Positions 1 to 64,000 of a stretch of DNA of 64,000 nucleotides are shown piece after piece. The translations under genes were made by a program, and so were the position numbers. The notes beneath the pieces were generated by a model. That model saw only the letters and a program-made list of their open reading frames with translations. It made no database searches and had not been told where the DNA came from. The stretch is from the IMG/VR virus record IMGVR_UViG_3300042367_000228, positions 308,017 to 372,016 of that record; one strand, 5' to 3'. Numbering within the stretch: the stretch's first letter is position 1; the number at the start of each line of letters is the position of its first letter.

Positions 1-46
1 TGTTTTGCTTCTTTGGTTGATAACCATGCGATTCCGTTAGCTGACA

Positions 47-421
47 TTATTGCCCCCTCATTGCTTTAATCATTACAATATGTTCAGGATGATCGTCTGT
101 TGGTTCAAATTCTGTATCAATTAAATGCGGATACGCACTTGGATCTTTAACTCTTATATCAGCAGGATGTTTTGGACCATTCATTCCGCCACCTGCATGT
201 ATTGTAACTGAATCTACACCTGCATACGCCGGATTAGGTTCATTAATAAATCTGTGTCGTTCTGGACTATCTGCCAAATCAACAATTTGCCTAAATCTGT
301 TAATGTCATCACCTGCTGTTACTTTGTGATCAGGTTTAAGTATAAACTCTGGCTCAATAGGTTGTTGTTCTCCCCCGTCTAAAACGTTTAATATGTTTCT
401 AATAATATCTTGAACTCTCAT
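47..421 (-). CDS. hypothetical phage protein, late-promoter class
   Basis: 124-aa ORF; TAAATA and AGAGG RBS upstream. Confidence 0.7.
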   Translation of the reverse strand: MRVQDIIRNILNVLDGGEQQPIEPEFILKPDHKVTAGDDINRFRQIVDLADSPERHRFINEPNPAYAGVDSVTIHAGGGMNGPKHPADIRVKDPSAYPHLIDTEFEPTDDHPEHIVMIKAMRGQ

Positions 422-650
422 TTTTGTGTCCTCTTAGTATATTTAGCGTAAGAATAAACAATACAGAATGAATTTATAAATATCATGTCGCAGTAAAGTC
501 TACGATTTAGGATGATAAGATATTACATGGATGGTAGACATAGTCAATGCCAATGTAGGTAGGTGTAATGAGACAATAATAGGAGCTTACGCTCCTATTT
601 TATTTTAAGTCAATTTTTAATTAAATACATATAAAACTAAGGAGCATAAT

Positions 651-794
651 ATGGACTTAATTAAAAGTATTATCCACAATGTATTAGTACACCCTATTCT
701 ACCATTCTTACCACGCAGATTAGCAAGAACAATACATGAAAAGAATGCGCTATGGGCGTATGGAAAAGATGGCCCGTTTAACGGCTTAGACTAG
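651..794 (+). CDS. small hypothetical protein, paralog of 41904-42062
   Basis: 47 aa MDLIKSIIHNVLVHPILPFLP; AAGGAG RBS; shared HN.lVHP..F.P...A..lH..NA.W. Confidence 0.65.
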   Translation: MDLIKSIIHNVLVHPILPFLPRRLARTIHEKNALWAYGKDGPFNGLD

Positions 795-803
795 GAGAGT
801 ATT

Positions 804-1541
804 ATGATATCAGATTTGACGTTTGAGCAAAAATCATTAACAATGGCAACATTAAGCAGTCTTGCATATAATGACGATCAAGAATTTAAAGAATTAGGAT
901 ATGACAGTAAATTTATAAGCCATGGTGGGTCAGACTTGTATGTATTATGGGACAACGATGATTTAATAGTAGTGTGTCGTGGAACACAACCAACTCACTT
1001 TAATGATGTTGCACATGACATAGAATTTGCACTAGTACCAAGTAGATCAGGATACGGGTTAGTGCATCATGGATTTAGAACAAGTGTAGATCTTATTTGG
1101 GTTGACTTATTAAAGATGTTACAAAAATACGGTGCTAATCGTAAAGTATGGTGTACAGGTCATAGTTTAGGTGCAGCAATGGCAACCCTTATAACTGCAA
1201 GATGTGCGCGTACAGAAAAATTAACTACGCCGTTTTTATATACATACGGTAGTCCGCGTGTTGGTGATATGACATTTATTAAACACATGAATAGCTTAAA
1301 CATTGAACATCATAGATGGGTAAACAATGCAGATGCAGTTACACGGAATCCAATATTTCCATATAAGCATCATGGTCAGCTACACTACTTTGATCATCAT
1401 GGTAATGTAAGAGTTTTTACAAGATGGCAGACAATCAAAGATAGAGTAAAAGGTTTTTATATTGGACTTAAAAAAGGTAAGATTAATTTCTTTGTTAATC
1501 ACGATATTGGAAATTACATTAAAAATTTAGGAAGGTTATAA
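804..1541 (+). CDS. class 3 lipase (alpha/beta hydrolase)
   Basis: VVCRGT, VHHGF, TGHSLG nucleophile elbow, YGSPRVGD, NNADAV. Confidence 0.9.
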   Translation: MISDLTFEQKSLTMATLSSLAYNDDQEFKELGYDSKFISHGGSDLYVLWDNDDLIVVCRGTQPTHFNDVAHDIEFALVPSRSGYGLVHHGFRTSVDLIWVDLLKMLQKYGANRKVWCTGHSLGAAMATLITARCARTEKLTTPFLYTYGSPRVGDMTFIKHMNSLNIEHHRWVNNADAVTRNPIFPYKHHGQLHYFDHHGNVRVFTRWQTIKDRVKGFYIGLKKGKINFFVNHDIGNYIKNLGRL

Positions 1542-2291
1542 ACCTTTCCATAAGTTACGATTAATAGTTTGTTCAATTGGACTAGTCCCAAGTGCCGGAA
1601 AGAAGTTAATGTTTACTACGTTTTGTAACTGCTCAACAGTTAAAATAAACTTAGGTAACTCTCTAGCAGAAATTCCGTCATTTGGTATTAAGAATGCAAT
1701 TGTTTGATTATTAGTTGCATCATAAATTGCCTTCCATAAGTAATCAGGAATAGCTACACCTTTACCAATTGTTTTAATTTGTTTACTAGGTTGATAATAA
1801 GTTCCAGAAGTTACATAAATGTCACGCCCTTCCCCTGCCCAGTTACGAACAGTTGATTCTAACTTATTCCAAATACCTCTGTTGTTGGCAGGTACTTGTG
1901 GAACCATATTAGTAAGTGCAAAACTTTCACTCATAATTTCTTTAGTTTGAGTACTGTCACCTGCAGGAACTAGGTGTCCTCTGTCATATGGATGACCTGC
2001 ATAGTCGTGTAGTGTTGCTCTAAATTGTTCCGGTACATCTAAGTCTGGATGAAAGTCGTCTTGACGATGAACTACTCCACTCATATCTTCAGGTGATACA
2101 TGTTCAACTACATACTCTGCAGTTTTAGTATCGTAACGATAATGAATAGCATAATTTTGTTTACACAAGTATTGTGAAGCAGTAAGTTGCGACACTGGAG
2201 CACCGTGTATAGAAAACTGTGGACATTTGTCATCAATGGGATTTGCTGCTACCGTTAAAGGTAACAGGAGTAATAATAAAAGTTTTTTCAT
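1536..2291 (-). CDS. secreted DNA/RNA non-specific endonuclease (NucA/EndoG family)
   Basis: signal peptide; DRGHLVP, NMVPQ..NNRG.W motifs. Confidence 0.9.
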   Translation of the reverse strand: MKKLLLLLLLPLTVAANPIDDKCPQFSIHGAPVSQLTASQYLCKQNYAIHYRYDTKTAEYVVEHVSPEDMSGVVHRQDDFHPDLDVPEQFRATLHDYAGHPYDRGHLVPAGDSTQTKEIMSESFALTNMVPQVPANNRGIWNKLESTVRNWAGEGRDIYVTSGTYYQPSKQIKTIGKGVAIPDYLWKAIYDATNNQTIAFLIPNDGISARELPKFILTVEQLQNVVNINFFPALGTSPIEQTINRNLWKGL

Positions 2292-2704
2292 TTAAACCAG
2301 CCTATTCGTTTGTTGTTAGTAATACGGAAGTTGTAGTCTTCTACACTTCCGGGGAATCTCCATGCCCATATTGCAACTAGTATCATAAATCCACCAGAAC
2401 CAATTATAGCATGTAAATTATGTGTTGTGAACCAAATTATAAGTAATGAACTAGACATTACAAGTAACATCATGTATTTCATTTTAGTTGGAAAAACTTG
2501 TTTGTTTACCCAATTAGTTAAAAATGGTCCAAAATGTTTGTGATCATAAATCCATTTATGCATAGTAGGACTGCCTTTGCTAAATGCATAAGCAGCTCCT
2601 ACTAAGAACGGACTAAAAGGAATACCTGGAGTAACAACTCCAATGTATGCTAGTCCTAATAATATAAAACCTAGTATTTTCCAAAGGCCTGCTTTTAATT
2701 TCAT
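2288..2704 (-). CDS. YbaN/DUF454 family membrane protein
   Basis: LGLAYIGVVTPGIPFSPF...A..F.KGSP..H.W....FGP.L.NW. Confidence 0.85.
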   Translation of the reverse strand: MKLKAGLWKILGFILLGLAYIGVVTPGIPFSPFLVGAAYAFSKGSPTMHKWIYDHKHFGPFLTNWVNKQVFPTKMKYMMLLVMSSSLLIIWFTTHNLHAIIGSGGFMILVAIWAWRFPGSVEDYNFRITNNKRIGWFK

Positions 2705-3252
2705 AGCATAAAGTTTTGTGCAAATTCTAAACTACATCTTTCTAATGCAATATCCCAGGTGTCGTCGAGATCAGCATCGAAAATTAGTTCAGGGTCGCAC
2801 GTAGATGTACACCAGTTGATATAACTATTACCAGTAATGTCACCAGTTATTTGTTTTGTAAGTTTTTCAACAGGCCAAACACACATGCCTAAAAACATTC
2901 TCCATTGATTCGGTTCGTCACCTTCTTGGAATCTTTTAAGTACATCGTCATTTGACGTAATAGAAAAGTGTTTTGATATTCTATATGTATTTTTACACTT
3001 CCATTCTGGCGAATGTAAAATTGTAAAACTTGTCTGTCTTTCAGGTCCACCGATGTGTAACATTCCTGAAACATGATCTAAGTCATAACCAAGTCTATCA
3101 CCGAACTCAGAAAGTGACATTCGACTAATTTTATTTGTAATTAGTCCTATTGCGTTGTCCCCTTCGATATCTGTAATTAATATGGTCGAACTACCCCATA
3201 AATTATGTTGTACTGACGGTGGAGCTATTAATAATGTTCCTTGTTTTATCAT
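2701..3252 (-). CDS. YqgE/AlgH (DUF179) family protein
   Basis: LLIAPP, GLITNK, GGP, RMFLG..VW...L, W..AL. Confidence 0.8.
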   Translation of the reverse strand: MIKQGTLLIAPPSVQHNLWGSSTILITDIEGDNAIGLITNKISRMSLSEFGDRLGYDLDHVSGMLHIGGPERQTSFTILHSPEWKCKNTYRISKHFSITSNDDVLKRFQEGDEPNQWRMFLGMCVWPVEKLTKQITGDITGNSYINWCTSTCDPELIFDADLDDTWDIALERCSLEFAQNFML

Positions 3253-3333
3253 TGTTTATTATGTGTTATAATGTTTAAAATAATTGATTACATCACCGTT
3301 AGTGTAATAATCTTGTCATTTGTACCGATTAAG

Positions 3334-4185
3334 TTAGACCGTAGTTACTGTTCCAACTTTAAAACCTTCCAACTTAGCTTGTTTCTTAAGCATGTTCTTT
3401 AATTGCTCATCAGACAAGTCAGATACTTTAGTGTGTATCGAAGCGCCAGCGGCATTGGCCATGTCAATAGTATACTGACTAGTTCCTGTCTTTTTACCCA
3501 CTCCAGTTGCCCACGTTCTACACGCTTGGTTGATAGTTAAATTGTTGTATTTAGGTCGTCTCCACTGCACCATTTGCAATTTCAATCCGTCCTCTAATGT
3601 AGGCATGATAGCAACCGGTTCACCATCAGCTGCACGAATATAACCTAATGCGCCATAACTTTTAGCAATACCGCTGTACGCAATATTACCTGGATTGTTT
3701 GTTCTCCAAGAGATAGACCCGCCGGTGCGTCTTTCGTTGCCAATAATAACTTCTCTGCCTTTTGCAGATGCGGTCGTTGGTGCAGGTCCTGATCTCGACG
3801 GTTCAAGTTCTGCTCCTACATCTACAGACGCTTTAGATTTTACTTCAGGTTTCGATGGAGCTGGCTCGCTCTTAACTATACTTAATGAACTCGGTAATGC
3901 ACCTTTACTCATGTAATCTGACATGCCTGGTACTTGTTTAATCGCACCATTCATTGCGTCAATTGTAGTAGCATCCGGTTTGCCTGTAACAGGCAAACCC
4001 ATTTCTTGTTGGGCTTTTGAAATAGCAGCAGTTGTGAGATCGTCCATTTCACCAGTTGTATTAACATTATAATTAAATGCCGCTAATGCCTTTTGCAAGT
4101 TTGCAATTTCGGATCCACTAGGACTAGCAGGTACTTTTAGTAAAGAGCTAGCTTCTTGTAATGTTTTAAATTCTGAAAATCTCAT
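3334..4185 (-). CDS. peptidoglycan-binding domain + NNPGNI lysozyme-like domain protein
   Basis: G.EI..LQ.AL...G.MD..T..AI...Q...GL..TG..D; SWRTNNPGNI. Confidence 0.7.
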   Translation of the reverse strand: MRFSEFKTLQEASSLLKVPASPSGSEIANLQKALAAFNYNVNTTGEMDDLTTAAISKAQQEMGLPVTGKPDATTIDAMNGAIKQVPGMSDYMSKGALPSSLSIVKSEPAPSKPEVKSKASVDVGAELEPSRSGPAPTTASAKGREVIIGNERRTGGSISWRTNNPGNIAYSGIAKSYGALGYIRAADGEPVAIMPTLEDGLKLQMVQWRRPKYNNLTINQACRTWATGVGKKTGTSQYTIDMANAAGASIHTKVSDLSDEQLKNMLKKQAKLEGFKVGTVTTV

Positions 4186-4196
4186 GTGTTGTCCTA

Positions 4197-4529
4197 TTAT
4201 GAATAGTCAGGTAACGGACCGCCGTATTTAGAACTTTTAATTGATTTACCGTCTAGTTTAACACGTTTTTTACCAATCTTTTGTGTTTTGCCAGTTTTAC
4301 GAGCCATAAATCCTTGTGCTTTACAACTCGATTCGTCACTTGCACCTTTTTTCTTATTACTTAAACATAATTCTTTACTAGCTTTGCCACGTTCGTCTAA
4401 TTGTGCGTCTGCTTTGACTTTGTATCTCGATTCAGTTGCATGCCCGCGTGCAGGACGATCGCTTGTGCGCCCTGGGCGTTTTGAACTAACACCCAATTTT
4501 TCTTCTTTAATAAACTCTTGAGCTCTCAT
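4197..4529 (-). CDS. basic hypothetical protein
   Basis: 110-aa ORF in operon; MRAQEFIKE leader. Confidence 0.7.
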   Translation of the reverse strand: MRAQEFIKEEKLGVSSKRPGRTSDRPARGHATESRYKVKADAQLDERGKASKELCLSNKKKGASDESSCKAQGFMARKTGKTQKIGKKRVKLDGKSIKSSKYGGPLPDYS

Positions 4530-4540
4530 GTTATTTCCTA

Positions 4541-5350
4541 TTATCTGTTAATGTATTCAAATACATTAAGCCATTGACGTTTGCCAATTGTAGATTTTAA
4601 CAATGTTAAATCAGCGCACGTCTTGTAGCGCACATCAATTCCATTTGATTCTACTACTGTTATCACTGCATCTTCTTGATCTGCAACAGCCTCTGCTATA
4701 TCTAAATAGCTGTGTGCTAGACCTGAACCTGCATTCCAAATACCCGAACCATGTATGTTTTTAATAAAATCAATGTGTAATTTACACACATCACCTACCC
4801 ATACCCAATCACGTTTAACTTGATCTGCATTGTTCCAAACTGATATACATCCTGTTTTACGAGCTTCTTCTTGCCACTTGTATATTATGTTAGCTTGATT
4901 ACCTCGCAAGTGCATGTACTTGCCGTAAACATTAAAGTATCTAAATCCTTGTACAGATGCTTTGTGAGCAGGTTGTCTAAATACCCAACGATCAAACAAA
5001 TATTTGCTTATTGCATATGGTGTTAATGGTGTACAATCGGCGGTTTCGCTAAAGTCTTTTCCATCACCATATACAGAACTTGTACTAGCATACTGTAAGT
5101 GTACTTCATTTATTTGGCATTCATTAAACAACCATTGACTAAATTCATAATTTTGAATCATAAACTTGTCAATGTTAGTTTCTGATTTATCAGTTAAAGC
5201 ACCTAAATGTATTACCCATTGATATTTTTTAATATCGGGTAAGTTATTAGGATCATAGTCCCATCCTTCTACATGCCATCCTTCAGCAGATAACCATTCA
5301 ACCATATTACGGCCGATAAAGCCGTTATGGCCAGTTACTAATATATTCAT
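4541..5350 (-). CDS. hldD: NAD-dependent epimerase, ADP-L-glycero-D-manno-heptose 6-epimerase-like
   Basis: TGHNGFIG, YASTSSVYG, YAISK (YxxxK), GFRYFNVYG, RDWVWVGD. Confidence 0.75.
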   Translation of the reverse strand: MNILVTGHNGFIGRNMVEWLSAEGWHVEGWDYDPNNLPDIKKYQWVIHLGALTDKSETNIDKFMIQNYEFSQWLFNECQINEVHLQYASTSSVYGDGKDFSETADCTPLTPYAISKYLFDRWVFRQPAHKASVQGFRYFNVYGKYMHLRGNQANIIYKWQEEARKTGCISVWNNADQVKRDWVWVGDVCKLHIDFIKNIHGSGIWNAGSGLAHSYLDIAEAVADQEDAVITVVESNGIDVRYKTCADLTLLKSTIGKRQWLNVFEYINR

Positions 5351-5358
5351 AGTATTTA

Positions 5359-5559
5359 TTAGTCTTCTTCGTGTATAACTAAAGAATATTCAACACTAGG
5401 GAATGGATAGAGAATGTACTCTTCGGCATCTTCTCTATTCTCAAAAGTTTCCATTTCGCATCGAGTGTCGGTATATTTAAAGACATGGATCAATCCGTCG
5501 TCATCTTGGTTAACCGAAACTGCATGTGTATTAAAAGTTATTGTACAAATTTTAATCAT
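5359..5559 (-). CDS. hypothetical protein, similar to 13376-13582
   Basis: shared FK....RC.ME.F motif. Confidence 0.6.
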   Translation of the reverse strand: MIKICTITFNTHAVSVNQDDDGLIHVFKYTDTRCEMETFENREDAEEYILYPFPSVEYSLVIHEED

Positions 5560-5596
5560 CGAAACACTCCCTTATTGTAATATTTATGTATTACAT

Positions 5597-6091
5597 CTAA
5601 GAGCGCGGTAAAAGGACAGACTCAAGCCATACTTTACAATCTTCCCATGTCTTATACTGGTAACCGACTCCGCCTGCTTCATTCCATTCGGTAATATTGC
5701 TTAATCGATCGTCGATTAATATATCTCCAAAGTTACATCTCTTTACTTTTTCATGGCTGCGAGGACCAATAAACACAGGTATACCCGGAAAGTACTTTTG
5801 ACACCATTCAACTTTATCCATTATTGCATATGGAATATCATTGTTTCTTGGAATAGCTGTTAAAAAGAATAAACCAACATTATGTTTTGCGCAATATACT
5901 CGTAACCAATTGATAAGTTCGTAACTACCATCTCTCACTTTAAGATCGCGATATAATCGTTCGCAACTAGCTAATCGCGTCCACTCTTCAGGAGGTAACC
6001 TTTCTCTATTATCTAAATTTCTTTGAAAGAATTCCTCAGCAAATCCTTTAAAGTCAGCAACGACTTCGTCCATATCTACGTATATATTCAT
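5597..6091 (-). CDS. 5'(3')-deoxyribonucleotidase, HAD family
   Basis: IYVDMDEVVADF, FLTA, K..W, ILIDDR..NI.EW. Confidence 0.85.
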   Translation of the reverse strand: MNIYVDMDEVVADFKGFAEEFFQRNLDNRERLPPEEWTRLASCERLYRDLKVRDGSYELINWLRVYCAKHNVGLFFLTAIPRNNDIPYAIMDKVEWCQKYFPGIPVFIGPRSHEKVKRCNFGDILIDDRLSNITEWNEAGGVGYQYKTWEDCKVWLESVLLPRS

Positions 6092-6435
6092 ACAGCTTCC
6101 TTTACTTGTTGTACTACTACTTCTTTATTTGGAAAACGAGCTTTAACTGCTTCGACTGCTTCGTCTAAACTTTTGCCTTGTCCTGCAAACATTTTAGTTG
6201 ATACATCATACAAAAACCATTGTGTATTAACTTTCTCAAATGATACAATTATAGAATTTGGATCATCGATATCTTCGTCGTCATCTAAATCATCCTGATG
6301 TGCTGCGTGAAATTCTCTAATACCTTCAATTAATTCATTCGGGGAATGTTTCATTGCTTGTCTATACATTGTTATGTTTAACCATAATCCTGCTAAAACA
6401 CCAGTTAAAAATGCTCCAATAATAACACCGATCAT
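6088..6435 (-). CDS. membrane-anchored hypothetical protein
   Basis: N-terminal hydrophobic helix; operon context. Confidence 0.65.
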   Translation of the reverse strand: MIGVIIGAFLTGVLAGLWLNITMYRQAMKHSPNELIEGIREFHAAHQDDLDDDEDIDDPNSIIVSFEKVNTQWFLYDVSTKMFAGQGKSLDEAVEAVKARFPNKEVVVQQVKEAV

Positions 6436-6447
6436 ATATTTCTCCTA

Positions 6448-6789
6448 TTAAACTAAAATTGATTCATCGATATAGATGAACATGTTTGCATACGACTTAT
6501 CTTCTGCTAGCTTAACTATGCAGTAGTGTCCGTCTTTAATTAATCTTTCTTCAATAAACAACAGTGTTTCTTGAAATTCTCCTATCTTCTCATGTCCTAT
6601 TAGTGCAATAGGTGCAGAGTACTGTGAATCAGGTATTACTACTCCAGTATCAGATATTATTAAAATACAGTGTTCGTTTTGACATCGGCGGCTGTCTATT
6701 TCAGCTAATACCTGTTGTAATATCTGCTCTCTCAATGATACAGTAGGTTTACGAAACAGATGTGTTATATGTTTCAAGAATCCAGTCAT
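6448..6789 (-). CDS. hypothetical protein
   Basis: ORF in - strand operon. Confidence 0.55.
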   Translation of the reverse strand: MTGFLKHITHLFRKPTVSLREQILQQVLAEIDSRRCQNEHCILIISDTGVVIPDSQYSAPIALIGHEKIGEFQETLLFIEERLIKDGHYCIVKLAEDKSYANMFIYIDESILV

Positions 6790-6790
6790 G

Positions 6791-7072
6791 TTACTCCTTT
6801 AAGTTATCAAGATGTTGTATGTATTTAAACGTATCTTTCTTATTTCTAGGCTGCCATAGTAACGCTTTTGGACCACATACCGATCTATCAAGGCGTGCTG
6901 TGCTGCATGCTCCTATATAACTCGGCGTAGTTTTACCTAATACAGGATCATATACTTCTTCTATAGTATATTTTGTACATTCGTATCCGTATTTGTTCTT
7001 AGTTAGTTTTGAAAACCAACTGGCTTTTGCATGTATACAATCGCAGCATTTTAGTTTTGATTGTTCTATCAT
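6791..7072 (-). CDS. Cys-rich hypothetical protein
   Basis: CxxCxH...C...C...R...CG pattern. Confidence 0.6.
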   Translation of the reverse strand: MIEQSKLKCCDCIHAKASWFSKLTKNKYGYECTKYTIEEVYDPVLGKTTPSYIGACSTARLDRSVCGPKALLWQPRNKKDTFKYIQHLDNLKE

Positions 7073-7147
7073 AAGTTATCTCATTACGTTAAAGTATGTG
7101 TATATTATACATGTATTGTATTTAAATGTCAAACTGTGTTTTATCAA

Positions 7148-7155
7148 TATAAATA
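7148..7155 (+). promoter_or_regulatory. T4-type late promoter TATAAATA
   Basis: exact TATAAATA ~35 nt upstream of 7189; same at 9073-9080; TAAATA cores precede 421, 651, 5350, 12005, 13376, 13634, 16926 and both HNH leaders. Confidence 0.6.
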
Positions 7156-7188
7156 TAGCATATACTCTGTAAAGAGAAAGGAATACTA

Positions 7189-8508
7189 ATGTTATTAAGA
7201 GAATTGTTTTTATTAAATGAAGGGTACAAAGAAGCCCAATCAGAGTTTTCAAAATATGGAAATCCAGAACGTATAAAAGATATAATTAGCAAGTTTAGAC
7301 AGCTTGTTGATCGCAATCAAGTACAAGGTGAACAACGTAATATTGATGCATGGCGTAAAAAAGGCTGGTTTGAATTTCAAAGATTTGTATTTGATAAATC
7401 ACAAGAACAAAGTAAAACACAGAAAAAGAAATTAGTAAAAAAAGAACAAGATTCAGTAACTGTGTATGATCATAATAACATTACTGGAGTTATGCCATTA
7501 AACAAAAATGCTAGCGTTAACATTGGTAGACATAGTGATTGGTGTACTACTAAAGCAGAACAGCAGCATTGGGAAGAATACACCGGAAAAGGTGTAGTTC
7601 TAATTTATTGTTTCCTTAATTATCAAGGCGACGGTGACGGTGATGATAGGTGGGCAATTGCATTTTACAGAAATCAACCAAATAGTTTTGAATTGTTTAC
7701 TGGCGCTGATGATAAAATGTCCAACGAGCAGTTTTTAGAAGAAACTGGAGTAGCAGCAACTGATATCATTCGTGCTGCGCTTGCTAATCCTAATATTGAT
7801 AATGTTGAATCAGAACCGCCTAAAGAACAAAAACCAACAACATATCTTGATACAATTGCTGATATGTTGACAATTAATCAACATGACTATCGTGGTAAAC
7901 GTAATCCAGAAATTGAATATGCGTTGCTTAATTTCTTTGATAGAAATCATAATGCATATTCTATAAATGATGAATATTCAGGAAGAAGTTTTAAGAGATT
8001 ACTTAGAACGTATACTGCAGATATTAAACCAGCAGATATGAAAGAGATGGATATTCTATTTCAAACAGATTACTTGCAAGTGCATCCTGATTTTATAAAG
8101 CATATTAGTAATCCAACAGATCAACAGATCAAGGCTGCAGTTAGAGGTAACCCAAGACTTATTAAAAAAATACCAAATCCATCGAGAGAGCAAATTGAAA
8201 TGGCAATATGGACATATCCTAAAATATTTTATGATATTAGTGAAAATCCTATTGCACAAGATGTTTATGCTGATATGGTAATATCATCAAAAAATGGAGT
8301 ACAAACTTTATTTAACGCATTAAATCCCCAAACACTTGATCCGAGTGTTGAGATGAAACTTGCAAAAGCATTCCCGTATAACATGCATATGCTAGGGTAC
8401 CTTAGACCAGAAACAATTGAATATATAAAAGCAACTAATCCTAGAGATTTACAATTTGTTAAAGGTCAAAACATAAATGGTGTCTTGCAACCATTTACCC
8501 AAACTTAA
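7189..8508 (+). CDS. large hypothetical protein with WCT motif and C-terminal helical repeats
   Basis: 439 aa; SDWCTT; IKHISNPTDQQ/IKKIPNPSREQ repeats (DUF4116-like). Confidence 0.75.
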   Translation: MLLRELFLLNEGYKEAQSEFSKYGNPERIKDIISKFRQLVDRNQVQGEQRNIDAWRKKGWFEFQRFVFDKSQEQSKTQKKKLVKKEQDSVTVYDHNNITGVMPLNKNASVNIGRHSDWCTTKAEQQHWEEYTGKGVVLIYCFLNYQGDGDGDDRWAIAFYRNQPNSFELFTGADDKMSNEQFLEETGVAATDIIRAALANPNIDNVESEPPKEQKPTTYLDTIADMLTINQHDYRGKRNPEIEYALLNFFDRNHNAYSINDEYSGRSFKRLLRTYTADIKPADMKEMDILFQTDYLQVHPDFIKHISNPTDQQIKAAVRGNPRLIKKIPNPSREQIEMAIWTYPKIFYDISENPIAQDVYADMVISSKNGVQTLFNALNPQTLDPSVEMKLAKAFPYNMHMLGYLRPETIEYIKATNPRDLQFVKGQNINGVLQPFTQT

Positions 8509-8719
8509 GAATTACATACGTAGTCCACTTCCCTTCTTTAAATGAAAATCTAATATAGTCAGTTAGCGGAACATTGAACTCGTCATATTCCGCTACTGCT
8601 ACTAAATCAAAATCAAAATCTACACCAACTTGTAAATTTTTAGATCGCAAATCATCTATAATATCTATAAAGCTAGATAACGGAATTTCTAGATTAGCAA
8701 TGTGTTCAAAATGATTCAT
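8495..8719 (-). CDS. hypothetical protein
   Basis: 74-aa ORF coupled to thioesterase gene. Confidence 0.55.
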   Translation of the reverse strand: MNHFEHIANLEIPLSSFIDIIDDLRSKNLQVGVDFDFDLVAVAEYDEFNVPLTDYIRFSFKEGKWTTYVILKFG

Positions 8720-9065
8720 TTAACTCGCGTTTATTACCGTTCTTATCAATACTAACAAATGTAATGTTAGTACTGAATGCATGTTCTCTTGGATTTGATC
8801 TGTCATCGCAATAAACATCAATTTTAAATGTAACTGATGATTTACCTTTGTGTGTAAGTACTGCATCGAATTCTAAAATAGAACCAGCTGGTACACGTTT
8901 AGTAAACGATACACTGTCTAATCCGCGTGTAACAAACTCGTGTCCCGGAAAGGCATAGTTAGCAGATACATAGCCAACAGAGTCAATCCAATGGAGCATG
9001 GTTCCTCCGAATAAAAATCCGTAATGATTAAGATGACTTGTTAAAACTAATTTGTGATGTTTCAT
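8706..9065 (-). CDS. acyl-CoA thioesterase, hotdog fold (YciA-like)
   Basis: LNHYGFLFGGTMLHWID, V.F...V..G, G.SSV, TFVSID. Confidence 0.85.
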   Translation of the reverse strand: MKHHKLVLTSHLNHYGFLFGGTMLHWIDSVGYVSANYAFPGHEFVTRGLDSVSFTKRVPAGSILEFDAVLTHKGKSSVTFKIDVYCDDRSNPREHAFSTNITFVSIDKNGNKRELNESF

Positions 9066-9098
9066 AAATTCCTATAAATATATTAAATTGGATACAAC

Positions 9099-9821
9099 AT
9101 GAAGATTGAAGAACTATTAAGTGAAATAAAATTTAAACCACGTATAACAAATAAATCTACTAGTGGTGTAATACAGTCACCTAAACTTAAATATATAGCA
9201 AACGGCTGCCAGGCAATCGCTTACTATCATAAAACACATCCTAATACAGTAGTTAAAGTAGCTGCAGTATCAGGTGAAACTGATCCACTATGGCAATTTT
9301 TAAGGATTTGCATTAATCATCCTAACAATCCTTATTTCCCAAAAGTATTTAATCATAAAATCTTTAATTTAAAAACAATTACTCCTGAAGAGGAAGAGTA
9401 TTTAGAAACACTTCCAGAATTTGAATATTTGCCTATATACGATAATATGAAAATGCAAATAGTAATGGTAACTGAACACCTTAAAGAAATCACTCCAGCT
9501 GAGTTTGATTCAGCATTGCATAATATCGGACTAACTCCGTTATTAAATTCAGCTAAAAAAGTGTTACAACCTAAAAGTAGATTTCCGTTATCACCTGAAC
9601 TACTTTGGGGTAAGCTAATGGATAACGAAAACGGTCGTAAGTACCTACGAAAACATTCAAAAGATAAACATTTTAGTGACGCAATACGACTATTAAGTCC
9701 GTTGCTTGCAACAGGTAAAATGTATGCTGATGTCCACTTAGGTAATATAATGTTACGCAATGATGGACATCTAGTGTTTAACGATCCGTTAGCAGTTATA
9801 TCTACTGGTCATAATTCTTAA
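9099..9821 (+). CDS. putative protein kinase-like protein
   Basis: ANGCQA..Y / VVKV; DVHLGNIM...VFNDP resembles the T7 gp0.7-type catalytic loop. Confidence 0.6.
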   Translation: MKIEELLSEIKFKPRITNKSTSGVIQSPKLKYIANGCQAIAYYHKTHPNTVVKVAAVSGETDPLWQFLRICINHPNNPYFPKVFNHKIFNLKTITPEEEEYLETLPEFEYLPIYDNMKMQIVMVTEHLKEITPAEFDSALHNIGLTPLLNSAKKVLQPKSRFPLSPELLWGKLMDNENGRKYLRKHSKDKHFSDAIRLLSPLLATGKMYADVHLGNIMLRNDGHLVFNDPLAVISTGHNS

Positions 9822-10057
9822 GGTACTAGGTAAGTCGAACCGTCTGATGTTTCTTTAGGTAAGCTATCACTCCAGCGTAAGATAAACCAGTCACGTTTCT
9901 TTTCGCTTTTAAAGCTCCAAAGTGTTTCAGTCATGCGTGTTCCACACTTGTTTTCTTTACACCATTCTTCCATTTCGTTACCAAGTTCTTCGCTAACTTG
10001 ATTTTTATCAAAAGTAAGTCCTGGTAATTTGAACATACCTACTTGACAGTGTTTCAT
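9818..10057 (-). CDS. hypothetical protein
   Basis: W.F.SEK.R.WF.LRW C-terminal motif common in small phage ORFs. Confidence 0.6.
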   Translation of the reverse strand: MKHCQVGMFKLPGLTFDKNQVSEELGNEMEEWCKENKCGTRMTETLWSFKSEKKRDWFILRWSDSLPKETSDGSTYLVP

Positions 10058-10066
10058 TATATTCTC

Positions 10067-10330
10067 CTAGTTTGAGTTTGCTAAAATATATGCAGTTACA
10101 TGTGATCCTTCTATAATAACTACATCATCTGGTGGACGTTGATATGCAGTTTGCTTAAACCATCTGTTTGGATCATGTGCAGTAATACGATTTATCTTAA
10201 CACGTCTTGGTGTTAACTTAGTTATCTTACCAACATACTGCGATCCGCTTTCTGCAAACGCAACAATGTCACCTACTGCTATTTTTTTATTAAGTAAGTC
10301 TCTATGTTCTATTGGCTCTTTCTTACTCAT
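10067..10330 (-). CDS. hypothetical protein (KOW/SH3-like)
   Basis: D...K.I.VGD.VAF..G...GKI.K.TP.RV.I. Confidence 0.6.
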   Translation of the reverse strand: MSKKEPIEHRDLLNKKIAVGDIVAFAESGSQYVGKITKLTPRRVKINRITAHDPNRWFKQTAYQRPPDDVVIIEGSHVTAYILANSN

Positions 10331-10613
10331 AATCGTATTCAGTCCATGTGTTATTTTTGTAACTCCAATGTCTACTATCGTACATGTTTATGTTTAATTC
10401 AAAACATAATAATCCAATGCGTAAACATGGACCTGCGTGATCAGAACCCCATAAGTGTGTGCCTAGTTCAAACCCTGCTATAATATCTTTATTAAATATA
10501 CCTTCTATTTCCCAGTGTTTGTGTTTAGTAAACGATCCATGCAAGTTAAACAGATCACGAAATCCATTGTGTGTTACAAATGGATTAGTTACTCCTATAC
10601 TTATTTCAAGCAT
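10323..10613 (-). CDS. hypothetical protein
   Basis: start reassigned to ATG after GGAGC RBS; sigma70 promoter upstream on - strand. Confidence 0.6.
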   Translation of the reverse strand: MLEISIGVTNPFVTHNGFRDLFNLHGSFTKHKHWEIEGIFNKDIIAGFELGTHLWGSDHAGPCLRIGLLCFELNINMYDSRHWSYKNNTWTEYDYE

Positions 10614-11002
10614 TGTTGCTCCTGTAGTTAAAAATGTTTGCATATTATAAACTATTATATACAGTGTGTCAAGCAAATAAATACAGTTGCTATACCACTA
10701 CGAGGACCTATGAAACCAAAACTATATAAAAAACAAAACACCTGGTACTGCAAACTAGGCCAAACTACCGGGCACGGCCCATCTCCTAAACGCGCTTACA
10801 CAAACTTTTATACACTATATAATAAGTGTAAAGTTGTTATTTCAGACGATTTAATACATCATTATAAACAATGATTACGATATTGTAATAGTGTTAGCTT
10901 GATTGTTTACTAAATGTAGATAGTTATTTTACTGTTTAGCCACTTGTTTTTCGTGTTAAAATAGCATAAAATACTATGTAGACATTAACAAAGGAGGCTA
11001 CA

Positions 11003-11158
11003 ATGATTAACACTATTACTGATTACACTTCTTCACGAAGTACAAACGACATCTTAATTGATGTATTGCATGTTGCAAGCGTAGTATGCTTTGCAACACT
11101 AGTATGGGTAATGTTCTGCGGATACATTATAACACCCCCAGTTTGGTGGCATGCGTAA
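11003..11158 (+). CDS. small membrane protein
   Basis: 51 aa; AGGAGG RBS; hydrophobic C-terminus. Confidence 0.55.
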   Translation: MINTITDYTSSRSTNDILIDVLHVASVVCFATLVWVMFCGYIITPPVWWHA

Positions 11159-11170
11159 TCCAATCCAGTA

Positions 11171-11200
11171 GCCTGCGCATACTACAATACTTGCGCAGGC
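11171..11200 (+). terminator. putative stem-loop/terminator
   Basis: GCCTGCGCA/TGCGCAGGC 9-bp stem after small ORF. Confidence 0.45.
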
Positions 11201-11274
11201 ACTTCTTTCGAGTCATTTGACTTGTCCTACACAACTTGTTATACTTTATTAAACTACTTTAATACAGGTGTAAT

Positions 11275-11532
11275 ATGAAATTTGAAACAGCTCCAATCCA
11301 AAATCAAATTCAATGCAGATCCTATGATGAAGCCAAAATGTATCTAATGTTCTTAGAAATAGACGGCAAACGAGGATGGCGCATGCCTACGCGATACGAA
11401 CGCACTAAATATTTTAGAGTAGGTCAACATGTTAATGAACCTGTATGGGATCTTCTAGATGAAGACACAGTTTTATTAAATAATAAAACACGACGATTAA
11501 TACCAGTAAGAGACAGAAACGATGACAATTGA
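11275..11532 (+). CDS. DUF1566/Lcl-like C-type-lectin-fold mini protein
   Basis: YDEA.MY...IDGKRGWRMPT..E...PVRD. Confidence 0.8.
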   Translation: MKFETAPIQNQIQCRSYDEAKMYLMFLEIDGKRGWRMPTRYERTKYFRVGQHVNEPVWDLLDEDTVLLNNKTRRLIPVRDRNDDN

Positions 11533-11755
11533 GATATCACCAAAGGAATACTGGAAAGAAATGTGCCGAGACGAAGCACAGCTGTATTGTTTGTTCTTAG
11601 ATATAGACGGTAAAAGAGGGTGGCGATTTCCTAAGTCTGATGAATTAAGTCACCATATCATGTGGTATAAAGAAGATTTAAACAATCCTGATTTAGGTGA
11701 TCCTGACGATTTGTACCCCATAGTACCAGTACGAGATAGAAAAGATGACGATTGA
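11522..11755 (+). CDS. DUF1566/Lcl-like mini protein
   Basis: EA.LYC...DGKRGWRFP...E...PVRD. Confidence 0.8.
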   Translation: MTIEISPKEYWKEMCRDEAQLYCLFLDIDGKRGWRFPKSDELSHHIMWYKEDLNNPDLGDPDDLYPIVPVRDRKDDD

Positions 11756-11999
11756 AATATCACCAATAGGTACCTGGAAGAAACCACTTCCTAAAGATCA
11801 AGCACAGCTTTATTGTATGTTCTTTGAACATGACGGCAGAGGATGGAGATTCCCAACTGAAGAAGAATGCTTAACCGATATGCGCGGAATCCCAACAATT
11901 ATAGGATGGTGTTGGAACGCAGAACGTATAGAAAGTGCCGACTATGATACTGCAAAATGCGATGTAATTTTAGTTCGCGATGTAAAAAATGATAAATAA
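11745..11999 (+). CDS. DUF1566/Lcl-like mini protein
   Basis: A.LYC...GWRFPT.EE...LVRD. Confidence 0.8.
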   Translation: MTIEISPIGTWKKPLPKDQAQLYCMFFEHDGRGWRFPTEEECLTDMRGIPTIIGWCWNAERIESADYDTAKCDVILVRDVKNDK

Positions 12000-12004
12000 T
12001 TTAT

Positions 12005-12274
12005 ATGACAATAGACGAACTTTTAACTGAATTAACCTTTCACGGTTCACAATGTACTAAAGACTGTAGTGGACATCGCGCAGGCTGGAAATGGGGTAAA
12101 GCCCATCCGAATGTTGCAACAACAAACAGTGCTTCTCATCCAAGTTTTAATAACGGTGTGCGCATTGCTAACGCTAATTCTAAAGTAGTAATGATGCCAG
12201 GTGTGCGTGGTGCAGGTGGTCGTTTTGTTAAGTTTACTCCAGAACCTAAACCATCTAAACGCAATAAACCTTAA
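12005..12274 (+). CDS. hypothetical protein
   Basis: CTKDCSGHRAGWKW motif; TAAATA upstream. Confidence 0.7.
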   Translation: MTIDELLTELTFHGSQCTKDCSGHRAGWKWGKAHPNVATTNSASHPSFNNGVRIANANSKVVMMPGVRGAGGRFVKFTPEPKPSKRNKP

Positions 12275-12293
12275 TAGGCCCCGCTGTACATAT

Positions 12294-13181
12294 ATGAGAG
12301 CATACGAATTTATATTAAAAGAGCTATTAGAACCAAAGAAACCTGGATCAGCTGTTAAAAGTTCAACTGTATCCGTGTCTGGAGCACAAGGGAGTATTTC
12401 TAAAATCTCCCAACAAAAATTTACCACATCTAAAGGAAATGTAGTTAAGGTTTGGTTTAAGCCAACTCAAGCTGATGACGGTAATCCATCAGTTGAAATT
12501 ACGTTTTATGTTAACGACACTGTTTACGATAATTCATCAAGTGAAGGTAAGGATATTGCAAACGATTTTGAAATTTTATCAGGAGTTGGATATCTAGTTA
12601 ATAACACGCTTGACAGAAAGAAGCTTAATCATTGTACATTTTTAGCATACTCGAGCAACCGAGATACTCGAACTAAATTTAATATTCCACTTGAAAAATA
12701 CCTAGTTAAATTAAATCACTCGTTAACAACGTTTTATGATCAAATTGCAAATTTTAATCCTACTCCTGAACAACTATCTGCAGAGTTAGAAAGAAGGAAT
12801 GCATTACTAGCAAGACTTAAAAGACCTTTAGAAACGTCTGTTAATATGGTAGACCCTAACCTAACAAACGCATTATCTCAAATGCATGCGTTTATTAATC
12901 AACCATTTGACGAAACATCTTTAGAACGCTATTCTAAGTTACTTACTGCAATTGAACATTCTTCATCTCACTACGTATATAATAACACCGGTTTTCCTAA
13001 ATTAATTAACGATCTGCATGAATTTAAATTGATAGTAAGAAGTTATTCGAAAGACGGAGCTGAAATTACATCTAATCGTAGAGCGTCAGTATATTCAAAA
13101 TTAATACAAAAGTTCTTTTCAGATAAATGGGATATCAAAACACAAGGTGCTCACTTTACCTTAACCCGCAAACTATCTTAA
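12294..13181 (+). CDS. hypothetical protein
   Basis: start reassigned to MRAYEFILKE leader. Confidence 0.7.
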   Translation: MRAYEFILKELLEPKKPGSAVKSSTVSVSGAQGSISKISQQKFTTSKGNVVKVWFKPTQADDGNPSVEITFYVNDTVYDNSSSEGKDIANDFEILSGVGYLVNNTLDRKKLNHCTFLAYSSNRDTRTKFNIPLEKYLVKLNHSLTTFYDQIANFNPTPEQLSAELERRNALLARLKRPLETSVNMVDPNLTNALSQMHAFINQPFDETSLERYSKLLTAIEHSSSHYVYNNTGFPKLINDLHEFKLIVRSYSKDGAEITSNRRASVYSKLIQKFFSDKWDIKTQGAHFTLTRKLS

Positions 13182-13375
13182 TAGGCCCCGCTGTACACTC
13201 TGCTGTACACATATATTCGCACGAATATACTCACGCATTATATAATATACATATAATGCGCTCATATACATTGACAACACACACTTACACATATATACTA
13301 TAAGCATAACACGTTGTATGCAATAGGCCCCGCTGTACACATACACTAAATAATATTATCAATTAAGGAGTAACC

Positions 13376-13582
13376 ATGGAAACGATTTATACTGATAGAA
13401 GAATAGTAGAAACTGGATGTATGTTGTATATGAGAATAATTTCAATTGGTACTAGCATTACTGTCTATGCTTTTAAACATGACGAGTTCCGTTGTGATAT
13501 GGAAATCTTCACCGGCGACAACTACACAGGTAACTTAGAAGAATGGTTGTTACTTCCTGTTAGTACTGCTGCATCTTACTAA
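13376..13582 (+). CDS. hypothetical protein, similar to 5359-5559
   Basis: AAGGAG RBS; FK....RCDME.F. Confidence 0.65.
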   Translation: METIYTDRRIVETGCMLYMRIISIGTSITVYAFKHDEFRCDMEIFTGDNYTGNLEEWLLLPVSTAASY

Positions 13583-13633
13583 AGGCCCCGCTGTAGCATA
13601 TACACGAATAAATAATACTTGTGGAGATATACA

Positions 13634-14524
13634 ATGAGAGCAAGAGAATTTATTGTTGAAGCGGTTAAGCTATCTATTAAAAGTATAGTACCGCCAACAG
13701 ACATTAGTCAAGAAGACAAACAACAGGCATTTGCTAACCTTAGTCAAACTGAAATTGATCAATTAGATCAGCCTAGATACATTTCAAAAGAAATGTGGCC
13801 TCAGTTCCGCAAATGGCTGGTGCAACGCAGTTTAGCAAGTAACCCTACACTTGATCCAGTTCTTACTGCATATACCCCGGGTGAAACTCTTGCTCTCTTT
13901 AAACATCCTGAGATTGCTAAATGGCATCAAGAGATTGTTCATTACAAAGTTCCTCCTGAATACAAAATGGTAGCATTTGTTCCTTGTGGCAAAACTAAAC
14001 CCTGGGCCAATGCAGCACGCGGCATTTACAAAAGCTACAATCAAATCATAAAAGACAAAAGATATCCGGTATACTTTGTAACGGTATCTGAACCACTAGG
14101 AATTGTTCCAAGTAGTCTTTGGAGTGATTTCCCTCAATACGATAATCCGGGTTTATTTAAAGATGATACTCAGCAATCCGGAGGATTGTTTACAGCTGAT
14201 TGGAAACAGTACTATGGTACAGGTAAACAGAAAATGCCATTTGATCCGGCAGCCTATTCTCAGTGTATCCAATTTTTAGGTAATATCATTAATCAGTTTA
14301 TTGAAAACAATCCGCAAGTTCAATATGTTAGTTTTGTTGAAGATAAGATGTTTAAGGCTAGTTCTAACAATGTTGGAACACATAGTGCAATGCTCTCCCA
14401 TACCAATAAAATAGATCCTGCGCATCGTTACCTGAAACGAGCCGCACCACGTGAAGAACCATATAACTATGTGGATCAATCTCTTTCAACTCATTTCGAT
14501 AAACCGGAATCCGATCAACCATAA
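13634..14524 (+). CDS. DUF5591-like (ArcS archaeosine-synthase core-like) protein
   Basis: FVPCGKTKPW and VTVSEPLGIVP...FPQYDNPG match the PC..KP / SP.G.VP..YD.P pattern. Confidence 0.6.
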   Translation: MRAREFIVEAVKLSIKSIVPPTDISQEDKQQAFANLSQTEIDQLDQPRYISKEMWPQFRKWLVQRSLASNPTLDPVLTAYTPGETLALFKHPEIAKWHQEIVHYKVPPEYKMVAFVPCGKTKPWANAARGIYKSYNQIIKDKRYPVYFVTVSEPLGIVPSSLWSDFPQYDNPGLFKDDTQQSGGLFTADWKQYYGTGKQKMPFDPAAYSQCIQFLGNIINQFIENNPQVQYVSFVEDKMFKASSNNVGTHSAMLSHTNKIDPAHRYLKRAAPREEPYNYVDQSLSTHFDKPESDQP

Positions 14525-14540
14525 TTGGTAAAAATACCAC

Positions 14541-14569
14541 TTGACATTCTGCTGTAAACATTGTATAGT
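14541..14569 (+). promoter_or_regulatory. sigma70 promoter upstream of structured non-coding region
   Basis: TTGACA-17-TATAGT. Confidence 0.65.
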
Positions 14570-14575
14570 GTACGC

Positions 14576-15050
14576 ATAACTACAGCAGGTGTCGCGCAAA
14601 CTGTATTATCTATGCGCCCTATAACTGGACAGATGTATCACAGTGATGGAATTGTTGAACTGTAGCAACGACATAACCACCTACCCATTTGGATGAACAT
14701 GAGATGTACCTTTACAAAACTCATTACAGGTTATGGCCCCGCTGTACACGTAAGGTTAAAAGAAGGAGTAGCACTCCTACGACTGATTATATGGTTAGCA
14801 TTGTATAATCAGTCCGCCGTCATATATCACCAGGACGGAGCTCGAGGTACCGGATGACCGCCTCTGTAATGCTCTAATGCTAAGACAAAAAACGAACTCG
14901 ACAAATGTCTTTTTTGCCACATGGCCTAGTTGGGCCATTGTGACTATTTGAATCTGACAAAATGAAATAAAAGAAAAATAAAATTATAATAATTGATATG
15001 AGTGCCAACGAATATAAAATTATTATAATTTAGGACTATAGTCCTTTATA
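14576..15050 (+). ncRNA. candidate large structured ncRNA or leader
   Basis: ~480 nt without a convincing ORF, at least 5 stems incl. 11-bp (14781-14814) and 14-bp (14981-15031). Confidence 0.45.
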
Positions 15051-15065
15051 CCTATAGGAGAAATT

Positions 15066-15284
15066 ATGATTGAACTAGCACCACTATCTGATTATAAGAT
15101 GTCATACGACAAAGCCTGGTTGTATTGTGCTACCTTGACCTATAAGAACAAATACGATTGGCGTATTCCGACTGATGCCGAGTTTACATATAACGAAGAA
15201 ATTGATGAAGAATCTTTTGATCAATCAGACGAACCACATCATAGCCATTGGCGTGTTCAACCAGTGAGGACTAAAGATGCTTGA
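15066..15284 (+). CDS. DUF1566/Lcl-like mini protein
   Basis: MIELAP..YDKAWLYC..KYDWRIPT..E...PVRT. Confidence 0.85.
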   Translation: MIELAPLSDYKMSYDKAWLYCATLTYKNKYDWRIPTDAEFTYNEEIDEESFDQSDEPHHSHWRVQPVRTKDA

Positions 15285-15501
15285 GTTTGCCCCAATGCCG
15301 GCCGGCCGGTTCTCATTTGATGATGCCTGGTTATATTGTGCTACACTAACATATAATAACAATTATGACTGGCGCATACCAACTGAAGATGAATTTTGCA
15401 ACTACGAAGAAATTGATTGCGATGCGTTTGATCAGAATGATGAAGGTCTTAAGATAGCTAAAGTAACACATAAAATCTGTCCAGTGCGCACTGCTGATTA
15501 A
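15277..15501 (+). CDS. DUF1566/Lcl-like mini protein
   Basis: family motif; close paralog of 15066. Confidence 0.85.
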   Translation: MLEFAPMPAGRFSFDDAWLYCATLTYNNNYDWRIPTEDEFCNYEEIDCDAFDQNDEGLKIAKVTHKICPVRTAD

Positions 15502-15560
15502 AATACCATTTGTAAAGTCCTAAGTTTTGCGCTATAATAATGTTTTATGTAAGGAGCCAT

Positions 15561-15851
15561 ATGCTAGTAGCCACTTGTCAATCAAAATTTATAACGTATG
15601 CCGAAGCTGTTATGTATTGTTTGTTTTTAGATCACCAAGGAAAGAAAGGCTGGCGGTTGCCAACTTTACTTGAATGGGCAGATACTGCAGATGGCAGACT
15701 TACAACTAATACATGGTATCGAGAGAGTACGAATGAAGAACGAGCATTGCTTGCAAAACAATACAAACATACCCAGCAAGCTATAGAAGCTATGATTGAA
15801 CCATATGAAAATCGTAAAACAGGTATAGCAGTTGCAGTGAGGGATGAATGA
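15561..15851 (+). CDS. DUF1566/Lcl-like mini protein
   Basis: EAVMYC..GKKGWRLPT; start after AGGAG. Confidence 0.8.
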   Translation: MLVATCQSKFITYAEAVMYCLFLDHQGKKGWRLPTLLEWADTADGRLTTNTWYRESTNEERALLAKQYKHTQQAIEAMIEPYENRKTGIAVAVRDE

Positions 15852-16075
15852 TAGAAATATTAGCTAACCCACCTGGGATCAGTCGGAAGTTATATAATCG
15901 CGATGCAGCCTTTTTGTATATAATTACTCTAGTCCATAATGGACATGCAGACTGGCGATTTCCTACTCCAGACGAATGGGTTAACAGTCCTTTAGCGTAT
16001 ATGGCATGGCATCAAGGAAGAATTGATGACGATAGATTTTTCAGCTATCACATATACCCAGTGAGAGATATATGA
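15848..16075 (+). CDS. DUF1566/Lcl-like mini protein
   Basis: DWRFPT.DE...PVRD. Confidence 0.8.
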   Translation: MIEILANPPGISRKLYNRDAAFLYIITLVHNGHADWRFPTPDEWVNSPLAYMAWHQGRIDDDRFFSYHIYPVRDI

Positions 16076-16266
16076 TTAGATTTGCTAAACCATCCGGATG
16101 GTTAAACAACACAACTCCGGAAGCTGCTGACATGCACGTATTGTTTTATGAAGAAGACGGTTTAAAATACTGGAGGAGAGCAACTAACGAAGATTTTATT
16201 GACTTTGCAATACACGTTCCTGAATCATTGTTATCTAATACATGTATTCCGGTAAAGGATTTATGA
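16072..16266 (+). CDS. divergent DUF1566/Lcl-like mini protein
   Basis: EDG..YWR.AT.ED...PVKD. Confidence 0.65.
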   Translation: MIRFAKPSGWLNNTTPEAADMHVLFYEEDGLKYWRRATNEDFIDFAIHVPESLLSNTCIPVKDL

Positions 16267-16484
16267 GTATGCTTGAATTAGCCCCGCCATCAGAAAAAAT
16301 GACATATGACGAAGCAATTATGTATTGCTTTTGGTTAGAACACGATGGAAAGAAAGGCTGGAGAATGCCAACACATGAAGAATGGGCAAAGACTAAAGGC
16401 ATCATGGTGTACACTTGGAGACAGAATGATCACCGTACGATGATGGATACGATGCCTGTAGTACCGGTAAGAGGACAATTATGA
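16263..16484 (+). CDS. DUF1566/Lcl-like mini protein
   Basis: YDEAIMYC..GKKGWRMPT. Confidence 0.85.
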   Translation: MSMLELAPPSEKMTYDEAIMYCFWLEHDGKKGWRMPTHEEWAKTKGIMVYTWRQNDHRTMMDTMPVVPVRGQL

Positions 16485-16894
16485 AATGGTTTAACCGAAT
16501 ATTCAATCGCAATGTATATTTAAAATTTGACGTACCTACAAACCCTCCAGACAACAACAGAGTGCGTTATGTTGTAGGAGTCCCGGTTAATCACTATGAG
16601 AAAAAAATCATTGAAATCGTTTATACTGGAATACTATGTTCCAGTGATGATGAAGCAACGATGCATTTGTTTATGATGAGTAAGCATGATGGAAAGAGAG
16701 GATGGCGACTACCTACAATACACGAAGCTATATACTGTTCAGAGCTATCAGTAGTTAAGCATTTCTCTGATTGGAATTCACTTAGAGTTCCATTAGAATT
16801 AGTTTTAGTAAGAGATGTTACAGAAGATGAGTATAACTATTACAATGGACCTATAACACGTTTCTTTAAGCAGTTTGCGCAGTGGACTTATTGA
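16481..16894 (+). CDS. DUF1566/Lcl-like protein with N- and C-terminal extensions
   Basis: DEA.M...DGKRGWRLPT..E...LVRD. Confidence 0.75.
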   Translation: MKWFNRIFNRNVYLKFDVPTNPPDNNRVRYVVGVPVNHYEKKIIEIVYTGILCSSDDEATMHLFMMSKHDGKRGWRLPTIHEAIYCSELSVVKHFSDWNSLRVPLELVLVRDVTEDEYNYYNGPITRFFKQFAQWTY

Positions 16895-16925
16895 TAGCTA
16901 AATAGCAGACAATAAGGAGAGTGTT

Positions 16926-17909
16926 ATGTCAAAAGAAGAAGTAGGTACAGGTGTAAGCCAAGAAGAGTCAGTTACGCTTAATGGCGTAACAGTAACAGAA
17001 GAATCACATGCTGATGTATATGCTGAAGCACACGCAGGTGCAAGTGCAGAAGTAACTGATACAAGTGTATCGGCAGAAGCACACGCAGGTGCAAGTGTTG
17101 GTGCAGAAGCCGGTGCAAGTGTTACTTTAGGTGATGTTACATTAGAAGCTGAAGCACACGCTACTGCTGAAGTTGAAGCCACTGCTAACGCAAATGCAGG
17201 ATGGACAGGTACAGATGTAGTAGCTGAAGCAAGCGCAGGTGTTGAAGCGCGTGCAGAAATTGGTGCAAGTGCATCAGTTGGTAATGAAGATGTTGGCACA
17301 GTTAGTGTTTCGAGTGGTGCATACGCAGAAGCTAATGCAGGTGTTGAAGTAAGTGGTTCAGTTGGATTACACGGCGCACAAGGATATGCCGGAGCATCAG
17401 TTGGTGCAAGTGTTGGTGTAGAAGCTAATGCAGTAGCAGAAAGCCATGGTGTGTCTGCTGAAGCAGGTGCAGGTGTTAGCATTGGATTACAAGCAGGTGC
17501 AGAAGTTGGCGGTAAAGCTGAAGTACATGGCAACACTATTAGCATCGGTGTAGAAGGTGAACTAGAGTTATTAGCAGGTGTAGAACTTAATGCTGAATTA
17601 TCAGTTGATACTACTCCAGTTGTAGAATTAGCAGAACAAGTAGCCGATGACACTGCAAAGCTAGCAGAGCAAGCAGCGTTAGAAGCAGCCCGCATTGCTC
17701 AAGCAAAAGCAGAATACGCTGCTCGCGTTGCCCAAGAAGAAGCAGAACACGCAGCTAGAGAAGCACGAGAAGCATCAGAAAGAGCAGCTAGAGAAACACA
17801 AGCCGCAGCTGAAAGTGCAGCTAGAGAAGCAGATCGTTTAGCTAGAGAAGCAGCCAATCGTGCAGCAAATGAGATGAATAAAGCATTTAAAAAAGTAAAG
17901 TTCTGGTAA
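16926..17909 (+). CDS. Ala/Gly/Val/Glu-rich repeat protein with C-terminal coiled coil
   Basis: AEAHAGAS/GASVG repeats; AAREA heptads; AGGAG RBS; TAAATA upstream. Confidence 0.75.
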   Translation: MSKEEVGTGVSQEESVTLNGVTVTEESHADVYAEAHAGASAEVTDTSVSAEAHAGASVGAEAGASVTLGDVTLEAEAHATAEVEATANANAGWTGTDVVAEASAGVEARAEIGASASVGNEDVGTVSVSSGAYAEANAGVEVSGSVGLHGAQGYAGASVGASVGVEANAVAESHGVSAEAGAGVSIGLQAGAEVGGKAEVHGNTISIGVEGELELLAGVELNAELSVDTTPVVELAEQVADDTAKLAEQAALEAARIAQAKAEYAARVAQEEAEHAAREAREASERAARETQAAAESAAREADRLAREAANRAANEMNKAFKKVKFW

Positions 17910-18016
17910 AAGGCCCCGCTGTAACATGTATAGAGTAAACTTTCAGTTGACAAATTGTAAAGTTTACTTTATACTTTAATTTGTTTTAAGCAATCACACA
18001 GTAAAAAGGAGAAGTT

Positions 18017-18277
18017 ATGCACAAAATTATCTTATCCGCACTCAAATCTGGTGCAAAAACTCCGATAGAGCTTTATGATCTGTGTAGATGTGATCCATAT
18101 GATTTCGCAAGGATGCTAACTGATTTAGCTGATGCTGAAAAGATCGAACGACGCATTATTATTCCTAATCACGATCAAGTATATCGTTCACTAACACTAA
18201 TCCCTAACAACGTAATTGATGGATTGCCATGGGAAGTTATTCGGATAGAATACCGCTTGACAAACAAAACACACTAA
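18017..18277 (+). CDS. hypothetical protein (possible winged HTH)
   Basis: IL.AL..G.KT..EL...C; sigma70 promoter and RBS upstream. Confidence 0.6.
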   Translation: MHKIILSALKSGAKTPIELYDLCRCDPYDFARMLTDLADAEKIERRIIIPNHDQVYRSLTLIPNNVIDGLPWEVIRIEYRLTNKTH

Positions 18278-18313
18278 TTTATAATAAACACTTAACAACC
18301 GCAGGAGCTATAA

Positions 18314-18535
18314 TTGAAAATGCTAGAAGGAACAAATCAACAAGGCGATTTCGTAGTTATGTATGACGAAGAAACTTTATTAAATCAAAACTATTGGGAT
18401 TGTGATTGTTCGCATGAGTATATAAGACCCGTAACTGAACATCATTGCCAAGAATGCGGAGCTGATCGTGACGATAGTGAAATATCACACGAAGTCGAAG
18501 TTCAGCAACTTGTTTATAAAATAATTATTCACTAA
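18314..18535 (+). CDS. Zn-finger-like hypothetical protein, similar to 33169-33393
   Basis: TTG start after AGGAG; YWDCDC...C..C. Confidence 0.6.
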   Translation: MKMLEGTNQQGDFVVMYDEETLLNQNYWDCDCSHEYIRPVTEHHCQECGADRDDSEISHEVEVQQLVYKIIIH

Positions 18536-18549
18536 CAATGGAGGTAACT

Positions 18550-19620
18550 ATGCCGAATACACTTGAAACCACTGCTATTGCTATTTTAGAAGGAGAAGTA
18601 ACTACCACTACTATTTCCGATTCTGATTCACTCGAATTAATTGAACATCTGCAGGCATGGTTACCAAACTATCCTAAAGGCTCAAACAAATTTATTTCTT
18701 TCTTGCAACACAATGTATCGCCATTGTATGCAATATACGGTGTTTACTCTGCAGTTGATAATGGCAGCTTAGAGTTAACTTCACGTAACTTTCAATCTAT
18801 GATGCTATTTGAATCGGAGTTTAAAGACTTAATTAAGCATTTTGAGAATCCAGATAAGAAGACTAACTTCTTTGAATCGATGCGTAATGGTACTGAGATA
18901 TCAAGAGTGGAATTAGAATTAACCAGTCCATTCTGTATCCAACCTGAAGATGAGATCGGTACCGGTACATGGGAATACGTTGAACCCGAGTTACCTGAGA
19001 TTGATGATGACGATACAACAAATCCAGCTACTACGACAACCGCAAGTGCTCCTGGTACTATTCAAATTCCGTTAAAAGATATTCTTGATACTGCTGCTAA
19101 GAAGGTATTTGGTGTAGGAGTTAAAAAGACAGTTGCTGAAAAAGATCAAGAACAAGATGATCATGATGCATACTATGTATATACACAGTATTTGTATCAG
19201 TTCACTAGTGCATGGTTCCCTAACGACGCTCCTACTATCAATGTAGTATCGCAAAAGTTTTGGGATGAACATGAATGTATTGATGATCAACACATTTCAG
19301 AGTACTTAGAATCGATTATTCCAGATTGGTCTAATAACTGGTGTGAAACTACGGACAGTGTATTTGAATACACTGGCGGTTCAACTAAAGCAGAAGCTAT
19401 TGCTTATTTAAAAGCAACAGGGTTCTTTAAAGAAGAAGAACTATTTGATGTTGATGATGAAGAATCTGATAAAACAGATATCTTACTAAGTTATCTTGAA
19501 GGTCAACCTGAAGAAGTAATTTCTAAGTTTCTCAAAGAGGCACTTACACATCTTGATGATAGCCAAATTCAAGACTTAATTCAAAAGTATGAAGACGTTT
19601 GGCACGAAGAGGATGAATAA
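18550..19620 (+). CDS. acidic hypothetical protein
   Basis: long ORF; GGAGG RBS. Confidence 0.75.
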   Translation: MPNTLETTAIAILEGEVTTTTISDSDSLELIEHLQAWLPNYPKGSNKFISFLQHNVSPLYAIYGVYSAVDNGSLELTSRNFQSMMLFESEFKDLIKHFENPDKKTNFFESMRNGTEISRVELELTSPFCIQPEDEIGTGTWEYVEPELPEIDDDDTTNPATTTTASAPGTIQIPLKDILDTAAKKVFGVGVKKTVAEKDQEQDDHDAYYVYTQYLYQFTSAWFPNDAPTINVVSQKFWDEHECIDDQHISEYLESIIPDWSNNWCETTDSVFEYTGGSTKAEAIAYLKATGFFKEEELFDVDDEESDKTDILLSYLEGQPEEVISKFLKEALTHLDDSQIQDLIQKYEDVWHEEDE

Positions 19621-19689
19621 ATAACTGCTTGCACATCCGCGTGTAGTTTGTTATAATATGTTTTTACTTACTAACACGCGGAGCTTACA

Positions 19690-20394
19690 GTGTTTCTTTT
19701 ACTATCAACTAGCAACATCAAAACACAAAAAGGTGTTAAATTAGGATATGCTACTTATGTCTTACACTTATCACCATCTGATCTCAGTGGTGTTATCAAC
19801 ACTTGCCCAAAAGCAACACTAGGTTGCAAAATAGGTTGCCTAAACACTTCAGGTCACGGCGGCATGTACACTGACATTGAAGACAGTGTAGTTCAACAAG
19901 CTCGCATACGCAAAACAAAATGGTTTGCTACAGGACGCGACAGTTTCTTAGAAGCTCTAGTAGTTGACATCAAACGCGCAATTAAACAAGCTACAAAGAA
20001 AGGTCTTATTCCTGTATTTCGCCTCAATGGCACAAGTGATCTCTCATGGGAGAAATACAAAATTAACGGTATGAATATCTTTGAACTATTTCCAACTGTT
20101 CAATTCTACGACTACACTAAGGTGTTGCATCGTAAAGTTGGACACATCCATAACTATCATTTAACATTCTCTAGAGGCGAGTCTAATCAAGCAGAAGTTG
20201 ATTATGCTATTGCTAACGGTATGAATGTTGCTTATGTATTTGATAAAACTCCAGCGACATACGATGGTATGACTGTATTTGATGGCGACGACACTGACTT
20301 ACGATTCCTTGATCCGACAGGTGTAATTGTAGGTCTTAAGGCAAAAGGTCGCGCACGTAAAGACACTAGTGGATTTGTAATTAGAACAAAATAG
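19690..20394 (+). CDS. GP88-family protein (CxxxxxxCxxxC)
   Basis: TCPKATLGCKIGCL, FRLNGTSD, FYDYTK, YHLTFS, DGD.TDLRFLDP, GLKAKG. Confidence 0.75.
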   Translation: MFLLLSTSNIKTQKGVKLGYATYVLHLSPSDLSGVINTCPKATLGCKIGCLNTSGHGGMYTDIEDSVVQQARIRKTKWFATGRDSFLEALVVDIKRAIKQATKKGLIPVFRLNGTSDLSWEKYKINGMNIFELFPTVQFYDYTKVLHRKVGHIHNYHLTFSRGESNQAEVDYAIANGMNVAYVFDKTPATYDGMTVFDGDDTDLRFLDPTGVIVGLKAKGRARKDTSGFVIRTK

Positions 20395-20401
20395 GATTAT
20401 T

Positions 20402-20614
20402 ATGATTGAATCAGGAATGTGTTCTAGTAATTTTCTAACATACGATGAAGCCTGGCTCTTCTGTATCACTTGCACACACTTCAAGAAATATGACTGGCGA
20501 ATGATGACACGACGTGAATTTATAGAGTATAAACCAAGAGAAAAATGGTTCGAAGTCACCGGCGTGTCACATTTAATAGCCCAGGTACTACCTGTGAGAG
20601 ATGTAAATGATTAG
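20402..20614 (+). CDS. DUF1566/Lcl-like mini protein
   Basis: YDEAWLFC..KYDWRM.T. Confidence 0.8.
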   Translation: MIESGMCSSNFLTYDEAWLFCITCTHFKKYDWRMMTRREFIEYKPREKWFEVTGVSHLIAQVLPVRDVND

Positions 20615-20858
20615 AAGAGATTTAGCTTACAATACACACTTAGAATACTTAGATTATTCTAACTATAAAATGGATTGGGACAGCGCATGGTTATACTGTG
20701 CTACCTGTACATATAAAGACATGTATGATTGGCGAATGCTTACTCCATATGAATTTCGTAATGATCTATACATACACAGCTGGCATGCCGCTTCACGAAA
20801 GGACAACTTTCCAGCATTTGTATTACCAGTTCGAGATAGAGGCCCCGCTGTAACATGA
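20607..20858 (+). CDS. DUF1566/Lcl-like mini protein
   Basis: WDSAWLYC..YDWRM.T..E...PVRD. Confidence 0.8.
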   Translation: MIRRDLAYNTHLEYLDYSNYKMDWDSAWLYCATCTYKDMYDWRMLTPYEFRNDLYIHSWHAASRKDNFPAFVLPVRDRGPAVT

Positions 20859-21073
20859 GCATAGAAATATTACCAACAATTGATAAACAATTTACATACG
20901 ATGAAGCAATGATGTACTGCTTTTTTCTTATTATAGACGGCAAAAAAGGATGGAGACTACCTACAAGAGAAGAATATAATTCTTCTGTTAAAATATGGGG
21001 TTGGCATCAAGATGATGGTAGAGCATCAACATCTGATCTTTTCAAAGTAACCCCAGTGCGGGACTCTGACTAA
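20855..21073 (+). CDS. DUF1566/Lcl-like mini protein
   Basis: YDEAMMYC..GKKGWRLPT.EE. Confidence 0.85.
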   Translation: MSIEILPTIDKQFTYDEAMMYCFFLIIDGKKGWRLPTREEYNSSVKIWGWHQDDGRASTSDLFKVTPVRDSD

Positions 21074-21144
21074 ATTACCATTTGCTTACTAATAAATATT
21101 TTGCTATAATATGTTTTTATTTACAAACCTTACGGAGTACGTTT

Positions 21145-21441
21145 ATGTCTACAGAACTTATTGAAAAATTAGCACACGCACCAGGTCCGCATTCAGCTTA
21201 CATTGAGGATTCTGAATTACGTGATATGGCAATTGTATGGGCAGTTGCAATTCGTAATGAAAATCGAGTATCGGGTACTGAATCAGAGTATTTAAAACTA
21301 ATGCGTGACATGATGGAAAATGAGCCATTTTTGTATAGACGATTTGCTGACTATCTAATCAATACTGTTGATGAAGGCACATATAAAGAAGCGTGGAGTC
21401 AAACAGCAGATAGAATTCGTAAAACATTACTACCTAAGTGA
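21145..21441 (+). CDS. hypothetical protein
   Basis: promoter cassette; start after GGAG. Confidence 0.65.
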   Translation: MSTELIEKLAHAPGPHSAYIEDSELRDMAIVWAVAIRNENRVSGTESEYLKLMRDMMENEPFLYRRFADYLINTVDEGTYKEAWSQTADRIRKTLLPK

Positions 21442-21448
21442 GGTAAGC

Positions 21449-21655
21449 ATGACACACGTAGAACATGGACCGAGATCCGAAAACAAAATGACTTATGATG
21501 AAGCAATAATGTATTGCTTCTGGTTTACTTACAATGGTAAGAAAGGATGGCGACTTCCGACCTTTCATGAATTTGTAGATGGGAACTCTTGGTATAAAGA
21601 TGCTGAGATTACTAAACGCAAGTGGTATGTAAAACCTGTGAGGGACATAAAATGA
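21449..21655 (+). CDS. DUF1566/Lcl-like mini protein
   Basis: family motif; start after GAGG. Confidence 0.85.
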   Translation: MTHVEHGPRSENKMTYDEAIMYCFWFTYNGKKGWRLPTFHEFVDGNSWYKDAEITKRKWYVKPVRDIK

Positions 21656-21969
21656 ACTTTGAAATAGCACCACGCGACAAATGGTTAGCAGAAACTCCTT
21701 ACGACCAAGGAGCGATGTATTGCCTATTCCTTGAAATTGATGGAAAGAAAGGATGGCGATTGCCAACTAATGAAGAAGCTGACATGTTAGTAAACACAGT
21801 AGATCCGGGTAATGATTTTGAGAATCCCGAAGTCCTTCCAGAGTTAGAGGAGTTTAATTCCTATTGGTTTGATCCTGATCATTGGGGGTTTTGGACACAC
21901 GAAGATACAGTTGACGACTTTGATCTTGACGAACTGTTTACTGCGATTCCAGTAAGGGACATAACATGA
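21652..21969 (+). CDS. DUF1566/Lcl-like protein with acidic insert
   Basis: MNFEIAP...YC..GKKGWRLPT.EE...PVRD. Confidence 0.8.
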   Translation: MNFEIAPRDKWLAETPYDQGAMYCLFLEIDGKKGWRLPTNEEADMLVNTVDPGNDFENPEVLPELEEFNSYWFDPDHWGFWTHEDTVDDFDLDELFTAIPVRDIT

Positions 21970-22259
21970 ATATTGAAATAGCACCAAAAACAACGGAGAT
22001 ACAAGCCACGTGGGATGAAGCAGTTATGTATTGTTTTTTTCTTGAAATAGATGGAAAGAAAGGATGGAGACTGCCTACTAAAGAGGAATTAGATTATATC
22101 TACCATTCAAAAAATGATTTCATTGATGCCTACTACTGGTCCTCTACTGAGTACAATGGCAGCAGCGCCTGGGGTCAGGTTTTCACCAGTGGCACCCAGT
22201 TCAGCTCCAGTAAGAACGGCGGCAGCTACTACGTTAGAGCAATAAGGGACATAATATGA
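21966..22259 (+). CDS. DUF1566/Lcl-like protein with DGR-type variable region
   Basis: WRLPTKEEL...YWSSTEY....AW.Q.F.SG........YVRAIR. Confidence 0.9.
   Translation: MNIEIAPKTTEIQATWDEAVMYCFFLEIDGKKGWRLPTKEELDYIYHSKNDFIDAYYWSSTEYNGSSAWGQVFTSGTQFSSSKNGGSYYVRAIRDII
22128..22250 (+). other. putative DGR variable region (VR) plus IMH-like 3' end
   Basis: 22 of 35 codons end in C and none in A; variable codons are all derivable from AAY by A-to-N change. Confidence 0.7.
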
Positions 22260-22333
22260 ACTTTGAAGTCGCACCTAACGGTGCTCGAACTGATAATTGC
22301 CATATGCAAAACTTAACTGGAGAACTACGATGA
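22256..22333 (+). pseudogene. truncated DUF1566-family remnant
   Basis: MNFEVAP start, stop after 25 aa. Confidence 0.5.
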
Positions 22334-22806
22334 GAAAATCCCTATCACATAAAGAAATCCTAATACTAAAACTCAATAATCTTTTAGCTACTTCTGAATC
22401 ACTCGAAGACAAACTCGTAACCGAGAATAATCAATGGCAATGCCGTGCAACAGTCCTACGCAGCGATATTCAAAATTTGATTGACTATGTAGGCTGGTCG
22501 GTAGAAGAGAATAATATGAATATTGAAATAGCACCAAAATCTGCCGAGGAGTCATGTAGTTGGGATACTGCACGAACATATTGTTTATTTCTTAACTTTG
22601 ATGGAAAAACTGATTGGCGACTTCCAACAAAAGAAGAACTAAATCAAATCTATGAATCAGATAATGATTTTCGTAGTGGTCGATACTGGGCTTCTAATGA
22701 ACAAAGTGTAGATACTGCTTGGAGTCAAAGTTTTGAAAATGGTAGCAGATACCCTAACTTTAAGTTCCACGGTGGCCTATACGTTAGACCAGTAAGGGAC
22801 TTATGA
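22330..22806 (+). CDS. N-terminal helical domain fused to DUF1566/Lcl-like domain (internal start 22516)
   Basis: MNIEIAPK...DWRLPTKEEL...YWAS.E....AW.Q.F.NG...YVRPVR. Confidence 0.8.
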   Translation: MRKSLSHKEILILKLNNLLATSESLEDKLVTENNQWQCRATVLRSDIQNLIDYVGWSVEENNMNIEIAPKSAEESCSWDTARTYCLFLNFDGKTDWRLPTKEELNQIYESDNDFRSGRYWASNEQSVDTAWSQSFENGSRYPNFKFHGGLYVRPVRDL

Positions 22807-23069
22807 TTATTGATTATAAGATTGATCGTGCTCCGTCACGTATAGTAAACAACTATGAAGAGGCTTGGCTGTATTGCCTTACCTGTAATCATGATGGACA
22901 TAATGATTGGAGGTTACCTACTGTAGACGAATGGCAATATTCGTCTACAAACACAATGCCTTTAGAAGCTTATTATGAAAACAATTATTTCTTTAAAGTT
23001 GAACCGGCTATGCAGAATAAGGCAGTTCCAGTACGTGAAGTAAAATATTCTTTACAAATCAACAAATAA
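22803..23069 (+). CDS. DUF1566/Lcl-like mini protein
   Basis: YEEAWLYC..GHNDWRLPT. Confidence 0.85.
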   Translation: MIIDYKIDRAPSRIVNNYEEAWLYCLTCNHDGHNDWRLPTVDEWQYSSTNTMPLEAYYENNYFFKVEPAMQNKAVPVREVKYSLQINK

Positions 23070-23135
23070 TTGTTATACTATATTTTTTTAAACACTACAG
23101 CAAGCAAGGCCCCGCTGTACAAACAGGAGCATAAC

Positions 23136-23723
23136 ATGGCAACACGTAGCGCAATTGGTTATATGAGAAACGATGGTACTGTTCGAGCAGTGTACGTGCA
23201 TTGGGACGGATACTTATCACATGTTGGTAAAACACTTATTGAGAACTATGACTTAATTGGTGTAGGCGATTTATGTGATTTAGGTGACATAAGCTCATTA
23301 GGCGAAACAATTGAAGATACTGAGTTTTACGGACGCGATCGCAACGAAGATGATATTGAAGCACATGAGTTTGCATCTGAACATGAGTTTGTAGATTGGT
23401 ATAATGATTCTGAGTTTTTCTATTTAATAAAAGATGACACATGGTATGTGTCAGAACATTGCGCAGAGTTCTTGTTACTTGCAGATCGGTTAAAAGCTAC
23501 AAAAGTTGAGTATACCGATTATATTCGCCCAGATGAAACAACAACATCCTACAGTGCAAGAGATGCAGTAGTAGCAATGGTAGCTGATGGTGCAGTTGAA
23601 CCAGTGTACATGATTAAGCTGTTACTTGATCGTATTGATCATGAAACATTAGAAGAGTTGTTGAAAGATGAATTCCATATTGACGATATCAATTCAGAAT
23701 GCTATTTTAAGGAGAACGAATAA
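23136..23723 (+). CDS. conserved phage hypothetical protein
   Basis: MATRSAIG...VYVHWDGY...VG..L. Confidence 0.75.
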   Translation: MATRSAIGYMRNDGTVRAVYVHWDGYLSHVGKTLIENYDLIGVGDLCDLGDISSLGETIEDTEFYGRDRNEDDIEAHEFASEHEFVDWYNDSEFFYLIKDDTWYVSEHCAEFLLLADRLKATKVEYTDYIRPDETTTSYSARDAVVAMVADGAVEPVYMIKLLLDRIDHETLEELLKDEFHIDDINSECYFKENE

Positions 23724-23983
23724 TGACTAACCAAAAAGTTAAAAAGCCAGTTGTAAAGAAACGCATTATACAAGTTGGAACACATAAGTTTCGTATTGCT
23801 GAAACTGATCTACCTCATAACGGAAGAGTTACACTAAGTGATCCTCATATACAAGAACGTGGGCCTGTACAGGAACTCGTAGTATATGCAACAGCAAGTT
23901 CTGATACATACGAACCAGGTCGCAAGTATGCGTGTTTTTACAATCTTCGTAGCAAGCTCGAAGGCTACTTTACGGTTAATTAG
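23723..23983 (+). CDS. hypothetical protein
   Basis: coupled ORF. Confidence 0.55.
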   Translation: MTNQKVKKPVVKKRIIQVGTHKFRIAETDLPHNGRVTLSDPHIQERGPVQELVVYATASSDTYEPGRKYACFYNLRSKLEGYFTVN

Positions 23984-24149
23984 GAGGTACCGTGCTTAAC
24001 CGTGATGTATTTGAAAACAATGTAATCAAGGCACTTGAAGATTACATAAATTACAACAATCAGATAACTCCTCTTAGTGAGGATTTCTTTCATAGAATCG
24101 AAGCACTGAAACAAAAGGCACAGGAGTTACAATCTAAACAGGATAAATC

Positions 24150-24539
24150 ATGAACATTACATTTGCAGGATTAAAGACAACTGGTAAAGTAGAAACCGTT
24201 TGGGCTGTAATTGATTTAGAGAGAATAACTTCACCTAACCGTTGGACTCACTATACTGATTACATTGTAGTATGGGGTAGACGAGGAGGCAAGTTAAGAA
24301 CTATACGGATCAATCAAGATTATCAAATAACCTTAAACGATAAAATATTTATTGACGACTATGAGCCATGGGCCGCTACTTTAATATTAGATCGCGGCTA
24401 TGTAGGCGATGCTGCTAATCGAATATATACAAAGTTTAAAAAAGGTTACAAACCAGTTAAGGCTGAGAATTTAGCAGATGTATATCCAACCTTTGAAAAA
24501 GATTTAGATAAGATCAACTTTTGGGAGCAACTGAAATGA
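24150..24539 (+). CDS. WGR-domain-like protein, paralog 1
   Basis: VVWGRRGGKL...K.KKGY. Confidence 0.55.
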   Translation: MNITFAGLKTTGKVETVWAVIDLERITSPNRWTHYTDYIVVWGRRGGKLRTIRINQDYQITLNDKIFIDDYEPWAATLILDRGYVGDAANRIYTKFKKGYKPVKAENLADVYPTFEKDLDKINFWEQLK

Positions 24540-24880
24540 AAATTACATTTGCAGGTTTGAAGACAACTGGTAAAGTAGAAACCGTTTGGGTTGTACTCGA
24601 GTTAGGTAAACATCAGCCGCAAGACTGGAATTATGATTATGTAATTGCTTGGGGCAGACGAGGCGGAAAGTTGCAATCTATGACTCGATTAGGATGTTGT
24701 CGACCAAACTTGGAATATAACTCTGCTCTTTTCCACAGGTATAGTACCATTGGCAAACTAATCAATAAGAAGATTAACAAAGAGTATGAAAGTATTGATG
24801 AAGCTCGGTTAGATGAAGTATATCCAGAGTTCGAAAAAGATTTAGATAAACTTGCATTTTGGGAAACATTGAAACTATGA
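24536..24880 (+). CDS. WGR-domain-like protein, paralog 2
   Basis: same N- and C-termini as 24150; IAWGRRGGKL. Confidence 0.55.
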   Translation: MKITFAGLKTTGKVETVWVVLELGKHQPQDWNYDYVIAWGRRGGKLQSMTRLGCCRPNLEYNSALFHRYSTIGKLINKKINKEYESIDEARLDEVYPEFEKDLDKLAFWETLKL

Positions 24881-25134
24881 AAATACCAACAACTGACGAG
24901 ATGTTTAATGATGCAATTCGCACTGCCTACAAAGATGCATTTTGTGGTACATATTATGAACGCCATCGTTACTTTCAATACAGTGCAATAGAGCTCGTTA
25001 CTGATTGGGCTAAACAACATGGCATCCGCCCTTATGCTAAATCAAGAGGACGATATGTACAGCTTAGAAAAAGAGACTGGTATATTACCGACCAAAAGAA
25101 GTATATGTGGTTTATTTTGCGATATGGACAGTAA
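24877..25134 (+). CDS. hypothetical protein
   Basis: coupled ORF; WF.LRY C-terminus. Confidence 0.6.
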   Translation: MKIPTTDEMFNDAIRTAYKDAFCGTYYERHRYFQYSAIELVTDWAKQHGIRPYAKSRGRYVQLRKRDWYITDQKKYMWFILRYGQ

Positions 25135-25204
25135 AAATACCATTTGCACACTAGTAAGTAATTTGCTATAATATGTTTTTAGTTAAACAACTGCGGAGCA
25201 CATT

Positions 25205-25378
25205 ATGGACCAAATACAACAATTTGAAGTAGACCAAATCACAGCAAGTCTTGCAGCTCAAGGCGTTACTAATTTCACAATGAAACGTGGTAACAACTGT
25301 GTTTGGGTCTCGTACAACTCAATCGATTGTTATTATATTTTCAAAGATGAAAAACTTGTTAACATACAAGTAGATTAA
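25205..25378 (+). CDS. small hypothetical protein
   Basis: 57 aa; promoter cassette with GGAGC RBS. Confidence 0.6.
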   Translation: MDQIQQFEVDQITASLAAQGVTNFTMKRGNNCVWVSYNSIDCYYIFKDEKLVNIQVD

Positions 25379-26160
25379 ATATGTTTGCAGTTATCAAAAT
25401 GATATCGTTTCATATTTGTAGATCCTTCTTTTCCGCAATGAGGACATATTATTTTTGGTTTATGTTGTTTAGCATAACTCATTTTTGCTTTTGTGTCAGC
25501 CGACATGTTTTGTTTAGAAAGGCGCATTTTTTCTATAGAAGATGCTGAATGAGTTTTGCCTTTGTGTGCGGCACTAATTTTAGCCTTGTGATCGTCTGAT
25601 TTAGGTCTTCCTTTTCCTGCTATACTTAGTTTAGCTTTAGTTTCAGCTGAAAGAGGTTTACCTTTATTAGGTGACGTCCTGCCTTTAGAAGCGACGCTTA
25701 GTTTAGCTTTAGTTTCATCTGAGACAGGTTTACGCGGTTTAGTTGAAACTCTGCCTTTTCCTGCTATACTTAGTTTAGCTTTGGTTTCAGCTGAAAGAGG
25801 AATACCTTTTTTGCGTGACGGCCGGCCTTTACTAGCCTGACTTATCTTTTTTCGGGTTTCAGCTGATGGAGATCGTTCTCTCATTGCAGCTGCATGATTT
25901 CGTTTAAGCCAACTATATAACTTATTATTACGATATTTTCCAGATGACATTCGATGGGCTGCAAATAGCAATTTATGATTATCTGGATAGATTTTTACAA
26001 GCAGTTGATGTGCTACATAATGAGCTTCAGGAGTTAGACGTACTAAGTTACTTGGTTCATTAGAACCGCCCATACATCGCGGAATAATGTGATGCTTTTC
26101 TGTGTAATCTGCAATCATATCTTTTGCAGTGAGTTGTTCGTATATTTTTTGGTAATTCAT
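25375..26160 (-). CDS. HNH homing endonuclease with NUMOD3 repeats
   Basis: EKHHIIPRCMGG...NLV.LT...H..AH; SAETKAKLS repeats; C-terminal CPHC..HF.NC. Confidence 0.9.
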   Translation of the reverse strand: MNYQKIYEQLTAKDMIADYTEKHHIIPRCMGGSNEPSNLVRLTPEAHYVAHQLLVKIYPDNHKLLFAAHRMSSGKYRNNKLYSWLKRNHAAAMRERSPSAETRKKISQASKGRPSRKKGIPLSAETKAKLSIAGKGRVSTKPRKPVSDETKAKLSVASKGRTSPNKGKPLSAETKAKLSIAGKGRPKSDDHKAKISAAHKGKTHSASSIEKMRLSKQNMSADTKAKMSYAKQHKPKIICPHCGKEGSTNMKRYHFDNCKHI

Positions 26161-26210
26161 TGTACTCCCCCAGATAAAAGAGAAGATTTGAATGTGTTAA
26201 ATAAATACAT
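26157..26210 (-). CDS. 17-aa leader peptide coupled to HNH gene
   Basis: MYLFNTFKSSLLSGGVQ*; AGGAG RBS; stop overlaps HNH ATG; conserved in second copy. Confidence 0.55.
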   Translation of the reverse strand: MYLFNTFKSSLLSGGVQ

Positions 26211-26280
26211 GGCTGGTACTCCTATATAGTATTAGAGCCGTTAGATCTGCCAGGATCGTGAACGGCATTTTTATTTATCA
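26211..26280 (-). ncRNA. conserved structured leader (hairpin + pseudoknot) of HNH cassette
   Basis: GCCGTT/AACGGC stem, GATC/GATC inner stem, loop CTGG complementary to CCAG next to RBS. Confidence 0.6.
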
Positions 26281-26371
26281 AAATTCCACTATGTGATTTA
26301 ATTACCATTTGCAATCCAGCTTACACTTTGTTATAATATATTTTTACTTACACAACAACGGAGTAGCAAAA

Positions 26372-26794
26372 ATGGCTTATGTATCAAAAGAAGATAAAGA
26401 CTCAAAAGCACCACGCTTAAGAGCATTAGCTAAACAGTATGGTTTGACTGCTACAGTAGCAGTTCGCCATCACAGCACCTTGCAGTTGAATGTATCAAAA
26501 GGCAAGATTGATTTTATCTCTAATCATGCAGATCGTGTAGCAGAACTTAATCATTGGTCAGCTGACAAAGAAAAAGACTATAATCAAAATAAAGATCGCA
26601 AGTATATGCAAGTGTCGCATCACTGGACTGATCACTTTGATGGCAACGCTAAAGAGTTTTTAGATAAAGCATTTGAGATCATGTTGGAAGGCTACTATAA
26701 TAACAGCGACGCAATGATTGATTATTTTGATACTGCGTTCTATGTTGACATCAATATTGGCAAATGGGATAAACCTTACACCGTTACAGCTTAA
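26372..26794 (+). CDS. conserved phage hypothetical protein
   Basis: IDYFDTAFYVDINIGKWDKPY C-terminal motif. Confidence 0.75.
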   Translation: MAYVSKEDKDSKAPRLRALAKQYGLTATVAVRHHSTLQLNVSKGKIDFISNHADRVAELNHWSADKEKDYNQNKDRKYMQVSHHWTDHFDGNAKEFLDKAFEIMLEGYYNNSDAMIDYFDTAFYVDINIGKWDKPYTVTA

Positions 26795-26808
26795 GAGGAG
26801 ATTAGACA

Positions 26809-27048
26809 ATGGCAATTACAGTAACAACAAATCAAACAGAGTCCATTGAAAAAATTAAGTATCCAATACTCGGAATTTTTCCAAATGGTACTATTGTTTT
26901 GTTTTCTTCTGAAACGTCTAGCACTATCTTGAAAGGAGAATCAAAAGACTATATAGGTCTTGATTGGAATCTCCAAAAAAACCGTTATATGCCCAATACC
27001 TGGGTGCCTTACCAAGGCACTGTAACATTATCTAATGAGACCTTATGA
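26809..27048 (+). CDS. hypothetical protein
   Basis: AGGAG RBS. Confidence 0.6.
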   Translation: MAITVTTNQTESIEKIKYPILGIFPNGTIVLFSSETSSTILKGESKDYIGLDWNLQKNRYMPNTWVPYQGTVTLSNETL

Positions 27049-27260
27049 ACGATTTTAATTTTGATTTAGACAAGATGAAAGCGGCTGTTGAGTCCGGACG
27101 CGCTTCAATTCCTAAAGAAGCCTTAGAGAGTTTTGAGGCATTTGATAAATGGTTAAATGAGGACAACGAACATGTTGTAAAAAAAGTTTGCGATCAAAAA
27201 GTAAATGGCGTTTGTCCATTACATAATCTATTTTGTCAATATCCTGAATGCGAGAACTAA
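27045..27260 (+). CDS. hypothetical protein
   Basis: coupled ORF; CPLHN..C.YP.C. Confidence 0.55.
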   Translation: MNDFNFDLDKMKAAVESGRASIPKEALESFEAFDKWLNEDNEHVVKKVCDQKVNGVCPLHNLFCQYPECEN

Positions 27261-27264
27261 CACG

Positions 27265-27480
27265 ATGTTAGAATTTAAATTAATCGGCTCTGTTCTTACT
27301 GTCATTGAACGACTTCATTCTTTTACCGAAACTCGTACTAGCTTTTGGTACTATAATATTGATACATGGTGTAAAAATCGTAACGGTAAAGAAAACGAAC
27401 CAATGGATTTTCAATGCGACCAAGGCACTATTGACTGGGTGAGAAAATACTACTTCCCAAAAGTTGGATTAACAAGTTAA
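27265..27480 (+). CDS. hypothetical protein
   Basis: ORF; start reassigned. Confidence 0.55.
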   Translation: MLEFKLIGSVLTVIERLHSFTETRTSFWYYNIDTWCKNRNGKENEPMDFQCDQGTIDWVRKYYFPKVGLTS

Positions 27481-27495
27481 CCTGAGGACCAAATA

Positions 27496-27720
27496 ATGAA
27501 CAAACAAATTAGAGATTTTGCAGAGCAAGCTGGTTACATGCCAAATGAACCAACTGCAGAGGCGTTTAACGAATTTAGCATTGAGAAATTCGCTAACTTG
27601 ATTATTAGTGAAGCATTGCGTATTTGCGATGAAGTATCAGAACCAGTTGATGAAGACGACCCTATGGTAAAAGGCGCGATTGTTTGTGCCGAAATGATTA
27701 GAGAAAACTTTGGTATATGA
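27496..27720 (+). CDS. hypothetical protein
   Basis: MN..I...A.QAG...EKFA.LII.E...C phage motif. Confidence 0.65.
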   Translation: MNKQIRDFAEQAGYMPNEPTAEAFNEFSIEKFANLIISEALRICDEVSEPVDEDDPMVKGAIVCAEMIRENFGI

Positions 27721-28094
27721 ACATCTCACGATTTAGCAAACAACGATTAAAAACATTATTTAAGACTGAGCATGTATCGGAAGAGTACTCGCTTCCATTG
27801 TTTAACTATCTGGTACATGGATTTAAACCTGGCAGTTTTTGGGAAAGTGTGTTAGCTAATGATTTTTTAGGCGCAATGATGTCTAGCCATCCAAGTAATC
27901 AAATTGTACATCTCAAGTATGCATCTATTTGGATATCTCATCGTATGCCACCTATAGCAGTTGGTAGTTACGAGAAAGTAGACAATTGGTTAAAGCTATC
28001 GGAAGATGAGCGCAGAACTATTTTAGAAGAGTGTGAGTTAATCTATACATCAAAAGAAGACACTTGGTTAGCACTTACTGAAGTTGAGCAATAA
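27717..28094 (+). CDS. hypothetical protein
   Basis: YL.HG..PGSF...VLAND motif. Confidence 0.7.
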   Translation: MNISRFSKQRLKTLFKTEHVSEEYSLPLFNYLVHGFKPGSFWESVLANDFLGAMMSSHPSNQIVHLKYASIWISHRMPPIAVGSYEKVDNWLKLSEDERRTILEECELIYTSKEDTWLALTEVEQ

Positions 28095-28160
28095 ATATCG
28101 TTACAATCCACTAGCAATTTGCTATAATATGTTTTTAGTTAAACAACTGCGGAGCACATT

Positions 28161-28349
28161 ATGTTATCAAAAGTTATTAGTAAAACTAACTGGGAATTGT
28201 TACGCAACCAAAAAGAATGGTTGTGGAATCAGGAATCCGACGAAGCAATAGGACTTGTTCATTTCTTAGATGCTATCCAAGACGCGGCAGTTGAAGATGG
28301 TATTGCTACTGAGTTAGAAGTGTTTGGAGAGTTAACAGATGATGATTGA
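28161..28349 (+). CDS. hypothetical protein
   Basis: promoter cassette. Confidence 0.65.
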   Translation: MLSKVISKTNWELLRNQKEWLWNQESDEAIGLVHFLDAIQDAAVEDGIATELEVFGELTDDD

Positions 28350-28668
28350 AATTGGCCCACAACTTTTTCAAATAATGCACGAACTGATTATATCAGTATC
28401 GGCATTACTAATTTTGTATGGTTTGTATCGCCTAACTGACAAAGTGTTAGAGCGAATAATGTGAGAGCAGATCGCTATTTAATGTATCGCCAAACAAGCA
28501 TTAAGTTCACTAATGCAGAAAAAGCACGATTGGCGCAACTTAAAAATAAAGATCGTAAGAATAATGGAATGTGGTATGCACCAGCTGGTACACGACGTAA
28601 TTAGTTCTTTACAAATCAACAGCATTTTGCTATAATATGTTTTTACTTACACAACAAAGGAGCACACA

Positions 28669-29067
28669 ATGTCTAAACAAGCACAACTTTCTGATCAACT
28701 TAAAGAGTTACAAGCAAGCGCCTGTAGTCTGTTTGAAGGTGTTGAACTTGCAAAAGGTAAGTTACCATTTGAAATTGCTCCTGAATGTACACAAAATTAT
28801 GGCTCTTGGTATAGTGCAAATGAACTTGCTAAGTTTGTAGGGAACGGTTGGAGATTACCAACCCGTAAAGAAGTACCACTAATAGGTGACTTTTTTGAGT
28901 TTGGAGTAAGATTTAATGAACCAATTTGGACATCGGAAACAATTGATGAAGATATATGGGACGACTTTGACATTTGGTCTGTTGATATTAAGACAGGTAA
29001 AGAAGAACAAAGTTTCATGTTTTCAGATTTTGGAATTGTGTTAGTTCGCGATCGATCAAACGACTAA
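28669..29067 (+). CDS. N-terminal extension + DUF1566/Lcl-like domain
   Basis: FEIAP...GWRLPTRKE...WTSE...LVRD. Confidence 0.75.
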   Translation: MSKQAQLSDQLKELQASACSLFEGVELAKGKLPFEIAPECTQNYGSWYSANELAKFVGNGWRLPTRKEVPLIGDFFEFGVRFNEPIWTSETIDEDIWDDFDIWSVDIKTGKEEQSFMFSDFGIVLVRDRSND

Positions 29068-29151
29068 TTAGAAGTTGATATACAAACTACTTGCAAACCA
29101 GCAAGTAGTTTGCTATAATATATTTTTACTTAAACAACAAAGGAGTACACA

Positions 29152-29370
29152 ATGTCTACTGTCACTGTTACTAATGAAAAGTTAATTGAAATGTTCAGCG
29201 AAGCTAAAATCCTAGTACAAGGTGATGATTCCTATGTAATTGATTTTGCAGATGCTGAAGAGATCCATGTACACCACGAAGACACTGGCGAGGAGTTTGT
29301 ATTGTCATATGACGACATTGACCTTGAACATGATCTTGTATATGGTTTGGTACTCCTAAATAAGAACTAA
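29152..29370 (+). CDS. hypothetical protein
   Basis: promoter cassette. Confidence 0.65.
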   Translation: MSTVTVTNEKLIEMFSEAKILVQGDDSYVIDFADAEEIHVHHEDTGEEFVLSYDDIDLEHDLVYGLVLLNKN

Positions 29371-29371
29371 A

Positions 29372-29632
29372 ATGATTAAGTACGCTAACAACTTGTCTGA
29401 AGATAGGTTTCAATCAGGTCCATTTAAACCTAAACACAAAATGTCAATTGATGAAGCAGTGATGTTTGTTACGTTTTATGAGGAAGACGGCATTAAAGGA
29501 TGGCGTTTTCCAACAGAACAAGAATCCATTGATAACCTAGAACTTACAGGTTGTTGGTATCAAGAAGATTTAAACACTAGCTGGCCACCTGATGAGTGTT
29601 ATTTTGTACGTCCAGTTAAGGACATTGATTAA
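29372..29632 (+). CDS. DUF1566/Lcl-like mini protein
   Basis: IDEA.M...DG.KGWRFPT.QE...PVKD. Confidence 0.8.
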   Translation: MIKYANNLSEDRFQSGPFKPKHKMSIDEAVMFVTFYEEDGIKGWRFPTEQESIDNLELTGCWYQEDLNTSWPPDECYFVRPVKDID

Positions 29633-29704
29633 CACAATTCTTTACAATTCACTAGCAGTTTGCTATAATATGTTTTTACTTACACAACAAATGGAGAGTA
29701 TAAT

Positions 29705-30208
29705 ATGAGCAACAACACTTACTGGAACAGCAATGGAAAACATCAAGCTGCCTATCAAGAACTATCTAAACTAGTTCCGTCAAGTGGTCCTGCAGGTACA
29801 GTTGAAGGCGAGATGTTAAGAGCTGCAACACGATTATATTATGACTATTACAATAACGGATTCTGTAACAACACCTCGGGTGCTGTGAACTATCTTACAC
29901 GTTGCGATGAACTATTTAACTTAGATATTGCTGAAGAGTTAGAGATTGTTGAACCTGAATGCAACACACCATACTACACTAATTTGCCGTTAGCAGGCCC
30001 ATTAGAAACGATTGCTGACGTAGTAATTGAGTATGTGATTAGCAAAGACGGCTTGTACACTGAAAGTGGTGACAACTTGTTTGACTATGCTGATCCAGAT
30101 GCAACTGATGACGATGATACATACGATTTTGACGACGATGACTACTCATGGGAAACAGATGACGTGCTTGCTGATCTTGAGTATGACGAATTAAAATTTG
30201 AAGATTAA
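29705..30208 (+). CDS. conserved phage hypothetical protein
   Basis: YWN.NG..Q..Y..L..LVP..G...T..GE.LRA..RLYYD.YNNG. Confidence 0.75.
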   Translation: MSNNTYWNSNGKHQAAYQELSKLVPSSGPAGTVEGEMLRAATRLYYDYYNNGFCNNTSGAVNYLTRCDELFNLDIAEELEIVEPECNTPYYTNLPLAGPLETIADVVIEYVISKDGLYTESGDNLFDYADPDATDDDDTYDFDDDDYSWETDDVLADLEYDELKFED

Positions 30209-30259
30209 TACACTCAACAGCGCGTAGCAATACGCGCTTTCTCTTTTTAGGAGTATCGC

Positions 30260-30478
30260 ATGAAATTAGATAGAATCGCAGTAATTGAAAACCATATTGC
30301 AACCTTAGACAACTTAGCAAGGAACGCTTCTGTAAAATTCAATAATGAAGAAAATTGGGCATTCATATATGGGTACACACAGTCTGACATTCGTCATATG
30401 CTTGAGTCACTTTCACTTACACAAAAACAATTAAAAACCCTTAACACACGATTAGAAGGATACGAAAAATATGTCTAA
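30260..30478 (+). CDS. hypothetical protein
   Basis: AGGAG RBS. Confidence 0.6.
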   Translation: MKLDRIAVIENHIATLDNLARNASVKFNNEENWAFIYGYTQSDIRHMLESLSLTQKQLKTLNTRLEGYEKYV

Positions 30479-30677
30479 CATCACACACGAACGAGCTATC
30501 GCTAAACACGCCGGCGTACTACCATCACAACTTCGTAAGCTATCAACAGGCAAGTATTTCGTTGATATAAATGTTCCACTTGAACCATTGTGCGATGCAC
30601 GTTATGATTTCACAGTTGAGTTTTCGCAAATACTAATTGGAACTATTGCTGATGTAGGCCCCGCTGTTAATGCGTAG
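30471..30677 (+). CDS. hypothetical protein
   Basis: coupled ORF. Confidence 0.5.
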   Translation: MSNITHERAIAKHAGVLPSQLRKLSTGKYFVDINVPLEPLCDARYDFTVEFSQILIGTIADVGPAVNA

Positions 30678-30811
30678 CATTGCAAGCAATGTTAAAAAGT
30701 TTAAGTTGAAATCCACTTAAAACTTGCGGACTATAGCGCGTTAAATGTTTTTTAATGCTACACTAAGCAAAAACAAAAACGCGCTATTTTAATAATATTT
30801 GGGAGGTTATT

Positions 30812-31207
30812 TTGGGATTAGATATGCATGTATTCGCTGTTTCATCAAATCAAGTACGCGAAGAAGATAAAGATAAAGAAGTAGATTTTGAACCATATTA
30901 CGAGGAAGGCCATACTGAAATTTGGTATTGGAGAAAACACCCAAATTTACACGGTTATTTTGAAAACATGTATCAACGTAAAGGTGGGACCGAGGAGTTT
31001 AATGGTGTTCCAGTAAAGCTCACTGAACGCGATCTAATGCGACTGGAAAAGGAGATTAAGGAACGTACACTTCCAAATACCTCTGGGTTCTTCTTTGGAG
31101 AAAGTAGCGACGATGATGATGCAGTAGAACAGGATTTACGATTTGTTGCTGAAGCAAGAATGCAACTATCACTTGGCAATATGGTATACTACAACTCATC
31201 GTGGTAA
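30812..31207 (+). CDS. conserved phage hypothetical protein
   Basis: TTG start, GGAGG RBS; GLD...YWRKHPNLHG...FN...L...DL. Confidence 0.75.
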   Translation: MGLDMHVFAVSSNQVREEDKDKEVDFEPYYEEGHTEIWYWRKHPNLHGYFENMYQRKGGTEEFNGVPVKLTERDLMRLEKEIKERTLPNTSGFFFGESSDDDDAVEQDLRFVAEARMQLSLGNMVYYNSSW

Positions 31208-31280
31208 TAAAACCATTTGCAATCCAATTAGCAACTTGCTATAATATGTTTTTACTTACAACAACTGCGGAGCAACAACA

Positions 31281-31616
31281 ATGGCAAACTATCTTTTAGT
31301 AGAAGTAGACACTAACGACGGCGACTATGTAACTGCATTTAATCCAATCAGTGACACCGCGTTAGAGAACGTTAAGTTACTAATTGAAAAGATTAAAGAA
31401 AATCCTAATCGTCATAACTTCCCATACGAGCATGATGATACTCAGGTTTACGATTTGTATGCAGATCTAAACGAATATGGATCAGTAGTTGATCAAGATA
31501 TTGCGATTGACACATTTATTGATTATGTACCATCTACTGAATATGGGTTTCATAAAGTAACACGAGTTGAACTGTATGATGTAGGACATGTTGACGGATT
31601 GTTATACAAGAAATGA
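31281..31616 (+). CDS. hypothetical protein
   Basis: promoter cassette; DTNDGDYVT. Confidence 0.65.
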   Translation: MANYLLVEVDTNDGDYVTAFNPISDTALENVKLLIEKIKENPNRHNFPYEHDDTQVYDLYADLNEYGSVVDQDIAIDTFIDYVPSTEYGFHKVTRVELYDVGHVDGLLYKK

Positions 31617-31840
31617 TTGAACTTGGCTATGAATCCAACAGAATGATGTCATATGATGAAGCAGTCATGTACTGCTTCTTCTATTCTCAAGATGGCAAGA
31701 AGGGATGGCGTATGCCAACAGGGGATGAGTACGATGAATATTATGAACTTACCAGCAGCTGGTATCAAGATGACACCTTAAAAGACGATCCTGATGAAAC
31801 ATGGCTAGTAATCCCAGTGAGAGATATAAATGACAATTGA
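31613..31840 (+). CDS. DUF1566/Lcl-like mini protein
   Basis: YDEAVMYC..GKKGWRMPT. Confidence 0.85.
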   Translation: MIELGYESNRMMSYDEAVMYCFFYSQDGKKGWRMPTGDEYDEYYELTSSWYQDDTLKDDPDETWLVIPVRDINDN

Positions 31841-32051
31841 AATCGGACCTCGTGTATCTACTCCTATCCATTATGATGAAGCACTGCTTTATTGTATGAC
31901 TTTATCTTACAACGGATACTACGATTGGCGTTTGCCAGTTGCCAGCGAAGCAATTTTTGAATTTGCAATATGGGTTGATGAGAATGGTATATTATTTGCA
32001 AAATCGCATCCATATGCAAAGTATCCTGCTATTCCGGTACGAGATATATAA
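31830..32051 (+). CDS. DUF1566/Lcl-like mini protein
   Basis: YDEALLYC..YYDWRLP. Confidence 0.85.
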   Translation: MTIEIGPRVSTPIHYDEALLYCMTLSYNGYYDWRLPVASEAIFEFAIWVDENGILFAKSHPYAKYPAIPVRDI

Positions 32052-32117
32052 ACTTCTTTACAACCCAACGACACTTTGCTATAATATGTTTTTACTTAAA
32101 CACACGCGGAGCGCACT

Positions 32118-32555
32118 ATGCCAAACTATGTAAGCAACAGAGCTATTATTAGACACTCTGATCCAGCTAAACTTGCACTACTTGACACTGCATATCAAGA
32201 ACGCAACTTGTTCAATACTATCCTACCATGTCCTGAAGGATTACTTAACACACCATCCGGTCGTTATGCTGATCCAGTAAAGCAAGCTGATATGGAAAAA
32301 CGCCAAGATGAAAATTATAAGCAATTTGGTTACAGCACAGATTATCAATGGCGTGTAGAAAATTGGGGTACAAAATGGGAAGCTATTACACATGAACAAG
32401 GTCCATTGTACAAAGACAGTGACGGCGAGATTGTATTAGAGTTTGAAACTGCATGGGCTCCACCTACTGGCATTTACAAAGCATTACGCGAACAAGGATA
32501 CACAGTAGATTACGATTGGAGTGAGGAATGGGAAACGTTAATTGATGAGGACTAA
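32118..32555 (+). CDS. DUF1281/YubB ferredoxin-like domain protein
   Basis: MPN...N; WR.ENWGTKW; FETAWAPP. Confidence 0.75.
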   Translation: MPNYVSNRAIIRHSDPAKLALLDTAYQERNLFNTILPCPEGLLNTPSGRYADPVKQADMEKRQDENYKQFGYSTDYQWRVENWGTKWEAITHEQGPLYKDSDGEIVLEFETAWAPPTGIYKALREQGYTVDYDWSEEWETLIDED

Positions 32556-32613
32556 TATGAAACATTTAGTATTTGTAATGATCAGTTTACTACAATCCCT
32601 GTGAGATCTATTA

Positions 32614-32826
32614 ATGGCAATTGAGATTGGTAAACAATTTCCAAATCTAGTAACGATTGATGAAGCCGTTATGATTGCCTTTATGACCCCAGGATGGCGG
32701 CTTCCTACAGAACAAGAGTACATTGACCATTACGAGAGCTTAAAGTTTTGTTGGGATCAATCAGATGTAGAACAGTCAAATCCAAACATAAGAAACGGCT
32801 ATCTTAAATTAGTGAGAGATTGCTAA
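32614..32826 (+). CDS. DUF1566/Lcl-like mini protein
   Basis: IDEA.M..GWRLPT.QE...LVRD. Confidence 0.8.
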   Translation: MAIEIGKQFPNLVTIDEAVMIAFMTPGWRLPTEQEYIDHYESLKFCWDQSDVEQSNPNIRNGYLKLVRDC

Positions 32827-32853
32827 GGCCCCGCTGTACGCGTAGGAGGAATT

Positions 32854-33102
32854 ATGATCGAAGTTAATGCGCCATGTACTATTCAACTTGGTATTCCGAG
32901 TGAAAACCCAATGACATATGACGAAGCCGTTTTGTACTGTTTCTTTTATAATCAAGAGGGAAGTACAGGATGGCGAATGCCGACAGATATTGAGTGGCAA
33001 CGCTATGCTCCAGATATTAGTCCGTGGGCGTTAGGTGATAACGACGACTATTTACATATGATAGATACCTTTTATGTTGCACTTCCAGTACGTGATATAT
33101 AA
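32854..33102 (+). CDS. DUF1566/Lcl-like mini protein
   Basis: YDEAVLYC..GWRMPT..E...PVRD. Confidence 0.85.
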   Translation: MIEVNAPCTIQLGIPSENPMTYDEAVLYCFFYNQEGSTGWRMPTDIEWQRYAPDISPWALGDNDDYLHMIDTFYVALPVRDI

Positions 33103-33168
33103 ACTTCTTTACACACCCCGCTGTAAATGCTATAATATGTTTTTACTTAATAAAGTTTGGAGCGCACA

Positions 33169-33393
33169 ATGTCTTTAACTTACAGTTTCAATAACCGTGG
33201 CGAAGTATTAGAACATTTCAGTGACGGTATAACACTAAATTTTAGCTACTGGGAATGTAGTTGCCCTGGCGAATTAACTAACTGGATACATCACGTTGCT
33301 ATACAAGAATGTCCAAGATGTAACGAGTTGAAAGAAGAGCGTCCAAATGCTTACGCAGAAGAAGTTGAGATGATGTTAGAGGAGATAGCATGA
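33169..33393 (+). CDS. Zn-finger-like hypothetical protein
   Basis: YWECSC...C..C; similar to 18314. Confidence 0.6.
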   Translation: MSLTYSFNNRGEVLEHFSDGITLNFSYWECSCPGELTNWIHHVAIQECPRCNELKEERPNAYAEEVEMMLEEIA

Positions 33394-33593
33394 AAGTTTT
33401 TCCAGTTTACTACAATGATGGTTCCGGCGAAGGTGATCGTAGCTGTGGAATATTTGATTCATCTGAAGCTGCTAAGTTGTTTATCAAACAGCAACAATAC
33501 AGTTGGATGTATGATTGGTATTCAGAGGGTGTGCTAACATTAGCTGACTTACCTCCAGATGAAGATGAAGACGACAACGAAGAGGACGAATAG
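33390..33593 (+). CDS. hypothetical protein
   Basis: coupled ORF, acidic tail. Confidence 0.6.
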   Translation: MKVFPVYYNDGSGEGDRSCGIFDSSEAAKLFIKQQQYSWMYDWYSEGVLTLADLPPDEDEDDNEEDE

Positions 33594-33594
33594 T

Positions 33595-33828
33595 ATGCCG
33601 CTTAATATTCACAAAGAACACTTTCAAGGCTTGGTTAACAAGAATAAAGAACTTAGACAACTATTGCAAGCCGCAGCCAAAGCTAAGATAAATGGTGATT
33701 GGTGTATTATTGAAGCAGTACCACTTGATGAAGAAATGGTCTATTGCTTCAATGAAGAAACCTATGCTCAGTACACAATTCCATTTAGAGATATTGACTT
33801 TGATAATCTCAAAACAATTTTGAAATAA
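33595..33828 (+). CDS. hypothetical protein
   Basis: ORF; start reassigned. Confidence 0.55.
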   Translation: MPLNIHKEHFQGLVNKNKELRQLLQAAAKAKINGDWCIIEAVPLDEEMVYCFNEETYAQYTIPFRDIDFDNLKTILK

Positions 33829-33903
33829 GATTTAAAAATCACTTGCAATCCAGCAAGCACTTTACTATAATATGTTTTTAGTTACTACAACGCGGAGCGC
33901 ACT

Positions 33904-34059
33904 ATGCCAAAACTATACAAAGTTTCATTCTTAATTCAAACTGATGAGGATCCTGTAAACTGGATTTGTGAAGCAATTGATGATCAACTTGAAGATGGTG
34001 AAAAACTATTAAAGTACATGAGTTTTGAAACTACACTTGACGAAGAAATTGAGCCATAG
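33904..34059 (+). CDS. small hypothetical protein
   Basis: 51 aa; promoter cassette with GGAGCG RBS. Confidence 0.6.
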   Translation: MPKLYKVSFLIQTDEDPVNWICEAIDDQLEDGEKLLKYMSFETTLDEEIEP

Positions 34060-34068
34060 GAGACTGCT

Positions 34069-34263
34069 ATGAACAGATTTAAAAGATACCATCGTTATTT
34101 TTGTAGAGCTATTGTGGCAGTGGTATTTTTGTTTCTTATGGCATTTGTTATATGGGGAATTTTTGAATATCAGGATGTGCGTTTAGCGTTTGGTCTGATA
34201 ACAGGTTTACTTGTGACTATAGTAATTGTTTGCCATATATGGATAACCGCTTTTATGGAATAG
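34069..34263 (+). CDS. two-helix membrane protein
   Basis: two hydrophobic segments; AGGAG RBS. Confidence 0.6.
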   Translation: MNRFKRYHRYFCRAIVAVVFLFLMAFVIWGIFEYQDVRLAFGLITGLLVTIVIVCHIWITAFME

Positions 34264-34271
34264 GAGATAAC

Positions 34272-34451
34272 ATGAAACTTCAAAATGTAATTGGTTTGTT
34301 AGATAACACAATCACCGGAAAGGAACACTTGCAGGAGATGTTAGAAAATTCCGATGACCCGGGGCATCAGTTTGCAAGAGAATTCCTTAAAATCAACCTT
34401 ACAGAGTTGAATAACATTAAGGACCACTTGCTACAGGTTACAGAGATTTAA
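34272..34451 (+). CDS. hypothetical protein
   Basis: AGGAG RBS; L..NI.EL..I..DL. Confidence 0.6.
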   Translation: MKLQNVIGLLDNTITGKEHLQEMLENSDDPGHQFAREFLKINLTELNNIKDHLLQVTEI

Positions 34452-34458
34452 ATACCAC

Positions 34459-34938
34459 TTGCATACCAGCGCATAGTTTGTTATACTATGCGCTTACTAA
34501 CAAGCAATGCGGAGCGCACTATGCCATATAATACTGTTACTAATCATTTACTTCGTTTAGCTGACTACGTTGAAGCTAAGTTAGTTACTGAATATGAAAG
34601 ACCCAACGGCACAACTACTTACTTCCCAGCTACTGGTTTTGTAATGATAGTTAAAACAGGCAATTACTATGGAATGGATATAGGACGTGTACAAAGCGTT
34701 GACATAGACGTAGACGGTACTGCATCTTGTATCACTATTGATGGCTACTTTCGTAGCTTAGAGGACGATCCGGTTGATGAAGACACATGGGGACTTCATA
34801 TTAAAATGATCACAGCTTCTGAATGGCACAAGGAAGAACGTAGAGAGTTAGTACACGGTTAACAAACCATTTGCATACCAGCGCATAGTTTGTTATACTA
34901 TGCGCTTACTAACAAGCAATGCGGAGCGCACTATGCCA
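34459..34938 (+). repeat. 68-bp identical promoter-leader repeat
   Basis: 34459-34526 = 34871-34938; 57 bp also at 35658-35714. Confidence 0.9.
34521..34862 (+). CDS. hypothetical protein
   Basis: promoter cassette; start after GGAGCG. Confidence 0.65.
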   Translation: MPYNTVTNHLLRLADYVEAKLVTEYERPNGTTTYFPATGFVMIVKTGNYYGMDIGRVQSVDIDVDGTASCITIDGYFRSLEDDPVDEDTWGLHIKMITASEWHKEERRELVHG

Positions 34939-35223
34939 AAGTCAAGAAAAACAGTAAACGTAGAGGAATTAAGACTCTATGCAAATGAAATGCTCAAAGC
35001 AGATCATGGCAACGCACCATGGCGCAATGGCATCATTTTAATGATTGAACGTGTATTACATGACTCAGGTAATTACAGAGGATTCAATTACTTGTTTAGT
35101 GTTGATTGCCCAGACGGTGTACGTCCAGGAATACGCAATATACCAGGCACAACGCATGGTGTTCCGGATGATTACGAAGAACGTTTTAAAGATACAGATT
35201 GCACGAGACGGTTCTATTACTAA
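34933..35223 (+). CDS. hypothetical protein
   Basis: promoter cassette; E.VLH..GNY.GF.YL. Confidence 0.7.
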   Translation: MPKSRKTVNVEELRLYANEMLKADHGNAPWRNGIILMIERVLHDSGNYRGFNYLFSVDCPDGVRPGIRNIPGTTHGVPDDYEERFKDTDCTRRFYY

Positions 35224-35296
35224 TTAAAAACCATTTGCAATTCCAAACTTAGTTTGCTATAATATGTTTTTACTTACACAACACGCGGAGCGCACA

Positions 35297-35650
35297 ATGT
35301 CTACTACTTATAACTTCCCTGAATTTGATCTTAGCGATGGCGATTACTTTGATCCAGAGGATCGTGCAGTCTGGGATGAAATCAACAAGTCAATTGTATA
35401 TGACTTTGAAACTGTTGAAGAAGACATGGCAGTTTACGGCTATGAAGACGTAACAGAAGAAGAGATAGACGCCTTTACAGCCGGTGCAGAGTATGCTTTT
35501 AGCAAGATGAATGAAGCATTAAAAATTGCAGGTATCAACGCTCAAGTATGTTATCTAGACTTAGTTGATGGTACTGGTTACATCTTAACCCGAGTAGACG
35601 AAAGTCCAGAAGACTTTGTGAACAGAGTACTTGGAAACGTTACGGTTTAA
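35297..35650 (+). CDS. acidic hypothetical protein
   Basis: promoter cassette. Confidence 0.65.
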   Translation: MSTTYNFPEFDLSDGDYFDPEDRAVWDEINKSIVYDFETVEEDMAVYGYEDVTEEEIDAFTAGAEYAFSKMNEALKIAGINAQVCYLDLVDGTGYILTRVDESPEDFVNRVLGNVTV

Positions 35651-35719
35651 ATATCATTTGCATACCAGCGCATAGTTTGTTATACTATGCGCTTACTAAC
35701 AAGCAATGCGGAGCACAAA

Positions 35720-36019
35720 ATGTCAAAAGTTATTATTAAACTTGCCCCAACTAAACTACTCGCAGAACTCTACTTTGCGGAAAATAAAGTTAAGTATGCC
35801 AAAGCCTGGTTGCCATTATACACTCAACACTACCCAATCACATTGACTGAAGCTGGCATTGAAGCAGCTGAAGAGGCGTTTGACTTAACTAACAATCCAA
35901 GTCGCGAAGAAGATCGTAATAGATTTTATGGAAGACATCGTTCAGTGTCAGTGGGCGATGTAGTAGAAGTTGATGGTACTGATTACTTATGTGACTCATT
36001 TGGTTGGGTTGCGATGTAA
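35720..36019 (+). CDS. hypothetical protein (YodL-like C-terminus)
   Basis: RSVSVGDVV.VDG..Y.C.S.GW. Confidence 0.65.
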   Translation: MSKVIIKLAPTKLLAELYFAENKVKYAKAWLPLYTQHYPITLTEAGIEAAEEAFDLTNNPSREEDRNRFYGRHRSVSVGDVVEVDGTDYLCDSFGWVAM

Positions 36020-36088
36020 TTACTACTTGCAACACCAAAATAAGTTTGCTATAATATGTTTTTACTTACACAAACTGCGGAGCACGTT

Positions 36089-36427
36089 ATGATAAATGAA
36101 CTTACAGCAAGAGTAGCAGTACAACTTGGACTCGAAGCTCAAGACAGACTTACAAAGACTCTTACAGAGTCTGTAATCAATCAAATCGACACTATAATTA
36201 GAGCCACAGCTGAAACGGGCGACACATATGGTCAGGTTGATGTTGTTCACAACATTGGCAAATGGAATCGCTCTAGAAGTAAGGATGCAGTTTATATAGA
36301 CGCACCAAGTATGTGTGTATTAGATAATGTTGTAGAAAATATCAATCGTCATTATGACGAACTTGAGTTTCAAACAGAATTTGAATTGGTTAACGACCAC
36401 CCAGTAACATCTATCTGTTGGGAATAG
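36089..36427 (+). CDS. hypothetical protein, tandem paralog A
   Basis: high similarity to 36511-36849, each with its own promoter. Confidence 0.7.
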   Translation: MINELTARVAVQLGLEAQDRLTKTLTESVINQIDTIIRATAETGDTYGQVDVVHNIGKWNRSRSKDAVYIDAPSMCVLDNVVENINRHYDELEFQTEFELVNDHPVTSICWE

Positions 36428-36510
36428 TTATGTTGGTTTAAACAGTTCTTTACAAGTCAGTTTTAATTTGCTATAATATGTTTTTACTTACACAAACTGT
36501 GGAGCGTAAT

Positions 36511-36849
36511 ATGTTAAATGAACTTACTGCAATACAAGCAATTGAACTCGGCCGCGAGGTTCAAGCTATTATGATAGAGAAACTAACAGAGTCTGTGATT
36601 GCTCGTATAAACGGAGTAATTAAACTAAAAGCTGAAAACGGTCACACATCCGGTGAAGTTGATGTTGTTCACCATGTTGGTGTATGGCGGCACACTAAAG
36701 GTAAAGACACAGTGTACTGCGAAGCACAGACACAAGAAATATTAGACTATGTTATAGAAAACATCGATCGTCATTATGAAGAACTTGGGTTTGACACAGA
36801 GTTTGAATTTGTTAGCGATGACCCTGTAACAACTATTTGTTGGGGGTAG
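36511..36849 (+). CDS. hypothetical protein, tandem paralog B
   Basis: high similarity to 36089-36427. Confidence 0.7.
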   Translation: MLNELTAIQAIELGREVQAIMIEKLTESVIARINGVIKLKAENGHTSGEVDVVHHVGVWRHTKGKDTVYCEAQTQEILDYVIENIDRHYEELGFDTEFEFVSDDPVTTICWG

Positions 36850-36945
36850 CTGATGTAAATAGTTCTTTACAAGTCAGTTTTAATTTGTTATAATATGTTT
36901 TTTTAAATTGCTTTACTTTTTTAATTTTATTTAGGAGTGTACAAA

Positions 36946-37455
36946 ATGACTACAACTATTGAATCTACAGTTCCTGCTACTACAACTGCGGAAAAAACAT
37001 TTACTGTCGCAGGGGTATCTTGCTTAAAAGGTGAGTACAAAGTTAGACACGCTAACAATTTAGATCGTGTGAAAGTGCTACAAGCAAACGAACACACTGA
37101 CATACGTTTAATTGAGTTGCCTAACGCAATGACTAAAATGGAAGCAGTACAATACTTAATTAGCTTACCAACTAATGATGAAATTGAAGACGAATCATTA
37201 AAAACCTTCTTTGAGGACATTGATGCACAACGAGCGTTTGATGACTTCTTATCAGCTAAAGCTCCTAAGCCACCAAAACCAGCTAAAGCTCCTAAAGAGC
37301 CCAAAGTTAAAAAAGCAGTAGCTGAGGTAGTTGAGGATCTTGTAGAGACTCCAGTTGACTTAACTGACTTGTATGAGTCAGTAGGGCTTGTTCCTCCGAC
37401 TGTATATGAAGATGCAGTTGCTGAAGAATTTGATACAGAAGATCAACCTTTCTAA
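36946..37455 (+). CDS. hypothetical protein, paralog of 56352-56759
   Basis: EKTFTVAGVS...HTDIRLIELPNAMTK.EA. Confidence 0.75.
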   Translation: MTTTIESTVPATTTAEKTFTVAGVSCLKGEYKVRHANNLDRVKVLQANEHTDIRLIELPNAMTKMEAVQYLISLPTNDEIEDESLKTFFEDIDAQRAFDDFLSAKAPKPPKPAKAPKEPKVKKAVAEVVEDLVETPVDLTDLYESVGLVPPTVYEDAVAEEFDTEDQPF

Positions 37456-37466
37456 AAAGTAGTACA

Positions 37467-37549
37467 AATGCCGTAAGGGTGCAGTGCAGGTGATACCTGA
37501 TTGAATTGAACTGCATCTTTTAAACTACTCTAATCAAGTAGGCGGCATT
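37467..37549 (+). ncRNA. candidate structured RNA at start of tRNA cluster
   Basis: 8-bp closing stem plus three internal stems; strand uncertain. Confidence 0.35.
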
Positions 37550-37595
37550 AGTTTTAAAACTAAATAGATTACAAGATTGTAACAGAATATTTAAT

Positions 37596-37667
37596 CCGTT
37601 CTTAGCATAAAGGTAATGCCAGGTCCTCATAAGACCCACTATCTCAGTTCGACCCTGAGGGAACGGA
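37596..37667 (+). tRNA. tRNA-CAT (Met or Ile2)
   Basis: cloverleaf: CCGTTCT/GGAACGG, loop CT-CAT-AA, CTCAG-TTCGACC-CTGAG; no encoded CCA. Confidence 0.85.
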
Positions 37668-37707
37668 TTAAATGTTTTGTAATAATACAGTTAACAACCA
37701 TTTTTAT

Positions 37708-37857
37708 ACTTGAGTAACTCAGTTGGCCAGAGTTGGGGCTATTTGCATGCCCCCAGTAACAGTTGTGCCGTTAACACTATAATCGCGATATAGTTAGGAA
37801 CAATCAAACTGCCCTGCATGCCCGGGGAGACGCGCGGTTCGAATCCCGCCTCAAGTA
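37708..37857 (+). ncRNA. tRNA-like RNA with ~71-nt insertion in anticodon arm
   Basis: ACTTGAG/CTCAAGT acceptor, canonical D arm, GGTTCGAATCC T loop; TGCATGCCC direct repeat at 37744 and 37815. Confidence 0.6.
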
Positions 37858-37867
37858 CCTTCTTTAT

Positions 37868-37942
37868 GGAACTATAGTATAACAGTAGTATGCAGGTCTG
37901 CAAAACCTTGCGGTGCCGATGCAAATTTGGCTAGTTCCTCCA
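37868..37942 (+). tRNA. tRNA-Cys(GCA)
   Basis: GGAACTA/TAGTTCC, CT-GCA-AA loop, U discriminator, CCA; atypical TGCAAAT T loop. Confidence 0.85.
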
Positions 37943-37955
37943 AAATTTAAGCATA

Positions 37956-38675
37956 TTAGGGTTTGCGTTTACAGTTATCAAAATGGTATCGTTTCATATT
38001 TCCACCTCTTCCTATTTTATTACAGTAAGGGCAGGTTAATTCAATTTTTTGTTTTCCCTTCATTGCGGCACTTATGTTAGCTTTATGATTAGCTGATTTA
38101 AGTATACCAGTTTTAGCAGAACTTATGTTAGATTTATGATTATCTGAAAGTTGTTTACCATTATGCGCAGACCGCATCTTAGATTTAGTTTCCTCTGAAT
38201 GTCTTTTTCCTGTATTAGTAACACTTAATTTAGCTCGTGTTTTGGATGAAACAACTCTTCCTGTATTTGTAGAACTTAGCTTAGTCCGCATACTATCTGG
38301 CATACTTTTACCTTTGTTAGGCGACGGCCTTCCTGTAAGAGATGCACTTATTTTAGCCTTATGTTCATCTGATATAGTTTTTCCTTTATTAGCAATACTG
38401 GCTGCTATAGAAAACTTTCGTCTAAGCCATCCATACAATTTATTTGTAATTCTACAATTACCCATCATATTAGCCGCATACACTAATTTATGATTATGTG
38501 GGTAGATTTTTACAAGTAGCTGATGTGCTACATAATGAGCCTCGGGAGTTAATAATACTAAGTTACTTGGATTGTTAGAACCGCCCATACAACGAGGAAT
38601 TATGTGATGCTTTTCTGTATAGTCTGCAATCATATCTTTTGCAGTTAATTGTTCATATATCTTTTGATAGTTCAT
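37956..38675 (-). CDS. HNH homing endonuclease with NUMOD3 repeats
   Basis: N-terminal ~60 aa nearly identical to 25375-26160; S.E.K.K.S repeats; CPYC..HFDNC. Confidence 0.9.
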   Translation of the reverse strand: MNYQKIYEQLTAKDMIADYTEKHHIIPRCMGGSNNPSNLVLLTPEAHYVAHQLLVKIYPHNHKLVYAANMMGNCRITNKLYGWLRRKFSIAASIANKGKTISDEHKAKISASLTGRPSPNKGKSMPDSMRTKLSSTNTGRVVSSKTRAKLSVTNTGKRHSEETKSKMRSAHNGKQLSDNHKSNISSAKTGILKSANHKANISAAMKGKQKIELTCPYCNKIGRGGNMKRYHFDNCKRKP

Positions 38676-38725
38676 TGTACTTCTCCATTTATAAAAGAAG
38701 AGGTGAAAGTGTTGAATAAATACAT
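38672..38725 (-). CDS. 17-aa leader peptide coupled to HNH gene
   Basis: MYLFNTFTSSFINGEVQ*; same length and overlap as 26157-26210. Confidence 0.55.
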   Translation of the reverse strand: MYLFNTFTSSFINGEVQ

Positions 38726-38795
38726 TGCTGGTACTCCTATATAGTATTAGAGCCGTTAGATATTCCAGTATCGTGAACGGCTTTTTTATTTATCA
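38726..38795 (-). ncRNA. conserved structured leader of HNH cassette, copy 2
   Basis: GATA/TATC compensates GATC/GATC of copy 1; CTGG loop conserved. Confidence 0.6.
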
Positions 38796-39028
38796 AAAAT
38801 CAAATCAGGTTCCAACAACTGTTGCTAAATTACGCAACAAACAACAAAAAAACTCCAAAAAAAAGCATAGGATACCTGCGTTTTAACGCGGGTATTTTTG
38901 TGTTTAATGCTACACTATACACAACACAACACGCGCTAAATACGCAACGAAAAGAGCGTATTAACTCTTTACAATCCAACACAACTTTGTTATAATATAT
39001 TTTTACTTACAACACAGGAGCAAGTAGC

Positions 39029-39244
39029 ATGGCCTTAAAAGAAACTAACAAAAACAAAACAAAACCTGCAGAGCCGGTATGTTGCGGACAAGGGTGTAAC
39101 AATCATGAGAACATGAAGCCTGGCATTAAACCAGTGTCAGTAGATAAAACGTGTAAACTAGATAACCAAATTGTATTTGGATTTATCTTAATTGTAGGCG
39201 GTGTATTCTTACTGCTCAACGCGTTTATATTCCCATTACTATAA
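39029..39244 (+). CDS. small membrane protein
   Basis: promoter cassette; C-terminal TM helix. Confidence 0.6.
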   Translation: MALKETNKNKTKPAEPVCCGQGCNNHENMKPGIKPVSVDKTCKLDNQIVFGFILIVGGVFLLLNAFIFPLL

Positions 39245-39254
39245 CGGAGACACT

Positions 39255-39839
39255 ATGAAACAAACTACATTGGCATTAGCTATTATAACAGCGTTGGCAT
39301 TAACGGCTTGTGGCGAGAGTGCTGAAGAAAAGCAAGCCAGGCTGATGAAAGAGCAACAAGCACAGATCCAACAGCTCCAGGCCCAACAAGTACAACAGGC
39401 CCAGATCCAACAGCAACAACAATTCCAACAACCCCAACAGTATGCACCGCAGCCTCAAGTTATTCAACAGCCTGCAGCTCCTGTTGTAGTACAAGCCCCA
39501 CATCAAGATAACACCTTAACTAACTTGGCTACAGGTGCGTTGATTGGGCACGCATTGTCAGGTGGGTTTAATGGCGGCAGTAATAGCGCACCGGCTGAAC
39601 GTATTGTAGAGCATAAGACAGTTATTGTAAATAACCATCCAGCCCCTGCAGCACCTACTACATCGTTTGCCCCACCCCCTTCTCCAGTAGTACAAGCTCC
39701 GGCTCCTGCGGCGCCAAGAGCAAGTGGAATGGATATGAACAAGCTATCGCAGTCCTCTAGTTATGCACCACGTCCAAGTACCCCTGCTCCTAGAACATCT
39801 AGCAGTATGAATATGAGTCGTTTATCAAGTAAACGATAA
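39255..39839 (+). CDS. Gln/Pro-rich lipoprotein
   Basis: signal peptide with LTAC lipobox; Gly-zipper-like LATGALIGHALSGG. Confidence 0.75.
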   Translation: MKQTTLALAIITALALTACGESAEEKQARLMKEQQAQIQQLQAQQVQQAQIQQQQQFQQPQQYAPQPQVIQQPAAPVVVQAPHQDNTLTNLATGALIGHALSGGFNGGSNSAPAERIVEHKTVIVNNHPAPAAPTTSFAPPPSPVVQAPAPAAPRASGMDMNKLSQSSSYAPRPSTPAPRTSSSMNMSRLSSKR

Positions 39840-39916
39840 CTGCCTATAGCTCAAATGGACAGAGCGTTCCCCTCCTAAGGGAAAGGCTATGGGTTCAAGT
39901 CCCGTTAGGCAGGCCA
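39840..39916 (+). tRNA. tRNA-Arg(CCT)
   Basis: CTGCCTA/TAGGCAG, CT-CCT-AA loop, GGTTCAAGTCC, CCA. Confidence 0.92.
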
Positions 39917-39997
39917 ACTTTGATATAAAAACTACTTGTATACCAGTGCATAGTTTGTTATACTATGCACTTACTAACACACAACTAGGAGTACACA

Positions 39998-40441
39998 ATG
40001 GGATATCGTTCAGACGTTGCAATTAAGATCTATGGTAACAAAGAAAAAGTACAAAAGGTAAAAGACTTTGCTGATGCTGAGTTGATTAAGTTAGACGATG
40101 AGCAACAAGGCTTCATTAAAGATTTAATAAACCAGTCCGAAGAGTATTTAGATCGTAGCCTTTGGGAAGATGACGAAGATGAAGATGAAGCATCGTTTTT
40201 CTTCTTTGCACAATGGGTTAAATGGTACGAAGGGTATCCGGATGTAGACTACTTTGACGCTATCTTTAAGAAAGCTAAAGAGATTGGTAAAAAAGAGGAT
40301 ACTGAAACTACAGACGATGACGATTCTATACTGTATGGCGAGTATGTTAGAATAGGTGAAGACATGGATGACAACGAAGAAGACCGCTTCAATACTGGCA
40401 TGGACGATCAAGTAACCATTAGACGTTCAATTGAGTATTGA
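39998..40441 (+). CDS. conserved phage hypothetical protein
   Basis: MGYRSDVAI...KWY..YPDV...RIGE..DD.EE. Confidence 0.75.
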   Translation: MGYRSDVAIKIYGNKEKVQKVKDFADAELIKLDDEQQGFIKDLINQSEEYLDRSLWEDDEDEDEASFFFFAQWVKWYEGYPDVDYFDAIFKKAKEIGKKEDTETTDDDDSILYGEYVRIGEDMDDNEEDRFNTGMDDQVTIRRSIEY

Positions 40442-40514
40442 TTTAAATACCATTTGCAAACCAACAAACAATTTGCTATAATATGTTTTTACTTAAACAC
40501 CTGTGGAGCTTACT

Positions 40515-40862
40515 ATGCCATCAATACAAGAAAAAATCACTACTGACATCCACAACACATTTGCGAAGTATGGGTTTGAACCAGTAACTGTTAAATCAGT
40601 TAGCAACATGGGTTATTGGAGCATTCAACGTCCAGATGACTTAACAGAGTACGGACGTGTAGGATTTAACTTCCAAGGTAGCTACAACATCTTTAGCATT
40701 AAGATTGGTGATCGTAAAATTGAAAGCCAACCCGGCCGTGCAGATTACTTTGACTTTCACATTAACACAAGTGAAAATGACAAGTATCAAAACTTTAAGG
40801 AAGTTTTAGCTAAAGAGTTGTTTGAATTGAACTACGAATTAGATAGTGAGGTTGCAGCATGA
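40515..40862 (+). CDS. hypothetical protein
   Basis: promoter cassette. Confidence 0.65.
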   Translation: MPSIQEKITTDIHNTFAKYGFEPVTVKSVSNMGYWSIQRPDDLTEYGRVGFNFQGSYNIFSIKIGDRKIESQPGRADYFDFHINTSENDKYQNFKEVLAKELFELNYELDSEVAA

Positions 40863-41047
40863 TTCCAGTAGACGCAGAAGTTATTAGACACTCAACATCT
40901 GGGTACACAGTTAAACTGTATGTACCTGTGCCCAACCAAGTTAGTATGGATAAGTTCTACTTTACAGGTGATTCTAAGACCCAAGCTATATCTAAAGCCA
41001 GGGCTAAAGCAAGAGCATGTGGTTACAAATTAAATATGGTGATGTAA
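40859..41047 (+). CDS. hypothetical protein
   Basis: coupled ORF. Confidence 0.55.
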   Translation: MIPVDAEVIRHSTSGYTVKLYVPVPNQVSMDKFYFTGDSKTQAISKARAKARACGYKLNMVM

Positions 41048-41194
41048 TGAAAGCATTAACGGTTCTCGTGTATATCGCATGGCTTGGTGTATTAGCTATG
41101 TTAGTATGGAGAGTAATTGATTTAAATACTACTTGCGTTATCAATAGCAGTTTGCTATAATATGTTTTTACTTACACAATAACTGGAGCACACT

Positions 41195-41473
41195 ATGTCA
41201 AAATTTAGTAACACACTTGATCAGTACATTGAACAAGAAGACATTTGGCACTTTGAAGGCGAAACAGGTGTTCGCAACTTGAAGGAAATTATTTCAACAA
41301 TTGGGTATAGCGGCTACGGTGGCGTATTAGAAAACTTCCTAGCTGACAACAGTGGTTGCATTGAAGCAATGATTGAATGGATCAAAGCTAATGACTACTC
41401 AGGTGATTGGGATATGTTAGTATCAGCAGAGCTTGCTCCAGTTAAAGAAGACGAAGAAGAGGATGCAGAATGA
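41195..41473 (+). CDS. hypothetical protein
   Basis: promoter cassette; FL.DN.GCIEAM.EWI. Confidence 0.7.
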   Translation: MSKFSNTLDQYIEQEDIWHFEGETGVRNLKEIISTIGYSGYGGVLENFLADNSGCIEAMIEWIKANDYSGDWDMLVSAELAPVKEDEEEDAE

Positions 41474-41609
41474 ATCAAGAACTAGTTGATAAAGTGTTAG
41501 CACAGATTGTAAGTGATGTTAGGTTCCAAGACTACACAGCTATTGAAGAACTGTTAACAGCTATTCCTGAACACCTATTAGTAGGGTTCCTTGTAGAAGG
41601 TGATGTGTA

Positions 41610-41891
41610 ATGGCTAATAAGTTTGTAAACGATTTGCGTAAAGGTGATGCAGTTATTGTTGAAACTGGAGTCCTGCAAGTAATTAGAGAGCTTCATCCAG
41701 CCGGCGGCAAGAATGTAGCCATTGAGTTTAACAATGGCAAAACAATGATTGTGGGCCTAACTACATTAGTACCAGTGGTATCAAGTAAAGTTGACACTAG
41801 CCTGTCAGTTGAAGAAGTGTATAACATGGTGTTAGATGATAATATGTCGCTAACTGAATTTACTGTATGGGTTGCGGCCCGTGGCAAATAA
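41610..41891 (+). CDS. hypothetical protein
   Basis: ORF, SH3-like N-terminus. Confidence 0.55.
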   Translation: MANKFVNDLRKGDAVIVETGVLQVIRELHPAGGKNVAIEFNNGKTMIVGLTTLVPVVSSKVDTSLSVEEVYNMVLDDNMSLTEFTVWVAARGK

Positions 41892-41903
41892 GAGGACTAC
41901 AAT

Positions 41904-42062
41904 ATGAAACAATGGTTTAAAGAATTTGTTCACAATGCTATCGTTCACCCATTAATGATGTTCATGCCTGCAAAGTATGCTAACTGGTTACATGATCGTA
42001 ATGCTACATGGACATTTAACTTAGGACGTTACGACGAGCTACAGCTCGAAGGTAAGGAGTAG
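41904..42062 (+). CDS. small hypothetical protein, paralog of 651-794
   Basis: 52 aa; GAGG RBS. Confidence 0.65.
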   Translation: MKQWFKEFVHNAIVHPLMMFMPAKYANWLHDRNATWTFNLGRYDELQLEGKE

Positions 42063-42064
42063 GT

Positions 42065-42358
42065 ATGTATTTGATTCCAATAGCAAAGCAGTATCCAAAA
42101 AATGTATTGCCATTGCAGTTTAAGTTACGGTTGTTTCACAAATTGCCTCAACGTACTATGCGCACCTCGAGTGGCAGAACAATGCCAGCACCACGTACAA
42201 ACGGTCCTGTGACATATTTGCAAGTAGCATGGGTAGAGGACCAACGAGTTAAGAAGACTATTCGTATGACGCGAATAATGTTCCGCATGGGAATGAGAGA
42301 ATGGAGTGCATCTATTAAGCCTAACATTCACCCTGAGCACGTTATAGCAGACAACTGA
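42065..42358 (+). CDS. hypothetical protein
   Basis: ORF with GGAG/AGG RBS. Confidence 0.5.
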   Translation: MYLIPIAKQYPKNVLPLQFKLRLFHKLPQRTMRTSSGRTMPAPRTNGPVTYLQVAWVEDQRVKKTIRMTRIMFRMGMREWSASIKPNIHPEHVIADN

Positions 42359-42549
42359 TGTAAAAACCATTTGCAAACCAGCGCATAGTTTGTTATACTA
42401 TGCGCTTACTAACAAACAATTAGGAGCACAATATGCAATCGTTACGCAACAAGTTATTTCCATCAGGCGACTACACATTAGGGTTTGCTATTGTGGATGC
42501 AATTTTAGTAGTATTAGTAATCACTTTAATAGTAATTTAGGAGCGCGTT

Positions 42550-42879
42550 ATGTTACATGAAACAAGACTTGGCAAAACTATGCACGGCGTGTGGAAAGCA
42601 GAATCAAATGTAATGCTTGATGACACATTATGCTTCACTTTAACAACAATGAAACGCGCATCAGGTTCAGTAGTTACTTCAGCATCCGTTGCTAAACGTG
42701 AAGGTAACTTCTATACACACAGAATGTATGAAGACTATAGCCGTCAACTTGAGAGTCACAAGTATTCAAGGGTCACTGCTAAAGTAATTGAAACTCAGCA
42801 CATTGGCGTGTTAAGTGGTATCGATGAATACATTAACGAAGCCCGTGCAAAATACGGCATTGAACTAATTTACGCTTAG
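42550..42879 (+). CDS. conserved phage hypothetical protein
   Basis: W.AES...L.L.T.K...G...T.A. Confidence 0.7.
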   Translation: MLHETRLGKTMHGVWKAESNVMLDDTLCFTLTTMKRASGSVVTSASVAKREGNFYTHRMYEDYSRQLESHKYSRVTAKVIETQHIGVLSGIDEYINEARAKYGIELIYA

Positions 42880-42888
42880 GAGATTACT

Positions 42889-43299
42889 ATGGGTTACTGT
42901 GTAACGATTAAACATTCAACTGCAACTATTCCAAATAAGAATCGTGACGAGGTATTACAGATCTGGAAAGATCTTAACAAGCCTGAAAATGATCATCTCA
43001 AACGCGGCGGTGCATATCGCGATGGCGAAAAGCATACTGCGTGGTATTCATGGATGCCTGCAAACTATCACGAGACTGTTGAATCAGTAGAGGACGTACT
43101 CACTGAGTTAGGGTTCGAGACTGAGCTTGGACCATTTGGCGAAGTGCTAATTTGCAATTACGATAGTAAACGAGGCCAAGAGGAGTTATTCTTTAAACGG
43201 GTAGCTCACTTAATGACAGGGCAGATCCAATGGGAAGGTGAAGACGGCGGTACATGGGTCTGGGACTTAGGTAACAAAGATACGGTAACACTTGAGTAA
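42889..43299 (+). CDS. conserved phage hypothetical protein
   Basis: MGY...K.G.E..FF..A....G.I.W.GEDG..W. Confidence 0.7.
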   Translation: MGYCVTIKHSTATIPNKNRDEVLQIWKDLNKPENDHLKRGGAYRDGEKHTAWYSWMPANYHETVESVEDVLTELGFETELGPFGEVLICNYDSKRGQEELFFKRVAHLMTGQIQWEGEDGGTWVWDLGNKDTVTLE

Positions 43300-43367
43300 T
43301 AAACCATTTGCAATCCAGCGCATAGTTTGTTATACTATGCGCTTACTTACTTAGTTTAGGAGCAGTT

Positions 43368-43571
43368 ATGCACTATCATTACAACCAATTCAAAAACAAA
43401 CTAGCCGCTATGAGTTGGGAACAACTTGAAGCCATGTTTGAGCAGTACAGTGAAATGCAATCAAGATCAGTTGGCGATGAACTTAAACTGGAAATGATTG
43501 CAATTGAACTTGACACACGCGAAGCTGATGATGACTTTGAGAGAGTGAGATATGATGTCTACGAATACTAG
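43368..43571 (+). CDS. hypothetical protein
   Basis: promoter cassette. Confidence 0.6.
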   Translation: MHYHYNQFKNKLAAMSWEQLEAMFEQYSEMQSRSVGDELKLEMIAIELDTREADDDFERVRYDVYEY

Positions 43572-43887
43572 TCCTATGAGCAATGACGACATTGCAAGCA
43601 AACTACACGATGTATTAGAGATACTTGACACTGTATATGATACACTAGTTAGTGGCACTAATGACGAGCTTATTACTTCAATTGATGAAGCAACTGAGTC
43701 TGTAGCAAGCGCGTTATGGTTAATACACAAAGAAGTCCAATCGCGTGTAATACGCGAGTCGTATGAAGGCAGTGTATGTCCAGATTGCGGAGAAGAGATT
43801 CCAACTGATGTAGTAAACGGAAAAGCGTGTGAGAATTGCGGACACGTATTTGTTGATCCTAGACTTAATGACGATATAGGTGCATAA
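43552..43887 (+). CDS. Zn-ribbon-containing hypothetical protein
   Basis: CPDCG...C.NCGH. Confidence 0.65.
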   Translation: MMSTNTSPMSNDDIASKLHDVLEILDTVYDTLVSGTNDELITSIDEATESVASALWLIHKEVQSRVIRESYEGSVCPDCGEEIPTDVVNGKACENCGHVFVDPRLNDDIGA

Positions 43888-44180
43888 TGATAAACACTGC
43901 AATGACTGTGAAAAAAGACGAGTACAATGTATTCACTTCTAAGTTAGCCGATAAGTGTAGAGAACAAGGTAGTGTATTAGTTCAGTTACGTAACAACACC
44001 ATTGTAAGTGTTAAGCTGTACGAAGACCTTGAAGACGATACTGAAACAGTACACTTTACATCAGTTGATCATGACTATACGTGGCACTTAGATGGCTCTA
44101 GTTTTAAGAGCTTTAACTATGATATTATGATGATGGGCAGTAACAACTTGTTATCCAATCGTTGGGGAGATTATTTATAA
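43887..44180 (+). CDS. hypothetical protein
   Basis: coupled ORF. Confidence 0.55.
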   Translation: MINTAMTVKKDEYNVFTSKLADKCREQGSVLVQLRNNTIVSVKLYEDLEDDTETVHFTSVDHDYTWHLDGSSFKSFNYDIMMMGSNNLLSNRWGDYL

Positions 44181-44455
44181 TGGCTAGAGCAAAAAAAATG
44201 TTTAGAGTAGTATCAACTCGTCACCGTAGCGGCACTACGTCTGCGATAACAGCAGAATTAGATGTGCTAATCCACGCACACGCTTACACATTGGAATGCG
44301 GCGCAAGCTGGCAACATGAAAAGGGTAACAAAAAGATCAATCAAAAACCTAAGAGCATCGCGTCTCTTATCACTAACTTAAACAATGCTGTAAACAACAC
44401 TGCGGCTAATGGCTATGCAAGTATAAGTTATCATTGGGAAGAGGCAGAAGCTTAA
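44180..44455 (+). CDS. hypothetical protein
   Basis: start after GGAG; YTLECG.SW..EKGN.KIN..PK. Confidence 0.65.
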   Translation: MARAKKMFRVVSTRHRSGTTSAITAELDVLIHAHAYTLECGASWQHEKGNKKINQKPKSIASLITNLNNAVNNTAANGYASISYHWEEAEA

Positions 44456-44727
44456 TGGCTACAATGGTTACACAAAAGTGCCAACGATGTAAGAATCCGT
44501 TTGAAGCAAGGCTTGCAGATGTAAAGCGAGGGTGGGGTAAGTTTTGTTCTAAATCCTGCAAAGCTATTAAGCAAGAAGCTCGCACTGGCCAGTACAAAAA
44601 GATCCTTAAGGATCGTCACTATCATACCGAGTACGGTGGTATACCATCTTATGATAAGAACGGCGAGTATGAAGGGTTTACTGCAATATGGACTGATGAA
44701 GATTTTGATAGTCCAACTTTTAGGTAA
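44455..44727 (+). CDS. Zn-finger hypothetical protein
   Basis: C..C...F.AR.AD.KRGWG.FCSKSCKA. Confidence 0.7.
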   Translation: MATMVTQKCQRCKNPFEARLADVKRGWGKFCSKSCKAIKQEARTGQYKKILKDRHYHTEYGGIPSYDKNGEYEGFTAIWTDEDFDSPTFR

Positions 44728-45008
44728 TTACGGATATGCCAAGTAAAAGAACAATAATTGAAATACTTTTTTTGGTAGCGTGGTTTCTCTACGCTACCAT
44801 TTCTTATGAGTATGAACTCATACCTGCTCCGGGTGTAGTGGATATGGGCAACGGCGTTTATCTTTACACCATTTAACTGCGTTAATTTTGCTGTAAAGTT
44901 TAATATTTTACAGCAAAAAATCATGTGTTAAAGCTGGTATCCAGCGCGTAAATTATAAAGTAATACAATGTATTAGCAAAAACAAAACAAAACAAAAAAG
45001 GAGATTAT

Positions 45009-45272
45009 ATGTTAAACTCAATATCAAGCGTATCAGCAATACTATCAGATGCCAAATATGTTATGGAAGTATTCGCTAAACAAAAAGAAGCTCAACAACC
45101 TATTGTTACTCCAGAGAAAGCATTGCATTCTACACAAGTGATGAACAAGGTGCATAACGATCAATTAGCAAAAGATCCAACGTGGATTAATGGAGTTCAC
45201 TGCCATGGCTCACTTAGCCGACATAACTACACATACTCTTATACGGGTCAAACACCAGTTGCAATCCAGTAA
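45009..45272 (+). CDS. hypothetical protein
   Basis: AGGAG RBS. Confidence 0.55.
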   Translation: MLNSISSVSAILSDAKYVMEVFAKQKEAQQPIVTPEKALHSTQVMNKVHNDQLAKDPTWINGVHCHGSLSRHNYTYSYTGQTPVAIQ

Positions 45273-45317
45273 GTAATTTGCTATAATATATTTTTAGTTA
45301 AACAACAAAGGAGCATT

Positions 45318-45746
45318 ATGTCAAAGGCACACACTAAAGAAATTAGTATCTATTTAGAAGATGTCCAATGGATCGATCTACGTTATTTTAGATCGTGGTT
45401 AGAGAAACATGATGCATCTGAAGCAGCAACAATGCATCAAATCGTTGATAAGTTATGGCATGGAGATACTGACATCAATTGGAGATCCATGCCTGCAATC
45501 AAACAATGGCTTATGACTATTGAACATGATGTTGCAACAAAATTGTATGATTTAATTGAACACTTGCAAGATAGGGTGTTAGATACAGATGTACTAACAC
45601 CTAAAGAAATCTATGGTTGGGAAATTAATGATACAGCTATAGAACACACCCCTAAACACCTTAAGTTGGTTGTTAGCAATTACTTTAGGCCTCTCGAAAG
45701 AATTGATCAGCCTGCAAAGCCTGACCCAGTATTAACTTTGGTATAA
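45318..45746 (+). CDS. hypothetical protein
   Basis: promoter cassette. Confidence 0.65.
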   Translation: MSKAHTKEISIYLEDVQWIDLRYFRSWLEKHDASEAATMHQIVDKLWHGDTDINWRSMPAIKQWLMTIEHDVATKLYDLIEHLQDRVLDTDVLTPKEIYGWEINDTAIEHTPKHLKLVVSNYFRPLERIDQPAKPDPVLTLV

Positions 45747-45815
45747 TTACCACTTGCTTACCAGTGCATAGTATGTTATACTATGCACTTACTAACAACA
45801 ACTGCGGAGCGCACT

Positions 45816-45974
45816 ATGCAATACACACGTGAATATCTAATTAGATTAATCGATCGTAGCTACTCTTTGATTCAAGAGCCTGGGTTGTATTCAGATGCTG
45901 AACAAATAGAATTGCTTGATGATTTGCAAGATGCAATTGATGCCGAAGTTGAAATTGCAGATACCTGGGAGTAA
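45816..45974 (+). CDS. small acidic protein
   Basis: promoter cassette; start after GGAGCG. Confidence 0.6.
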   Translation: MQYTREYLIRLIDRSYSLIQEPGLYSDAEQIELLDDLQDAIDAEVEIADTWE

Positions 45975-45976
45975 TC

Positions 45977-46252
45977 ATGAAACGAGTATTGTTAGCATTA
46001 GCTTTATCATCTAATGTAATGGCTGAGCCATTAGTTACTATTCCAGCATACAAAGACCCTACTGGGTTTTATGCACACGTTCGCTGTTCAGGCCAGAACC
46101 TATACGAAGTATGCCCGACTAAACTTGAAGTGAACTGTTGTGTAGAGGCACAAGCCCCCAAACAGATTCACTTGCCGCGCACAGATACACGAGCGCAACT
46201 GCGTAAGATTGACCCAACCGCGGACTACCGCTATAACTATCGAATTCAATAA
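45977..46252 (+). CDS. exported hypothetical protein
   Basis: signal peptide MKRVLLALALSSNVMA. Confidence 0.6.
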   Translation: MKRVLLALALSSNVMAEPLVTIPAYKDPTGFYAHVRCSGQNLYEVCPTKLEVNCCVEAQAPKQIHLPRTDTRAQLRKIDPTADYRYNYRIQ

Positions 46253-46265
46253 CTAAAAGGAACAC

Positions 46266-46511
46266 ATGAAACAACACGTAATTACCGCTATCAACATCTT
46301 CTGTTACTTTACTACGGCTGCCATATTATCAGCGTTTATATGGGTGTTTACAGGCCCGGCTGATACTAGCCCAGAGGGTGAACAATTTCATCAATGTATG
46401 GACACAGCTAAGACATTAGCACCAGACGCTGATACTAAGCTAATGATCCAACGTGGATGCTTTGGTAACTACTTAATTGGTGTAGGCCAACAGATTGGCA
46501 AATCCGAATAG
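46266..46511 (+). CDS. membrane-anchored hypothetical protein
   Basis: N-terminal TM helix. Confidence 0.6.
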   Translation: MKQHVITAINIFCYFTTAAILSAFIWVFTGPADTSPEGEQFHQCMDTAKTLAPDADTKLMIQRGCFGNYLIGVGQQIGKSE

Positions 46512-46567
46512 CAAATATACGGCGTAGTAGTGATTTCTACTACGCCATCCCTCTTTAAGGAACTATC

Positions 46568-46765
46568 ATGCACTTTATAACATTAAAAAGAGTAGTCAAT
46601 AAATCAACAGTACAAGTAGACACATTTGAAATAGACATTAGAGTAAAAGACATTGTAGCATTTCATGATGGCCTGATTGTAGTAGGCGCCCATCAGTTCC
46701 ATGTAATTGAATCAAGAAGAGACATCCACGATAAAATTCGTAAAGCAGATACAACATGGGAATAA
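46568..46765 (+). CDS. hypothetical protein
   Basis: AAGGA RBS; V.ES..DI..KI. Confidence 0.6.
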   Translation: MHFITLKRVVNKSTVQVDTFEIDIRVKDIVAFHDGLIVVGAHQFHVIESRRDIHDKIRKADTTWE

Positions 46766-46917
46766 TTCCGACTAACCCGCCACCGAGCATGCCACTGCAG
46801 ACATTGCAAAGTTCATATTTTTCAAGTCCTGTGATTAGCAACAGCCATATGCAAGAGTTAAGGACAGGACTTAGCGAACAAATTATTAAGCCAGTACTTA
46901 AATGGGCAGGTAGAACG

Positions 46918-47145
46918 ATGTTAAACTTAGACCTAGCTCCTAGGTCACAAAACAAAATGTCATTTGACGAAGCTCAAATGTATATTCTCTTTTGTAAACA
47001 CAATGGATACAAGAACTGGAGACTTCCAACGCGTGAAGAATGGGAAACTATTAACGGTTGGGAGACACCTGTATGGTTAGTTGAAAAGGACAACGTAGTA
47101 ACGGATAAAGACTGGTATGCACAACCAGTACGGGACAAGAAATGA
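46918..47145 (+). CDS. DUF1566/Lcl-like mini protein, array 1
   Basis: FDEA.MY..GYKNWRLPT.EE...PVRD; longer in-frame ORF from 46756. Confidence 0.8.
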   Translation: MLNLDLAPRSQNKMSFDEAQMYILFCKHNGYKNWRLPTREEWETINGWETPVWLVEKDNVVTDKDWYAQPVRDKK

Positions 47146-47384
47146 TAGAGCTAGCGCCACATGAGCTATGGAAGTATGACGTAAACAAACATGAAGCTAG
47201 GCTGTACATATTCATGCTTAAAGGCTATAGAATGGGTACATTAGGAGAGATGCAATCATTAATCGACGCTATACGAGAAGTTGATCATGAAATGTGGGAC
47301 GCATGGACACTAGATGCAATAGATAGCGACGCTATACCAGACGACGAAACCGGAACAGCTATACCACTGAGAGATATAACATGA
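47142..47384 (+). CDS. divergent DUF1566/Lcl-like mini protein, array 2
   Basis: MIELAP..EA.LY..GYRM.T..E...PLRD. Confidence 0.75.
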   Translation: MIELAPHELWKYDVNKHEARLYIFMLKGYRMGTLGEMQSLIDAIREVDHEMWDAWTLDAIDSDAIPDDETGTAIPLRDIT

Positions 47385-47623
47385 TAGAATATGGAAAGAA
47401 ATCAGAAAACGATTTAAACTACGATGCGGCATTTATGTATTGCTTTTGGCATGAGCCAGTGGGCACTTGGAGGCTTCCGACTGAGCAGGAATACTTCCAA
47501 AAGATGCGACTAAAACACCCAAGTAGTATAATTCCCACTTGGTATGAAGATAGAGATCAGCTTGCAGAGAAAGTACATCAACAACCTGCTAAAATGCGAG
47601 TAGTGCCTGTACGATCGCTATGA
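47381..47623 (+). CDS. DUF1566/Lcl-like mini protein, array 3
   Basis: family motif. Confidence 0.8.
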   Translation: MIEYGKKSENDLNYDAAFMYCFWHEPVGTWRLPTEQEYFQKMRLKHPSSIIPTWYEDRDQLAEKVHQQPAKMRVVPVRSL

Positions 47624-47877
47624 CCCAGGTTAGTTACTATGCTAATAATATAAGGTTTCACCATTTGATTGAAGTAGCTCCAACGTCTAATGAAATGATG
47701 ACGTACGACCATGCTAAGATGTATATCATGTTCTATGAACACAATGGACATAGAGATTGGAGGTTGCCTACGTTACAAGAATGGCTAAGCCATAATCCGC
47801 CATTGATAGGGTGGGATGATCACGGAGAACATATTAGTGATATAGTTCGTTATGTAACCCCAGTAAGAGACCTATGA
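47620..47877 (+). CDS. DUF1566/Lcl-like mini protein, array 4
   Basis: family motif. Confidence 0.8.
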   Translation: MTQVSYYANNIRFHHLIEVAPTSNEMMTYDHAKMYIMFYEHNGHRDWRLPTLQEWLSHNPPLIGWDDHGEHISDIVRYVTPVRDL

Positions 47878-48101
47878 AACTTGAACTAGCTCCTCCATCT
47901 ATTCAACTACACAGAGATGAAGCATTCCTATATGTTTGGACGTGTACACACAACAACAAGTATGACTGGCGTCTGCCTACCCTACATGAATCAAGCAAAA
48001 ATAGTCTTACTGGCTGGAATGAATATGACTTATATGTATTTGCACATGAGATATCATACGACCCAATCTATTGGACAATTACCCCAGTGAGAGACTTATG
48101 A
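47874..48101 (+). CDS. DUF1566/Lcl-like mini protein, array 5
   Basis: family motif. Confidence 0.85.
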   Translation: MKLELAPPSIQLHRDEAFLYVWTCTHNNKYDWRLPTLHESSKNSLTGWNEYDLYVFAHEISYDPIYWTITPVRDL

Positions 48102-48313
48102 TTGAATTAGCTCCAGTATCTACAGAAAGGATGACCTATGACAATGCTAAATTGTACATCCTGTTCTATGAATATAATGGCTATAGAGATTGGCGTCTGC
48201 CTACATTCACTGAATGGATCACCCGCGACGATGTATATGGGTGGGATGATACAGAACCATCAATTGATTATGGTCCAAAACTTCGTGTTGTAACCCCAGT
48301 GAGAGACTTATGA
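48098..48313 (+). CDS. DUF1566/Lcl-like mini protein, array 6
   Basis: family motif. Confidence 0.85.
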   Translation: MIELAPVSTERMTYDNAKLYILFYEYNGYRDWRLPTFTEWITRDDVYGWDDTEPSIDYGPKLRVVTPVRDL

Positions 48314-48591
48314 TTGAAATAGCCCCAAGATTCGCACAACGTATGACATACGACGAAGCCATATTAAACTTATTCATGTTTGTACATAATGGAAAGAAAG
48401 ACTGGCGCATGCCTACCGAATACGAATACTACTACGGTACCGCCCGAGCTATAGAGAAGTCGTGGCATCGCGAAAAAGTAGATGAGTTTACTAACTGGTA
48501 CTTAACCCCTGTGAGAGATGTCAAATTTGTTTACATACCCAGCATAACGTGTTATAATAAAGACATACTGTTTAATAAGAGATACAGATGA
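48310..48591 (+). CDS. DUF1566/Lcl-like mini protein, array 7
   Basis: family motif with C-terminal tail. Confidence 0.8.
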   Translation: MIEIAPRFAQRMTYDEAILNLFMFVHNGKKDWRMPTEYEYYYGTARAIEKSWHREKVDEFTNWYLTPVRDVKFVYIPSITCYNKDILFNKRYR

Positions 48592-48848
48592 TAGAACTAG
48601 CACCTAAAGAACTATGGCTTGAACAATCTACACAAAACGAAGCATTGATGCACATATTCTTCCAAAAGGGTTATCGCTTGCCTACATTTGAAGAACTACC
48701 TCAAATGAGACAAATACTAAACCGAGAAGTAATATTAGTGTGGACTGAAAACACAGTACGTGACCCATTGTTTGAAATGTTTGATCTAGATAACAGGTCA
48801 TTGCTTCCGTTTAAAGCTAAAGTTATTCCAGTGAGGGATGTATGTTAG
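48588..48848 (+). CDS. divergent DUF1566/Lcl-like mini protein, array 8
   Basis: MIELAP..GYRLPT.EE...PVRD. Confidence 0.75.
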   Translation: MIELAPKELWLEQSTQNEALMHIFFQKGYRLPTFEELPQMRQILNREVILVWTENTVRDPLFEMFDLDNRSLLPFKAKVIPVRDVC

Positions 48849-49087
48849 AGTTTGGACCGAGATTAGAAAGAGGTATCAACTCGTATGAGTTAATATCTCA
48901 AGGCATTAACTCATATGATGATGCGTTTTTGGCCTGTTTAACATGTGACCATAGGGGATATTATGATTGGCGTTTACCAACCAGAAAAGAGTATTTTGAC
49001 GAGGATTTAATGTCTGGAGCGTGGTATGAAAGCAAGCCATCATGGCGCAGAGCATGGTATGTAGTACCAGTGAGGGATAAATGTTAG
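48842..49087 (+). CDS. DUF1566/Lcl-like mini protein, array 9
   Basis: family motif; internal duplicated GINSY. Confidence 0.8.
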   Translation: MLEFGPRLERGINSYELISQGINSYDDAFLACLTCDHRGYYDWRLPTRKEYFDEDLMSGAWYESKPSWRRAWYVVPVRDKC

Positions 49088-49299
49088 AAATAGGCCCATG
49101 CTCATCTCACACACTAATATTAGATGAAGCCTGGCTATACTGTATTACACTAGAACATAACGGACATAGAGATTGGAGATTGCCTACTTGGCAGGAAATG
49201 AATAGCCATCAAATGCGAAACTGTAGAGGCTGGACGAACCCGTACTATCTTAGTTCTAGTCTTAGCCAAATGCTTGTTTACCCAGTGAGAGATTTATGA
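49081..49299 (+). CDS. DUF1566/Lcl-like mini protein, array 10
   Basis: family motif. Confidence 0.85.
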   Translation: MLEIGPCSSHTLILDEAWLYCITLEHNGHRDWRLPTWQEMNSHQMRNCRGWTNPYYLSSSLSQMLVYPVRDL

Positions 49300-49514
49300 T
49301 TGAAACAGGATACCAATCAGCACAACAATTAGAGTATGACGAAGCACTGCTGTATTGTTATACCTGTACCGATAGACAAAAATATGACTGGCGTATGCCT
49401 ACATCAAAAGAACACAACCACTTCCCAGCTACTACTTGGCATATTGATAGAATACCCGATATGGTCCTATGGATGGAACTTTATGTAATTCCAGTGAGAG
49501 ATAAAGATGTTTGA
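49296..49514 (+). CDS. DUF1566/Lcl-like mini protein, array 11
   Basis: family motif. Confidence 0.85.
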   Translation: MIETGYQSAQQLEYDEALLYCYTCTDRQKYDWRMPTSKEHNHFPATTWHIDRIPDMVLWMELYVIPVRDKDV

Positions 49515-49734
49515 ACAAGCACCTATGATCAAGTATGTTACTATAGACGAAGCTGAACTGTACACGATGACGCTAACCTATAACAATCACTACGATTGGA
49601 GGCTCCCTACTATAATAGAACTACGTCACGCTACGCCTGATATATCCAAACGCCCAGTATGTTGGCATCAGCATGATCTTATGGGTCAGTTGGATGATAT
49701 GAAATGCGCATTGATCCCAGTGAGAACTATATGA
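49507..49734 (+). CDS. DUF1566/Lcl-like mini protein, array 12
   Basis: family motif. Confidence 0.85.
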   Translation: MFEQAPMIKYVTIDEAELYTMTLTYNNHYDWRLPTIIELRHATPDISKRPVCWHQHDLMGQLDDMKCALIPVRTI

Positions 49735-49967
49735 TTGAATTAGGACCACATGACGACTGCTTTGTAACGATAGACGAAGCAATGTTATACATCTATACCC
49801 TAACCCACAACAACAAATATGACTGGCGTTTTCCGACAGCAGCAGAATATGATGACACTGATGAGATGCCTCCTATGACCTGGCATAGCACCTGGTATGA
49901 CTATACCGTACATTACGCTAATGATTCAGAACGAGCAGTTTACCCAGTGAGAGATATAGATGATTGA
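49731..49967 (+). CDS. DUF1566/Lcl-like mini protein, array 13
   Basis: family motif. Confidence 0.85.
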   Translation: MIELGPHDDCFVTIDEAMLYIYTLTHNNKYDWRFPTAAEYDDTDEMPPMTWHSTWYDYTVHYANDSERAVYPVRDIDD

Positions 49968-50184
49968 CATACACACAAACAGTAAACTGGTCTCATACAC
50001 AGAAGCCGAACTATATGCTTGGACTTGTACCAATCAAGGCTATTATGATTGGCGATTACCTAACTTTGATGACCCTATACCATTCTTTATGCAAACCGAA
50101 TGCTGGATTTCCTATACGTTGCCATATACTGATTACTTCGCAGAAGGCAGAACAATAGTAGTAGTGAGAGATAAAGATGATTGA
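49960..50184 (+). CDS. DUF1566/Lcl-like mini protein, array 14
   Basis: family motif. Confidence 0.8.
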   Translation: MIDIHTNSKLVSYTEAELYAWTCTNQGYYDWRLPNFDDPIPFFMQTECWISYTLPYTDYFAEGRTIVVVRDKDD

Positions 50185-50401
50185 AGCTAAACTTGTATCA
50201 CACTCAAAATCGTGTGAAGAAGCTGAACTTTACATTTGGACACTAACACACGAAAACAAGTACGATTGGCGTTTTCCAACACGCGATGAATGCGTAAAAC
50301 TTACAGGTGGTCCAATATGGTGTGATTCACTAATCAAAAGTCCATATATAGAGCCACTCGACCGCTTTTATTTAATAGCAGTGAGAGATACAGATGCTTG
50401 A
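50177..50401 (+). CDS. DUF1566/Lcl-like mini protein, array 15
   Basis: family motif. Confidence 0.8.
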   Translation: MIEAKLVSHSKSCEEAELYIWTLTHENKYDWRFPTRDECVKLTGGPIWCDSLIKSPYIEPLDRFYLIAVRDTDA

Positions 50402-50597
50402 GTTTGCTAGTCAATCCCATTTACTCCCTTATTACGAAGCTTGGCTTTACTGCGTTACTTGTACTCACAACAACAAGTATGACTGGCGATATCCTACTAT
50501 TGGAGATGTATGGGAGCATCCGCAGATTCTCAAGAATAATTTTACACCACCATACGACTTGTTCTACATAACCCCAGTGAGAACTCAAGATGATTGA
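50394..50597 (+). CDS. DUF1566/Lcl-like mini protein, array 16
   Basis: family motif. Confidence 0.85.
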   Translation: MLEFASQSHLLPYYEAWLYCVTCTHNNKYDWRYPTIGDVWEHPQILKNNFTPPYDLFYITPVRTQDD

Positions 50598-50811
50598 ACA
50601 AGCTACTACTAAACGGCGTGACTTCTCATATGACGAAGCTTGGCTATACGTAGCCACTTGCACCCATAAAAAGAAATACGATTGGCGCATGCCTACTATG
50701 CTAGAACACTTTGGAAGAAAGTATCGACCTCTGATACTTGGACAATGGTATGAGCGAGACTATTTTGAACACCGAACATACGTAACCCCTGTGAGAACAA
50801 ACGATGATTGA
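50590..50811 (+). CDS. DUF1566/Lcl-like mini protein, array 17
   Basis: family motif. Confidence 0.85.
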   Translation: MIEQATTKRRDFSYDEAWLYVATCTHKKKYDWRMPTMLEHFGRKYRPLILGQWYERDYFEHRTYVTPVRTNDD

Positions 50812-51001
50812 AGCAGCCCCTATGTCACATTTAATGCCATACAACGATGCATTCTTATATGCGATAACTTGCACCCATAACGACAAGTATGACTGGCGAA
50901 TGCCAACTGCTGGCGACTTCTCCAATAATGTTAAACTAAGAACAACTGATCAACGCCGCAACATACAATTTTGTCCTATCAGAGGATCAAGAGATGATTG
51001 A
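50804..51001 (+). CDS. DUF1566/Lcl-like mini protein, array 18
   Basis: family motif, short variable segment. Confidence 0.8.
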   Translation: MIEAAPMSHLMPYNDAFLYAITCTHNDKYDWRMPTAGDFSNNVKLRTTDQRRNIQFCPIRGSRDD

Positions 51002-51209
51002 ACTAGCCCCACGAACACCGGAACTTATGGACTATGACCTAGCTTGGCTATACTGTATTACACTTGGCCACAATGACTGTTATGACTGGCGTATACCAAC
51101 AGCCGACGAATATAAGAGTTCTCGGTGTAGTTTGTCTTGGCATGAAACTAGATATATGTTCCTAGATCCATTATATCATGTAACCCCAGTGAGAACTAAC
51201 AATGATTGA
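50994..51209 (+). CDS. DUF1566/Lcl-like mini protein, array 19
   Basis: family motif. Confidence 0.85.
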   Translation: MIELAPRTPELMDYDLAWLYCITLGHNDCYDWRIPTADEYKSSRCSLSWHETRYMFLDPLYHVTPVRTNND

Positions 51210-51426
51210 ACAAGCCCCTAAGACTACTGACAAATTTGATGCCTATAGTGCCGAAATTTACATATACACTTGCACACACGACAACAAGTATGACTGGCGA
51301 ATGCCTACTATAAGAGAATGTGCAGACTTGATTATAACCGGTAGTTGGAATGCTAGTGATTTTAACCATATGACAATGTCCCCACATAGGTGGAAGGTAA
51401 CCCCTGTGAGAACTAACAATGATTGA
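51202..51426 (+). CDS. DUF1566/Lcl-like mini protein, array 20
   Basis: family motif. Confidence 0.85.
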   Translation: MIEQAPKTTDKFDAYSAEIYIYTCTHDNKYDWRMPTIRECADLIITGSWNASDFNHMTMSPHRWKVTPVRTNND

Positions 51427-51652
51427 ATATGGCCTTAAATTAGAAAAAGTCGTAGCCTATGACACAGCTTGGTTATACTGCGCTACACTAACACACGACA
51501 ACAAGTACGACTGGAGATTACCAACCAACACAGAATGGCATAAGTTCTTTAGACAAGACCCAGTTGCACCAAACTATTCACGGGTTTGGTATAAAGATAG
51601 ACTCACACCATATCAGTGGTATTGCTTACCGGTGAGAACTAACAATGATTGA
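51419..51652 (+). CDS. DUF1566/Lcl-like mini protein, array 21
   Basis: family motif. Confidence 0.85.
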   Translation: MIEYGLKLEKVVAYDTAWLYCATLTHDNKYDWRLPTNTEWHKFFRQDPVAPNYSRVWYKDRLTPYQWYCLPVRTNND

Positions 51653-51857
51653 ACTTGCTATACGACCTCAAGAAGAAATGGATTACGATACTGCATGGCT
51701 GTATTGTCTAACACTTGACTATAACGGACATAAAGATTGGCGATTGCCTACAGGAACTGAATATACTACTACGGATGCGCTATCATTTAGTTGGTTTGAA
51801 GAAAGAAAAACCGGCGAAAGATGGGTATGCCAACCAGTAAGGACTATAAATGATTGA
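51645..51857 (+). CDS. DUF1566/Lcl-like mini protein, array 22
   Basis: family motif. Confidence 0.85.
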   Translation: MIELAIRPQEEMDYDTAWLYCLTLDYNGHKDWRLPTGTEYTTTDALSFSWFEERKTGERWVCQPVRTIND

Positions 51858-52077
51858 ACTAGCCCCAGAAGCAAAAGAATATATGAACTATGACACCGCC
51901 TGGCTATACTGCGCTACGCTAACCCGCAACAACAAGTATAACTGGCGATTACCGACTCATAGAGAATACAACAGATCCCTACTTATAATGAATTGGTTTG
52001 AAGATAGATATCGTATCTTGGGATTGGGCGATGCGCGTGACCTTCATGTAACCCCAGTAAGGACTATAAATGATTGA
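51850..52077 (+). CDS. DUF1566/Lcl-like mini protein, array 23
   Basis: family motif. Confidence 0.85.
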   Translation: MIELAPEAKEYMNYDTAWLYCATLTRNNKYNWRLPTHREYNRSLLIMNWFEDRYRILGLGDARDLHVTPVRTIND

Positions 52078-52285
52078 ACTAGCACTACAAACACAACAAG
52101 AAATAACTTATGATCTAGCTTGGCTATACTGTATTACACTTGACTACAATGGCCATAAGGACTGGCGACTACCAACAGCTAACGAATATAAAAGTTTTCA
52201 GTTTACATCAGCTTGGCATGAAGGTAGATTTCAAGTTCTACAAGAATATTATGTACTCTATGTAATCCCAGTGAGAACCTTATGA
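52070..52285 (+). CDS. DUF1566/Lcl-like mini protein, array 24
   Basis: family motif. Confidence 0.85.
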   Translation: MIELALQTQQEITYDLAWLYCITLDYNGHKDWRLPTANEYKSFQFTSAWHEGRFQVLQEYYVLYVIPVRTL

Positions 52286-52554
52286 TCGAACTTGCTCCCT
52301 ACTTATACCAAACGAAACAAGACGATGCGTTCTTATTCATTATTACTTGCACACACAAAGACAAATACGACTGGCGTTTCCCTACTATGTTTGAAATCTT
52401 ATATAGTGGTATGTTTGAGAATTTAGATCCATGGAGATCTGATAATGTATATCCTAAACTTATTCACTTGATTGACTTGACATACACAGCTGTTCCGGTA
52501 AGAGATTATCCTTTTCCAACTAGACCTCCCGGACTTTATGTACAAAAGCAATGA
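52282..52554 (+). CDS. DUF1566/Lcl-like mini protein, array 25
   Basis: family motif with C-terminal tail. Confidence 0.8.
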   Translation: MIELAPYLYQTKQDDAFLFIITCTHKDKYDWRFPTMFEILYSGMFENLDPWRSDNVYPKLIHLIDLTYTAVPVRDYPFPTRPPGLYVQKQ

Positions 52555-52617
52555 ATAAGTAGCTTATCCATAAAAAAGCAACATAATTGTAGCAAAACAA
52601 AAAGAAAACAACTTATC

Positions 52618-52820
52618 CATTGCTTACTTATAGTAAGCAATGACTATAGTGATAATATAAACTCTTTACACACCATAACACACTATAGTATAATAACAAA
52701 CAGTAACAACAGTCCAAACTATAGTAGCAATACACGCTATACTATAGACTATAGTGATAAACGCTATAGTAAGAGTACAAGAGATCTCTCGTATAGCGTG
52801 ACTATAGTGAACTATAGTAA
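52618..52820. repeat. cluster of ACTATAGT palindromes with 10-bp inverted repeat
   Basis: ACTATAGT at 52643, 52682, 52718, 52748, 52801, 52811; CATTGCTTAC/GTAAGCAATG IR at 52618-52642. Confidence 0.7.
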
Positions 52821-53136
52821 TAAGACAAATAGGCCCCGCTGTACATATATAGAGATTGATGCTGTACGATGAGAGGCTTTGAATTTTCTTTTGAGATTTG
52901 GTAAACAATGAGAAGATTGATGGGAGGCCTATGGGATTTGTGGGGACAAATGGTAAACAATGTGAAAAATACGGTTTTGAGTGGGGTATTCATTGTAGCT
53001 ACCCCTGCCTCCACCCAGCCAATCAAAACTTCATTAAGTATATAGACAATGGTAAAATAGTGCCAAAATAGTGCTTTACTTTGCCAAAACAGTGTGTTAT
53101 ACTGTGCGCATACTTTAATTTAATAGGAGCGCAACA

Positions 53137-53325
53137 ATGTTCATGTTCATATTCTCCACCGCTGTTACTATAGTAGTAATTGGTATAGTAGTTTGGCTCG
53201 GTTGGTTAGTACTCAGTGTGGGATTAATCTGCGGAGGAATATTTGCCTGGGAAGACACGCAGAATATAGCGTGGTTAGGACTATCGGCATTAGGATTGTG
53301 CTTTGCAAGCGCGGGATTGCGGTAA
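53137..53325 (+). CDS. small membrane protein
   Basis: promoter and AGGAGCG RBS; hydrophobic. Confidence 0.6.
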   Translation: MFMFIFSTAVTIVVIGIVVWLGWLVLSVGLICGGIFAWEDTQNIAWLGLSALGLCFASAGLR

Positions 53326-53393
53326 ACAAACCATTTGACAGTCATACTATACTATAGTATAATATGCACTTACTATAAAACAACGGAGCAACT

Positions 53394-54266
53394 ATGTCTA
53401 CAGCAACACTACAACCGCGTATTATATCAACAGACATGCCGCGTGCTACTATAGCGCAAAGAGCAGTAGAACCTGCAGTACACGAAACAGATGACCAGAT
53501 CGTAGATAGGTTACGCACTCGCTTTACTATACTAGAAGACATGACCAAAGCAGTAAAGAAAGGTGATGTACGAGCAATGATAGTAAGTGGACCACCTGGA
53601 GTTGGTAAGTCATTTGGTGTAGAAGCAGTGTTATCAAAGAACGACATGTTCGCTGCTATAGCGCAAGATCCGAGTCTAAAGAAGTATGAAATCGCAAAAG
53701 GCAATATATCAGCATTAGGACTATATCAATTACTATGGCAATACCGCGATAAGAAGTCTATAGTAGTGTTCGATGACTGTGATAGTGTACTGTTCGACGA
53801 TATCGCGTTAAACCTGTTAAAGGCTGCGTTAGATAGCGGTCGAAACAGATGGATCAGTTGGCACACAGAATCGCGAATACTGAAAGAAGCAGGTATTCCA
53901 AACACATTCAACTTTGAGGGCGGATGTATATTCATTACTAATGTTAAGTTCGATCATGTTCGTAGTAAGAAGTTAAAGGACCATTTGGAAGCTCTTGAGT
54001 CACGTTGCCACTACTTGGATCTTACTATAGACACAGATAGGGAAAAGATGTTGCGCATCAAGCAAATCATAAGCGACGGTATGCTTGACAAGTATGAGTT
54101 CGAGAACAACGAGCAGCAAGAGATCTTAGACTATATAGACACACATAAGCACAAGATGCGCGAACTAAGTTTGCGTATGGTACTCAAAGTCGCAGATTTG
54201 CGTAAGAGTATGCCAAACACATGGGAGTCAGTAGCTTCCGTGACGTGTATGCGACCAAAACGATAA
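53394..54266 (+). CDS. AAA+ family ATPase
   Basis: Walker A GPPGVGKS, Walker B IVVFDDCD, FITN, ALESRC arginine finger. Confidence 0.88.
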   Translation: MSTATLQPRIISTDMPRATIAQRAVEPAVHETDDQIVDRLRTRFTILEDMTKAVKKGDVRAMIVSGPPGVGKSFGVEAVLSKNDMFAAIAQDPSLKKYEIAKGNISALGLYQLLWQYRDKKSIVVFDDCDSVLFDDIALNLLKAALDSGRNRWISWHTESRILKEAGIPNTFNFEGGCIFITNVKFDHVRSKKLKDHLEALESRCHYLDLTIDTDREKMLRIKQIISDGMLDKYEFENNEQQEILDYIDTHKHKMRELSLRMVLKVADLRKSMPNTWESVASVTCMRPKR

Positions 54267-54283
54267 TTATCAGTTGCATACTA

Positions 54284-54410
54284 TAGTATAGTATGATTCG
54301 CTCCCATACTATACTAACCTCTTACTATAGTGTAAACTCGCTCCTTATACTATAGTTACTTCAAAGACTCAAAATGAATTCGCTCCTCGTTTTGGGTCTT
54401 TTTCTTTATA
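54284..54410 (+). ncRNA. three-hairpin RNA with A(U/C)UCGCUCC loops; last hairpin doubles as terminator
   Basis: 12-, 12- and 15-bp stems, 9-nt conserved loops, G-U pairs on + strand, U-tract. Confidence 0.75.
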
Positions 54411-54699
54411 TTAAAAACCGGACCCTGTACTCTGGTACTAGGTCGGTCTATAAATGCAAAAAACGGCAAAAACATGGGGCTACAGACCGCTAACGACGCG
54501 GGCCAAAAACCAAAGATGAGTCTTAATTATAGGTGCCTGGATACTAAAAAGGCCCCGCTGTACATATCGGACTATGCGCATTATATATGAATATAGTATA
54601 ACACATATACGCGTGGAAGTAAAGAGTTAATTAGTTCTTTACAAACCATTACTATAGTGTTATACTATACACATATTAACAACTAACGGGGTAAGCAGT

Positions 54700-54996
54700 A
54701 TGAAGCTATGTAATGTACCGCAGGACTTATTAGCAAAGCAAGTTATAATAGACACCATTCCAGACATTGCCTCTATAGTAGTAATATCTGGAGTATTAGT
54801 TGGATCGTATTATCTGTTTAGGTTATTAAAAGATGAGTTCAATGGATCGGATGTGTTTACCTATGTATGTGTAATGATTGTAGCATGGTTAGGTGGGATT
54901 GCGATGATCTCTCACTTGCTCACACATATAGTAACAGCATTCGCCAATCCAGAGTATGCCGCAATGGTTAAGTTTGCCGCAGAGTGCGCCAAATGA
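54700..54996 (+). CDS. membrane protein
   Basis: two TM helices; promoter cassette. Confidence 0.65.
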   Translation: MKLCNVPQDLLAKQVIIDTIPDIASIVVISGVLVGSYYLFRLLKDEFNGSDVFTYVCVMIVAWLGGIAMISHLLTHIVTAFANPEYAAMVKFAAECAK

Positions 54997-55568
54997 TCCG
55001 CGCTGCCATTCTCGCTACTATAGTAGTAATGCCGGTGAATGCGGATGTATATAGATATACCGGACCGGATGGACGAGTTTGGTTAACTGATCATCCTCCG
55101 GTAGTTGTTAAACCAGAAGTCCAAACAGCTGCCAAACCAGTTCGCCAAGACCCTGCTACTATAGTAAAGACTGTGACTAAACCATTAACTCGATGGGAAG
55201 TCAATCATTATGTCCATAAAGCCGCAGTTAAGTATGGAGTAGATGAGAAGTTAGTACATGCAGTGATAAAGACTGAGAGTACATATAGGAAAGCGGCAGT
55301 GAGTAAGAAGGGCGCAGTTGGATTGATGCAGTTGATGCCAGCTACTGCTAGTAGGTTTGGAGTAAGTGATCGATTAGATGAAAAGCAGAATATAGATGGA
55401 GGGGTTAAGTTCCTTAAGTTCTTATTAGATACATTCAAAGACCCAAAGTTAGCGGTTGCGGGTTACAATGCGGGCGAGCATGCAGTGATGCGACATAAGA
55501 ATAAGATACCTCCATATCCCGAGACAGTGAATTATGTGGGATTGGTGATGGCGGCATACAACGAATAA
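54993..55568 (+). CDS. lytic transglycosylase (SLT) with DUF4124-like N-terminus
   Basis: signal peptide; YRYTGPDG; VIKTES, GA.GLMQLMP, AGYNAGE. Confidence 0.9.
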   Translation: MIRAAILATIVVMPVNADVYRYTGPDGRVWLTDHPPVVVKPEVQTAAKPVRQDPATIVKTVTKPLTRWEVNHYVHKAAVKYGVDEKLVHAVIKTESTYRKAAVSKKGAVGLMQLMPATASRFGVSDRLDEKQNIDGGVKFLKFLLDTFKDPKLAVAGYNAGEHAVMRHKNKIPPYPETVNYVGLVMAAYNE

Positions 55569-56025
55569 AAAGTTCTTTACAAACCATATAGCATTTGCTA
55601 TACTATATACACTTTAATATATACGGAGTTACACAAAATGTCGTTTTTATATAGTTTCACAGTGTTTACTACTATAGTATTGTTAAGCGCAATCGCATTG
55701 TTGAACTGGTATGAGATTGTGATATAATTAGTTCTTTACAAACCAAAACTAGTTTGCTATACTATATACAAGTTAAACAACAATGCGGAGCGTGTTATGC
55801 AAGCTAAGATAAAACAATTAGTTGAAAAAGCAAACAAGTATGCCATTTGGGAAAACGTGGAAACGGCGTACTATGCTAGTCCGGAGATAGTTGGCTACAA
55901 TGCAAAGGGCAAACGGGTTCTGAGAAGAGTTGAAAGATTATTGAAAGCGGTTTAAAAACTTCTTTACAAACCAAAATTGTTTTGCTATACTATATGCAAG
56001 TTAAACAACAATGCGGAGCGTAAAA

Positions 56026-56241
56026 ATGTACAAGTTACAAATTACTACCACTAGCAACAACATCGTTACTATCTACTTTAACACTAACATCACAGTGTCG
56101 GAGTATAAAAATAGAAACACAGGAATTATGGAAACTTCAGTACAAGATGGACGTCACAACAACGGCGGCTGGACAACACTTGAGAGCGCAGAGAGCATTG
56201 TGGCGCGTATTGATGCGTTGATTGCTGAAGGCAAGCGGTAA
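56026..56241 (+). CDS. hypothetical protein
   Basis: promoter cassette. Confidence 0.6.
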   Translation: MYKLQITTTSNNIVTIYFNTNITVSEYKNRNTGIMETSVQDGRHNNGGWTTLESAESIVARIDALIAEGKR

Positions 56242-56351
56242 ACAAAGTGCTTGCTAATTTGTTTTGTTGCTGTATAATATGCAACAAGTTAGCAAGCAAG
56301 CTAATTTAACTAAGCAGTACAATTTAACTTTACTATTTCGGAGCGTACAAC

Positions 56352-56759
56352 ATGGCTAAAATTATTACTAACACTATCGCAGAAAAAACATTCACAGTTG
56401 CCGGCGTAAGCAACTTAAAAGGTGTGTACAAATTGCGTGTAGCGAACAGCACGGGGCGCGGCAAAGTGTTACAAGCAAACGGGCACACAGACATTAGATT
56501 AATTGAGTTGCCAAACGCAATGACAAAATTGGAAGCTGCGGATTACTTGTACAGCTTGGAGTTTGATACAAAGTTAATTGAGGACAACGATCCATTGGCA
56601 ATATACTTTACGGATATTGATGCGCAACAGGCGTTTGCGGACTTTTACGCTAAAGCTAAAGTGGTAGCACCAACTGTTGCTACAGTAACAGAGGCAGCTG
56701 AGGATGTAGACTTTGCTGAAGCAGCTGAGTTACTGGAAGCTGACTTAGCAGTAGCATAA
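56352..56759 (+). CDS. hypothetical protein, paralog of 36946-37455
   Basis: EKTFTVAGVS...HTDIRLIELPNAMTK.EA. Confidence 0.75.
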   Translation: MAKIITNTIAEKTFTVAGVSNLKGVYKLRVANSTGRGKVLQANGHTDIRLIELPNAMTKLEAADYLYSLEFDTKLIEDNDPLAIYFTDIDAQQAFADFYAKAKVVAPTVATVTEAAEDVDFAEAAELLEADLAVA

Positions 56760-56826
56760 GGCAAAAGGCCCCGCTGTACTATATGTGTATGGCGGGGCGG
56801 TTACTTACTTTATTAGGAGCAATAAG

Positions 56827-56985
56827 ATGAGAGACTTCAAAGATCCATTTGACACTGATGACTTGTTGGAAGACAACAAGGTAAAGCTAACTGATCTGCC
56901 TGTATTGGAATCAGAAGACTGGGATGCCGATGTAGATGACTTCCTAGGTGAGATTGACGATCACAATTGGGACGATTGGGACTAG
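56827..56985 (+). CDS. small acidic protein
   Basis: AGGAG RBS; Asp/Glu-rich. Confidence 0.55.
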   Translation: MRDFKDPFDTDDLLEDNKVKLTDLPVLESEDWDADVDDFLGEIDDHNWDDWD

Positions 56986-57087
56986 ACACTCCAAAAAAGT
57001 ATGGCAAACGGTAAACAAAGTTCTTTACAAGCCGTTTGCTATACTATATAATATACACTTACTTAACAACAACAAGCGTGTACTACT

Positions 57088-57360
57088 ATGCCAAAAACTA
57101 TTAATCCTGTTGTAATCGCTACCCTCAAACAATGTGTTACTAACTTTAATGCCCAAGCAAAAGAGTATGCTGAAGCAGATGAATGGGACTTTATGGACTT
57201 AGCAATTGAAGATGGCAAGTACAACCAAAAGTGTTTACTTAGTTATATGAAGAGTGGCGACTACGATCAGTTAATCAACTCGCTGGTATATCAAGATACG
57301 CTACCAAGAGAACGAGTTATATATGCAATGATGGAAGCTGGCTGCTATCCAGAGGGGTGA
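57088..57360 (+). CDS. hypothetical protein
   Basis: promoter cassette with SD-less AGCGTG leader. Confidence 0.65.
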   Translation: MPKTINPVVIATLKQCVTNFNAQAKEYAEADEWDFMDLAIEDGKYNQKCLLSYMKSGDYDQLINSLVYQDTLPRERVIYAMMEAGCYPEG

Positions 57361-57443
57361 TAAACGAGTAACAAAGTTCTTTACAACCAGCGCATACTAT
57401 AGTATAATATGCGCTTACTTAACTTAATAGCGTGTATAAAACT

Positions 57444-57722
57444 ATGTCAAATTCTCGTATAGCAACATTAAACTCATTCGTAGCAGCCACTAAAGCAACT
57501 GCTATTACCGTCCCATACACTATGTCAACATTCTATCGTCCATGTCCGGGATATGAACTAATCCTAACTGATGGATGGTATAGCTACTTTGCAGACGATA
57601 TTGAAGTAACGAGTGCAGGTGTTATATTTTACCACGACCTCGAAGGCAACTTACACGAAGCAGAGTGGGGCGATGGCGAGGAGTATAGCATACACTGTGA
57701 ACTTGAAGTAGCAACCGCATAA
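57444..57722 (+). CDS. hypothetical protein
   Basis: promoter cassette; terminator follows. Confidence 0.65.
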   Translation: MSNSRIATLNSFVAATKATAITVPYTMSTFYRPCPGYELILTDGWYSYFADDIEVTSAGVIFYHDLEGNLHEAEWGDGEEYSIHCELEVATA

Positions 57723-57734
57723 CTCATAACACGG

Positions 57735-57760
57735 CGAGCACCTAGCGTGCTCGTTTTTTT
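57735..57760 (+). terminator. intrinsic terminator
   Basis: CGAGCAC/GTGCTCG stem + T7. Confidence 0.8.
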
Positions 57761-57761
57761 G

Positions 57762-57870
57762 GTCGTCCCTGAACCGGAATGCCGGTCCTATGAGCTACCA
57801 CCATTTTGGTTTTATTTATCATCGATATATCGGTCCTAGGATATAATCGGCATTCCGGTTCAGGGACGAC
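57762..57870. repeat. 23-bp perfect inverted repeat element containing CGGCATTCCGG
   Basis: 57762-57784 and 57848-57870 are exact reverse complements. Confidence 0.85.
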
Positions 57871-57978
57871 ACGGGGCGCGGAACTGCGATAAAATTACCA
57901 CTTTACAACCAATACGCAGTTTGCTATAATATGTGCAAGTTAGCAATAGTGCTAACTTATAACTATAGCGTGTATATT

Positions 57979-58173
57979 ATGCAAAAACAACTATATATCC
58001 CAAGTGCCGCACGTATTGCTTACATTAACACGCTTACACGCCGTTTGCGTACACAAGCCAAAAACTCTAAATCGTTTCTCGAAACAAACAATGCAATCAA
58101 CAAGTTCTATGTAGAGGAACTTGAAGCTGCGGACGCAGTAGCGCGTGGCGAATATGTAGAACACGCAGGATAA
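57979..58173 (+). CDS. hypothetical protein
   Basis: promoter + hairpin leader. Confidence 0.6.
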   Translation: MQKQLYIPSAARIAYINTLTRRLRTQAKNSKSFLETNNAINKFYVEELEAADAVARGEYVEHAG

Positions 58174-58272
58174 AAACTGCTTGCTAACTTGTACATAGTT
58201 TGCTATAATATGTGCAAGTTAGCAATGTTGCTAACTGTTACAAAACTTTATATAACTTTCGGAGCGTATCGT

Positions 58273-58677
58273 ATGTCAAAATTACTAAAAAACACTGTTA
58301 ACGCAATTAACGCAATAGTAAACAGCAAAACCGAGGAGTTCAAGCTTCCAGCTTATGTGGTGCTTGCTGATGTTAAACGACGCAACGCGGAAAACGAATG
58401 CTTGTACAACGAACAGCAGTTACTTGCTGGGGAAGCGTTGTTAGCAGGTATTGAGGATGTGTACTTATGCAGTAGAGTTTTTTTGAACTACAGACAACGC
58501 TTTATTGCAGTTAAAGTCAACGCACCGAGCTTTAAGGACAAAGTAAGTTTACGCGCTGCGAAACTAGATGCGTGGTGCGATGCAAACGGCATTGTTAAGG
58601 AGTATACGAGACACGGACACATTGTATACAGAGCTAACACGGACGCACTGGATAACATAAGCACAGTGGCTGCATAG
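58273..58677 (+). CDS. hypothetical protein
   Basis: promoter + hairpin leader; GGAGCG RBS. Confidence 0.65.
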   Translation: MSKLLKNTVNAINAIVNSKTEEFKLPAYVVLADVKRRNAENECLYNEQQLLAGEALLAGIEDVYLCSRVFLNYRQRFIAVKVNAPSFKDKVSLRAAKLDAWCDANGIVKEYTRHGHIVYRANTDALDNISTVAA

Positions 58678-58942
58678 GCCCCGCTGTACATATACACACG
58701 CGCAGGCTACACGGTAAACAAAGTGCTTGCAATGCGCGTGTGTATAGCGTATAATATGTTTTTACATTAAAGCAAAACGGAGCGCAAATGCAATACAATA
58801 ACACTTACCCACAACGCCCATATTGCACTACGTGCGGGGACTTAGAGGTACTATACAACATGGAAACAGATGAGCTTGAACCATGTTGGGATTGTGAGCA
58901 AACTGAATCAAATGACTTTAACGATAAAGCGGAGCGTGTATA

Positions 58943-59209
58943 ATGGCAACAGGTATCATGAACAACGAAGTTAAACAAAAACAAGCAGCCGAACTAGCTC
59001 AACGCGTAGCAATGTTCTTAGCAACCGGCGGCGCAATTAAAACGACTAAAACGGGACGCAGAGGACGCACAACTGTTTCACAAGTCCACACTCCCCGAGT
59101 TGTGGTAGTAGAGAAACAACGATACACATGGGACGAGGCTACACAGGATTTGGCATCAATGGGCTTGTTGGACAAACAGGTAAAAGCTGCTATCAAAGCA
59201 CGCCGATAG
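58943..59209 (+). CDS. hypothetical protein
   Basis: GGAGCG RBS; A.FLA.GG.I motif. Confidence 0.65.
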   Translation: MATGIMNNEVKQKQAAELAQRVAMFLATGGAIKTTKTGRRGRTTVSQVHTPRVVVVEKQRYTWDEATQDLASMGLLDKQVKAAIKARR

Positions 59210-59218
59210 GAGAGCAAC

Positions 59219-59584
59219 ATGACTATACAGACGCAGTTGAGAAACCATATTAAGTTTCTAAGTACCTTAAATGAGAACTTAGATGCAATCCACAACTCCA
59301 TACAAGAGAACAATGAAGTGTTCCGGTTAGTATCGAGTGGCTTCCAAAGACTCCCTGCTAAGGATCGCAAGACAGCTTCGAAAGTAATGTTAGATCAAAT
59401 ATCAATACACACTAACTGCCAGCAAATGGATGTAGTCACAATAGTCGAGCAACTCCATTATACAAGTTTAATCGGTACAGTGAGTACAACGGAAAGTGAT
59501 GTGTATGACTTAGTGTACTGCATTGATATTCCAACAATGATCAATCGTATGAAACATCAACACGCCAGTTTAATGACAATGTAG
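59219..59584 (+). CDS. hypothetical protein
   Basis: GGAG RBS; terminator follows. Confidence 0.6.
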   Translation: MTIQTQLRNHIKFLSTLNENLDAIHNSIQENNEVFRLVSSGFQRLPAKDRKTASKVMLDQISIHTNCQQMDVVTIVEQLHYTSLIGTVSTTESDVYDLVYCIDIPTMINRMKHQHASLMTM

Positions 59585-59595
59585 AAACTCCGTTG

Positions 59596-59624
59596 AACGG
59601 GCGCAGTGATGCGCTCGTTTTTTT
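59596..59624 (+). terminator. intrinsic terminator
   Basis: AACGGGCGCA/TGCGCTCGTT stem + T-tract. Confidence 0.8.
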
Positions 59625-59676
59625 GAACAGTATTATAACCGGCATTCCGGATAGACCCCGCTGTATATGTGTGTAC

Positions 59677-59755
59677 CGGCATTCCGGTCCGTGGTTGAAT
59701 CAGTTAATCGGCATTCCGGTCCGTGGTTGAATCAGTTAATCGGCATTCCGGTCCA
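59677..59755 (+). repeat. 32-bp tandem repeat (2 copies + partial)
   Basis: CGGCATTCCGGTCCGTGGTTGAATCAGTTAAT at 59677 and 59709, partial at 59741. Confidence 0.9.
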
Positions 59756-59897
59756 GGGACAATTCCATATGCATCACCGGCATATCGCATACGTGATCAC
59801 ACGGATATAAACTTGTAAAATAAATTTGCATTGTTTGTTGTTTACTGTATAATAAGCATTGTAGCAATATTGCTACGTTAACTTAAAAGTGTATATT

Positions 59898-60248
59898 ATG
59901 CAAACATTAAACACAGCAACAAAAAACGCAATTAACACAACAACAGCTAACACAAGCAAAGTGCCCGGAATGTATCCGAGCAACACGAGTATACTGGCAC
60001 TATTGGCGGACGCTGGGTTTGCCGAAGAGTGGAGCACAACGACACATCCGACGCACGTGGTATTAAAGATAGCAGCGATATACAACGAGCATAAGGCAGC
60101 AGTTGAGGACATTTGGAATAACGATGCTGCAATGGATGCGTGTATAGCGGAAGTTGAGGAGCATGCGGACTTAGTGGACTACATAAACTACACGGCACTG
60201 CAGGACGCAGTGTTTGTGTACGATTGCTTATGCTGCAGCGGACTATAG
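59898..60248 (+). CDS. hypothetical protein
   Basis: promoter + hairpin; SD-less leader. Confidence 0.65.
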   Translation: MQTLNTATKNAINTTTANTSKVPGMYPSNTSILALLADAGFAEEWSTTTHPTHVVLKIAAIYNEHKAAVEDIWNNDAAMDACIAEVEEHADLVDYINYTALQDAVFVYDCLCCSGL

Positions 60249-60309
60249 AGTAACACGAAGCACACGGACGTGCAAACAAACTAACTTAATGATAATTTGG
60301 AGCGTAAAG

Positions 60310-60483
60310 ATGAAAACGGTACAAGAATATACAGCAGTATTGAGCGCAAGACTAATTGATACACGAAGCCGTAGACAAGCCGAACGCACACGGGATGCCA
60401 TACTACGCGAACGCCGCGAGAATAAAGAAACAATGAAGTATGCGGACTTTGTGGCGCTTAGAGCTAGCGCGTTAGTAGACTAA
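60310..60483 (+). CDS. small basic protein
   Basis: GGAGCG RBS. Confidence 0.55.
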   Translation: MKTVQEYTAVLSARLIDTRSRRQAERTRDAILRERRENKETMKYADFVALRASALVD

Positions 60484-60497
60484 TTGGAGAGCGAACA

Positions 60498-60704
60498 ATG
60501 ACTACGCTATTTGTTTTGAAAGTTATGATGTTTATTGGCGCACAGGAAATTGAGAACACATTCATATATCCAACTGAAGCGGAGTGCCAACAACACCGGG
60601 CGATGGAAGTACAGCTACTAGACAGACTGAACGAAACGGTACTAACAGGGTACGCGACACGATGCGATGTGGCAAAGGACAGTGATATGGTTAACACGAA
60701 GTAG
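60498..60704 (+). CDS. hypothetical protein
   Basis: GGAG RBS; Y.T.AEC....C motif. Confidence 0.6.
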   Translation: MTTLFVLKVMMFIGAQEIENTFIYPTEAECQQHRAMEVQLLDRLNETVLTGYATRCDVAKDSDMVNTK

Positions 60705-60717
60705 TGATTTGTGAACT

Positions 60718-60743
60718 AACGGGCACTTCGGTGCTCGTTTTTT
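60718..60743 (+). terminator. intrinsic terminator
   Basis: AACGGGCAC-TTCG-GTGCTCGTT + T-tract. Confidence 0.85.
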
Positions 60744-60962
60744 ATGGCATGTCATTATTCGACATATCGGTCTCGGGACACAATCGATATATCGGTACAG
60801 ACATAGCATCGGCATTCCGGTTTCTCGATATATCGGTCCTTCGGCGGCTGCGGATCCATGGATATAAACTTGTAAAATAAATTTGCATTTTGTTTTTACT
60901 ATGCTATACTATGTGCAAGTTAGCAATAACGCTAACTGTTAACTTAACTATAGTACACTACA

Positions 60963-61148
60963 ATGCAAAATACTAAACAACAACAAGTTACACGTTTTTT
61001 AAACAAACAAGCGCAAGCACACAAACAACAATACAGCACTGCGGCACAAACGGGCTTTATGGATCACGTAGTAACAGCTTTGGAGTTTATGATTGTTGCG
61101 GTTCCGTTTGCTATTGCAATAGTTGGATTTTGCGGTGCATTTAATTAA
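60963..61148 (+). CDS. small membrane protein
   Basis: promoter + hairpin; C-terminal TM helix. Confidence 0.6.
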   Translation: MQNTKQQQVTRFLNKQAQAHKQQYSTAAQTGFMDHVVTALEFMIVAVPFAIAIVGFCGAFN

Positions 61149-61667
61149 TAAAAAACGCTTGCAATTTAAAATAACAAGCGTATAATATAAAGCGTGTTAA
61201 GCAATAACGTTTAACACGCGCTTTTTAACAATTTAACTATAGTGTGTATATTATGCAAACAATAACAGCTACGTGCAAACAAGCACAAAAAAACAGTAAT
61301 AACGCAATGCAACAAGCAATGCTGCAAGTGCTTAATGCTTATGTTGCAACAAACAAAGTAACAGCAACAAAGCAAAAACACGCTAAAAAAGTAACTTACA
61401 CAGCAAATAAAAACTATGTTTTATGCTATGTAACACGCGCTTTTGTTGCAAATATTTGTTTTGCAAGTGCTAACAGTGTAAGTTATACGCTAACACTTGC
61501 GCAAAATGCTAACTTAACGCAAGCAAATATTAACAATGCTTACATTAAGTGTGTAACTAAAAAAACGTTTAACAAGTATGTTAACAAAGTTAAAAACACT
61601 GTAATTAACTAAGCAATAAATAATGCAAGCACTTTTTACAGTGCTTGCATTTTAACACTACAAATAG
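61136..61667. other. GR-free island (no GA, GG, TC, CC)
   Basis: line-by-line inspection of ~530 bp. Confidence 0.9.
61253..61612 (+). CDS. 119-aa protein lacking D, E, G, P and W, inside GR-free island
   Basis: promoter 61159-61186, hairpin leader, stem-loop after stop. Confidence 0.6.
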   Translation: MQTITATCKQAQKNSNNAMQQAMLQVLNAYVATNKVTATKQKHAKKVTYTANKNYVLCYVTRAFVANICFASANSVSYTLTLAQNANLTQANINNAYIKCVTKKTFNKYVNKVKNTVIN

Positions 61668-62789
61668 GAGTAACGACAATGGCAAGACGATCAGACCGAG
61701 CAACTACAGCAAACAAAAAAGCAGTTCGTCGAGTACTAAGACGTAACAAGAAGTAGTAAATAGGCCCCGCTGTAGCATTACATGATATTGAAACGTATGG
61801 CACACATTGACCCCGCTGTACGGATACCTTAACTAACATTTCTATCTACCATACCTAATACACACGCTCCACTTAACCCTGTATGTGCCGCATAACACAT
61901 ATGGGGTTTCCTTTTGATCGATCCATCAAACATAACGGCATTCCGGTCATTGGAGACTCTTGGAGGTTTGGTATTCGATAAACTAACTATACTTGACTAT
62001 TCGAAATGCCATATGCTATAATACCCCGCTGTAACATAGCACGTTTTAGTATATGCGTGTAACACTTACACAATATTAAAACAATATATGTAAAATTTAC
62101 GTTTTAACGCATGTACACAGCACGTTTATACACTAAGCAATACAGCTATAGCACTATACACAATAAAACAGCTTACACGCAAATTTTGCGCTAGTTAGTA
62201 TGGATTGTATGATATTCCATATAGAGGAATCACCATGCTATATCAATACCCCGCTGTAAGGTTACACGGTTAAACACATACTTGCATTTTATACGTTTAC
62301 TTGCTATAATATATTTTTTTAACTTACTTACTATAACAACAATGCTAACACAAAAATTATATATGTATAACATGTCCAGCGCAACCAAATTGCGTGTAAT
62401 GATGACACACGGTGATGCAGCCGCTAGACTAATCACAAAGGTTAAACGAGTTAAAGGATATCAGGCCCCGCTGTAGGATCGTGTGGGCAGGCTAGGATTG
62501 AACAGGCATCTGGTTAGGTGCCTGATACACACAAACTATGCAACCGGAATGCCGATAGCTTTTATTATATCTAAACCGATATGTCGATGAAGGTACAGTG
62601 GAACGGATTGGTAGGTGCATGGATGGTATTAGAATGGAACGATTTGACATCGAATGGTTGACATCGGTACCGGCCGTTATGGTGTATACGATTACGGTAC
62701 GAATTAAGTGTGTGTTTTATTATGCACTGTTTTGGTGCTATAAAACAAAATAAAAAAGTGCAACCCTTTCGAGTTGCACTCATTTGGTG

Positions 62790-62975
62790 CTATCTGTAAA
62801 TTAAAGGCATTGATAACACGCTAATACGTTCGCCATTACGCATTAAAAGAATGCGCCCACCTGTTTTGTCATTGTCTAACACTCGCACAATATTACGCGC
62901 GTCAATGTCTACAATCTCTTGGCACTCATTTGGTGCAATGGTGTCAAATAACCCGTTATTTAATAATACTTTCAT
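62790..62975 (-). CDS. hypothetical protein
   Basis: AAGGA RBS on - strand. Confidence 0.55.
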   Translation of the reverse strand: MKVLLNNGLFDTIAPNECQEIVDIDARNIVRVLDNDKTGGRILLMRNGERISVLSMPLIYR

Positions 62976-63041
62976 GTTTTAAATTCCTTAAATGAGTTAA
63001 AAAAGTGCATCATCTTATTGATGATGCACTATTGTGAAGCG

Positions 63042-63473
63042 TTAGCCGAAAATACCGTCTTTTTCTACAATATCCAAGTCTACCAATTCGCCTTCACTTT
63101 GTGCAATCGCTGATTGACTATGTGAGTTAATGAATGTATTTAGTGCATTCAAGTGATTTTCAGTAAACCCGTTGATTCTTTTTTGTGCATCGCAAATATC
63201 TTTGTATTCGTCATAGTTATTGCGTAAAAATAGTGCCGCTGTCAATTCAGATACAGCACGGTTTAATTGCACCATGAACACTTCAGAATGTGCATGAACA
63301 CCACTTTCTTTCACCTTATTTAAGTGCAACCAACGTGCTTTACAAGTTAAACCGTCGCCCGAAAAACGTGCTTTGTAGCCTAGACGATGATGCAAGCTAA
63401 CACCCACACCTTGCACTACTTTTGCGCCATTGCCGAAAGTGTTTGTTGTTGTTTGTTGTGCAAAATTTGACAT
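63042..63473 (-). CDS. hypothetical protein
   Basis: 143 aa; AGGTG RBS; divergent from GR-free region. Confidence 0.65.
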   Translation of the reverse strand: MSNFAQQTTTNTFGNGAKVVQGVGVSLHHRLGYKARFSGDGLTCKARWLHLNKVKESGVHAHSEVFMVQLNRAVSELTAALFLRNNYDEYKDICDAQKRINGFTENHLNALNTFINSHSQSAIAQSEGELVDLDIVEKDGIFG

Positions 63474-63481
63474 AATATCAC

Positions 63482-64000
63482 CTATTTAAAGTATGTTATG
63501 CGCTTTTTTTGTGCATACTTAATGCACAATAAATGCGCGTTAAAAGTAAAGTAAAAATAAATTGTTAAAAAGCTAACTTAAAAATGCGTTTTTTTATGCG
63601 CTTGTTTTTTTAAGTTGTGCATAGTTTACAGCATATAAAAAAAAAGTAAAATTTAATTGCAATTTATTTTTACAATTTAGCACTAAAAATGCGCATTTTT
63701 AAAAAAAGTGTATAAAAAACAATAACTTATAATTTAAAAATAATTTTATTTAATGCGCATTTTTTGCGCATAATGCGCATTTATAGCGTTTTTAATGCGC
63801 ATTTTTAGTGCTATATATTGCAAGCGCATAGCAAGCGCATAGCAAGCGCATAGCACAGGCCCCGCTGTTAGCGCATAGCAAGCGCATAGCATAGCAAGCG
63901 CATAGCATAGCAAGCGCATAGCATAGCAAGCGCATAGCATAGCAAGCGCATAGCATAGCAAGCGCATAGCATAGCAAGCGCATAGCATAGCAAGCGCATA
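63482..64000. other. GR-free non-coding island broken only by the GGCCCC motif
   Basis: no GA/GG/TC/CC in 63482-63857 and 63864-64000. Confidence 0.9.
63820..64000. repeat. GCAAGCGCATA / 16-bp tandem repeat running off the window end
   Basis: 3 x 11-bp units, then 8 copies at 16-bp period (GCAAGCGCATA-GCATA). Confidence 0.95.

Follow-up and report, generated by a model that had tools for sequence, protein, structure and literature searches.

A predicted gene for a large structured RNA in a giant T4-like lake phage extends the Polynucleobacter-1 motif

We identified a predicted, promoter-driven gene for a non-coding RNA of roughly 470 nt in a giant T4-like lake phage. The first third of this RNA is the known but unexplained Polynucleobacter-1 RNA motif (Rfam RF01718), and the rest is an equally conserved, pseudoknotted extension that the RNA family databases do not describe. 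The window analyzed here (64,000 nt) is the last 64 kb (308,017 to 372,016) of a complete 372,016-bp IMG/VR virus record with direct terminal repeats (IMGVR_UViG_3300042367_000228). The phage encodes a T4-type portal (Portal_T4, 350 bits) and is therefore a jumbo T4-like phage, and the sequencing runs that hold the DNA of the locus are lake-water and freshwater metagenomes. A preliminary description, made from the sequence alone, had noted a promoter followed by a structured region without a credible ORF and leading into a CLec gene cluster, and had inferred a large non-coding RNA or a regulatory leader that could not be assigned to a family. We confirmed the observation itself. The interpretation was supported only in part: a large non-coding RNA is strongly supported by covariation, whereas a regulatory leader is not, the family can now be assigned, and one of the five proposed stems is not conserved.

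To test the elements of this observation, we first examined the promoter and the coding potential of the region. The hexamers match the sigma-70 consensus at 11 of 12 positions, the best match of this type within 13500-16500. Both hexamers are kept in the two closest relatives (L002 and L078; L numbers denote loci extracted for comparison) and in a contig from a lake metatranscriptome, although the spacer and the upstream DNA differ, the pattern expected of a working promoter. No ORF is conserved across the region, since the longest ATG ORFs in 36 homologous RNAs have a median length of 36 aa and lie at scattered positions. The 475-nt + strand of 14576-15050 folds to -121.7 kcal/mol (z = -3.95), compared to z = -2.53 for the - strand. 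Of the five proposed stems, those now called hairpin A, hairpin B, P10, and P12 are real, P12 being the AT-rich, lengthened version in the window of a conserved hairpin. In contrast, the stem at 14817-14838 can form in the window but is not supported, because its 5' strand, GTCAT, instead covaries with ATGAC in the core junction and its 3' strand belongs to another covarying helix. The proposed GC-rich core is nearly invariant in all relatives, and the possible long-range pair TTAGCATT/AATGCTAA is a covarying pseudoknot (PK1). For the proposed CLec cluster, a run of seven overlapping or abutting small + strand ORFs (64 to 137 aa) at 15066-16894, several of them paralogous (motif AWLYCATLTY..YDWRIPT..EF), the ORFs tested gave only weak, subthreshold matches to Lcl_C (DUF1566) and FGE-sulfatase, two families that share a C-type-lectin-like fold.

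A covariance model search (cmscan) against Rfam 15, one of the checks proposed beforehand, assigned 14589-14733 to Polynucleobacter-1 RNA (59.6 bits; E = 5.8e-12; gathering score 37; model positions 1 to 141 of 141). It is the only copy in the genome, and it is divergent, since typical relatives score 100 to 122 bits. The helices of the model (P1 to P6) are 95 to 100% paired, with double changes in every helix. For instance, the outer helix of the window, CATAACC/GGTTATG, replaces the typical CAATCA/TGATTG. The family was described by Weinberg et al. in 2010 from freshwater and estuary metagenomes and from Polynucleobacter sp. QLW-P1DMWA-1 as a motif of unknown function, mostly downstream of GOS11034-family genes and with no example in sequenced purified phages (PMC2864571). 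A full-text search found no other paper that names it. The freshwater origin of the window and the copy in a Limnohabitans metagenome-assembled genome (MAG; see below) are consistent with this description, but the location is not. The gene upstream in the window is a roughly 293-aa ORF with only a weak DUF5591 match, and a promoter lies in between. This location describes most members but does not define the family.

To determine how far conservation extends beyond the Rfam model, we searched IMG/VR with a pattern from the core of the first domain (D1), which returned 92 contigs. In all 81 with at least 460 nt after the start of D1, profile searches also found two further domains (D2 and D3). 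We then aligned 36 sequences less than 94% identical to each other (alignment A1). The RNAalifold consensus on the MAFFT alignment was only partly usable, because helices were misplaced where stems differ in length. We therefore replaced it with a hand-curated structure of 75 pairs in 15 helices, three of them pseudoknots, limited to helices that the alignment keeps in register. In A1, 95.6% of cells are standard pairs, compared to 83.7% in shuffles and 35 to 41% when the partners are slid by 1 to 3 columns. Compensatory changes occur in 45 of the 75 pairs, and the covariation score is 0.379 versus 0.159; none of 500 shuffles reached any of these measures. Helices of variable length (hairpin A, P9, P11, and the P12 stem) were checked one sequence at a time: a helix forms at the same place in nearly all sequences, with unrelated sequences, although P11 is optional and absent from the window and several relatives. 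Frequent G.U pairs would be A.C mismatches on the other strand, indicating that the RNA is the + strand. Features are listed in Table 1. In typical members, a short 5' pseudoknot is also present in D1 (A1 columns 4-6 with 15-18). By eye, a segment in D1 (CCUANAC/GGAUGG) looks like an 11-nt tetraloop receptor that might dock the P12 tetraloop. In several lineages (L023, L042, L047, L058, and L093, A1 columns 321-359; and L129-type members), an optional extra hairpin of 25 to 40 nt is inserted at the same point of the core junction, between the inner and outer helices.

Table 1. Coordinates (window numbering) of the predicted RNA gene, its parts, and other features of the window
Position	Strand	Feature	Details
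14541-14569	+	Sigma-70-type promoter	-35 TTGACA (14541-46), 17-nt spacer, -10 TATAGT (14564-69); predicted start near A14576
14576-15046	+	Predicted RNA gene, about 470 nt	Both ends inferred; conservation and covariation span the whole stretch
14589-14733	+	D1, Rfam Polynucleobacter-1 motif	P1 14594-98/14613-17; P2 14624-30/14637-44; P3 14652-57/14666-71; P4 14672-78/14729-35; P5 14685-86/14691-92; P6 14699-703/14720-24
14735-14747	+	Polar motif copy (GGCCCCGCTGTAC)	Linker between D1 and D2; found there only in window-type RNAs; in the minimum-energy fold GCUGUA 14741-46 pairs with leader UACAGC 14581-86
14764-14778	+	Hairpin A (D2)	A hairpin forms here in every relative, with unrelated stem sequences
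14781-14814	+	Hairpin B (D2)	Long stem whose loop forms PK1; all 6 counted pairs show compensatory changes
14795-14802	+	PK1, 5' strand (TTAGCATT)	In loop of hairpin B; pairs with 14876-14883; 100% paired, 5 of 5 counted pairs covary
14876-14883	+	PK1, 3' strand (AATGCTAA)	
14816-14875	+	Nearly invariant core junction (D2)	Outer helix GGAGC/GCTCT 14837-41/14871-75; inner helix GAGG 14844-47/CCTC 14861-64; inner-helix loop ATGAC 14854-58 pairs back to GTCAT 14819-23 (pseudoknot); helices 10-12, 96-98% paired, compensatory changes in each
14882-14911	+	Helix P9 (D3; AAGACA/TGTCTT)	Encloses repeat 1; a helix forms at the same place in relatives, with different sequences
14895-14907	+	Repeat 1 (AACTCGACAAATG)	Predicted mostly unpaired, in the P9 hairpin loop; last two bases overlap P9
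14918-14942	+	Hairpin P10 (D3)	Core ATGGCC/GGCCAT (14921-14938); helix 13, 97% paired
14950-14963	+	Repeat 2 (AATCTGACAAAATG)	
14981-15031	+	Hairpin P12 (D3)	14-bp AT-rich stem in the window; conserved apex (about 15000-15012) with GA/GAA internal loop, two pairs, and GNNA tetraloop; covarying helix 14; stems differ in nearly every relative
15032-15045	+	Terminal hairpin P13 (AGGAC-TATA-GTCCT)	Followed by TTTAT; may mark the 3' end or act as a weak terminator; homologous hairpin covaries in relatives (helix 15); contains palindrome ACTATAGT
12279-63860	+	Polar motif, 22 sites	E.g., 13186, 13586, 14737, 17914, 32829
52643-54651		Palindrome ACTATAGT, dense cluster in non-coding DNA	Palindrome occurs 21 times; also at 15035, 34216, 37871, 57396, 60947, 61236
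37868-37939	+	tRNA gene	Rfam 46.9 bits
39840-39913	+	tRNA gene	Rfam 64.2 bits
about 63800-64000		Short tandem repeats (units like GCATAGCAAGC)	Around the last polar-motif copy, near the genome end and terminal repeat

The third domain contains two 13-nt repeats, predicted to be single-stranded, that change in lockstep. Typical members read N-ACUC-R-GAU-R-A-W in repeat 1 and N-AUCU-R-GAU-R-A-W in repeat 2, about 57 nt apart. At the variable positions, the two copies carry the same base in 36/36, 36/36, 34/36, and 33/36 sequences. Mutual information against all alignment columns showed that the strongest correlate of each position is its twin and that no complementary column exists within the RNA, whereas other correlated columns follow the two main clades. 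Three other lineages carry a different sequence that is again the same in both repeats: the window group (GACAAA(A)U), the Polynucleobacter/GOS variant (AGCGAAAG, in the flanks of the 2010 raw alignment), and the Limnohabitans MAG (AUCGAAAG). Shared ancestry inflates such counts, and lockstep change could also reflect a symmetric intramolecular tertiary contact or RNA-RNA multimerization. Nevertheless, four lineages each changed both copies to the same new sequence, which we read as suggesting two sites for one putative partner. We considered by eye whether the repeats might be anticodon loops, T loops, or rRNA mimics, but none of these readings fits all the variants.

In typical loci, the gene order is a gp55-like late sigma factor, gp47 (SbcD-like), gp46 (SbcC-like), a 141- to 148-aa SegE_GIY-YIG protein (Pfam, 115 bits; e.g., L017:1749-2189:-), and then the RNA, which starts -11 to +24 nt from the stop codon of the SegE-like gene. 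Of 76 distinct relatives, 64 follow this one small gene family, a possible counterpart of GOS11034. After the RNA come variable genes, often a baseplate-hub gene on the other strand and, further on, the T4-type portal. Two loci (L052:4127-4642:+ and L065) have an unrelated PD-(D/E)XK nuclease gene (PDDEXK_15) upstream instead, and several have other genes; loci without the SegE-like gene include the window, L008, L029, L044, and L069. The window has neither nuclease gene, its genome containing only a weak GIY-YIG match (24 bits) in a 298-aa ORF elsewhere, which argues against the SegE-like protein as an obligatory partner of the RNA. Linkage to the upstream 301-aa gene of the window was also rejected, since two contigs with an 82%-identical protein (L003 and L004) have no RNA after it. 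Thus, the RNA is not tied to either neighbor. The GIY-YIG protein has no DNA-binding extension, and nuclease genes next to a highly conserved RNA gene would fit free-standing homing endonucleases, although this is an inference. ORFs at 13646-14524 and about 12296-13181, and ORFs just downstream of the RNA in L005, L010, L011, L013, and L021, begin MRAREFIVEA, MRAYEFI, MK.HEII.E, or MRINELILE, resembling the capsid-targeting sequence of T4 internal proteins (MKTYQEFIAE). The RNA gene therefore sits next to candidate internal-protein genes in both arrangements, and the real start of the upstream ORF is probably the ATG at 13646 rather than the TTG at 13619.

A second scan of viral contigs with a 14-base pattern from the D2 core recovered at least 117 loci, of which 51 have D1, D2, and D3, 28 have D2 and D3 without D1, 8 have a single domain or D1 and D2 only, and 30 are chance hits, including one recurrent protein-coding match. 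Most of the D1-less loci form a subfamily (L129, L133, L131, L197, and L209; core at, e.g., L129:3871-3887) in which D1 is replaced by a different, GC-richer 5' domain of about 230 nt, with no Rfam match at E up to 0.1. D2 and D3 are therefore the universal core, and D1 is a clade-specific 5' domain. Altogether, the RNA was found in at least about 180 IMG/VR viral contigs. In contrast, distant-mode blastn searches with the window locus and with a typical RNA found no match in 50,697 deposited phage genome records, an absence at blastn sensitivity only. Among species-representative genomes, the D1 pattern hit only a Limnohabitans MAG (NZ_JBILQU010000031.1; L097:1-620, - strand), and 1 of 151 sampled genomes of its family has an RF01718 match. 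This chromosomal copy is flanked by housekeeping-type genes (SLT_2, deacetylase, enoyl-CoA hydratase, MscS, and TRAP transporter), and the contig ends before the 3' end of the RNA. A few freshwater Burkholderiales chromosomes carry the RNA; from the 2010 alignment, the chromosomal copy in Polynucleobacter QLW-P1DMWA-1 lies at about 2,130,700-2,131,200 of NC_009379.1.

We next asked whether the locus is represented in RNA libraries. Two lake metatranscriptome assemblies hold contigs over 14562-14869, at a k-mer depth of 27 to 123, compared to 4 to 35 on the genes at 15100-15850. However, these are assembled contigs of a close relative (L078-like) that show neither ends nor strand, and DNA carry-over cannot be excluded. 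Missing coverage of the 3' domain is uninformative, since the 3' domain of that relative differs from the window by more than the 90% likeness limit. We take these data as suggestive only.

Taken together, these data support, with high confidence, the identification of this locus as a free-standing, + strand gene for a structured RNA of the extended RF01718 family, transcribed from its own host-type promoter and consisting of three domains: D1; D2, two hairpins plus a nearly invariant junction locked by two pseudoknots; and D3, two hairpin-framed repeats, a GA/GNNA hairpin, and a terminal hairpin. Family membership, the conserved three-domain architecture, its covariation, and the lack of a conserved ORF are results of the analysis, whereas the ends of the transcript, its expression, the binding of a partner, and the function of the RNA are inferred. 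Tentatively, and with considerable doubt, we propose that the RNA acts in trans as a rigid folded scaffold that would present two identical single-stranded sites, about 55 nt apart, to two copies or a dimer of one sequence-specific partner, which could be a protein or an RNA. On this reading, it would be a ribonucleoprotein scaffold or a decoy that T4-like freshwater phages share with a few freshwater Burkholderiales. Identity and mechanism considered together, we hold this explanation to be only somewhat more likely than not.

Several alternatives remain possible, though each is unlikely. In this phage, D1 (about 165 nt) might be a separate small RNA ending at the polar motif, with D2 and D3 made or released separately. 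The polar motif, (A)GGCCCCGCTGTA(C), occurs 22 times, always on the + strand and only in the last 52 kb of the 372-kb genome; most copies lie 0 to 3 nt after a stop codon and 5 to 50 nt before the next start, and it could be a region-specific signal for transcript ends, processing, or transcription. A copy between D1 and D2 might split the transcript. Consistent with this, depth in one RNA library falls after 14733 from 79-123 to 34 and then 13, and the D1-less subfamily shows that D2 and D3 can exist with a different 5' domain. However, the second library shows no such fall, and depth from contigs cannot rank parts of a gene. Moreover, typical members join D1 and D2 by a conserved linker without the motif, D1 was never found without D2 and D3 among the 81 loci with sufficient sequence, and the predicted pairing of the motif with the 5' leader would close D1 as a domain. 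Slightly less likely is a ribozyme that, for example, cuts itself out of the upstream mRNA or catalyzes another reaction. The intricate, nearly invariant core and the close abutment to the upstream ORF, with no promoter in between in typical phages, would fit such a role, but no Rfam ribozyme family matches at E up to 1, no candidate cleavage site was identified, and the window copy has its own promoter and needs no release. An RNA-only multimer like GOLLD or ROOL (10.1101/2024.12.08.627333), in which the twin repeats or conserved loops would make contacts between molecules, is also unlikely. Although the RNA is large, ornate, and phage-borne, and repeat 2 is often palindromic (AUCUAGAU), the palindrome is lost in the window and in the bacterial variants.

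A cis-acting leader or riboswitch controlling the downstream Lcl_C-like genes is very unlikely. In the window, the RNA ends 20 nt before the RBS of the ORF at 15066, with only a weak terminator-like hairpin between them. In relatives, however, the next gene varies, is often on the opposite strand, or lies behind a match to the T4 late-promoter consensus (TATAAATA, after the RNA in 7 of 47 extracted loci). The RNA is syntenic with upstream rather than downstream genes, and bacterial chromosomal copies have yet other neighbors. Least likely is a group I intron, or the RNA part of a mobile intron whose homing endonuclease is the SegE-like gene. T4-like phages carry group I introns, and a GIY-YIG gene lies directly upstream in most loci, but no Rfam intron model matches at E up to 1, the flanking ORFs are complete, unrelated genes, so that there is no split host gene, and the window copy has neither the nuclease gene nor exons. 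A tmRNA or tRNA-like RNA was also excluded, since ARAGORN found nothing in 14000-15500 and there is no Rfam tmRNA hit. Finally, we tested whether the RNA might be a CsrA sponge of the CsrB/RsmZ type, which carries several repeated single-stranded sites for a homodimeric RNA-binding protein. The typical repeats and a D1 segment resemble the CsrA SELEX consensus RUACARGGAUGU, but the window and bacterial variants lack the essential GGA, and the CsrA Pfam domain was found in only 3 of 61 genomes of the Limnohabitans family and in neither the MAG that holds the RNA nor the phage. In addition, sponge RNAs lack a conserved pseudoknotted core. This reading was rejected as a general explanation.

Relative to the motif described in 2010, the RNA shares the freshwater habitat and, in most members, a position downstream of one small gene family, but the catalogued motif is only its 5' third. 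The 2010 text does not describe the 3' domains, although its raw alignment carries them as flanks. GOLLD and ROOL are likewise large (over 400 nt), multi-pseudoknotted, non-coding, and of unknown function, encoded by phages or prophages and by some bacteria. However, no family other than RF01718 matches the window, typical members, or the D1-less subfamily; the RNA is smaller than GOLLD, and its carriers are T4-like phages of lakes. T4 stable RNAs C and D (about 120 to 140 nt), in the tRNA/segB/ipIII-ipII region, are phage-encoded RNAs of unknown function next to a GIY-YIG Seg gene and internal-protein genes, a resemblance of context only. The omega RNAs of IscB/TnpB also are large structured RNAs that begin at the end of a nuclease ORF, but the adjacent protein here is a 142-aa stand-alone GIY-YIG domain, no variable guide segment is seen, and the RNA also occurs without that gene. 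Thus, the family is known, whereas the extended three-domain architecture with its pseudoknots, the phage carriers, the D1-less subfamily, and the concerted repeats are absent from Rfam 15 and from the only paper found, within the limits of the literature searched.

Polynucleobacter-1 has been an orphan 141-nt motif since 2010, with no function and no known phage carrier. This locus shows that the motif is the 5' domain of an RNA of about 430 to 500 nt with three pseudoknots and a nearly invariant junction, that the RNA is a regular gene of T4-like lake phages next to the gp46/gp47 recombination nuclease genes, and that its most conserved part is absent from Rfam. Large, intricately folded RNAs without a known function are rare, and past examples (RNase P, group II introns, OLE, and GOLLD/ROOL) have each revealed new biochemistry; here, twin repeats that mutate in lockstep give a concrete handle for experiments. 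On a bolder reading, which we consider slightly less likely than not, the D2-D3 core would define a previously undescribed, widespread class of large ornate RNAs, shared by T4-like freshwater phages, with two alternative 5' domains, and by a few freshwater Burkholderiales chromosomes. Its twin, concertedly evolving single-stranded sites would recruit a dimeric or duplicated partner, making it a phage-borne RNP scaffold or decoy of a new kind, and the 2010 Polynucleobacter-1 motif would be only one peripheral domain of it.

Follow-up and report, generated by a model that had tools for sequence, protein, structure and literature searches.

The window, 64,000 nucleotides long, makes up the final 64 kb of a phage contig of 372,016 bp (3300042367_000228), a placement taken from coordinates on a second assembly, 372,031 bp long, from a different sample. 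Between positions 11263 and 52554, it carries 40 mini-genes with a W[RK]LPT motif. Nine of these are arranged as a tandem array on the plus strand (20402..23069), which is apparent from the list of open reading frames and from weak Lcl_C matches. The 40 small ORFs (∼70–110 aa) share the N-terminal pattern M-x-E-I/L-A-P ... Y-D-E-A-x-L-Y-C ... G-W-R-L-P-T ... P-V-R-D. The occurrence of 40 paralogs in 64 kb represents an unusually large expansion, and among them only the genes at 21966 and 22516 have kept the full lectin-fold C-terminal half.

The first of these two genes (21966..22259, plus strand) encodes a stand-alone protein of 97 aa that matches Pfam PF07603 (Lcl_C/DUF1566) with an E-value of 4.7e-13 and a score of 49.9 bits, where the gathering cut-off is 34.9. 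An AlphaFold2 model of the protein has a pLDDT of 96, and its best match in the PDB is the C-terminal domain of Legionella Lcl (8q4e, TM 0.84), followed by snake C-type lectins. Based on these Lcl_C and C-type-lectin matches, the gene can be assigned to diversity-generating retroelement (DGR) target category ‘d’ (CLec2) as defined by Wu et al. The protein has no obvious N-terminal signal sequence, and its C-terminal half is occupied by the variable region (VR) that is the subject of this report. A protein search returned 62 homologs of ∼97 aa, all of which are derived from metagenomes (JGI, ENA, NCBI, Logan). The homologs are conserved in the N-terminal half and hypervariable at fixed positions in the C-terminal half. 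Among INPHARED phage records, there were no nucleotide matches to the queried sequence, and at the protein level the only match was a weak one to Salicola phage SCTP-2.

The VR stands out from the rest of the window by its composition. Codons 55–89 (22128–22232) end in C in 22 of 35 cases and never in A, precisely as a sequence-only reading of this DNA had described. Among 10,476 sliding 35-codon windows in plus-strand ORFs (mean 5.7 C-ending codons, sd 2.6), this segment is the unique maximum, and all others have fewer than 17. The GC content of the patch is 0.49–0.55 vs. 0.38 in the window overall. The same reading had pointed to a 3′ motif, GTTAGAGCAATAAGGGAC, and to an inverted repeat, GCACC-TAAC-GGTGC, at 22271–22284, and both are present. 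The inverted repeat (plus strand) is weak and is located 30 nt past the VR. Its 5′ GCACC arm is supplied by what remains of a mini-gene, 25 codons of its 5′ end (22257..22334, plus strand), located directly 3′ of the VR gene. The initial 20 nt of this remnant match the beginning of the L201 VR gene exactly.

The proposal that the inverted repeat acts as a downstream DGR hairpin found no support on closer inspection. Known phage DGR hairpins have a GC-rich stem of 7–10 bp and a 4-nt GRNA loop, and are found 4–34 bp from the VR (PMC3240598). The window hairpin, with its 5-bp stem and TAAC loop 30 nt downstream, departs from these published criteria. Its predicted stability is −4.7 kcal/mol (z = −1.9), and 12 of 200 shuffled sequences fold as well. 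With a stem that is too short, a loop that is not GRNA, and a fold near that of shuffled sequence, its role as a functional DGR element was rejected as unsupported. About half of the examined mini-gene VRs of another phage lineage (described below) are followed by GCACC-GCTA-GGTGC or by the compensated form GCTCC-GCTA-GGAGC, and these similar stems make a relationship between the hairpins possible.

Several other features of the window were recorded. The motif GGCCCCGCTGT occurs at 19 sites from 12277 to 63868, all on the plus strand, where 0.16 are expected. ACA usually follows it and AATA or TAATA often precedes it, and most copies lie immediately behind a stop codon or shortly ahead of a gene start. 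Its probable function is that of a promoter, a terminator, or a signal for processing that is specific to the phage. Two HNH + NUMOD3 homing-endonuclease-like genes on the minus strand (25375–26160 and 37956–38675) are ∼83% identical over roughly 390 nt. The region 804–5350 encodes a class 3 lipase, a non-specific DNA/RNA endonuclease, a peptidoglycan-binding protein, and an NAD-dependent epimerase, and the endonuclease is 61% identical to the product of a gene on an RT-bearing contig (L126).

The VR differs from a template repeat only at template adenines

The sequence-only reading had proposed that the segment is a DGR variable region, and that a template repeat (TR) with mismatches only at adenines should be sought beside a reverse transcriptase (RT). 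A predicted TR was made by placing A at each varying site of three VR variants, and JGI metagenome contigs were scanned with this prediction. A single match was found, on a 1,822-bp lake contig (Ga0209297_1053287, hereafter L125). Over 113 nt, the window VR (22128..22240, plus strand) and the L125 TR differ at 23 positions. Every one of the 23 mismatches falls on one of the TR's 48 adenines, and the remaining 65 bases are all matched (P = 5e-11, hypergeometric). The adenines are replaced by G (12), T (7), or C (4). A looser pattern, in which each position could be either its own base or an A, hit nothing but poly-A or low-complexity ends, and the loci collected with it (L001–L080) were discarded.

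The pattern of amino acid variation is of the same kind. In an alignment of 52 homologs, columns that correspond to the 19 AAY codons have an entropy of 2.74 bits, compared with 0.74 bits at other VR codons and 1.01 bits in the N-terminal half. Lys, Glu, Gln, Met, and Trp are the residues that are unreachable from AAY by adenine substitution, and in these homologs they make up 23 of 956 residues (2.4%) at AAY positions vs. 330 of 1195 (27.6%) at variable N-terminal positions. Four codons listed earlier as AAY-derived (GGC65, TTC73, GGC76, and GGC86) already have this form in the TR. GCC55 and TAC56 do derive from AAC, in keeping with the start at 22128 given in the sequence-only reading.

The homology to the TR extends 14 nt beyond the last mutated site and ends at 22240, after which the window diverges from the TR. 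The terminal segment TACTACGTTAGAGC (22227..22240, plus strand) is free of mutated sites, is the same in the TR and in the TR-derived VRs compared, and is possibly IMH-like. The VRs located close to cassettes differ from the TR by CGG vs. TAG, and the sequence AGATCAA is common to the pristine, hairpin-followed VRs of the other lineage. AGATCAA is missing 3′ of the window VR, in contrast to both the cassette-proximal VRs and the pristine mini-gene VRs of that lineage. The 3′ flank of the window VR (…GCAATAAGGGAC) resembles that of the window's own paralogs.

On the minus strand of L125, the TR is the fourth of five ordered elements. A target gene that has its own VR comes first, represented by its 3′ end, and a terminator hairpin, an ORF of 116 aa, the TR, and an RT ORF follow in this order. 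The RT carries a YVDD motif, begins ∼50 nt past the TR, and runs off the contig. The 116-aa ORF matches PF22296 bAvd (E 2e-8) and NF033474 DivGenRetAVD (E 1e-8), both below the curated cut-offs, and its size and position upstream of the TR are canonical. Full-length RTs of 371–379 aa that match RVT_1 are encoded on eight further cassette contigs (L184–L191). The best PDB match of the RT is a 328-aa RT chain (8ub7, E 4e-35), which we take to be the RT of the Bordetella phage BPP-1 DGR.

An adenine-only TR located beside a DGR-type RT and a bAvd gene bears out the DGR claim, albeit on a contig other than that of the window. We conclude that 22128–22240 is a genuine DGR product, copied from an AAY-rich TR, and that it codes for the half of the mini-protein, C-terminal in position, that binds ligand. 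If the segment were instead a horizontally acquired piece of GC-richer DNA, or a binding loop under positive selection, then a local shift in GC content and codon usage and mosaic patch boundaries could be accounted for, and both are seen here. However, an exact template with adenine-only differences sits beside RT and Avd genes, and variant VRs differ solely at positions 1 and 2 of templated AAY codons, with zero synonymous changes. Thus a non-DGR origin is exceedingly improbable, being effectively refuted by the L125 template and the adenine-only mismatches.

The second gene that kept a full-length lectin fold (22516..22806, plus strand; Lcl_C E 3.2e-16) had been described as having the same architecture as the VR gene. 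The architecture is indeed alike, but over 113 nt the neighbor departs from the TR at 22 non-A positions, and its C-terminal half is therefore classed as non-templated (decayed or never templated). A comparable case is found on L199, a contig syntenic with the window at roughly 72%–96% nucleotide identity over aligned blocks. The homologous gene of L199 has a similar N-terminus, and its VR has 11 non-A mismatches to the TR. The idea that the VR gene was the seed of the mini-gene family finds no support in these data. The 5′ part and the 3′ flank of the gene are native in composition, the L199 N-terminus is similar, and the pristine patch is limited to one sub-lineage, whereas 40 paralogs fill the window.

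The cassette is encountered mostly on short contigs. Thirty-one index blocks contain the exact Avd sequence, and 28 of them have contigs of <5 kb. Avd loci from 24 of the 31 blocks were inspected, and in every place returned the order was Avd–TR–RT followed by an oppositely oriented sulfotransferase gene. Near-identical cassettes are present in related lake phage contigs beside their own Lcl_C targets, and further Lcl_C targets flank several cassettes. L184, one of the cassette contigs, covers the opening 10.7 kb of a scaffold of 271,688 bp and has a VR at position 74. A gene that adjoins its cassette (gene at 3352–4344, minus strand) encodes a 330-aa target with a pair of Lcl_C domains, and a separate VR forms the end of each domain. 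Another, the 8.9-kb contig L186, has inward-facing VRs at both ends, which suggests that assemblies break at VR repeats.

Five TR alleles of about 113 nt were distinguished among the cassette contigs (L125, L184–L191), and the window VR is compatible with only one of them, the L125 allele TR-a. The alleles differ at a few non-adenine positions (AAC or AAT after GAG; TTC AAC, ATG AAT, or ATG TCA), and at least two alleles wrote VRs of one 327-kb phage contig. The VR of L125 itself (minus strand, near 1822–1690) is one codon shorter than the TR in its AAC-rich 3′ part, which points to slippage while the cDNA was made or to a subsequent deletion. In the IMG/VR relative L192, the sulfotransferase gene lies directly beside a homolog of the gene located upstream of the cassette in L187. 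This arrangement indicates an empty site that lacks the ∼3.5-kb target–Avd–TR–RT unit, and thus a presence/absence polymorphism of the whole cassette between the syntenic segments L192 7748–9107 and L187 1–4991.

A complete 372-kb genome without the cassette

An ungapped scan of both strands of the window, with template A treated as a wildcard, revealed no TR. The best non-self match was the paralog at 22650, with 47 non-A mismatches. Likewise, no RT was found among the 17 larger ORFs of the window that were scanned against Pfam. The earlier statement that the window lacks an RT and a TR is therefore accurate, and it can be extended to the whole 372-kb genome by pattern and protein-guided scans of IMG/VR. 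Three scans were made with patterns that any TR allele would meet. The VR was the sole match in contig 3300042367_000228, and no TR was recovered in IMG/VR. A scan guided by the RT protein returned closest relatives of 69% identity, all on contigs other than this one. Two neighbors of the cassette, the sulfotransferase gene and a gene for a 905-aa glycosyl/methyltransferase, were not found in the contig either. For the 372-kb genome, the absence of TR and RT is thus based on pattern and peptide-word scans of IMG/VR.

The contig is also free of gaps at its ends. A 16-nt tandem repeat, GCGCATAGCATAGCAA, is present at both ends of the 372-kb contig (window 63830–64000 and positions 1–130 of L213). 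Two contigs from other samples (L209 and L210) cross from the window end through the repeat to the contig start at 100% identity, which means that the genome closes on itself and that nothing is missing there. The 372-kb phage genome is circular or circularly permuted, and it is complete. The window is assigned to this contig through locus L121, which is 100% identical to positions 15430–28091.

A cognate DGR could conceivably reside elsewhere in this genome, at a distance of over 40 kb from its target, and have been overlooked. Cassettes usually occur on short contigs, as in the 28 of 31 blocks noted above, and the cassette contig bounded by VRs at both ends implies that cassettes can drop out of assemblies. 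Nevertheless, the two independent contigs join the genome ends directly with nothing between them, a second assembly measures 372,031 bp, the VR is the lone match to the TR scaffold in the contig, and neither the RT nor the genes that neighbor the cassette are found there. We consider an overlooked cognate DGR to be highly unlikely, and prefer the reading that this genome has no cassette.

Attempts to connect the genome that harbors the cassette with either of the jumbo-phage lineages that bear VRs failed. The sulfotransferase neighbor led only to the 16-kb relative with the empty site, and the 905-aa glycosyl/methyltransferase beside the cassette produced no link to VR-bearing lineages. A tblastx comparison of cassette flanks, up to 20 kb, with the window and related loci showed nothing in common except VRs. 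GTDB species genomes contained neither a TR nor a VR scaffold, and hence offered no host or prophage lead.

Rewriting in one lineage and stasis in another

Evidence for recent rewriting comes from a second phage lineage (L122–L124 and L194–L198), in which orthologous mini-genes carry different VRs although the contigs are 93%–94% identical. This disparity indicates recent diversification. Between L122 and L123, the 5′ part of the gene differs at 10 of 145 nt, and the VRs differ at 14 sites in nine codons. All 14 sites are TR adenines at codon positions 1 or 2 (P = 1.8e-6), and none is at position 3. A third variant, with the same scaffold and altered first and second codon positions, is present on L124, a 327-kb IMG/VR contig. 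For some VRs of the lineage, the template alleles differ. L124, for instance, has a VR derived from TR-a and L197 one derived from TR-d, at 93% identity between the two. L124 also contains a 1004-aa ORF (115–3129) whose middle part resembles, as judged from the translation only, an intein or homing-endonuclease insert in a conserved phage protein.

The window lineage behaves differently. In assembly consensus, its VR is invariant in all ∼50 contigs checked, ten other DNA loci among them. The exact 97-aa protein is encoded by 28 contigs, including contigs of 372,031, 355,155, and 266,256 bp, and a variant with one changed N-terminal residue is encoded by 20 contigs. Two more members of the cluster carry an identical VR. 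At the DNA level, seven more loci from other samples, together with L095 and L201, have 0 changes in the 113-nt VR, while their flanks have diverged by 1.4%–6%. Among the 62 homologs, there was no protein with a window-type N-terminus and a different VR. Since assemblies represent a consensus, they would not reveal VR variants that are rare in the population. At the level of contig comparison, VRs differ among close relatives in the other lineage and not in the window lineage.

The VR allele of the window is the same as that of L123. A tract at 22111..22240 (plus strand) is 100% identical to the VR gene of L123 (0 differences in 130 nt), whereas over the 145 nt upstream there are 40 differing sites (28%), of which 22 are third codon positions. 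The two copies agree at all 23 mutated adenines. They also agree at 22122 and 22126, just upstream of the TR-derived tract, where the window has A and the TR has G, and these two bases are common to L122 and L123 only. Independent homing events would not recreate the same 23 mutated adenines, and so the window and L123 copies would share a single writing event, with one of them having been transferred as DNA. The tract is probably a product of gene conversion. An assembly chimera is an unlikely cause of the identity: only 16 nt are shared past the last allele-specific site, which is less than the k-mer sizes in use for assemblies of this type.

L122 retains the 5′ 103 nt of the allele shared by the window and L123, and its 3′ part differs at adenine sites only. 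This pattern fits a later, partial rewriting inside that lineage. Together with A22122, A22126, and the native 3′ flank of the window gene, it suggests that the allele was imported from the other lineage into a native gene of the window lineage. From the sequences we infer the route and direction of this transfer, the direction from few informative sites, as well as the present inactivity of the VR.

The sequence-only reading had instead favored a remote target served in trans. If this hypothesis were true, the bAvd–TR–RT of a co-infecting jumbo phage would occasionally rewrite the VR, and the allele seen today would be the favorite of a selective sweep. Sample 3300044655 contains both a 355-kb contig of this phage and the cassette contig L186, making action in trans physically possible, and cassette and phage also co-occur in the KRAE22-1 sample series. 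Beyond the last mutated site, the homology to the TR runs on for 14 nt without interruption, and the hairpin 30 nt downstream has a stem like that in the other lineage. Moreover, a plasmid-borne avd–TR–brt of BPP-1 functions in trans (PMC5758913). Several observations are in conflict with this hypothesis. No VR variants were found in ∼50 contigs of the window lineage, and the allele is that of the other lineage down to its non-templated bases, which fresh homing would not reproduce. In addition, the 3′ flank is without AGATCAA, the hairpin is no better than chance, and the cassette co-occurring in 3300044655 carries TR-d, which is unable to yield the window VR. Service in trans is thus a doubtful explanation, and we judge it unlikely.

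The three sequencing runs in which the window is best represented (X1–X3) are outside the 24 runs listed for the cassette, and four others (X9, X12, X19, and X21) contain parts of both. The overlap of phage and cassette in the latter four is no more than suggestive.

We therefore favor a history in which the VR was written by a DGR, resides in a genome without a cassette, was imported as DNA, and has been static since. We assign a probability of roughly 0.78 to this combined reading. In the first step, an adenine-randomizing RT would have copied the AAY-rich TR-a into the VR of an Lcl_C mini-gene. During co-infection with the lineage whose mini-gene VRs undergo rewriting, gene conversion or recombination most likely then carried the allele into the window gene. 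After this entry as DNA, the window VR would have remained static.

Relation to known DGRs and possible roles

VRs of target category ‘d’ (CLec2) are found in DUF1566 and DUF823 proteins as well as in Fib_succ_major proteins, with LdtA of Legionella pneumophila as an example, and roughly one in two targets of this category is a short protein that consists of DUF1566 alone (Wu et al. 2018, PMC5758913). The system described here resembles these in having a VR in the C-terminal part of a DUF1566/Lcl_C domain, an AAY-rich TR, and Avd and RT genes. Unlike LdtA, which is a bacterial surface lipoprotein, the window target is a 97-aa protein without an obvious signal sequence that belongs to an array of 40 mini-genes in a jumbo phage. 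The genome of the window copy also differs from a category ‘d’ system such as that of LdtA in being without a cassette.

The adenine-specific differences between TR and VR, the Avd–TR–RT order, and an RT that is nearest to 8ub7 are reminiscent of BPP-1 (mtd VR, avd, TR, brt). The partial, 3′-side rewriting seen between L122 and L123 likewise agrees with a start that is fixed on the 3′ side and a crossover that varies on the 5′ side, as in BPP-1. The BPP-1 target is a receptor-binding protein of the tail fiber whose gene adjoins the cassette and has, downstream of it, a GC stem of 8 bp closed by a GAAA loop. In contrast, the present system comprises several Lcl_C targets, including small stand-alone targets elsewhere, and the window stem is 5 bp long with a non-GRNA loop. 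A VR that matches a distant TR with adenine-only differences is also seen in remote-target DGRs in Treponema denticola and other bacteria (PMC5758913). Those remote targets share the chromosome of the cassette (PMC5758913), whereas the window VR is in a complete phage genome that has no cassette. It has been argued that remote targets are not expected for phage DGRs (PMC5758913). The present case is a complete 372-kb phage genome that carries a pristine, DGR-written VR without a cassette.

Targets of phage DGRs are generally treated as being linked to their cassettes. Here, five TR alleles and a presence/absence polymorphism of the cassette circulate in lake and freshwater metagenomes. This provides a natural system for asking whether co-infecting phages share diversified alleles or the DGR machinery itself. 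The finding also raises the question of what a jumbo phage gains from small lectin-fold proteins that stand alone and number 40 in 64 kb. One tentative scenario, to which we give only a small chance, is that the DGR of one lake jumbo phage rewrites the Lcl_C mini-genes of co-infecting jumbo phages that have no DGR, or supplies alleles to them, and that the mini-proteins are diversifiable intracellular binders. If this is true, then hypervariable binding modules would circulate among phage genomes as a shared resource, and the mini-proteins would bind inside cells, for example to host defense proteins, rather than serve as receptor-binding parts of the tail.

Follow-up and report, generated by a model that had tools for sequence, protein, structure and literature searches.

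A portable leader of phage homing-endonuclease genes with two opposed late-promoter motifs and a predicted two-hairpin antisense RNA

The analysed window (64,000 nucleotides, positions 308,017 to 372,016 of the IMG/VR record IMGVR_UViG_3300042367_000228) contains two HNH-NUMOD3 genes on the - strand, each of which sits alone among + strand genes. Both hit the Pfam families HNH and NUMOD3, and both are preceded by a shared leader that is 93% identical and is composed of the motif GATAAATA, a 5-nt spacer, a 30-nt hairpin, AGGAG, TACCAGC(C/A) and ATG. This ATG opens a 17-codon uORF whose stop overlaps the HNH start. The features of the two copies (A and B), including those that are predictions from sequence alone, and their immediate context are as follows.

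25375-26160, - strand: HNH-NUMOD3 (Mob-like) homing endonuclease gene, copy A (Pfam NUMOD3 at 1.5e-21 plus HNH; about 40% identical to T4-like phage homing endonucleases)
26157-26210, - strand: 17-codon uORF A, starting at the conserved ATG of the cassette, its stop overlapping the HNH ATG (ATGA)
26165-26185, - strand: predicted 7-bp hairpin inside uORF A, its 3' arm containing the HNH Shine-Dalgarno sequence (GGAG)
26200-26207, + strand: putative backward late promoter AATAAATA, the complement of TATTTATT in uORF codons 2-4
26219-26223, - strand: Shine-Dalgarno sequence AGGAG of the cassette ATG, its complement lying in and next to the loop of antisense helix H1
26237-26266, either strand: hairpin H2, i.e. 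6 bp, a bulge, 1 bp, a bulge, 4 bp and a variable 6-nt loop; the 5'-terminal hairpin of the mRNA and the 3' terminator-like hairpin of the predicted antisense RNA
26272-26279, - strand: forward late-promoter motif GATAAATA, predicted start G at 26266, the first base of H2
26212-26279, + strand: predicted ~68-nt antisense RNA A, i.e. G, helix H1 (26213-26235) with the anti-Shine-Dalgarno sequence in its loop, H2 and a U-rich tail
26309-26337, + strand: sigma-70-type early promoter (TTGCAA-17-TATAAT) of the next + strand gene, directly after the cassette and not part of it
37956-38675, - strand: HNH-NUMOD3 homing endonuclease gene, copy B
38672-38725, - strand: 17-codon uORF B with ATGA overlap
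38680-38700, - strand: predicted hairpin inside uORF B that sequesters the HNH Shine-Dalgarno sequence
38715-38722, + strand: putative backward late promoter AATAAATA, copy B
38752-38781, either strand: hairpin H2, copy B
38787-38794, - strand: forward late-promoter motif GATAAATA, copy B, predicted start G at 38781
38727-38794, + strand: predicted antisense RNA B
38869-38898, + strand: canonical intrinsic terminator about 75 nt beyond antisense RNA B, followed by an early promoter at 38968-38996 (both context)

All sequence features described in the initial sequence-only reading are present at the stated places. The hairpin pattern occurs twice in the window against 0.00 expected from shuffles, and its inner pair is C-G in one copy and A-U in the other. 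The leader is the best conserved part of the duplicated unit, with 64/69 identical positions, compared to 44/54 for the uORF, 190/240 for the start of the HNH gene and only 12/40 just upstream of the promoter, i.e. the unit begins sharply at the promoter. The two uORFs differ at 3 synonymous and 5 non-synonymous codons, so the peptide is not well conserved.

The interpretation given in that reading, a riboswitch-like or autoregulatory element that includes a loop/spacer pseudoknot, restrains a toxic nuclease by translational coupling and travels with it, is only partly supported. The hairpin is a selected structure: on 105 distinct sequences 8 of 10 pairs change on both sides and 100% of cells are paired, which was reached in 0/500 shuffles. 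The leader also travels with selfish nuclease genes. The proposed pairing of CTGG in the loop with CCAG before the ATG, however, is not supported. Both motifs are identical in copies A and B and thus carry no covariation information within the window, whereas in the wider family the loops vary freely while the spacer YCAGC(A)ATG stays constant. Complementarity of 4 nt or more occurs in 16/101 modules against 12.6 +/- 2.8 when loops are permuted, and the third uORF-bearing copy (L041) has loop TGGGGA and spacer ACAG. Autoregulation by the encoded protein is unlikely as the same leader serves unrelated nuclease families.

The leader is not specific to the two HNH genes. More than 200 distinct copies precede HNH, GIY-YIG and other homing-endonuclease ORFs in lake and some marine phage contigs. 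The module was found in 39 viral contigs in one search, in more than 120 viral contigs in another and in more than 120 metagenome contigs in a third, the latter two numbers being lower bounds. The 372-kb phage studied here has four strong copies plus a weaker fifth, and other large contigs carry up to 9 copies each. Of 77 downstream ORFs, most hit PHROG homing-endonuclease families (phrog_314 36, phrog_655 24), and Pfam gives NUMOD3 23, the HNH families HNH_3 6, HNH 5 and HNH_5 2, and GIY-YIG 4. In most family members the ATG at the position of the uORF start begins the endonuclease ORF itself.

Several lines of evidence assign the selected structure to the strand opposite the mRNA. Sense-strand stems show A.C but never G.U, and the single middle pair of H2 is G-C in 70, A.C in 24, A-U in 17 and G.U in 0 cases on the sense strand, so that it is a legal pair only on the antisense strand, where it reads GC 62, GU 22 and AU 17. 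On this strand a second helix, H1, appears with 522 Watson-Crick and 159 G.U pairs (about 20% G.U), and these G.U pairs would be A.C mismatches in the mRNA. The model of the two-hairpin fold (R2) collected 115 distinct sequences, in which 99.3% of cells are paired, 15 of 19 pairs change on both sides and 342 cells have double changes, with 0/500 shuffles reaching any of these measures. It should be kept in mind that the alignments used for pair counts were fitted to the model and that family members were gathered with patterns that fixed parts of H2. The antisense fold is more stable than the sense fold in 95/100 modules (-17.2 against -13.6 kcal/mol, p = 7e-17) and has two hairpins in 94/100. 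Antisense RNA A scores 82.6 bits with R2 and folds at -19.9 kcal/mol (z = -3.1), antisense RNA B scores 82.1 bits and folds at -18.2 kcal/mol (z = -3.3).

These findings make an element acting in the mRNA, be it a 5'-terminal stabiliser or the riboswitch-like pseudoknot, an unlikely alternative. The predicted mRNA start is indeed the first base of the hairpin, 5'-terminal stem-loops are established stabilisers against RNase E, and CTGG/CCAG complementarity exists in copies A and B. Nevertheless, loop and spacer do not covary, wobble pairs occur only on the other strand, the sense leader folds no better than shuffles (z about -1), an Rfam search returned nothing even at E = 10, and a generic stabiliser needs neither the conserved bulges nor H1.

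The forward motif GATAAATA matches the intergenic motif NATAAATA of this phage, which precedes many of its genes by 22-30 nt, and the genome encodes a gp55-like late sigma factor. In an unbiased, independent set of modules in which only H2 was required, TAAATA is present in 105/108, with a 5-nt spacer in 88. A TATTTA motif just after the start codon reads as the same T4-type late promoter pointing backwards, with the same 5-nt spacing to a G. CAGC-N-TATTTA is present in 103/111 modules, with a 5-nt spacer in 76, and this holds whether the ATG lies inside that spacer (87) or upstream of CAGC (11); in the independent set it is present in 102/108, with a 5-nt spacer in 80. The motif sits in all three reading frames and is frozen at synonymous sites: in M-x-I-Y ORFs the third base of codon 2 is T in 56/56 (background 33%), Ile is ATT in 54/56 (background 39%) and Tyr is TAT in 53/56. 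Only 7/485 genes of this genome have TATTTA in that position.

An alternative reading of these motifs is a DNA-level element, i.e. the inverted TAAATA/TATTTA pair and the palindromic hairpin might serve as a protein-binding or recombination site that lets nuclease ORFs be swapped, or as a homing target. Unrelated ORFs share the cassette, and the uORF stub and relocated start codons clearly indicate ORF replacement. We regard this reading as very unlikely, as the G.U-type asymmetry and the 15 covarying pairs across two helices point to RNA, and as the inverted motifs equal the phage's own promoter motif with start-site spacing.

The backward promoter may instead drive late expression of the flanking phage gene, with H1 and H2 as 5' leader of that transcript, just as T4 endonuclease genes such as seg and mob carry promoters for downstream essential genes (PMC2988022). 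In about 70% of cases the next gene in the antisense direction is co-oriented with the antisense transcript. However, a hairpin followed by a U-rich tract directly after the start would oppose read-through, the predicted RNA is exactly co-extensive with the nuclease 5' UTR with the anti-Shine-Dalgarno sequence at the H1 loop, and the flanking genes are unrelated from locus to locus and have their own early promoters in the window. An outward promoter thus appears improbable.

A somewhat less unlikely, though still doubtful, possibility is that the cassette is mere punctuation, i.e. a forward late promoter and, on the other strand, hairpins that only terminate or stabilise the 3' end of neighbour-direction transcripts having run antisense through the inverted nuclease gene, without a separate small RNA or a backward promoter. 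Most cassettes are inverted, with the upstream neighbour on the opposite strand in 72 cases against 30 and both neighbours in 31 against 15. The antisense-strand structure is followed by a U-rich tract (on average 7.3 U in 12 nt), and early promoters restart + strand transcription right after both window copies. However, copy B already has a proper terminator 75 nt further on. Moreover, punctuation explains neither the frozen TATTTA in three reading frames at a fixed 5-nt distance from the base of H1 nor why H1 begins exactly one base after the predicted start, and the structure is just as intact in the 15 cassettes that are co-oriented with both neighbours.

Taken together, we consider it somewhat more likely than not that the leader is a ~95-bp portable expression-control cassette for free-standing homing-endonuclease genes in a lineage of large T4-related phages. 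In this model two late promoters of the phage's own type (TAAATA, 5 nt, then a G start) face each other about 70 bp apart. The forward promoter would start the nuclease mRNA exactly at the base of H2, whereas the backward promoter, written into codons 2-4 of the ORF, would start a ~68-nt RNA that is the exact complement of the whole 5' UTR, folds into H1 and the bulged H2 with its hypervariable loop, and ends in a U-rich tract that overlaps the forward promoter. Pairing of this RNA with the mRNA leader would block the Shine-Dalgarno sequence and the AUG and would probably expose the duplex to RNase III, and transcription running into the forward promoter may also interfere with it; either way the nuclease would be kept low. 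The conserved antisense-strand structure, the two promoter-like motifs with their geometry, the nucleotide-level freezing of codons 2-4 and the link with nucleases are shown by our analysis, whereas the firing of the backward promoter, the end of the RNA, repression by it and the translational coupling are inferred. The model lacks any support from transcripts: the only RNA run contained just scraps, and contig ends in metagenomes gave no start-site signal. The U-tract at the predicted end of the RNA is imperfect: an A follows the stem in about 95% of modules and the first 8 nt contain a mean of 4.6 U. A simple terminator scan did not flag the hairpin, and the separate canonical terminator beyond copy B shows that + strand read-through transcripts do reach this region. 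Both promoters are of the same class, which leaves the sense-to-antisense ratio unexplained.

In the two window copies a Mob-like HNH ORF would have replaced the original ORF, and the uORF looks like the 17-codon stub of this earlier ORF. In all three known uORF variants (A, B and L041) a 7-bp hairpin inside the uORF is predicted to bury the HNH Shine-Dalgarno sequence, with only pair-compatible changes between them, i.e. the changes preserve an RNA hairpin rather than amino acids. Although it rests on three sequence variants only, translational coupling of the uORF to the HNH gene is plausible. HNH synthesis would then depend on uORF translation and so inherit the antisense control.

Related arrangements are found in several systems. 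Cyanophage S-PM2, a T4-like phage, has an experimentally detected antisense RNA, CfrI, that overlaps a free-standing homing-endonuclease gene (Millard et al. 2010, cited in PMC5931967 and PMC10690425). CfrI is about 225 nt long. It is a 3' antisense RNA of the psbA region (PMC5931967), linking psbA to the endonuclease gene according to the title of Millard et al. 2010, and is neither a conserved ~68-nt two-hairpin RNA over the 5' UTR nor a multi-copy portable cassette. In T-even phages, homing endonucleases (I-TevI, I-TevII, I-TevIII, segB, Aeh1 mobE) are controlled by a late promoter plus an RBS-sequestering hairpin, and an unexplained hairpin lies upstream of seg43 in Aeromonas phage 25 (PMC2988022). 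Here, too, a late promoter lies immediately upstream of a selfish nuclease gene and leader RNA structure would serve the same aim of limiting nuclease synthesis; as in seg43(25) the hairpin lies upstream of the RBS without covering it. In contrast, the module hairpin does not contain the RBS, its selection is on the opposite strand and a second, backward promoter motif is present, and a search with model R1 found no copy in T4 or in Aeromonas phage 25.

In the type I toxin-antitoxin loci hok/mok/sok and symE/SymR a cis-antisense RNA overlaps the ribosome-binding site of a harmful protein's mRNA. In hok/mok/sok control passes through an overlapping leader ORF to which toxin translation is coupled, resembling the uORF and the hidden HNH Shine-Dalgarno sequence of the window copies, and the SymR promoter also lies at the very start of the target ORF. 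Our analysis gave no evidence of post-segregational killing or addiction, the cargo proteins are site-specific nucleases of several families, and the uORF relay is seen in only three sequence variants. Finally, in IS10/Tn10 the face-to-face promoters pOUT and pIN produce RNA-OUT and RNA-IN: a selfish element's DNA-cutting enzyme gene has an opposing promoter just inside its 5' end, which makes a short, stable stem-loop RNA complementary to the mRNA 5' end and ribosome-binding site, the antisense stem being interrupted by bulges. In the cassette, for which the corresponding RNA is so far only predicted, the enzyme is a homing endonuclease instead of a transposase, the setting is a lytic giant phage, both promoters are of the T4 late type, the overlap covers the entire 5' UTR (~68 nt) and the RNA has two hairpins.

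The window forms the last 64 kb of a 372,016-bp virus record that has direct terminal repeats and a G+C content of 35.6%, and the DNA sequencing runs in which it was found are lake-water metagenomes. The + strand of this part carries dense arrays of small ORFs behind strong σ70-type promoters of the form TTTACA or TTGCAA, 17 nt, TATAAT, whereas the two HNH genes are the only sizeable - strand genes in their neighborhoods. Further features of the window are:
Window 14589-14733 (+), a full-length Rfam match to Polynucleobacter-1 RNA (RF01718), 59.6 bits against a gathering score of 37, lying inside a giant phage genome.
Window 25143-40482 (+), e.g. 28608-28636, 29641-29669, 32057-32085, 36449-36477 and 38968-38996, more than twenty near-consensus σ70 promoters, often with a TG extension, that precede small ORFs and look like an early-gene array with one promoter per one or two genes.
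Window 34505-34521 and 34917-34933 (-), an identical 17-nt hairpin with an identical tail, occurring twice about 410 nt apart inside a run of similar-sized ORFs (34488-36849), which suggests a local tandem duplication of small genes.
Window 37595-37668, 37868-37939 and 39840-39916 (+), tRNA-Met, a second tRNA seen only by Rfam, and tRNA-Arg(CCT), respectively. The second HNH gene (copy B) ends 17 nt from the second tRNA, i.e. it sits in a tRNA cluster, as T4 segB does.

Inspection of the two loci showed that everything listed in the sequence-only reading is present. Both genes hit Pfam HNH and NUMOD3 and resemble the Mob-type homing endonucleases of T4-like phages; relatives were found in 1157 phage records, the best being about 40% identical and annotated as homing endonuclease, so that the products are free-standing, predicted HNH-NUMOD3 homing endonucleases. 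Similarity between the two copies starts abruptly at the promoter-like GATAAATA and fades at the stop codon. The leader is 64/69 identical, the uORF 44/54 and the first 240 nt of the HNH gene 190/240, whereas the 40 nt upstream are 12/40 identical, which is random. The uORFs differ at 3 synonymous and 5 non-synonymous codons, so equal length and the ATGA overlap are conserved, but the peptide is not.

The leader is not private to these genes. The same genome holds further copies in front of other genes, namely a different HNH-like ORF at genome 289.7 kb, a zinc-finger/nuclease-like ORF at 243.1 kb and a GIY-YIG/NUMOD3 ORF at 250.1 kb. Two pattern scans of the viral collection returned 39 loci and more than 120 loci (a lower bound), a scan of metagenome contigs returned more than 120 further loci (likewise a lower bound), a few of them marine, and individual large contigs carry up to 9 copies. 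Of 77 complete downstream ORFs most match PHROG homing-endonuclease families, and Pfam sees NUMOD3, HNH, HNH_3 and GIY-YIG. Several ORFs behind intact leaders are broken by early stops, the usual decay of selfish nucleases: at four loci (L174, L176, L144, L153) the first ORF after an intact cassette is a nuclease ORF cut short at 35-53 codons, and at another (L182) a cassette remnant is fused to the last codons of a nuclease.

ORF and leader are separable modules, as shown by a third paralogue of the window's HNH gene at genome about 239863-240084 (locus L005, - strand), whose similarity begins at the ATG and which has neither cassette nor uORF. Cassette copy C (locus L003, genome 288190-291245; ORFs at 918-1160 and 2342-2983 of this locus, - strand) is inverted between what, as judged by eye only, are a glutaredoxin-like ORF and an ORF that reads like the C-terminal part of a ribonucleotide reductase small subunit; the nrd region is a classic homing site. 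A PhoH-like gene at genome 182308-182376 (locus L046, +), also inverted among its neighbors, has a look-alike leader (TAAATA, hairpin, TCTAAC, Shine-Dalgarno sequence), but both covariance models, R1 and R2, score it poorly. In two of the lake DNA runs (X1 and X10) assembled contigs break or fork at the cassette (window 26217-26283), one continuing into a copy-D-type hairpin. The repeat confuses assemblers, and cassette-flanked joins in such contigs deserve caution.

No described relative of the element was found in the collections searched. Rfam gave nothing at the element, neither at gathering scores over the whole window nor at E = 10 on the leader. Blastn of the leader and of a consensus-like copy against 50,697 cultured-phage records yielded no real match, and covariance model R1 found no hit in the genomes of T4 and Aeromonas phage 25, i.e. 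the element is neither the T-even hairpin nor the hairpin upstream of seg43 of phage 25. A scan of the genome collection gave 5 hits, all in MAG contigs, which offer no clue to the host.

The hairpin (H2) itself is real. On 105 distinct sequences it is 100% paired, and 8 of 10 pairs change on both sides, whereas its loop is the most variable stretch. The pseudoknot proposed in the sequence-only reading, between CTGG in this loop and CCAG in the spacer before the ATG, is not supported. The spacer is nearly constant, YCAGC(A)ATG, and loop-spacer complementarity of 4 nt or more is found in 16 of 101 modules, against 12.6 +/- 2.8 after permuting loops, which is not significant. Moreover, the third uORF-bearing copy (L041) has neither CTGG nor CCAG. 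CTGG/CCAG in the window is therefore shared by descent and is not a selected pairing.

Three independent signals suggest that selection acts on the strand opposite the mRNA. First, the base between the two conserved bulges of H2 pairs with the single base on the other side as G-C 70, A.C 24, A-U 17 and G.U 0 on the sense strand, which on the antisense strand reads as C-G, U.G and U-A, with no C.A. Second, the few imperfect stem pairs are all A.C on the sense strand and never G.U. Third, a second helix (H1) forms only on the antisense strand, joining the complement of the conserved CAGC spacer to the complement of the conserved TCTAAC that follows the hairpin; H1 is 8-9 contiguous pairs in 65 of 98 sequences, with 522 Watson-Crick and 159 G.U pairs. 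A covariance model of the full antisense RNA (R2) collected 115 distinct sequences, in which 99.3% of cells are paired, 15 of 19 pairs change on both sides, and no shuffle of 500 reaches any measure, although these alignments were fitted to the model and the collection patterns fixed parts of H2. The antisense strand folds better than the sense strand in 95 of 100 modules, at -17.2 against -13.6 kcal/mol, and gives two hairpins in 94. For the window copies the z-scores are -3.1 and -3.3 antisense, against about -1 sense.

In this genome NATAAATA lies 22-30 nt before many start codons and is enriched on the sense side of upstream intergenic regions, ATAAATA occurring in 47 sense against 24 antisense regions. 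The genome also encodes a gp55-like late σ (E = 3.7e-7). T4 late promoters are a lone -10-like element (PMC7892883). The octamer is placed at -13 to -6. Thus, by sequence criteria, the motif fits a gp55-type late promoter with predicted start sites. The forward TAAATA of the cassette sits 5 nt before the first G of the hairpin in most copies. Just after the start codon sits TATTTA(T), the reverse complement of the same motif, which occurs 0, 1 or 2 nt after the ATG, and so in all three reading frames (M-Y-L, M-L/I-F, M-x-I-Y), and when it is closer to the ATG, extra bases appear between CAGC and the ATG. TATTTA lies 4-6 nt from the base of H1 in 100 of 111 modules, all 103 that have the motif lying at 4-7 nt. 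The distance from CAGC to TATTTA is 5 nt in 76 of these 103 and stays so in the 11 modules whose start codon has moved upstream of CAGC. In an independent set gathered with a pattern that constrained H2 only, forward TAAATA is present in 105 of 108 modules (5-nt spacer in 88) and backward CAGC-N-TATTTA in 102 of 108 (5-nt spacer in 80; 4-6 nt from the base of H1 in 98). Both putative promoters therefore have the same geometry, and each predicted RNA starts at or one base before a hairpin.

The backward motif is also frozen at synonymous sites. In M-x-I-Y ORFs the third base of codon 2 is T in 56 of 56, Ile is ATT in 54 and Tyr is TAT in 53, as compared to background values of 33%, 39% and 73% in the same ORFs, and only 7 of 485 genes of this genome have TATTTA in that place. 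A protein-level explanation of TATTTAT as the GIY motif was rejected on the basis of these codon statistics and of its presence in three frames and in HNH ORFs. Long-range pairing of ATAAATA with TATTTAT in read-through mRNA, in the style of T4 lysozyme or I-TevI, was rejected by reasoning rather than by computation, as it would be a 7-bp all-A/U helix closing an about 85-nt loop, and most cassettes have no upstream sense transcription.

Based on these findings we propose that the backward promoter would give an RNA of about 68 nt, predicted at:
Window 26212-26279 (+), antisense RNA of the first window copy.
Window 38727-38794 (+), antisense RNA of the second window copy.
This RNA would consist of a G; helix H1, with the complement of the Shine-Dalgarno sequence in and beside its 7-nt loop; one A; helix H2, with two bulged G and a variable 6-nt loop; and a tail that averages 7.3 U in 12 nt. 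An A follows the H2 stem, the first 8 nt of the tail hold a mean of only 4.6 U, and a consensus terminator scan did not flag the hairpin. The predicted RNA is the exact complement of the mRNA from its first base to the AUG. The hypervariable loop and covarying stems may keep the several cassettes in one genome from cross-talking, and convergent transcription ending on the forward promoter could add interference, both of which are inferences. Searches for transcripts returned only DNA runs and fragments of one metatranscriptome, and no metagenome contig starts at the predicted start site.

In most family members the ATG at the position of the uORF starts the nuclease itself. In the window copies and in L041 a Mob-like HNH ORF follows a 17-codon stub that still carries the putative backward promoter, and the stub looks like what was left when one ORF displaced another. 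Within it, a predicted 7-bp hairpin pairs a pyrimidine run with the purine run that holds the HNH GGAG. The differences among the three variants, the only distinct ones found in the viral collection, are all pair-compatible (U-A against U.G, C-G against U.G), and they explain the non-synonymous changes. Together with the ATGA overlap this would be the classical set-up for translational coupling. As the antisense RNA would cover only the initiation region of the uORF, coupling is what would pass the control on to HNH. This part of the sequence-only inference thus survives, albeit on the thin evidence of three variants.

The upstream neighbor is on the opposite strand in 72 of 102 cassettes, and both neighbors are in 31 against 15. 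A plainer reading, which we considered first because the + strand reads as a hairpin plus a T-run, is that the antisense hairpins only end the transcripts of the neighbors. However, TAAATA is conserved far beyond what a U-tract needs, and this reading leaves the frozen backward promoter motif and its spacing unexplained. It also sits badly with the equally intact cassettes that are co-oriented with their neighbors and with the separate canonical terminator after copy B. Alternatively, the backward motif may be an outward promoter for the flanking gene, which is possible, but opposed by the hairpin and U-rich tract directly after the predicted start.

Taken together, the original observation is confirmed, whereas its interpretation is only partly supported. 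The hairpin is selected, the cassette is mobile with its nuclease, the nuclease is probably restrained, and coupling is plausible, but a sense-strand pseudoknot or riboswitch is not supported, and the element is most likely a conserved cis-antisense small RNA made from a promoter hidden in the first codons. The sequences themselves establish the structure conserved on the antisense strand, the two opposed promoter-like motifs with their spacing and the frozen synonymous sites; that the backward promoter fires, where the RNA ends, that it represses its target and that the nucleases cleave DNA is inferred. With moderate confidence we suggest a previously undescribed and very widespread family of structured antisense RNAs of about 68 nt, each born from a late promoter written into codons 2-4 of a homing-endonuclease gene and forming, together with the forward promoter, a portable face-to-face cassette that has been exchanged among HNH, GIY-YIG and other nuclease ORFs in giant aquatic phages. 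In this view the H2 loop and the covarying stems would give each of the several cassettes in one genome its own private sense-antisense pair.

If confirmed, this would add a large phage sRNA family that is absent from Rfam and would show that a promoter can be encoded inside the first codons of a gene strongly enough to freeze synonymous sites and to shape the N-terminus of the protein (M-x-I-Y). It would also explain why these nuclease genes so often sit inverted and give annotators a precise marker for nuclease cassettes and their decayed remnants. Additionally, it would provide a small natural bidirectional late-promoter and antisense module for phage engineering.

How phages tolerate the many selfish nucleases in their genomes is known only from a few T4 cases, in which hairpins sit over the ribosome-binding site. 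The cassette has a predicted forward late promoter, as found in T-even control of homing endonucleases, but its leader hairpin does not include the Shine-Dalgarno sequence, which in the T-even cases makes longer transcripts untranslatable: H2 ends 13 nt upstream of the AGGAG in the window copies and leaves it unpaired in the sense fold. The finding points to a second, general solution, i.e. a compact antisense-RNA cassette shared by unrelated nuclease families across hundreds of uncultured phages. The regulatory principle itself is known, whereas the RNA family and its setting would be new. The predicted arrangement is the architecture of RNA-OUT/RNA-IN of IS10 and of type I toxin-antitoxin pairs such as those with Sok and SymR, and bulged stems and a recognition loop are typical of such RNAs. 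In the window copies the uORF would be a relay, created when one ORF displaced another, that passes antisense control on to the downstream ORF, as in hok/mok/sok.
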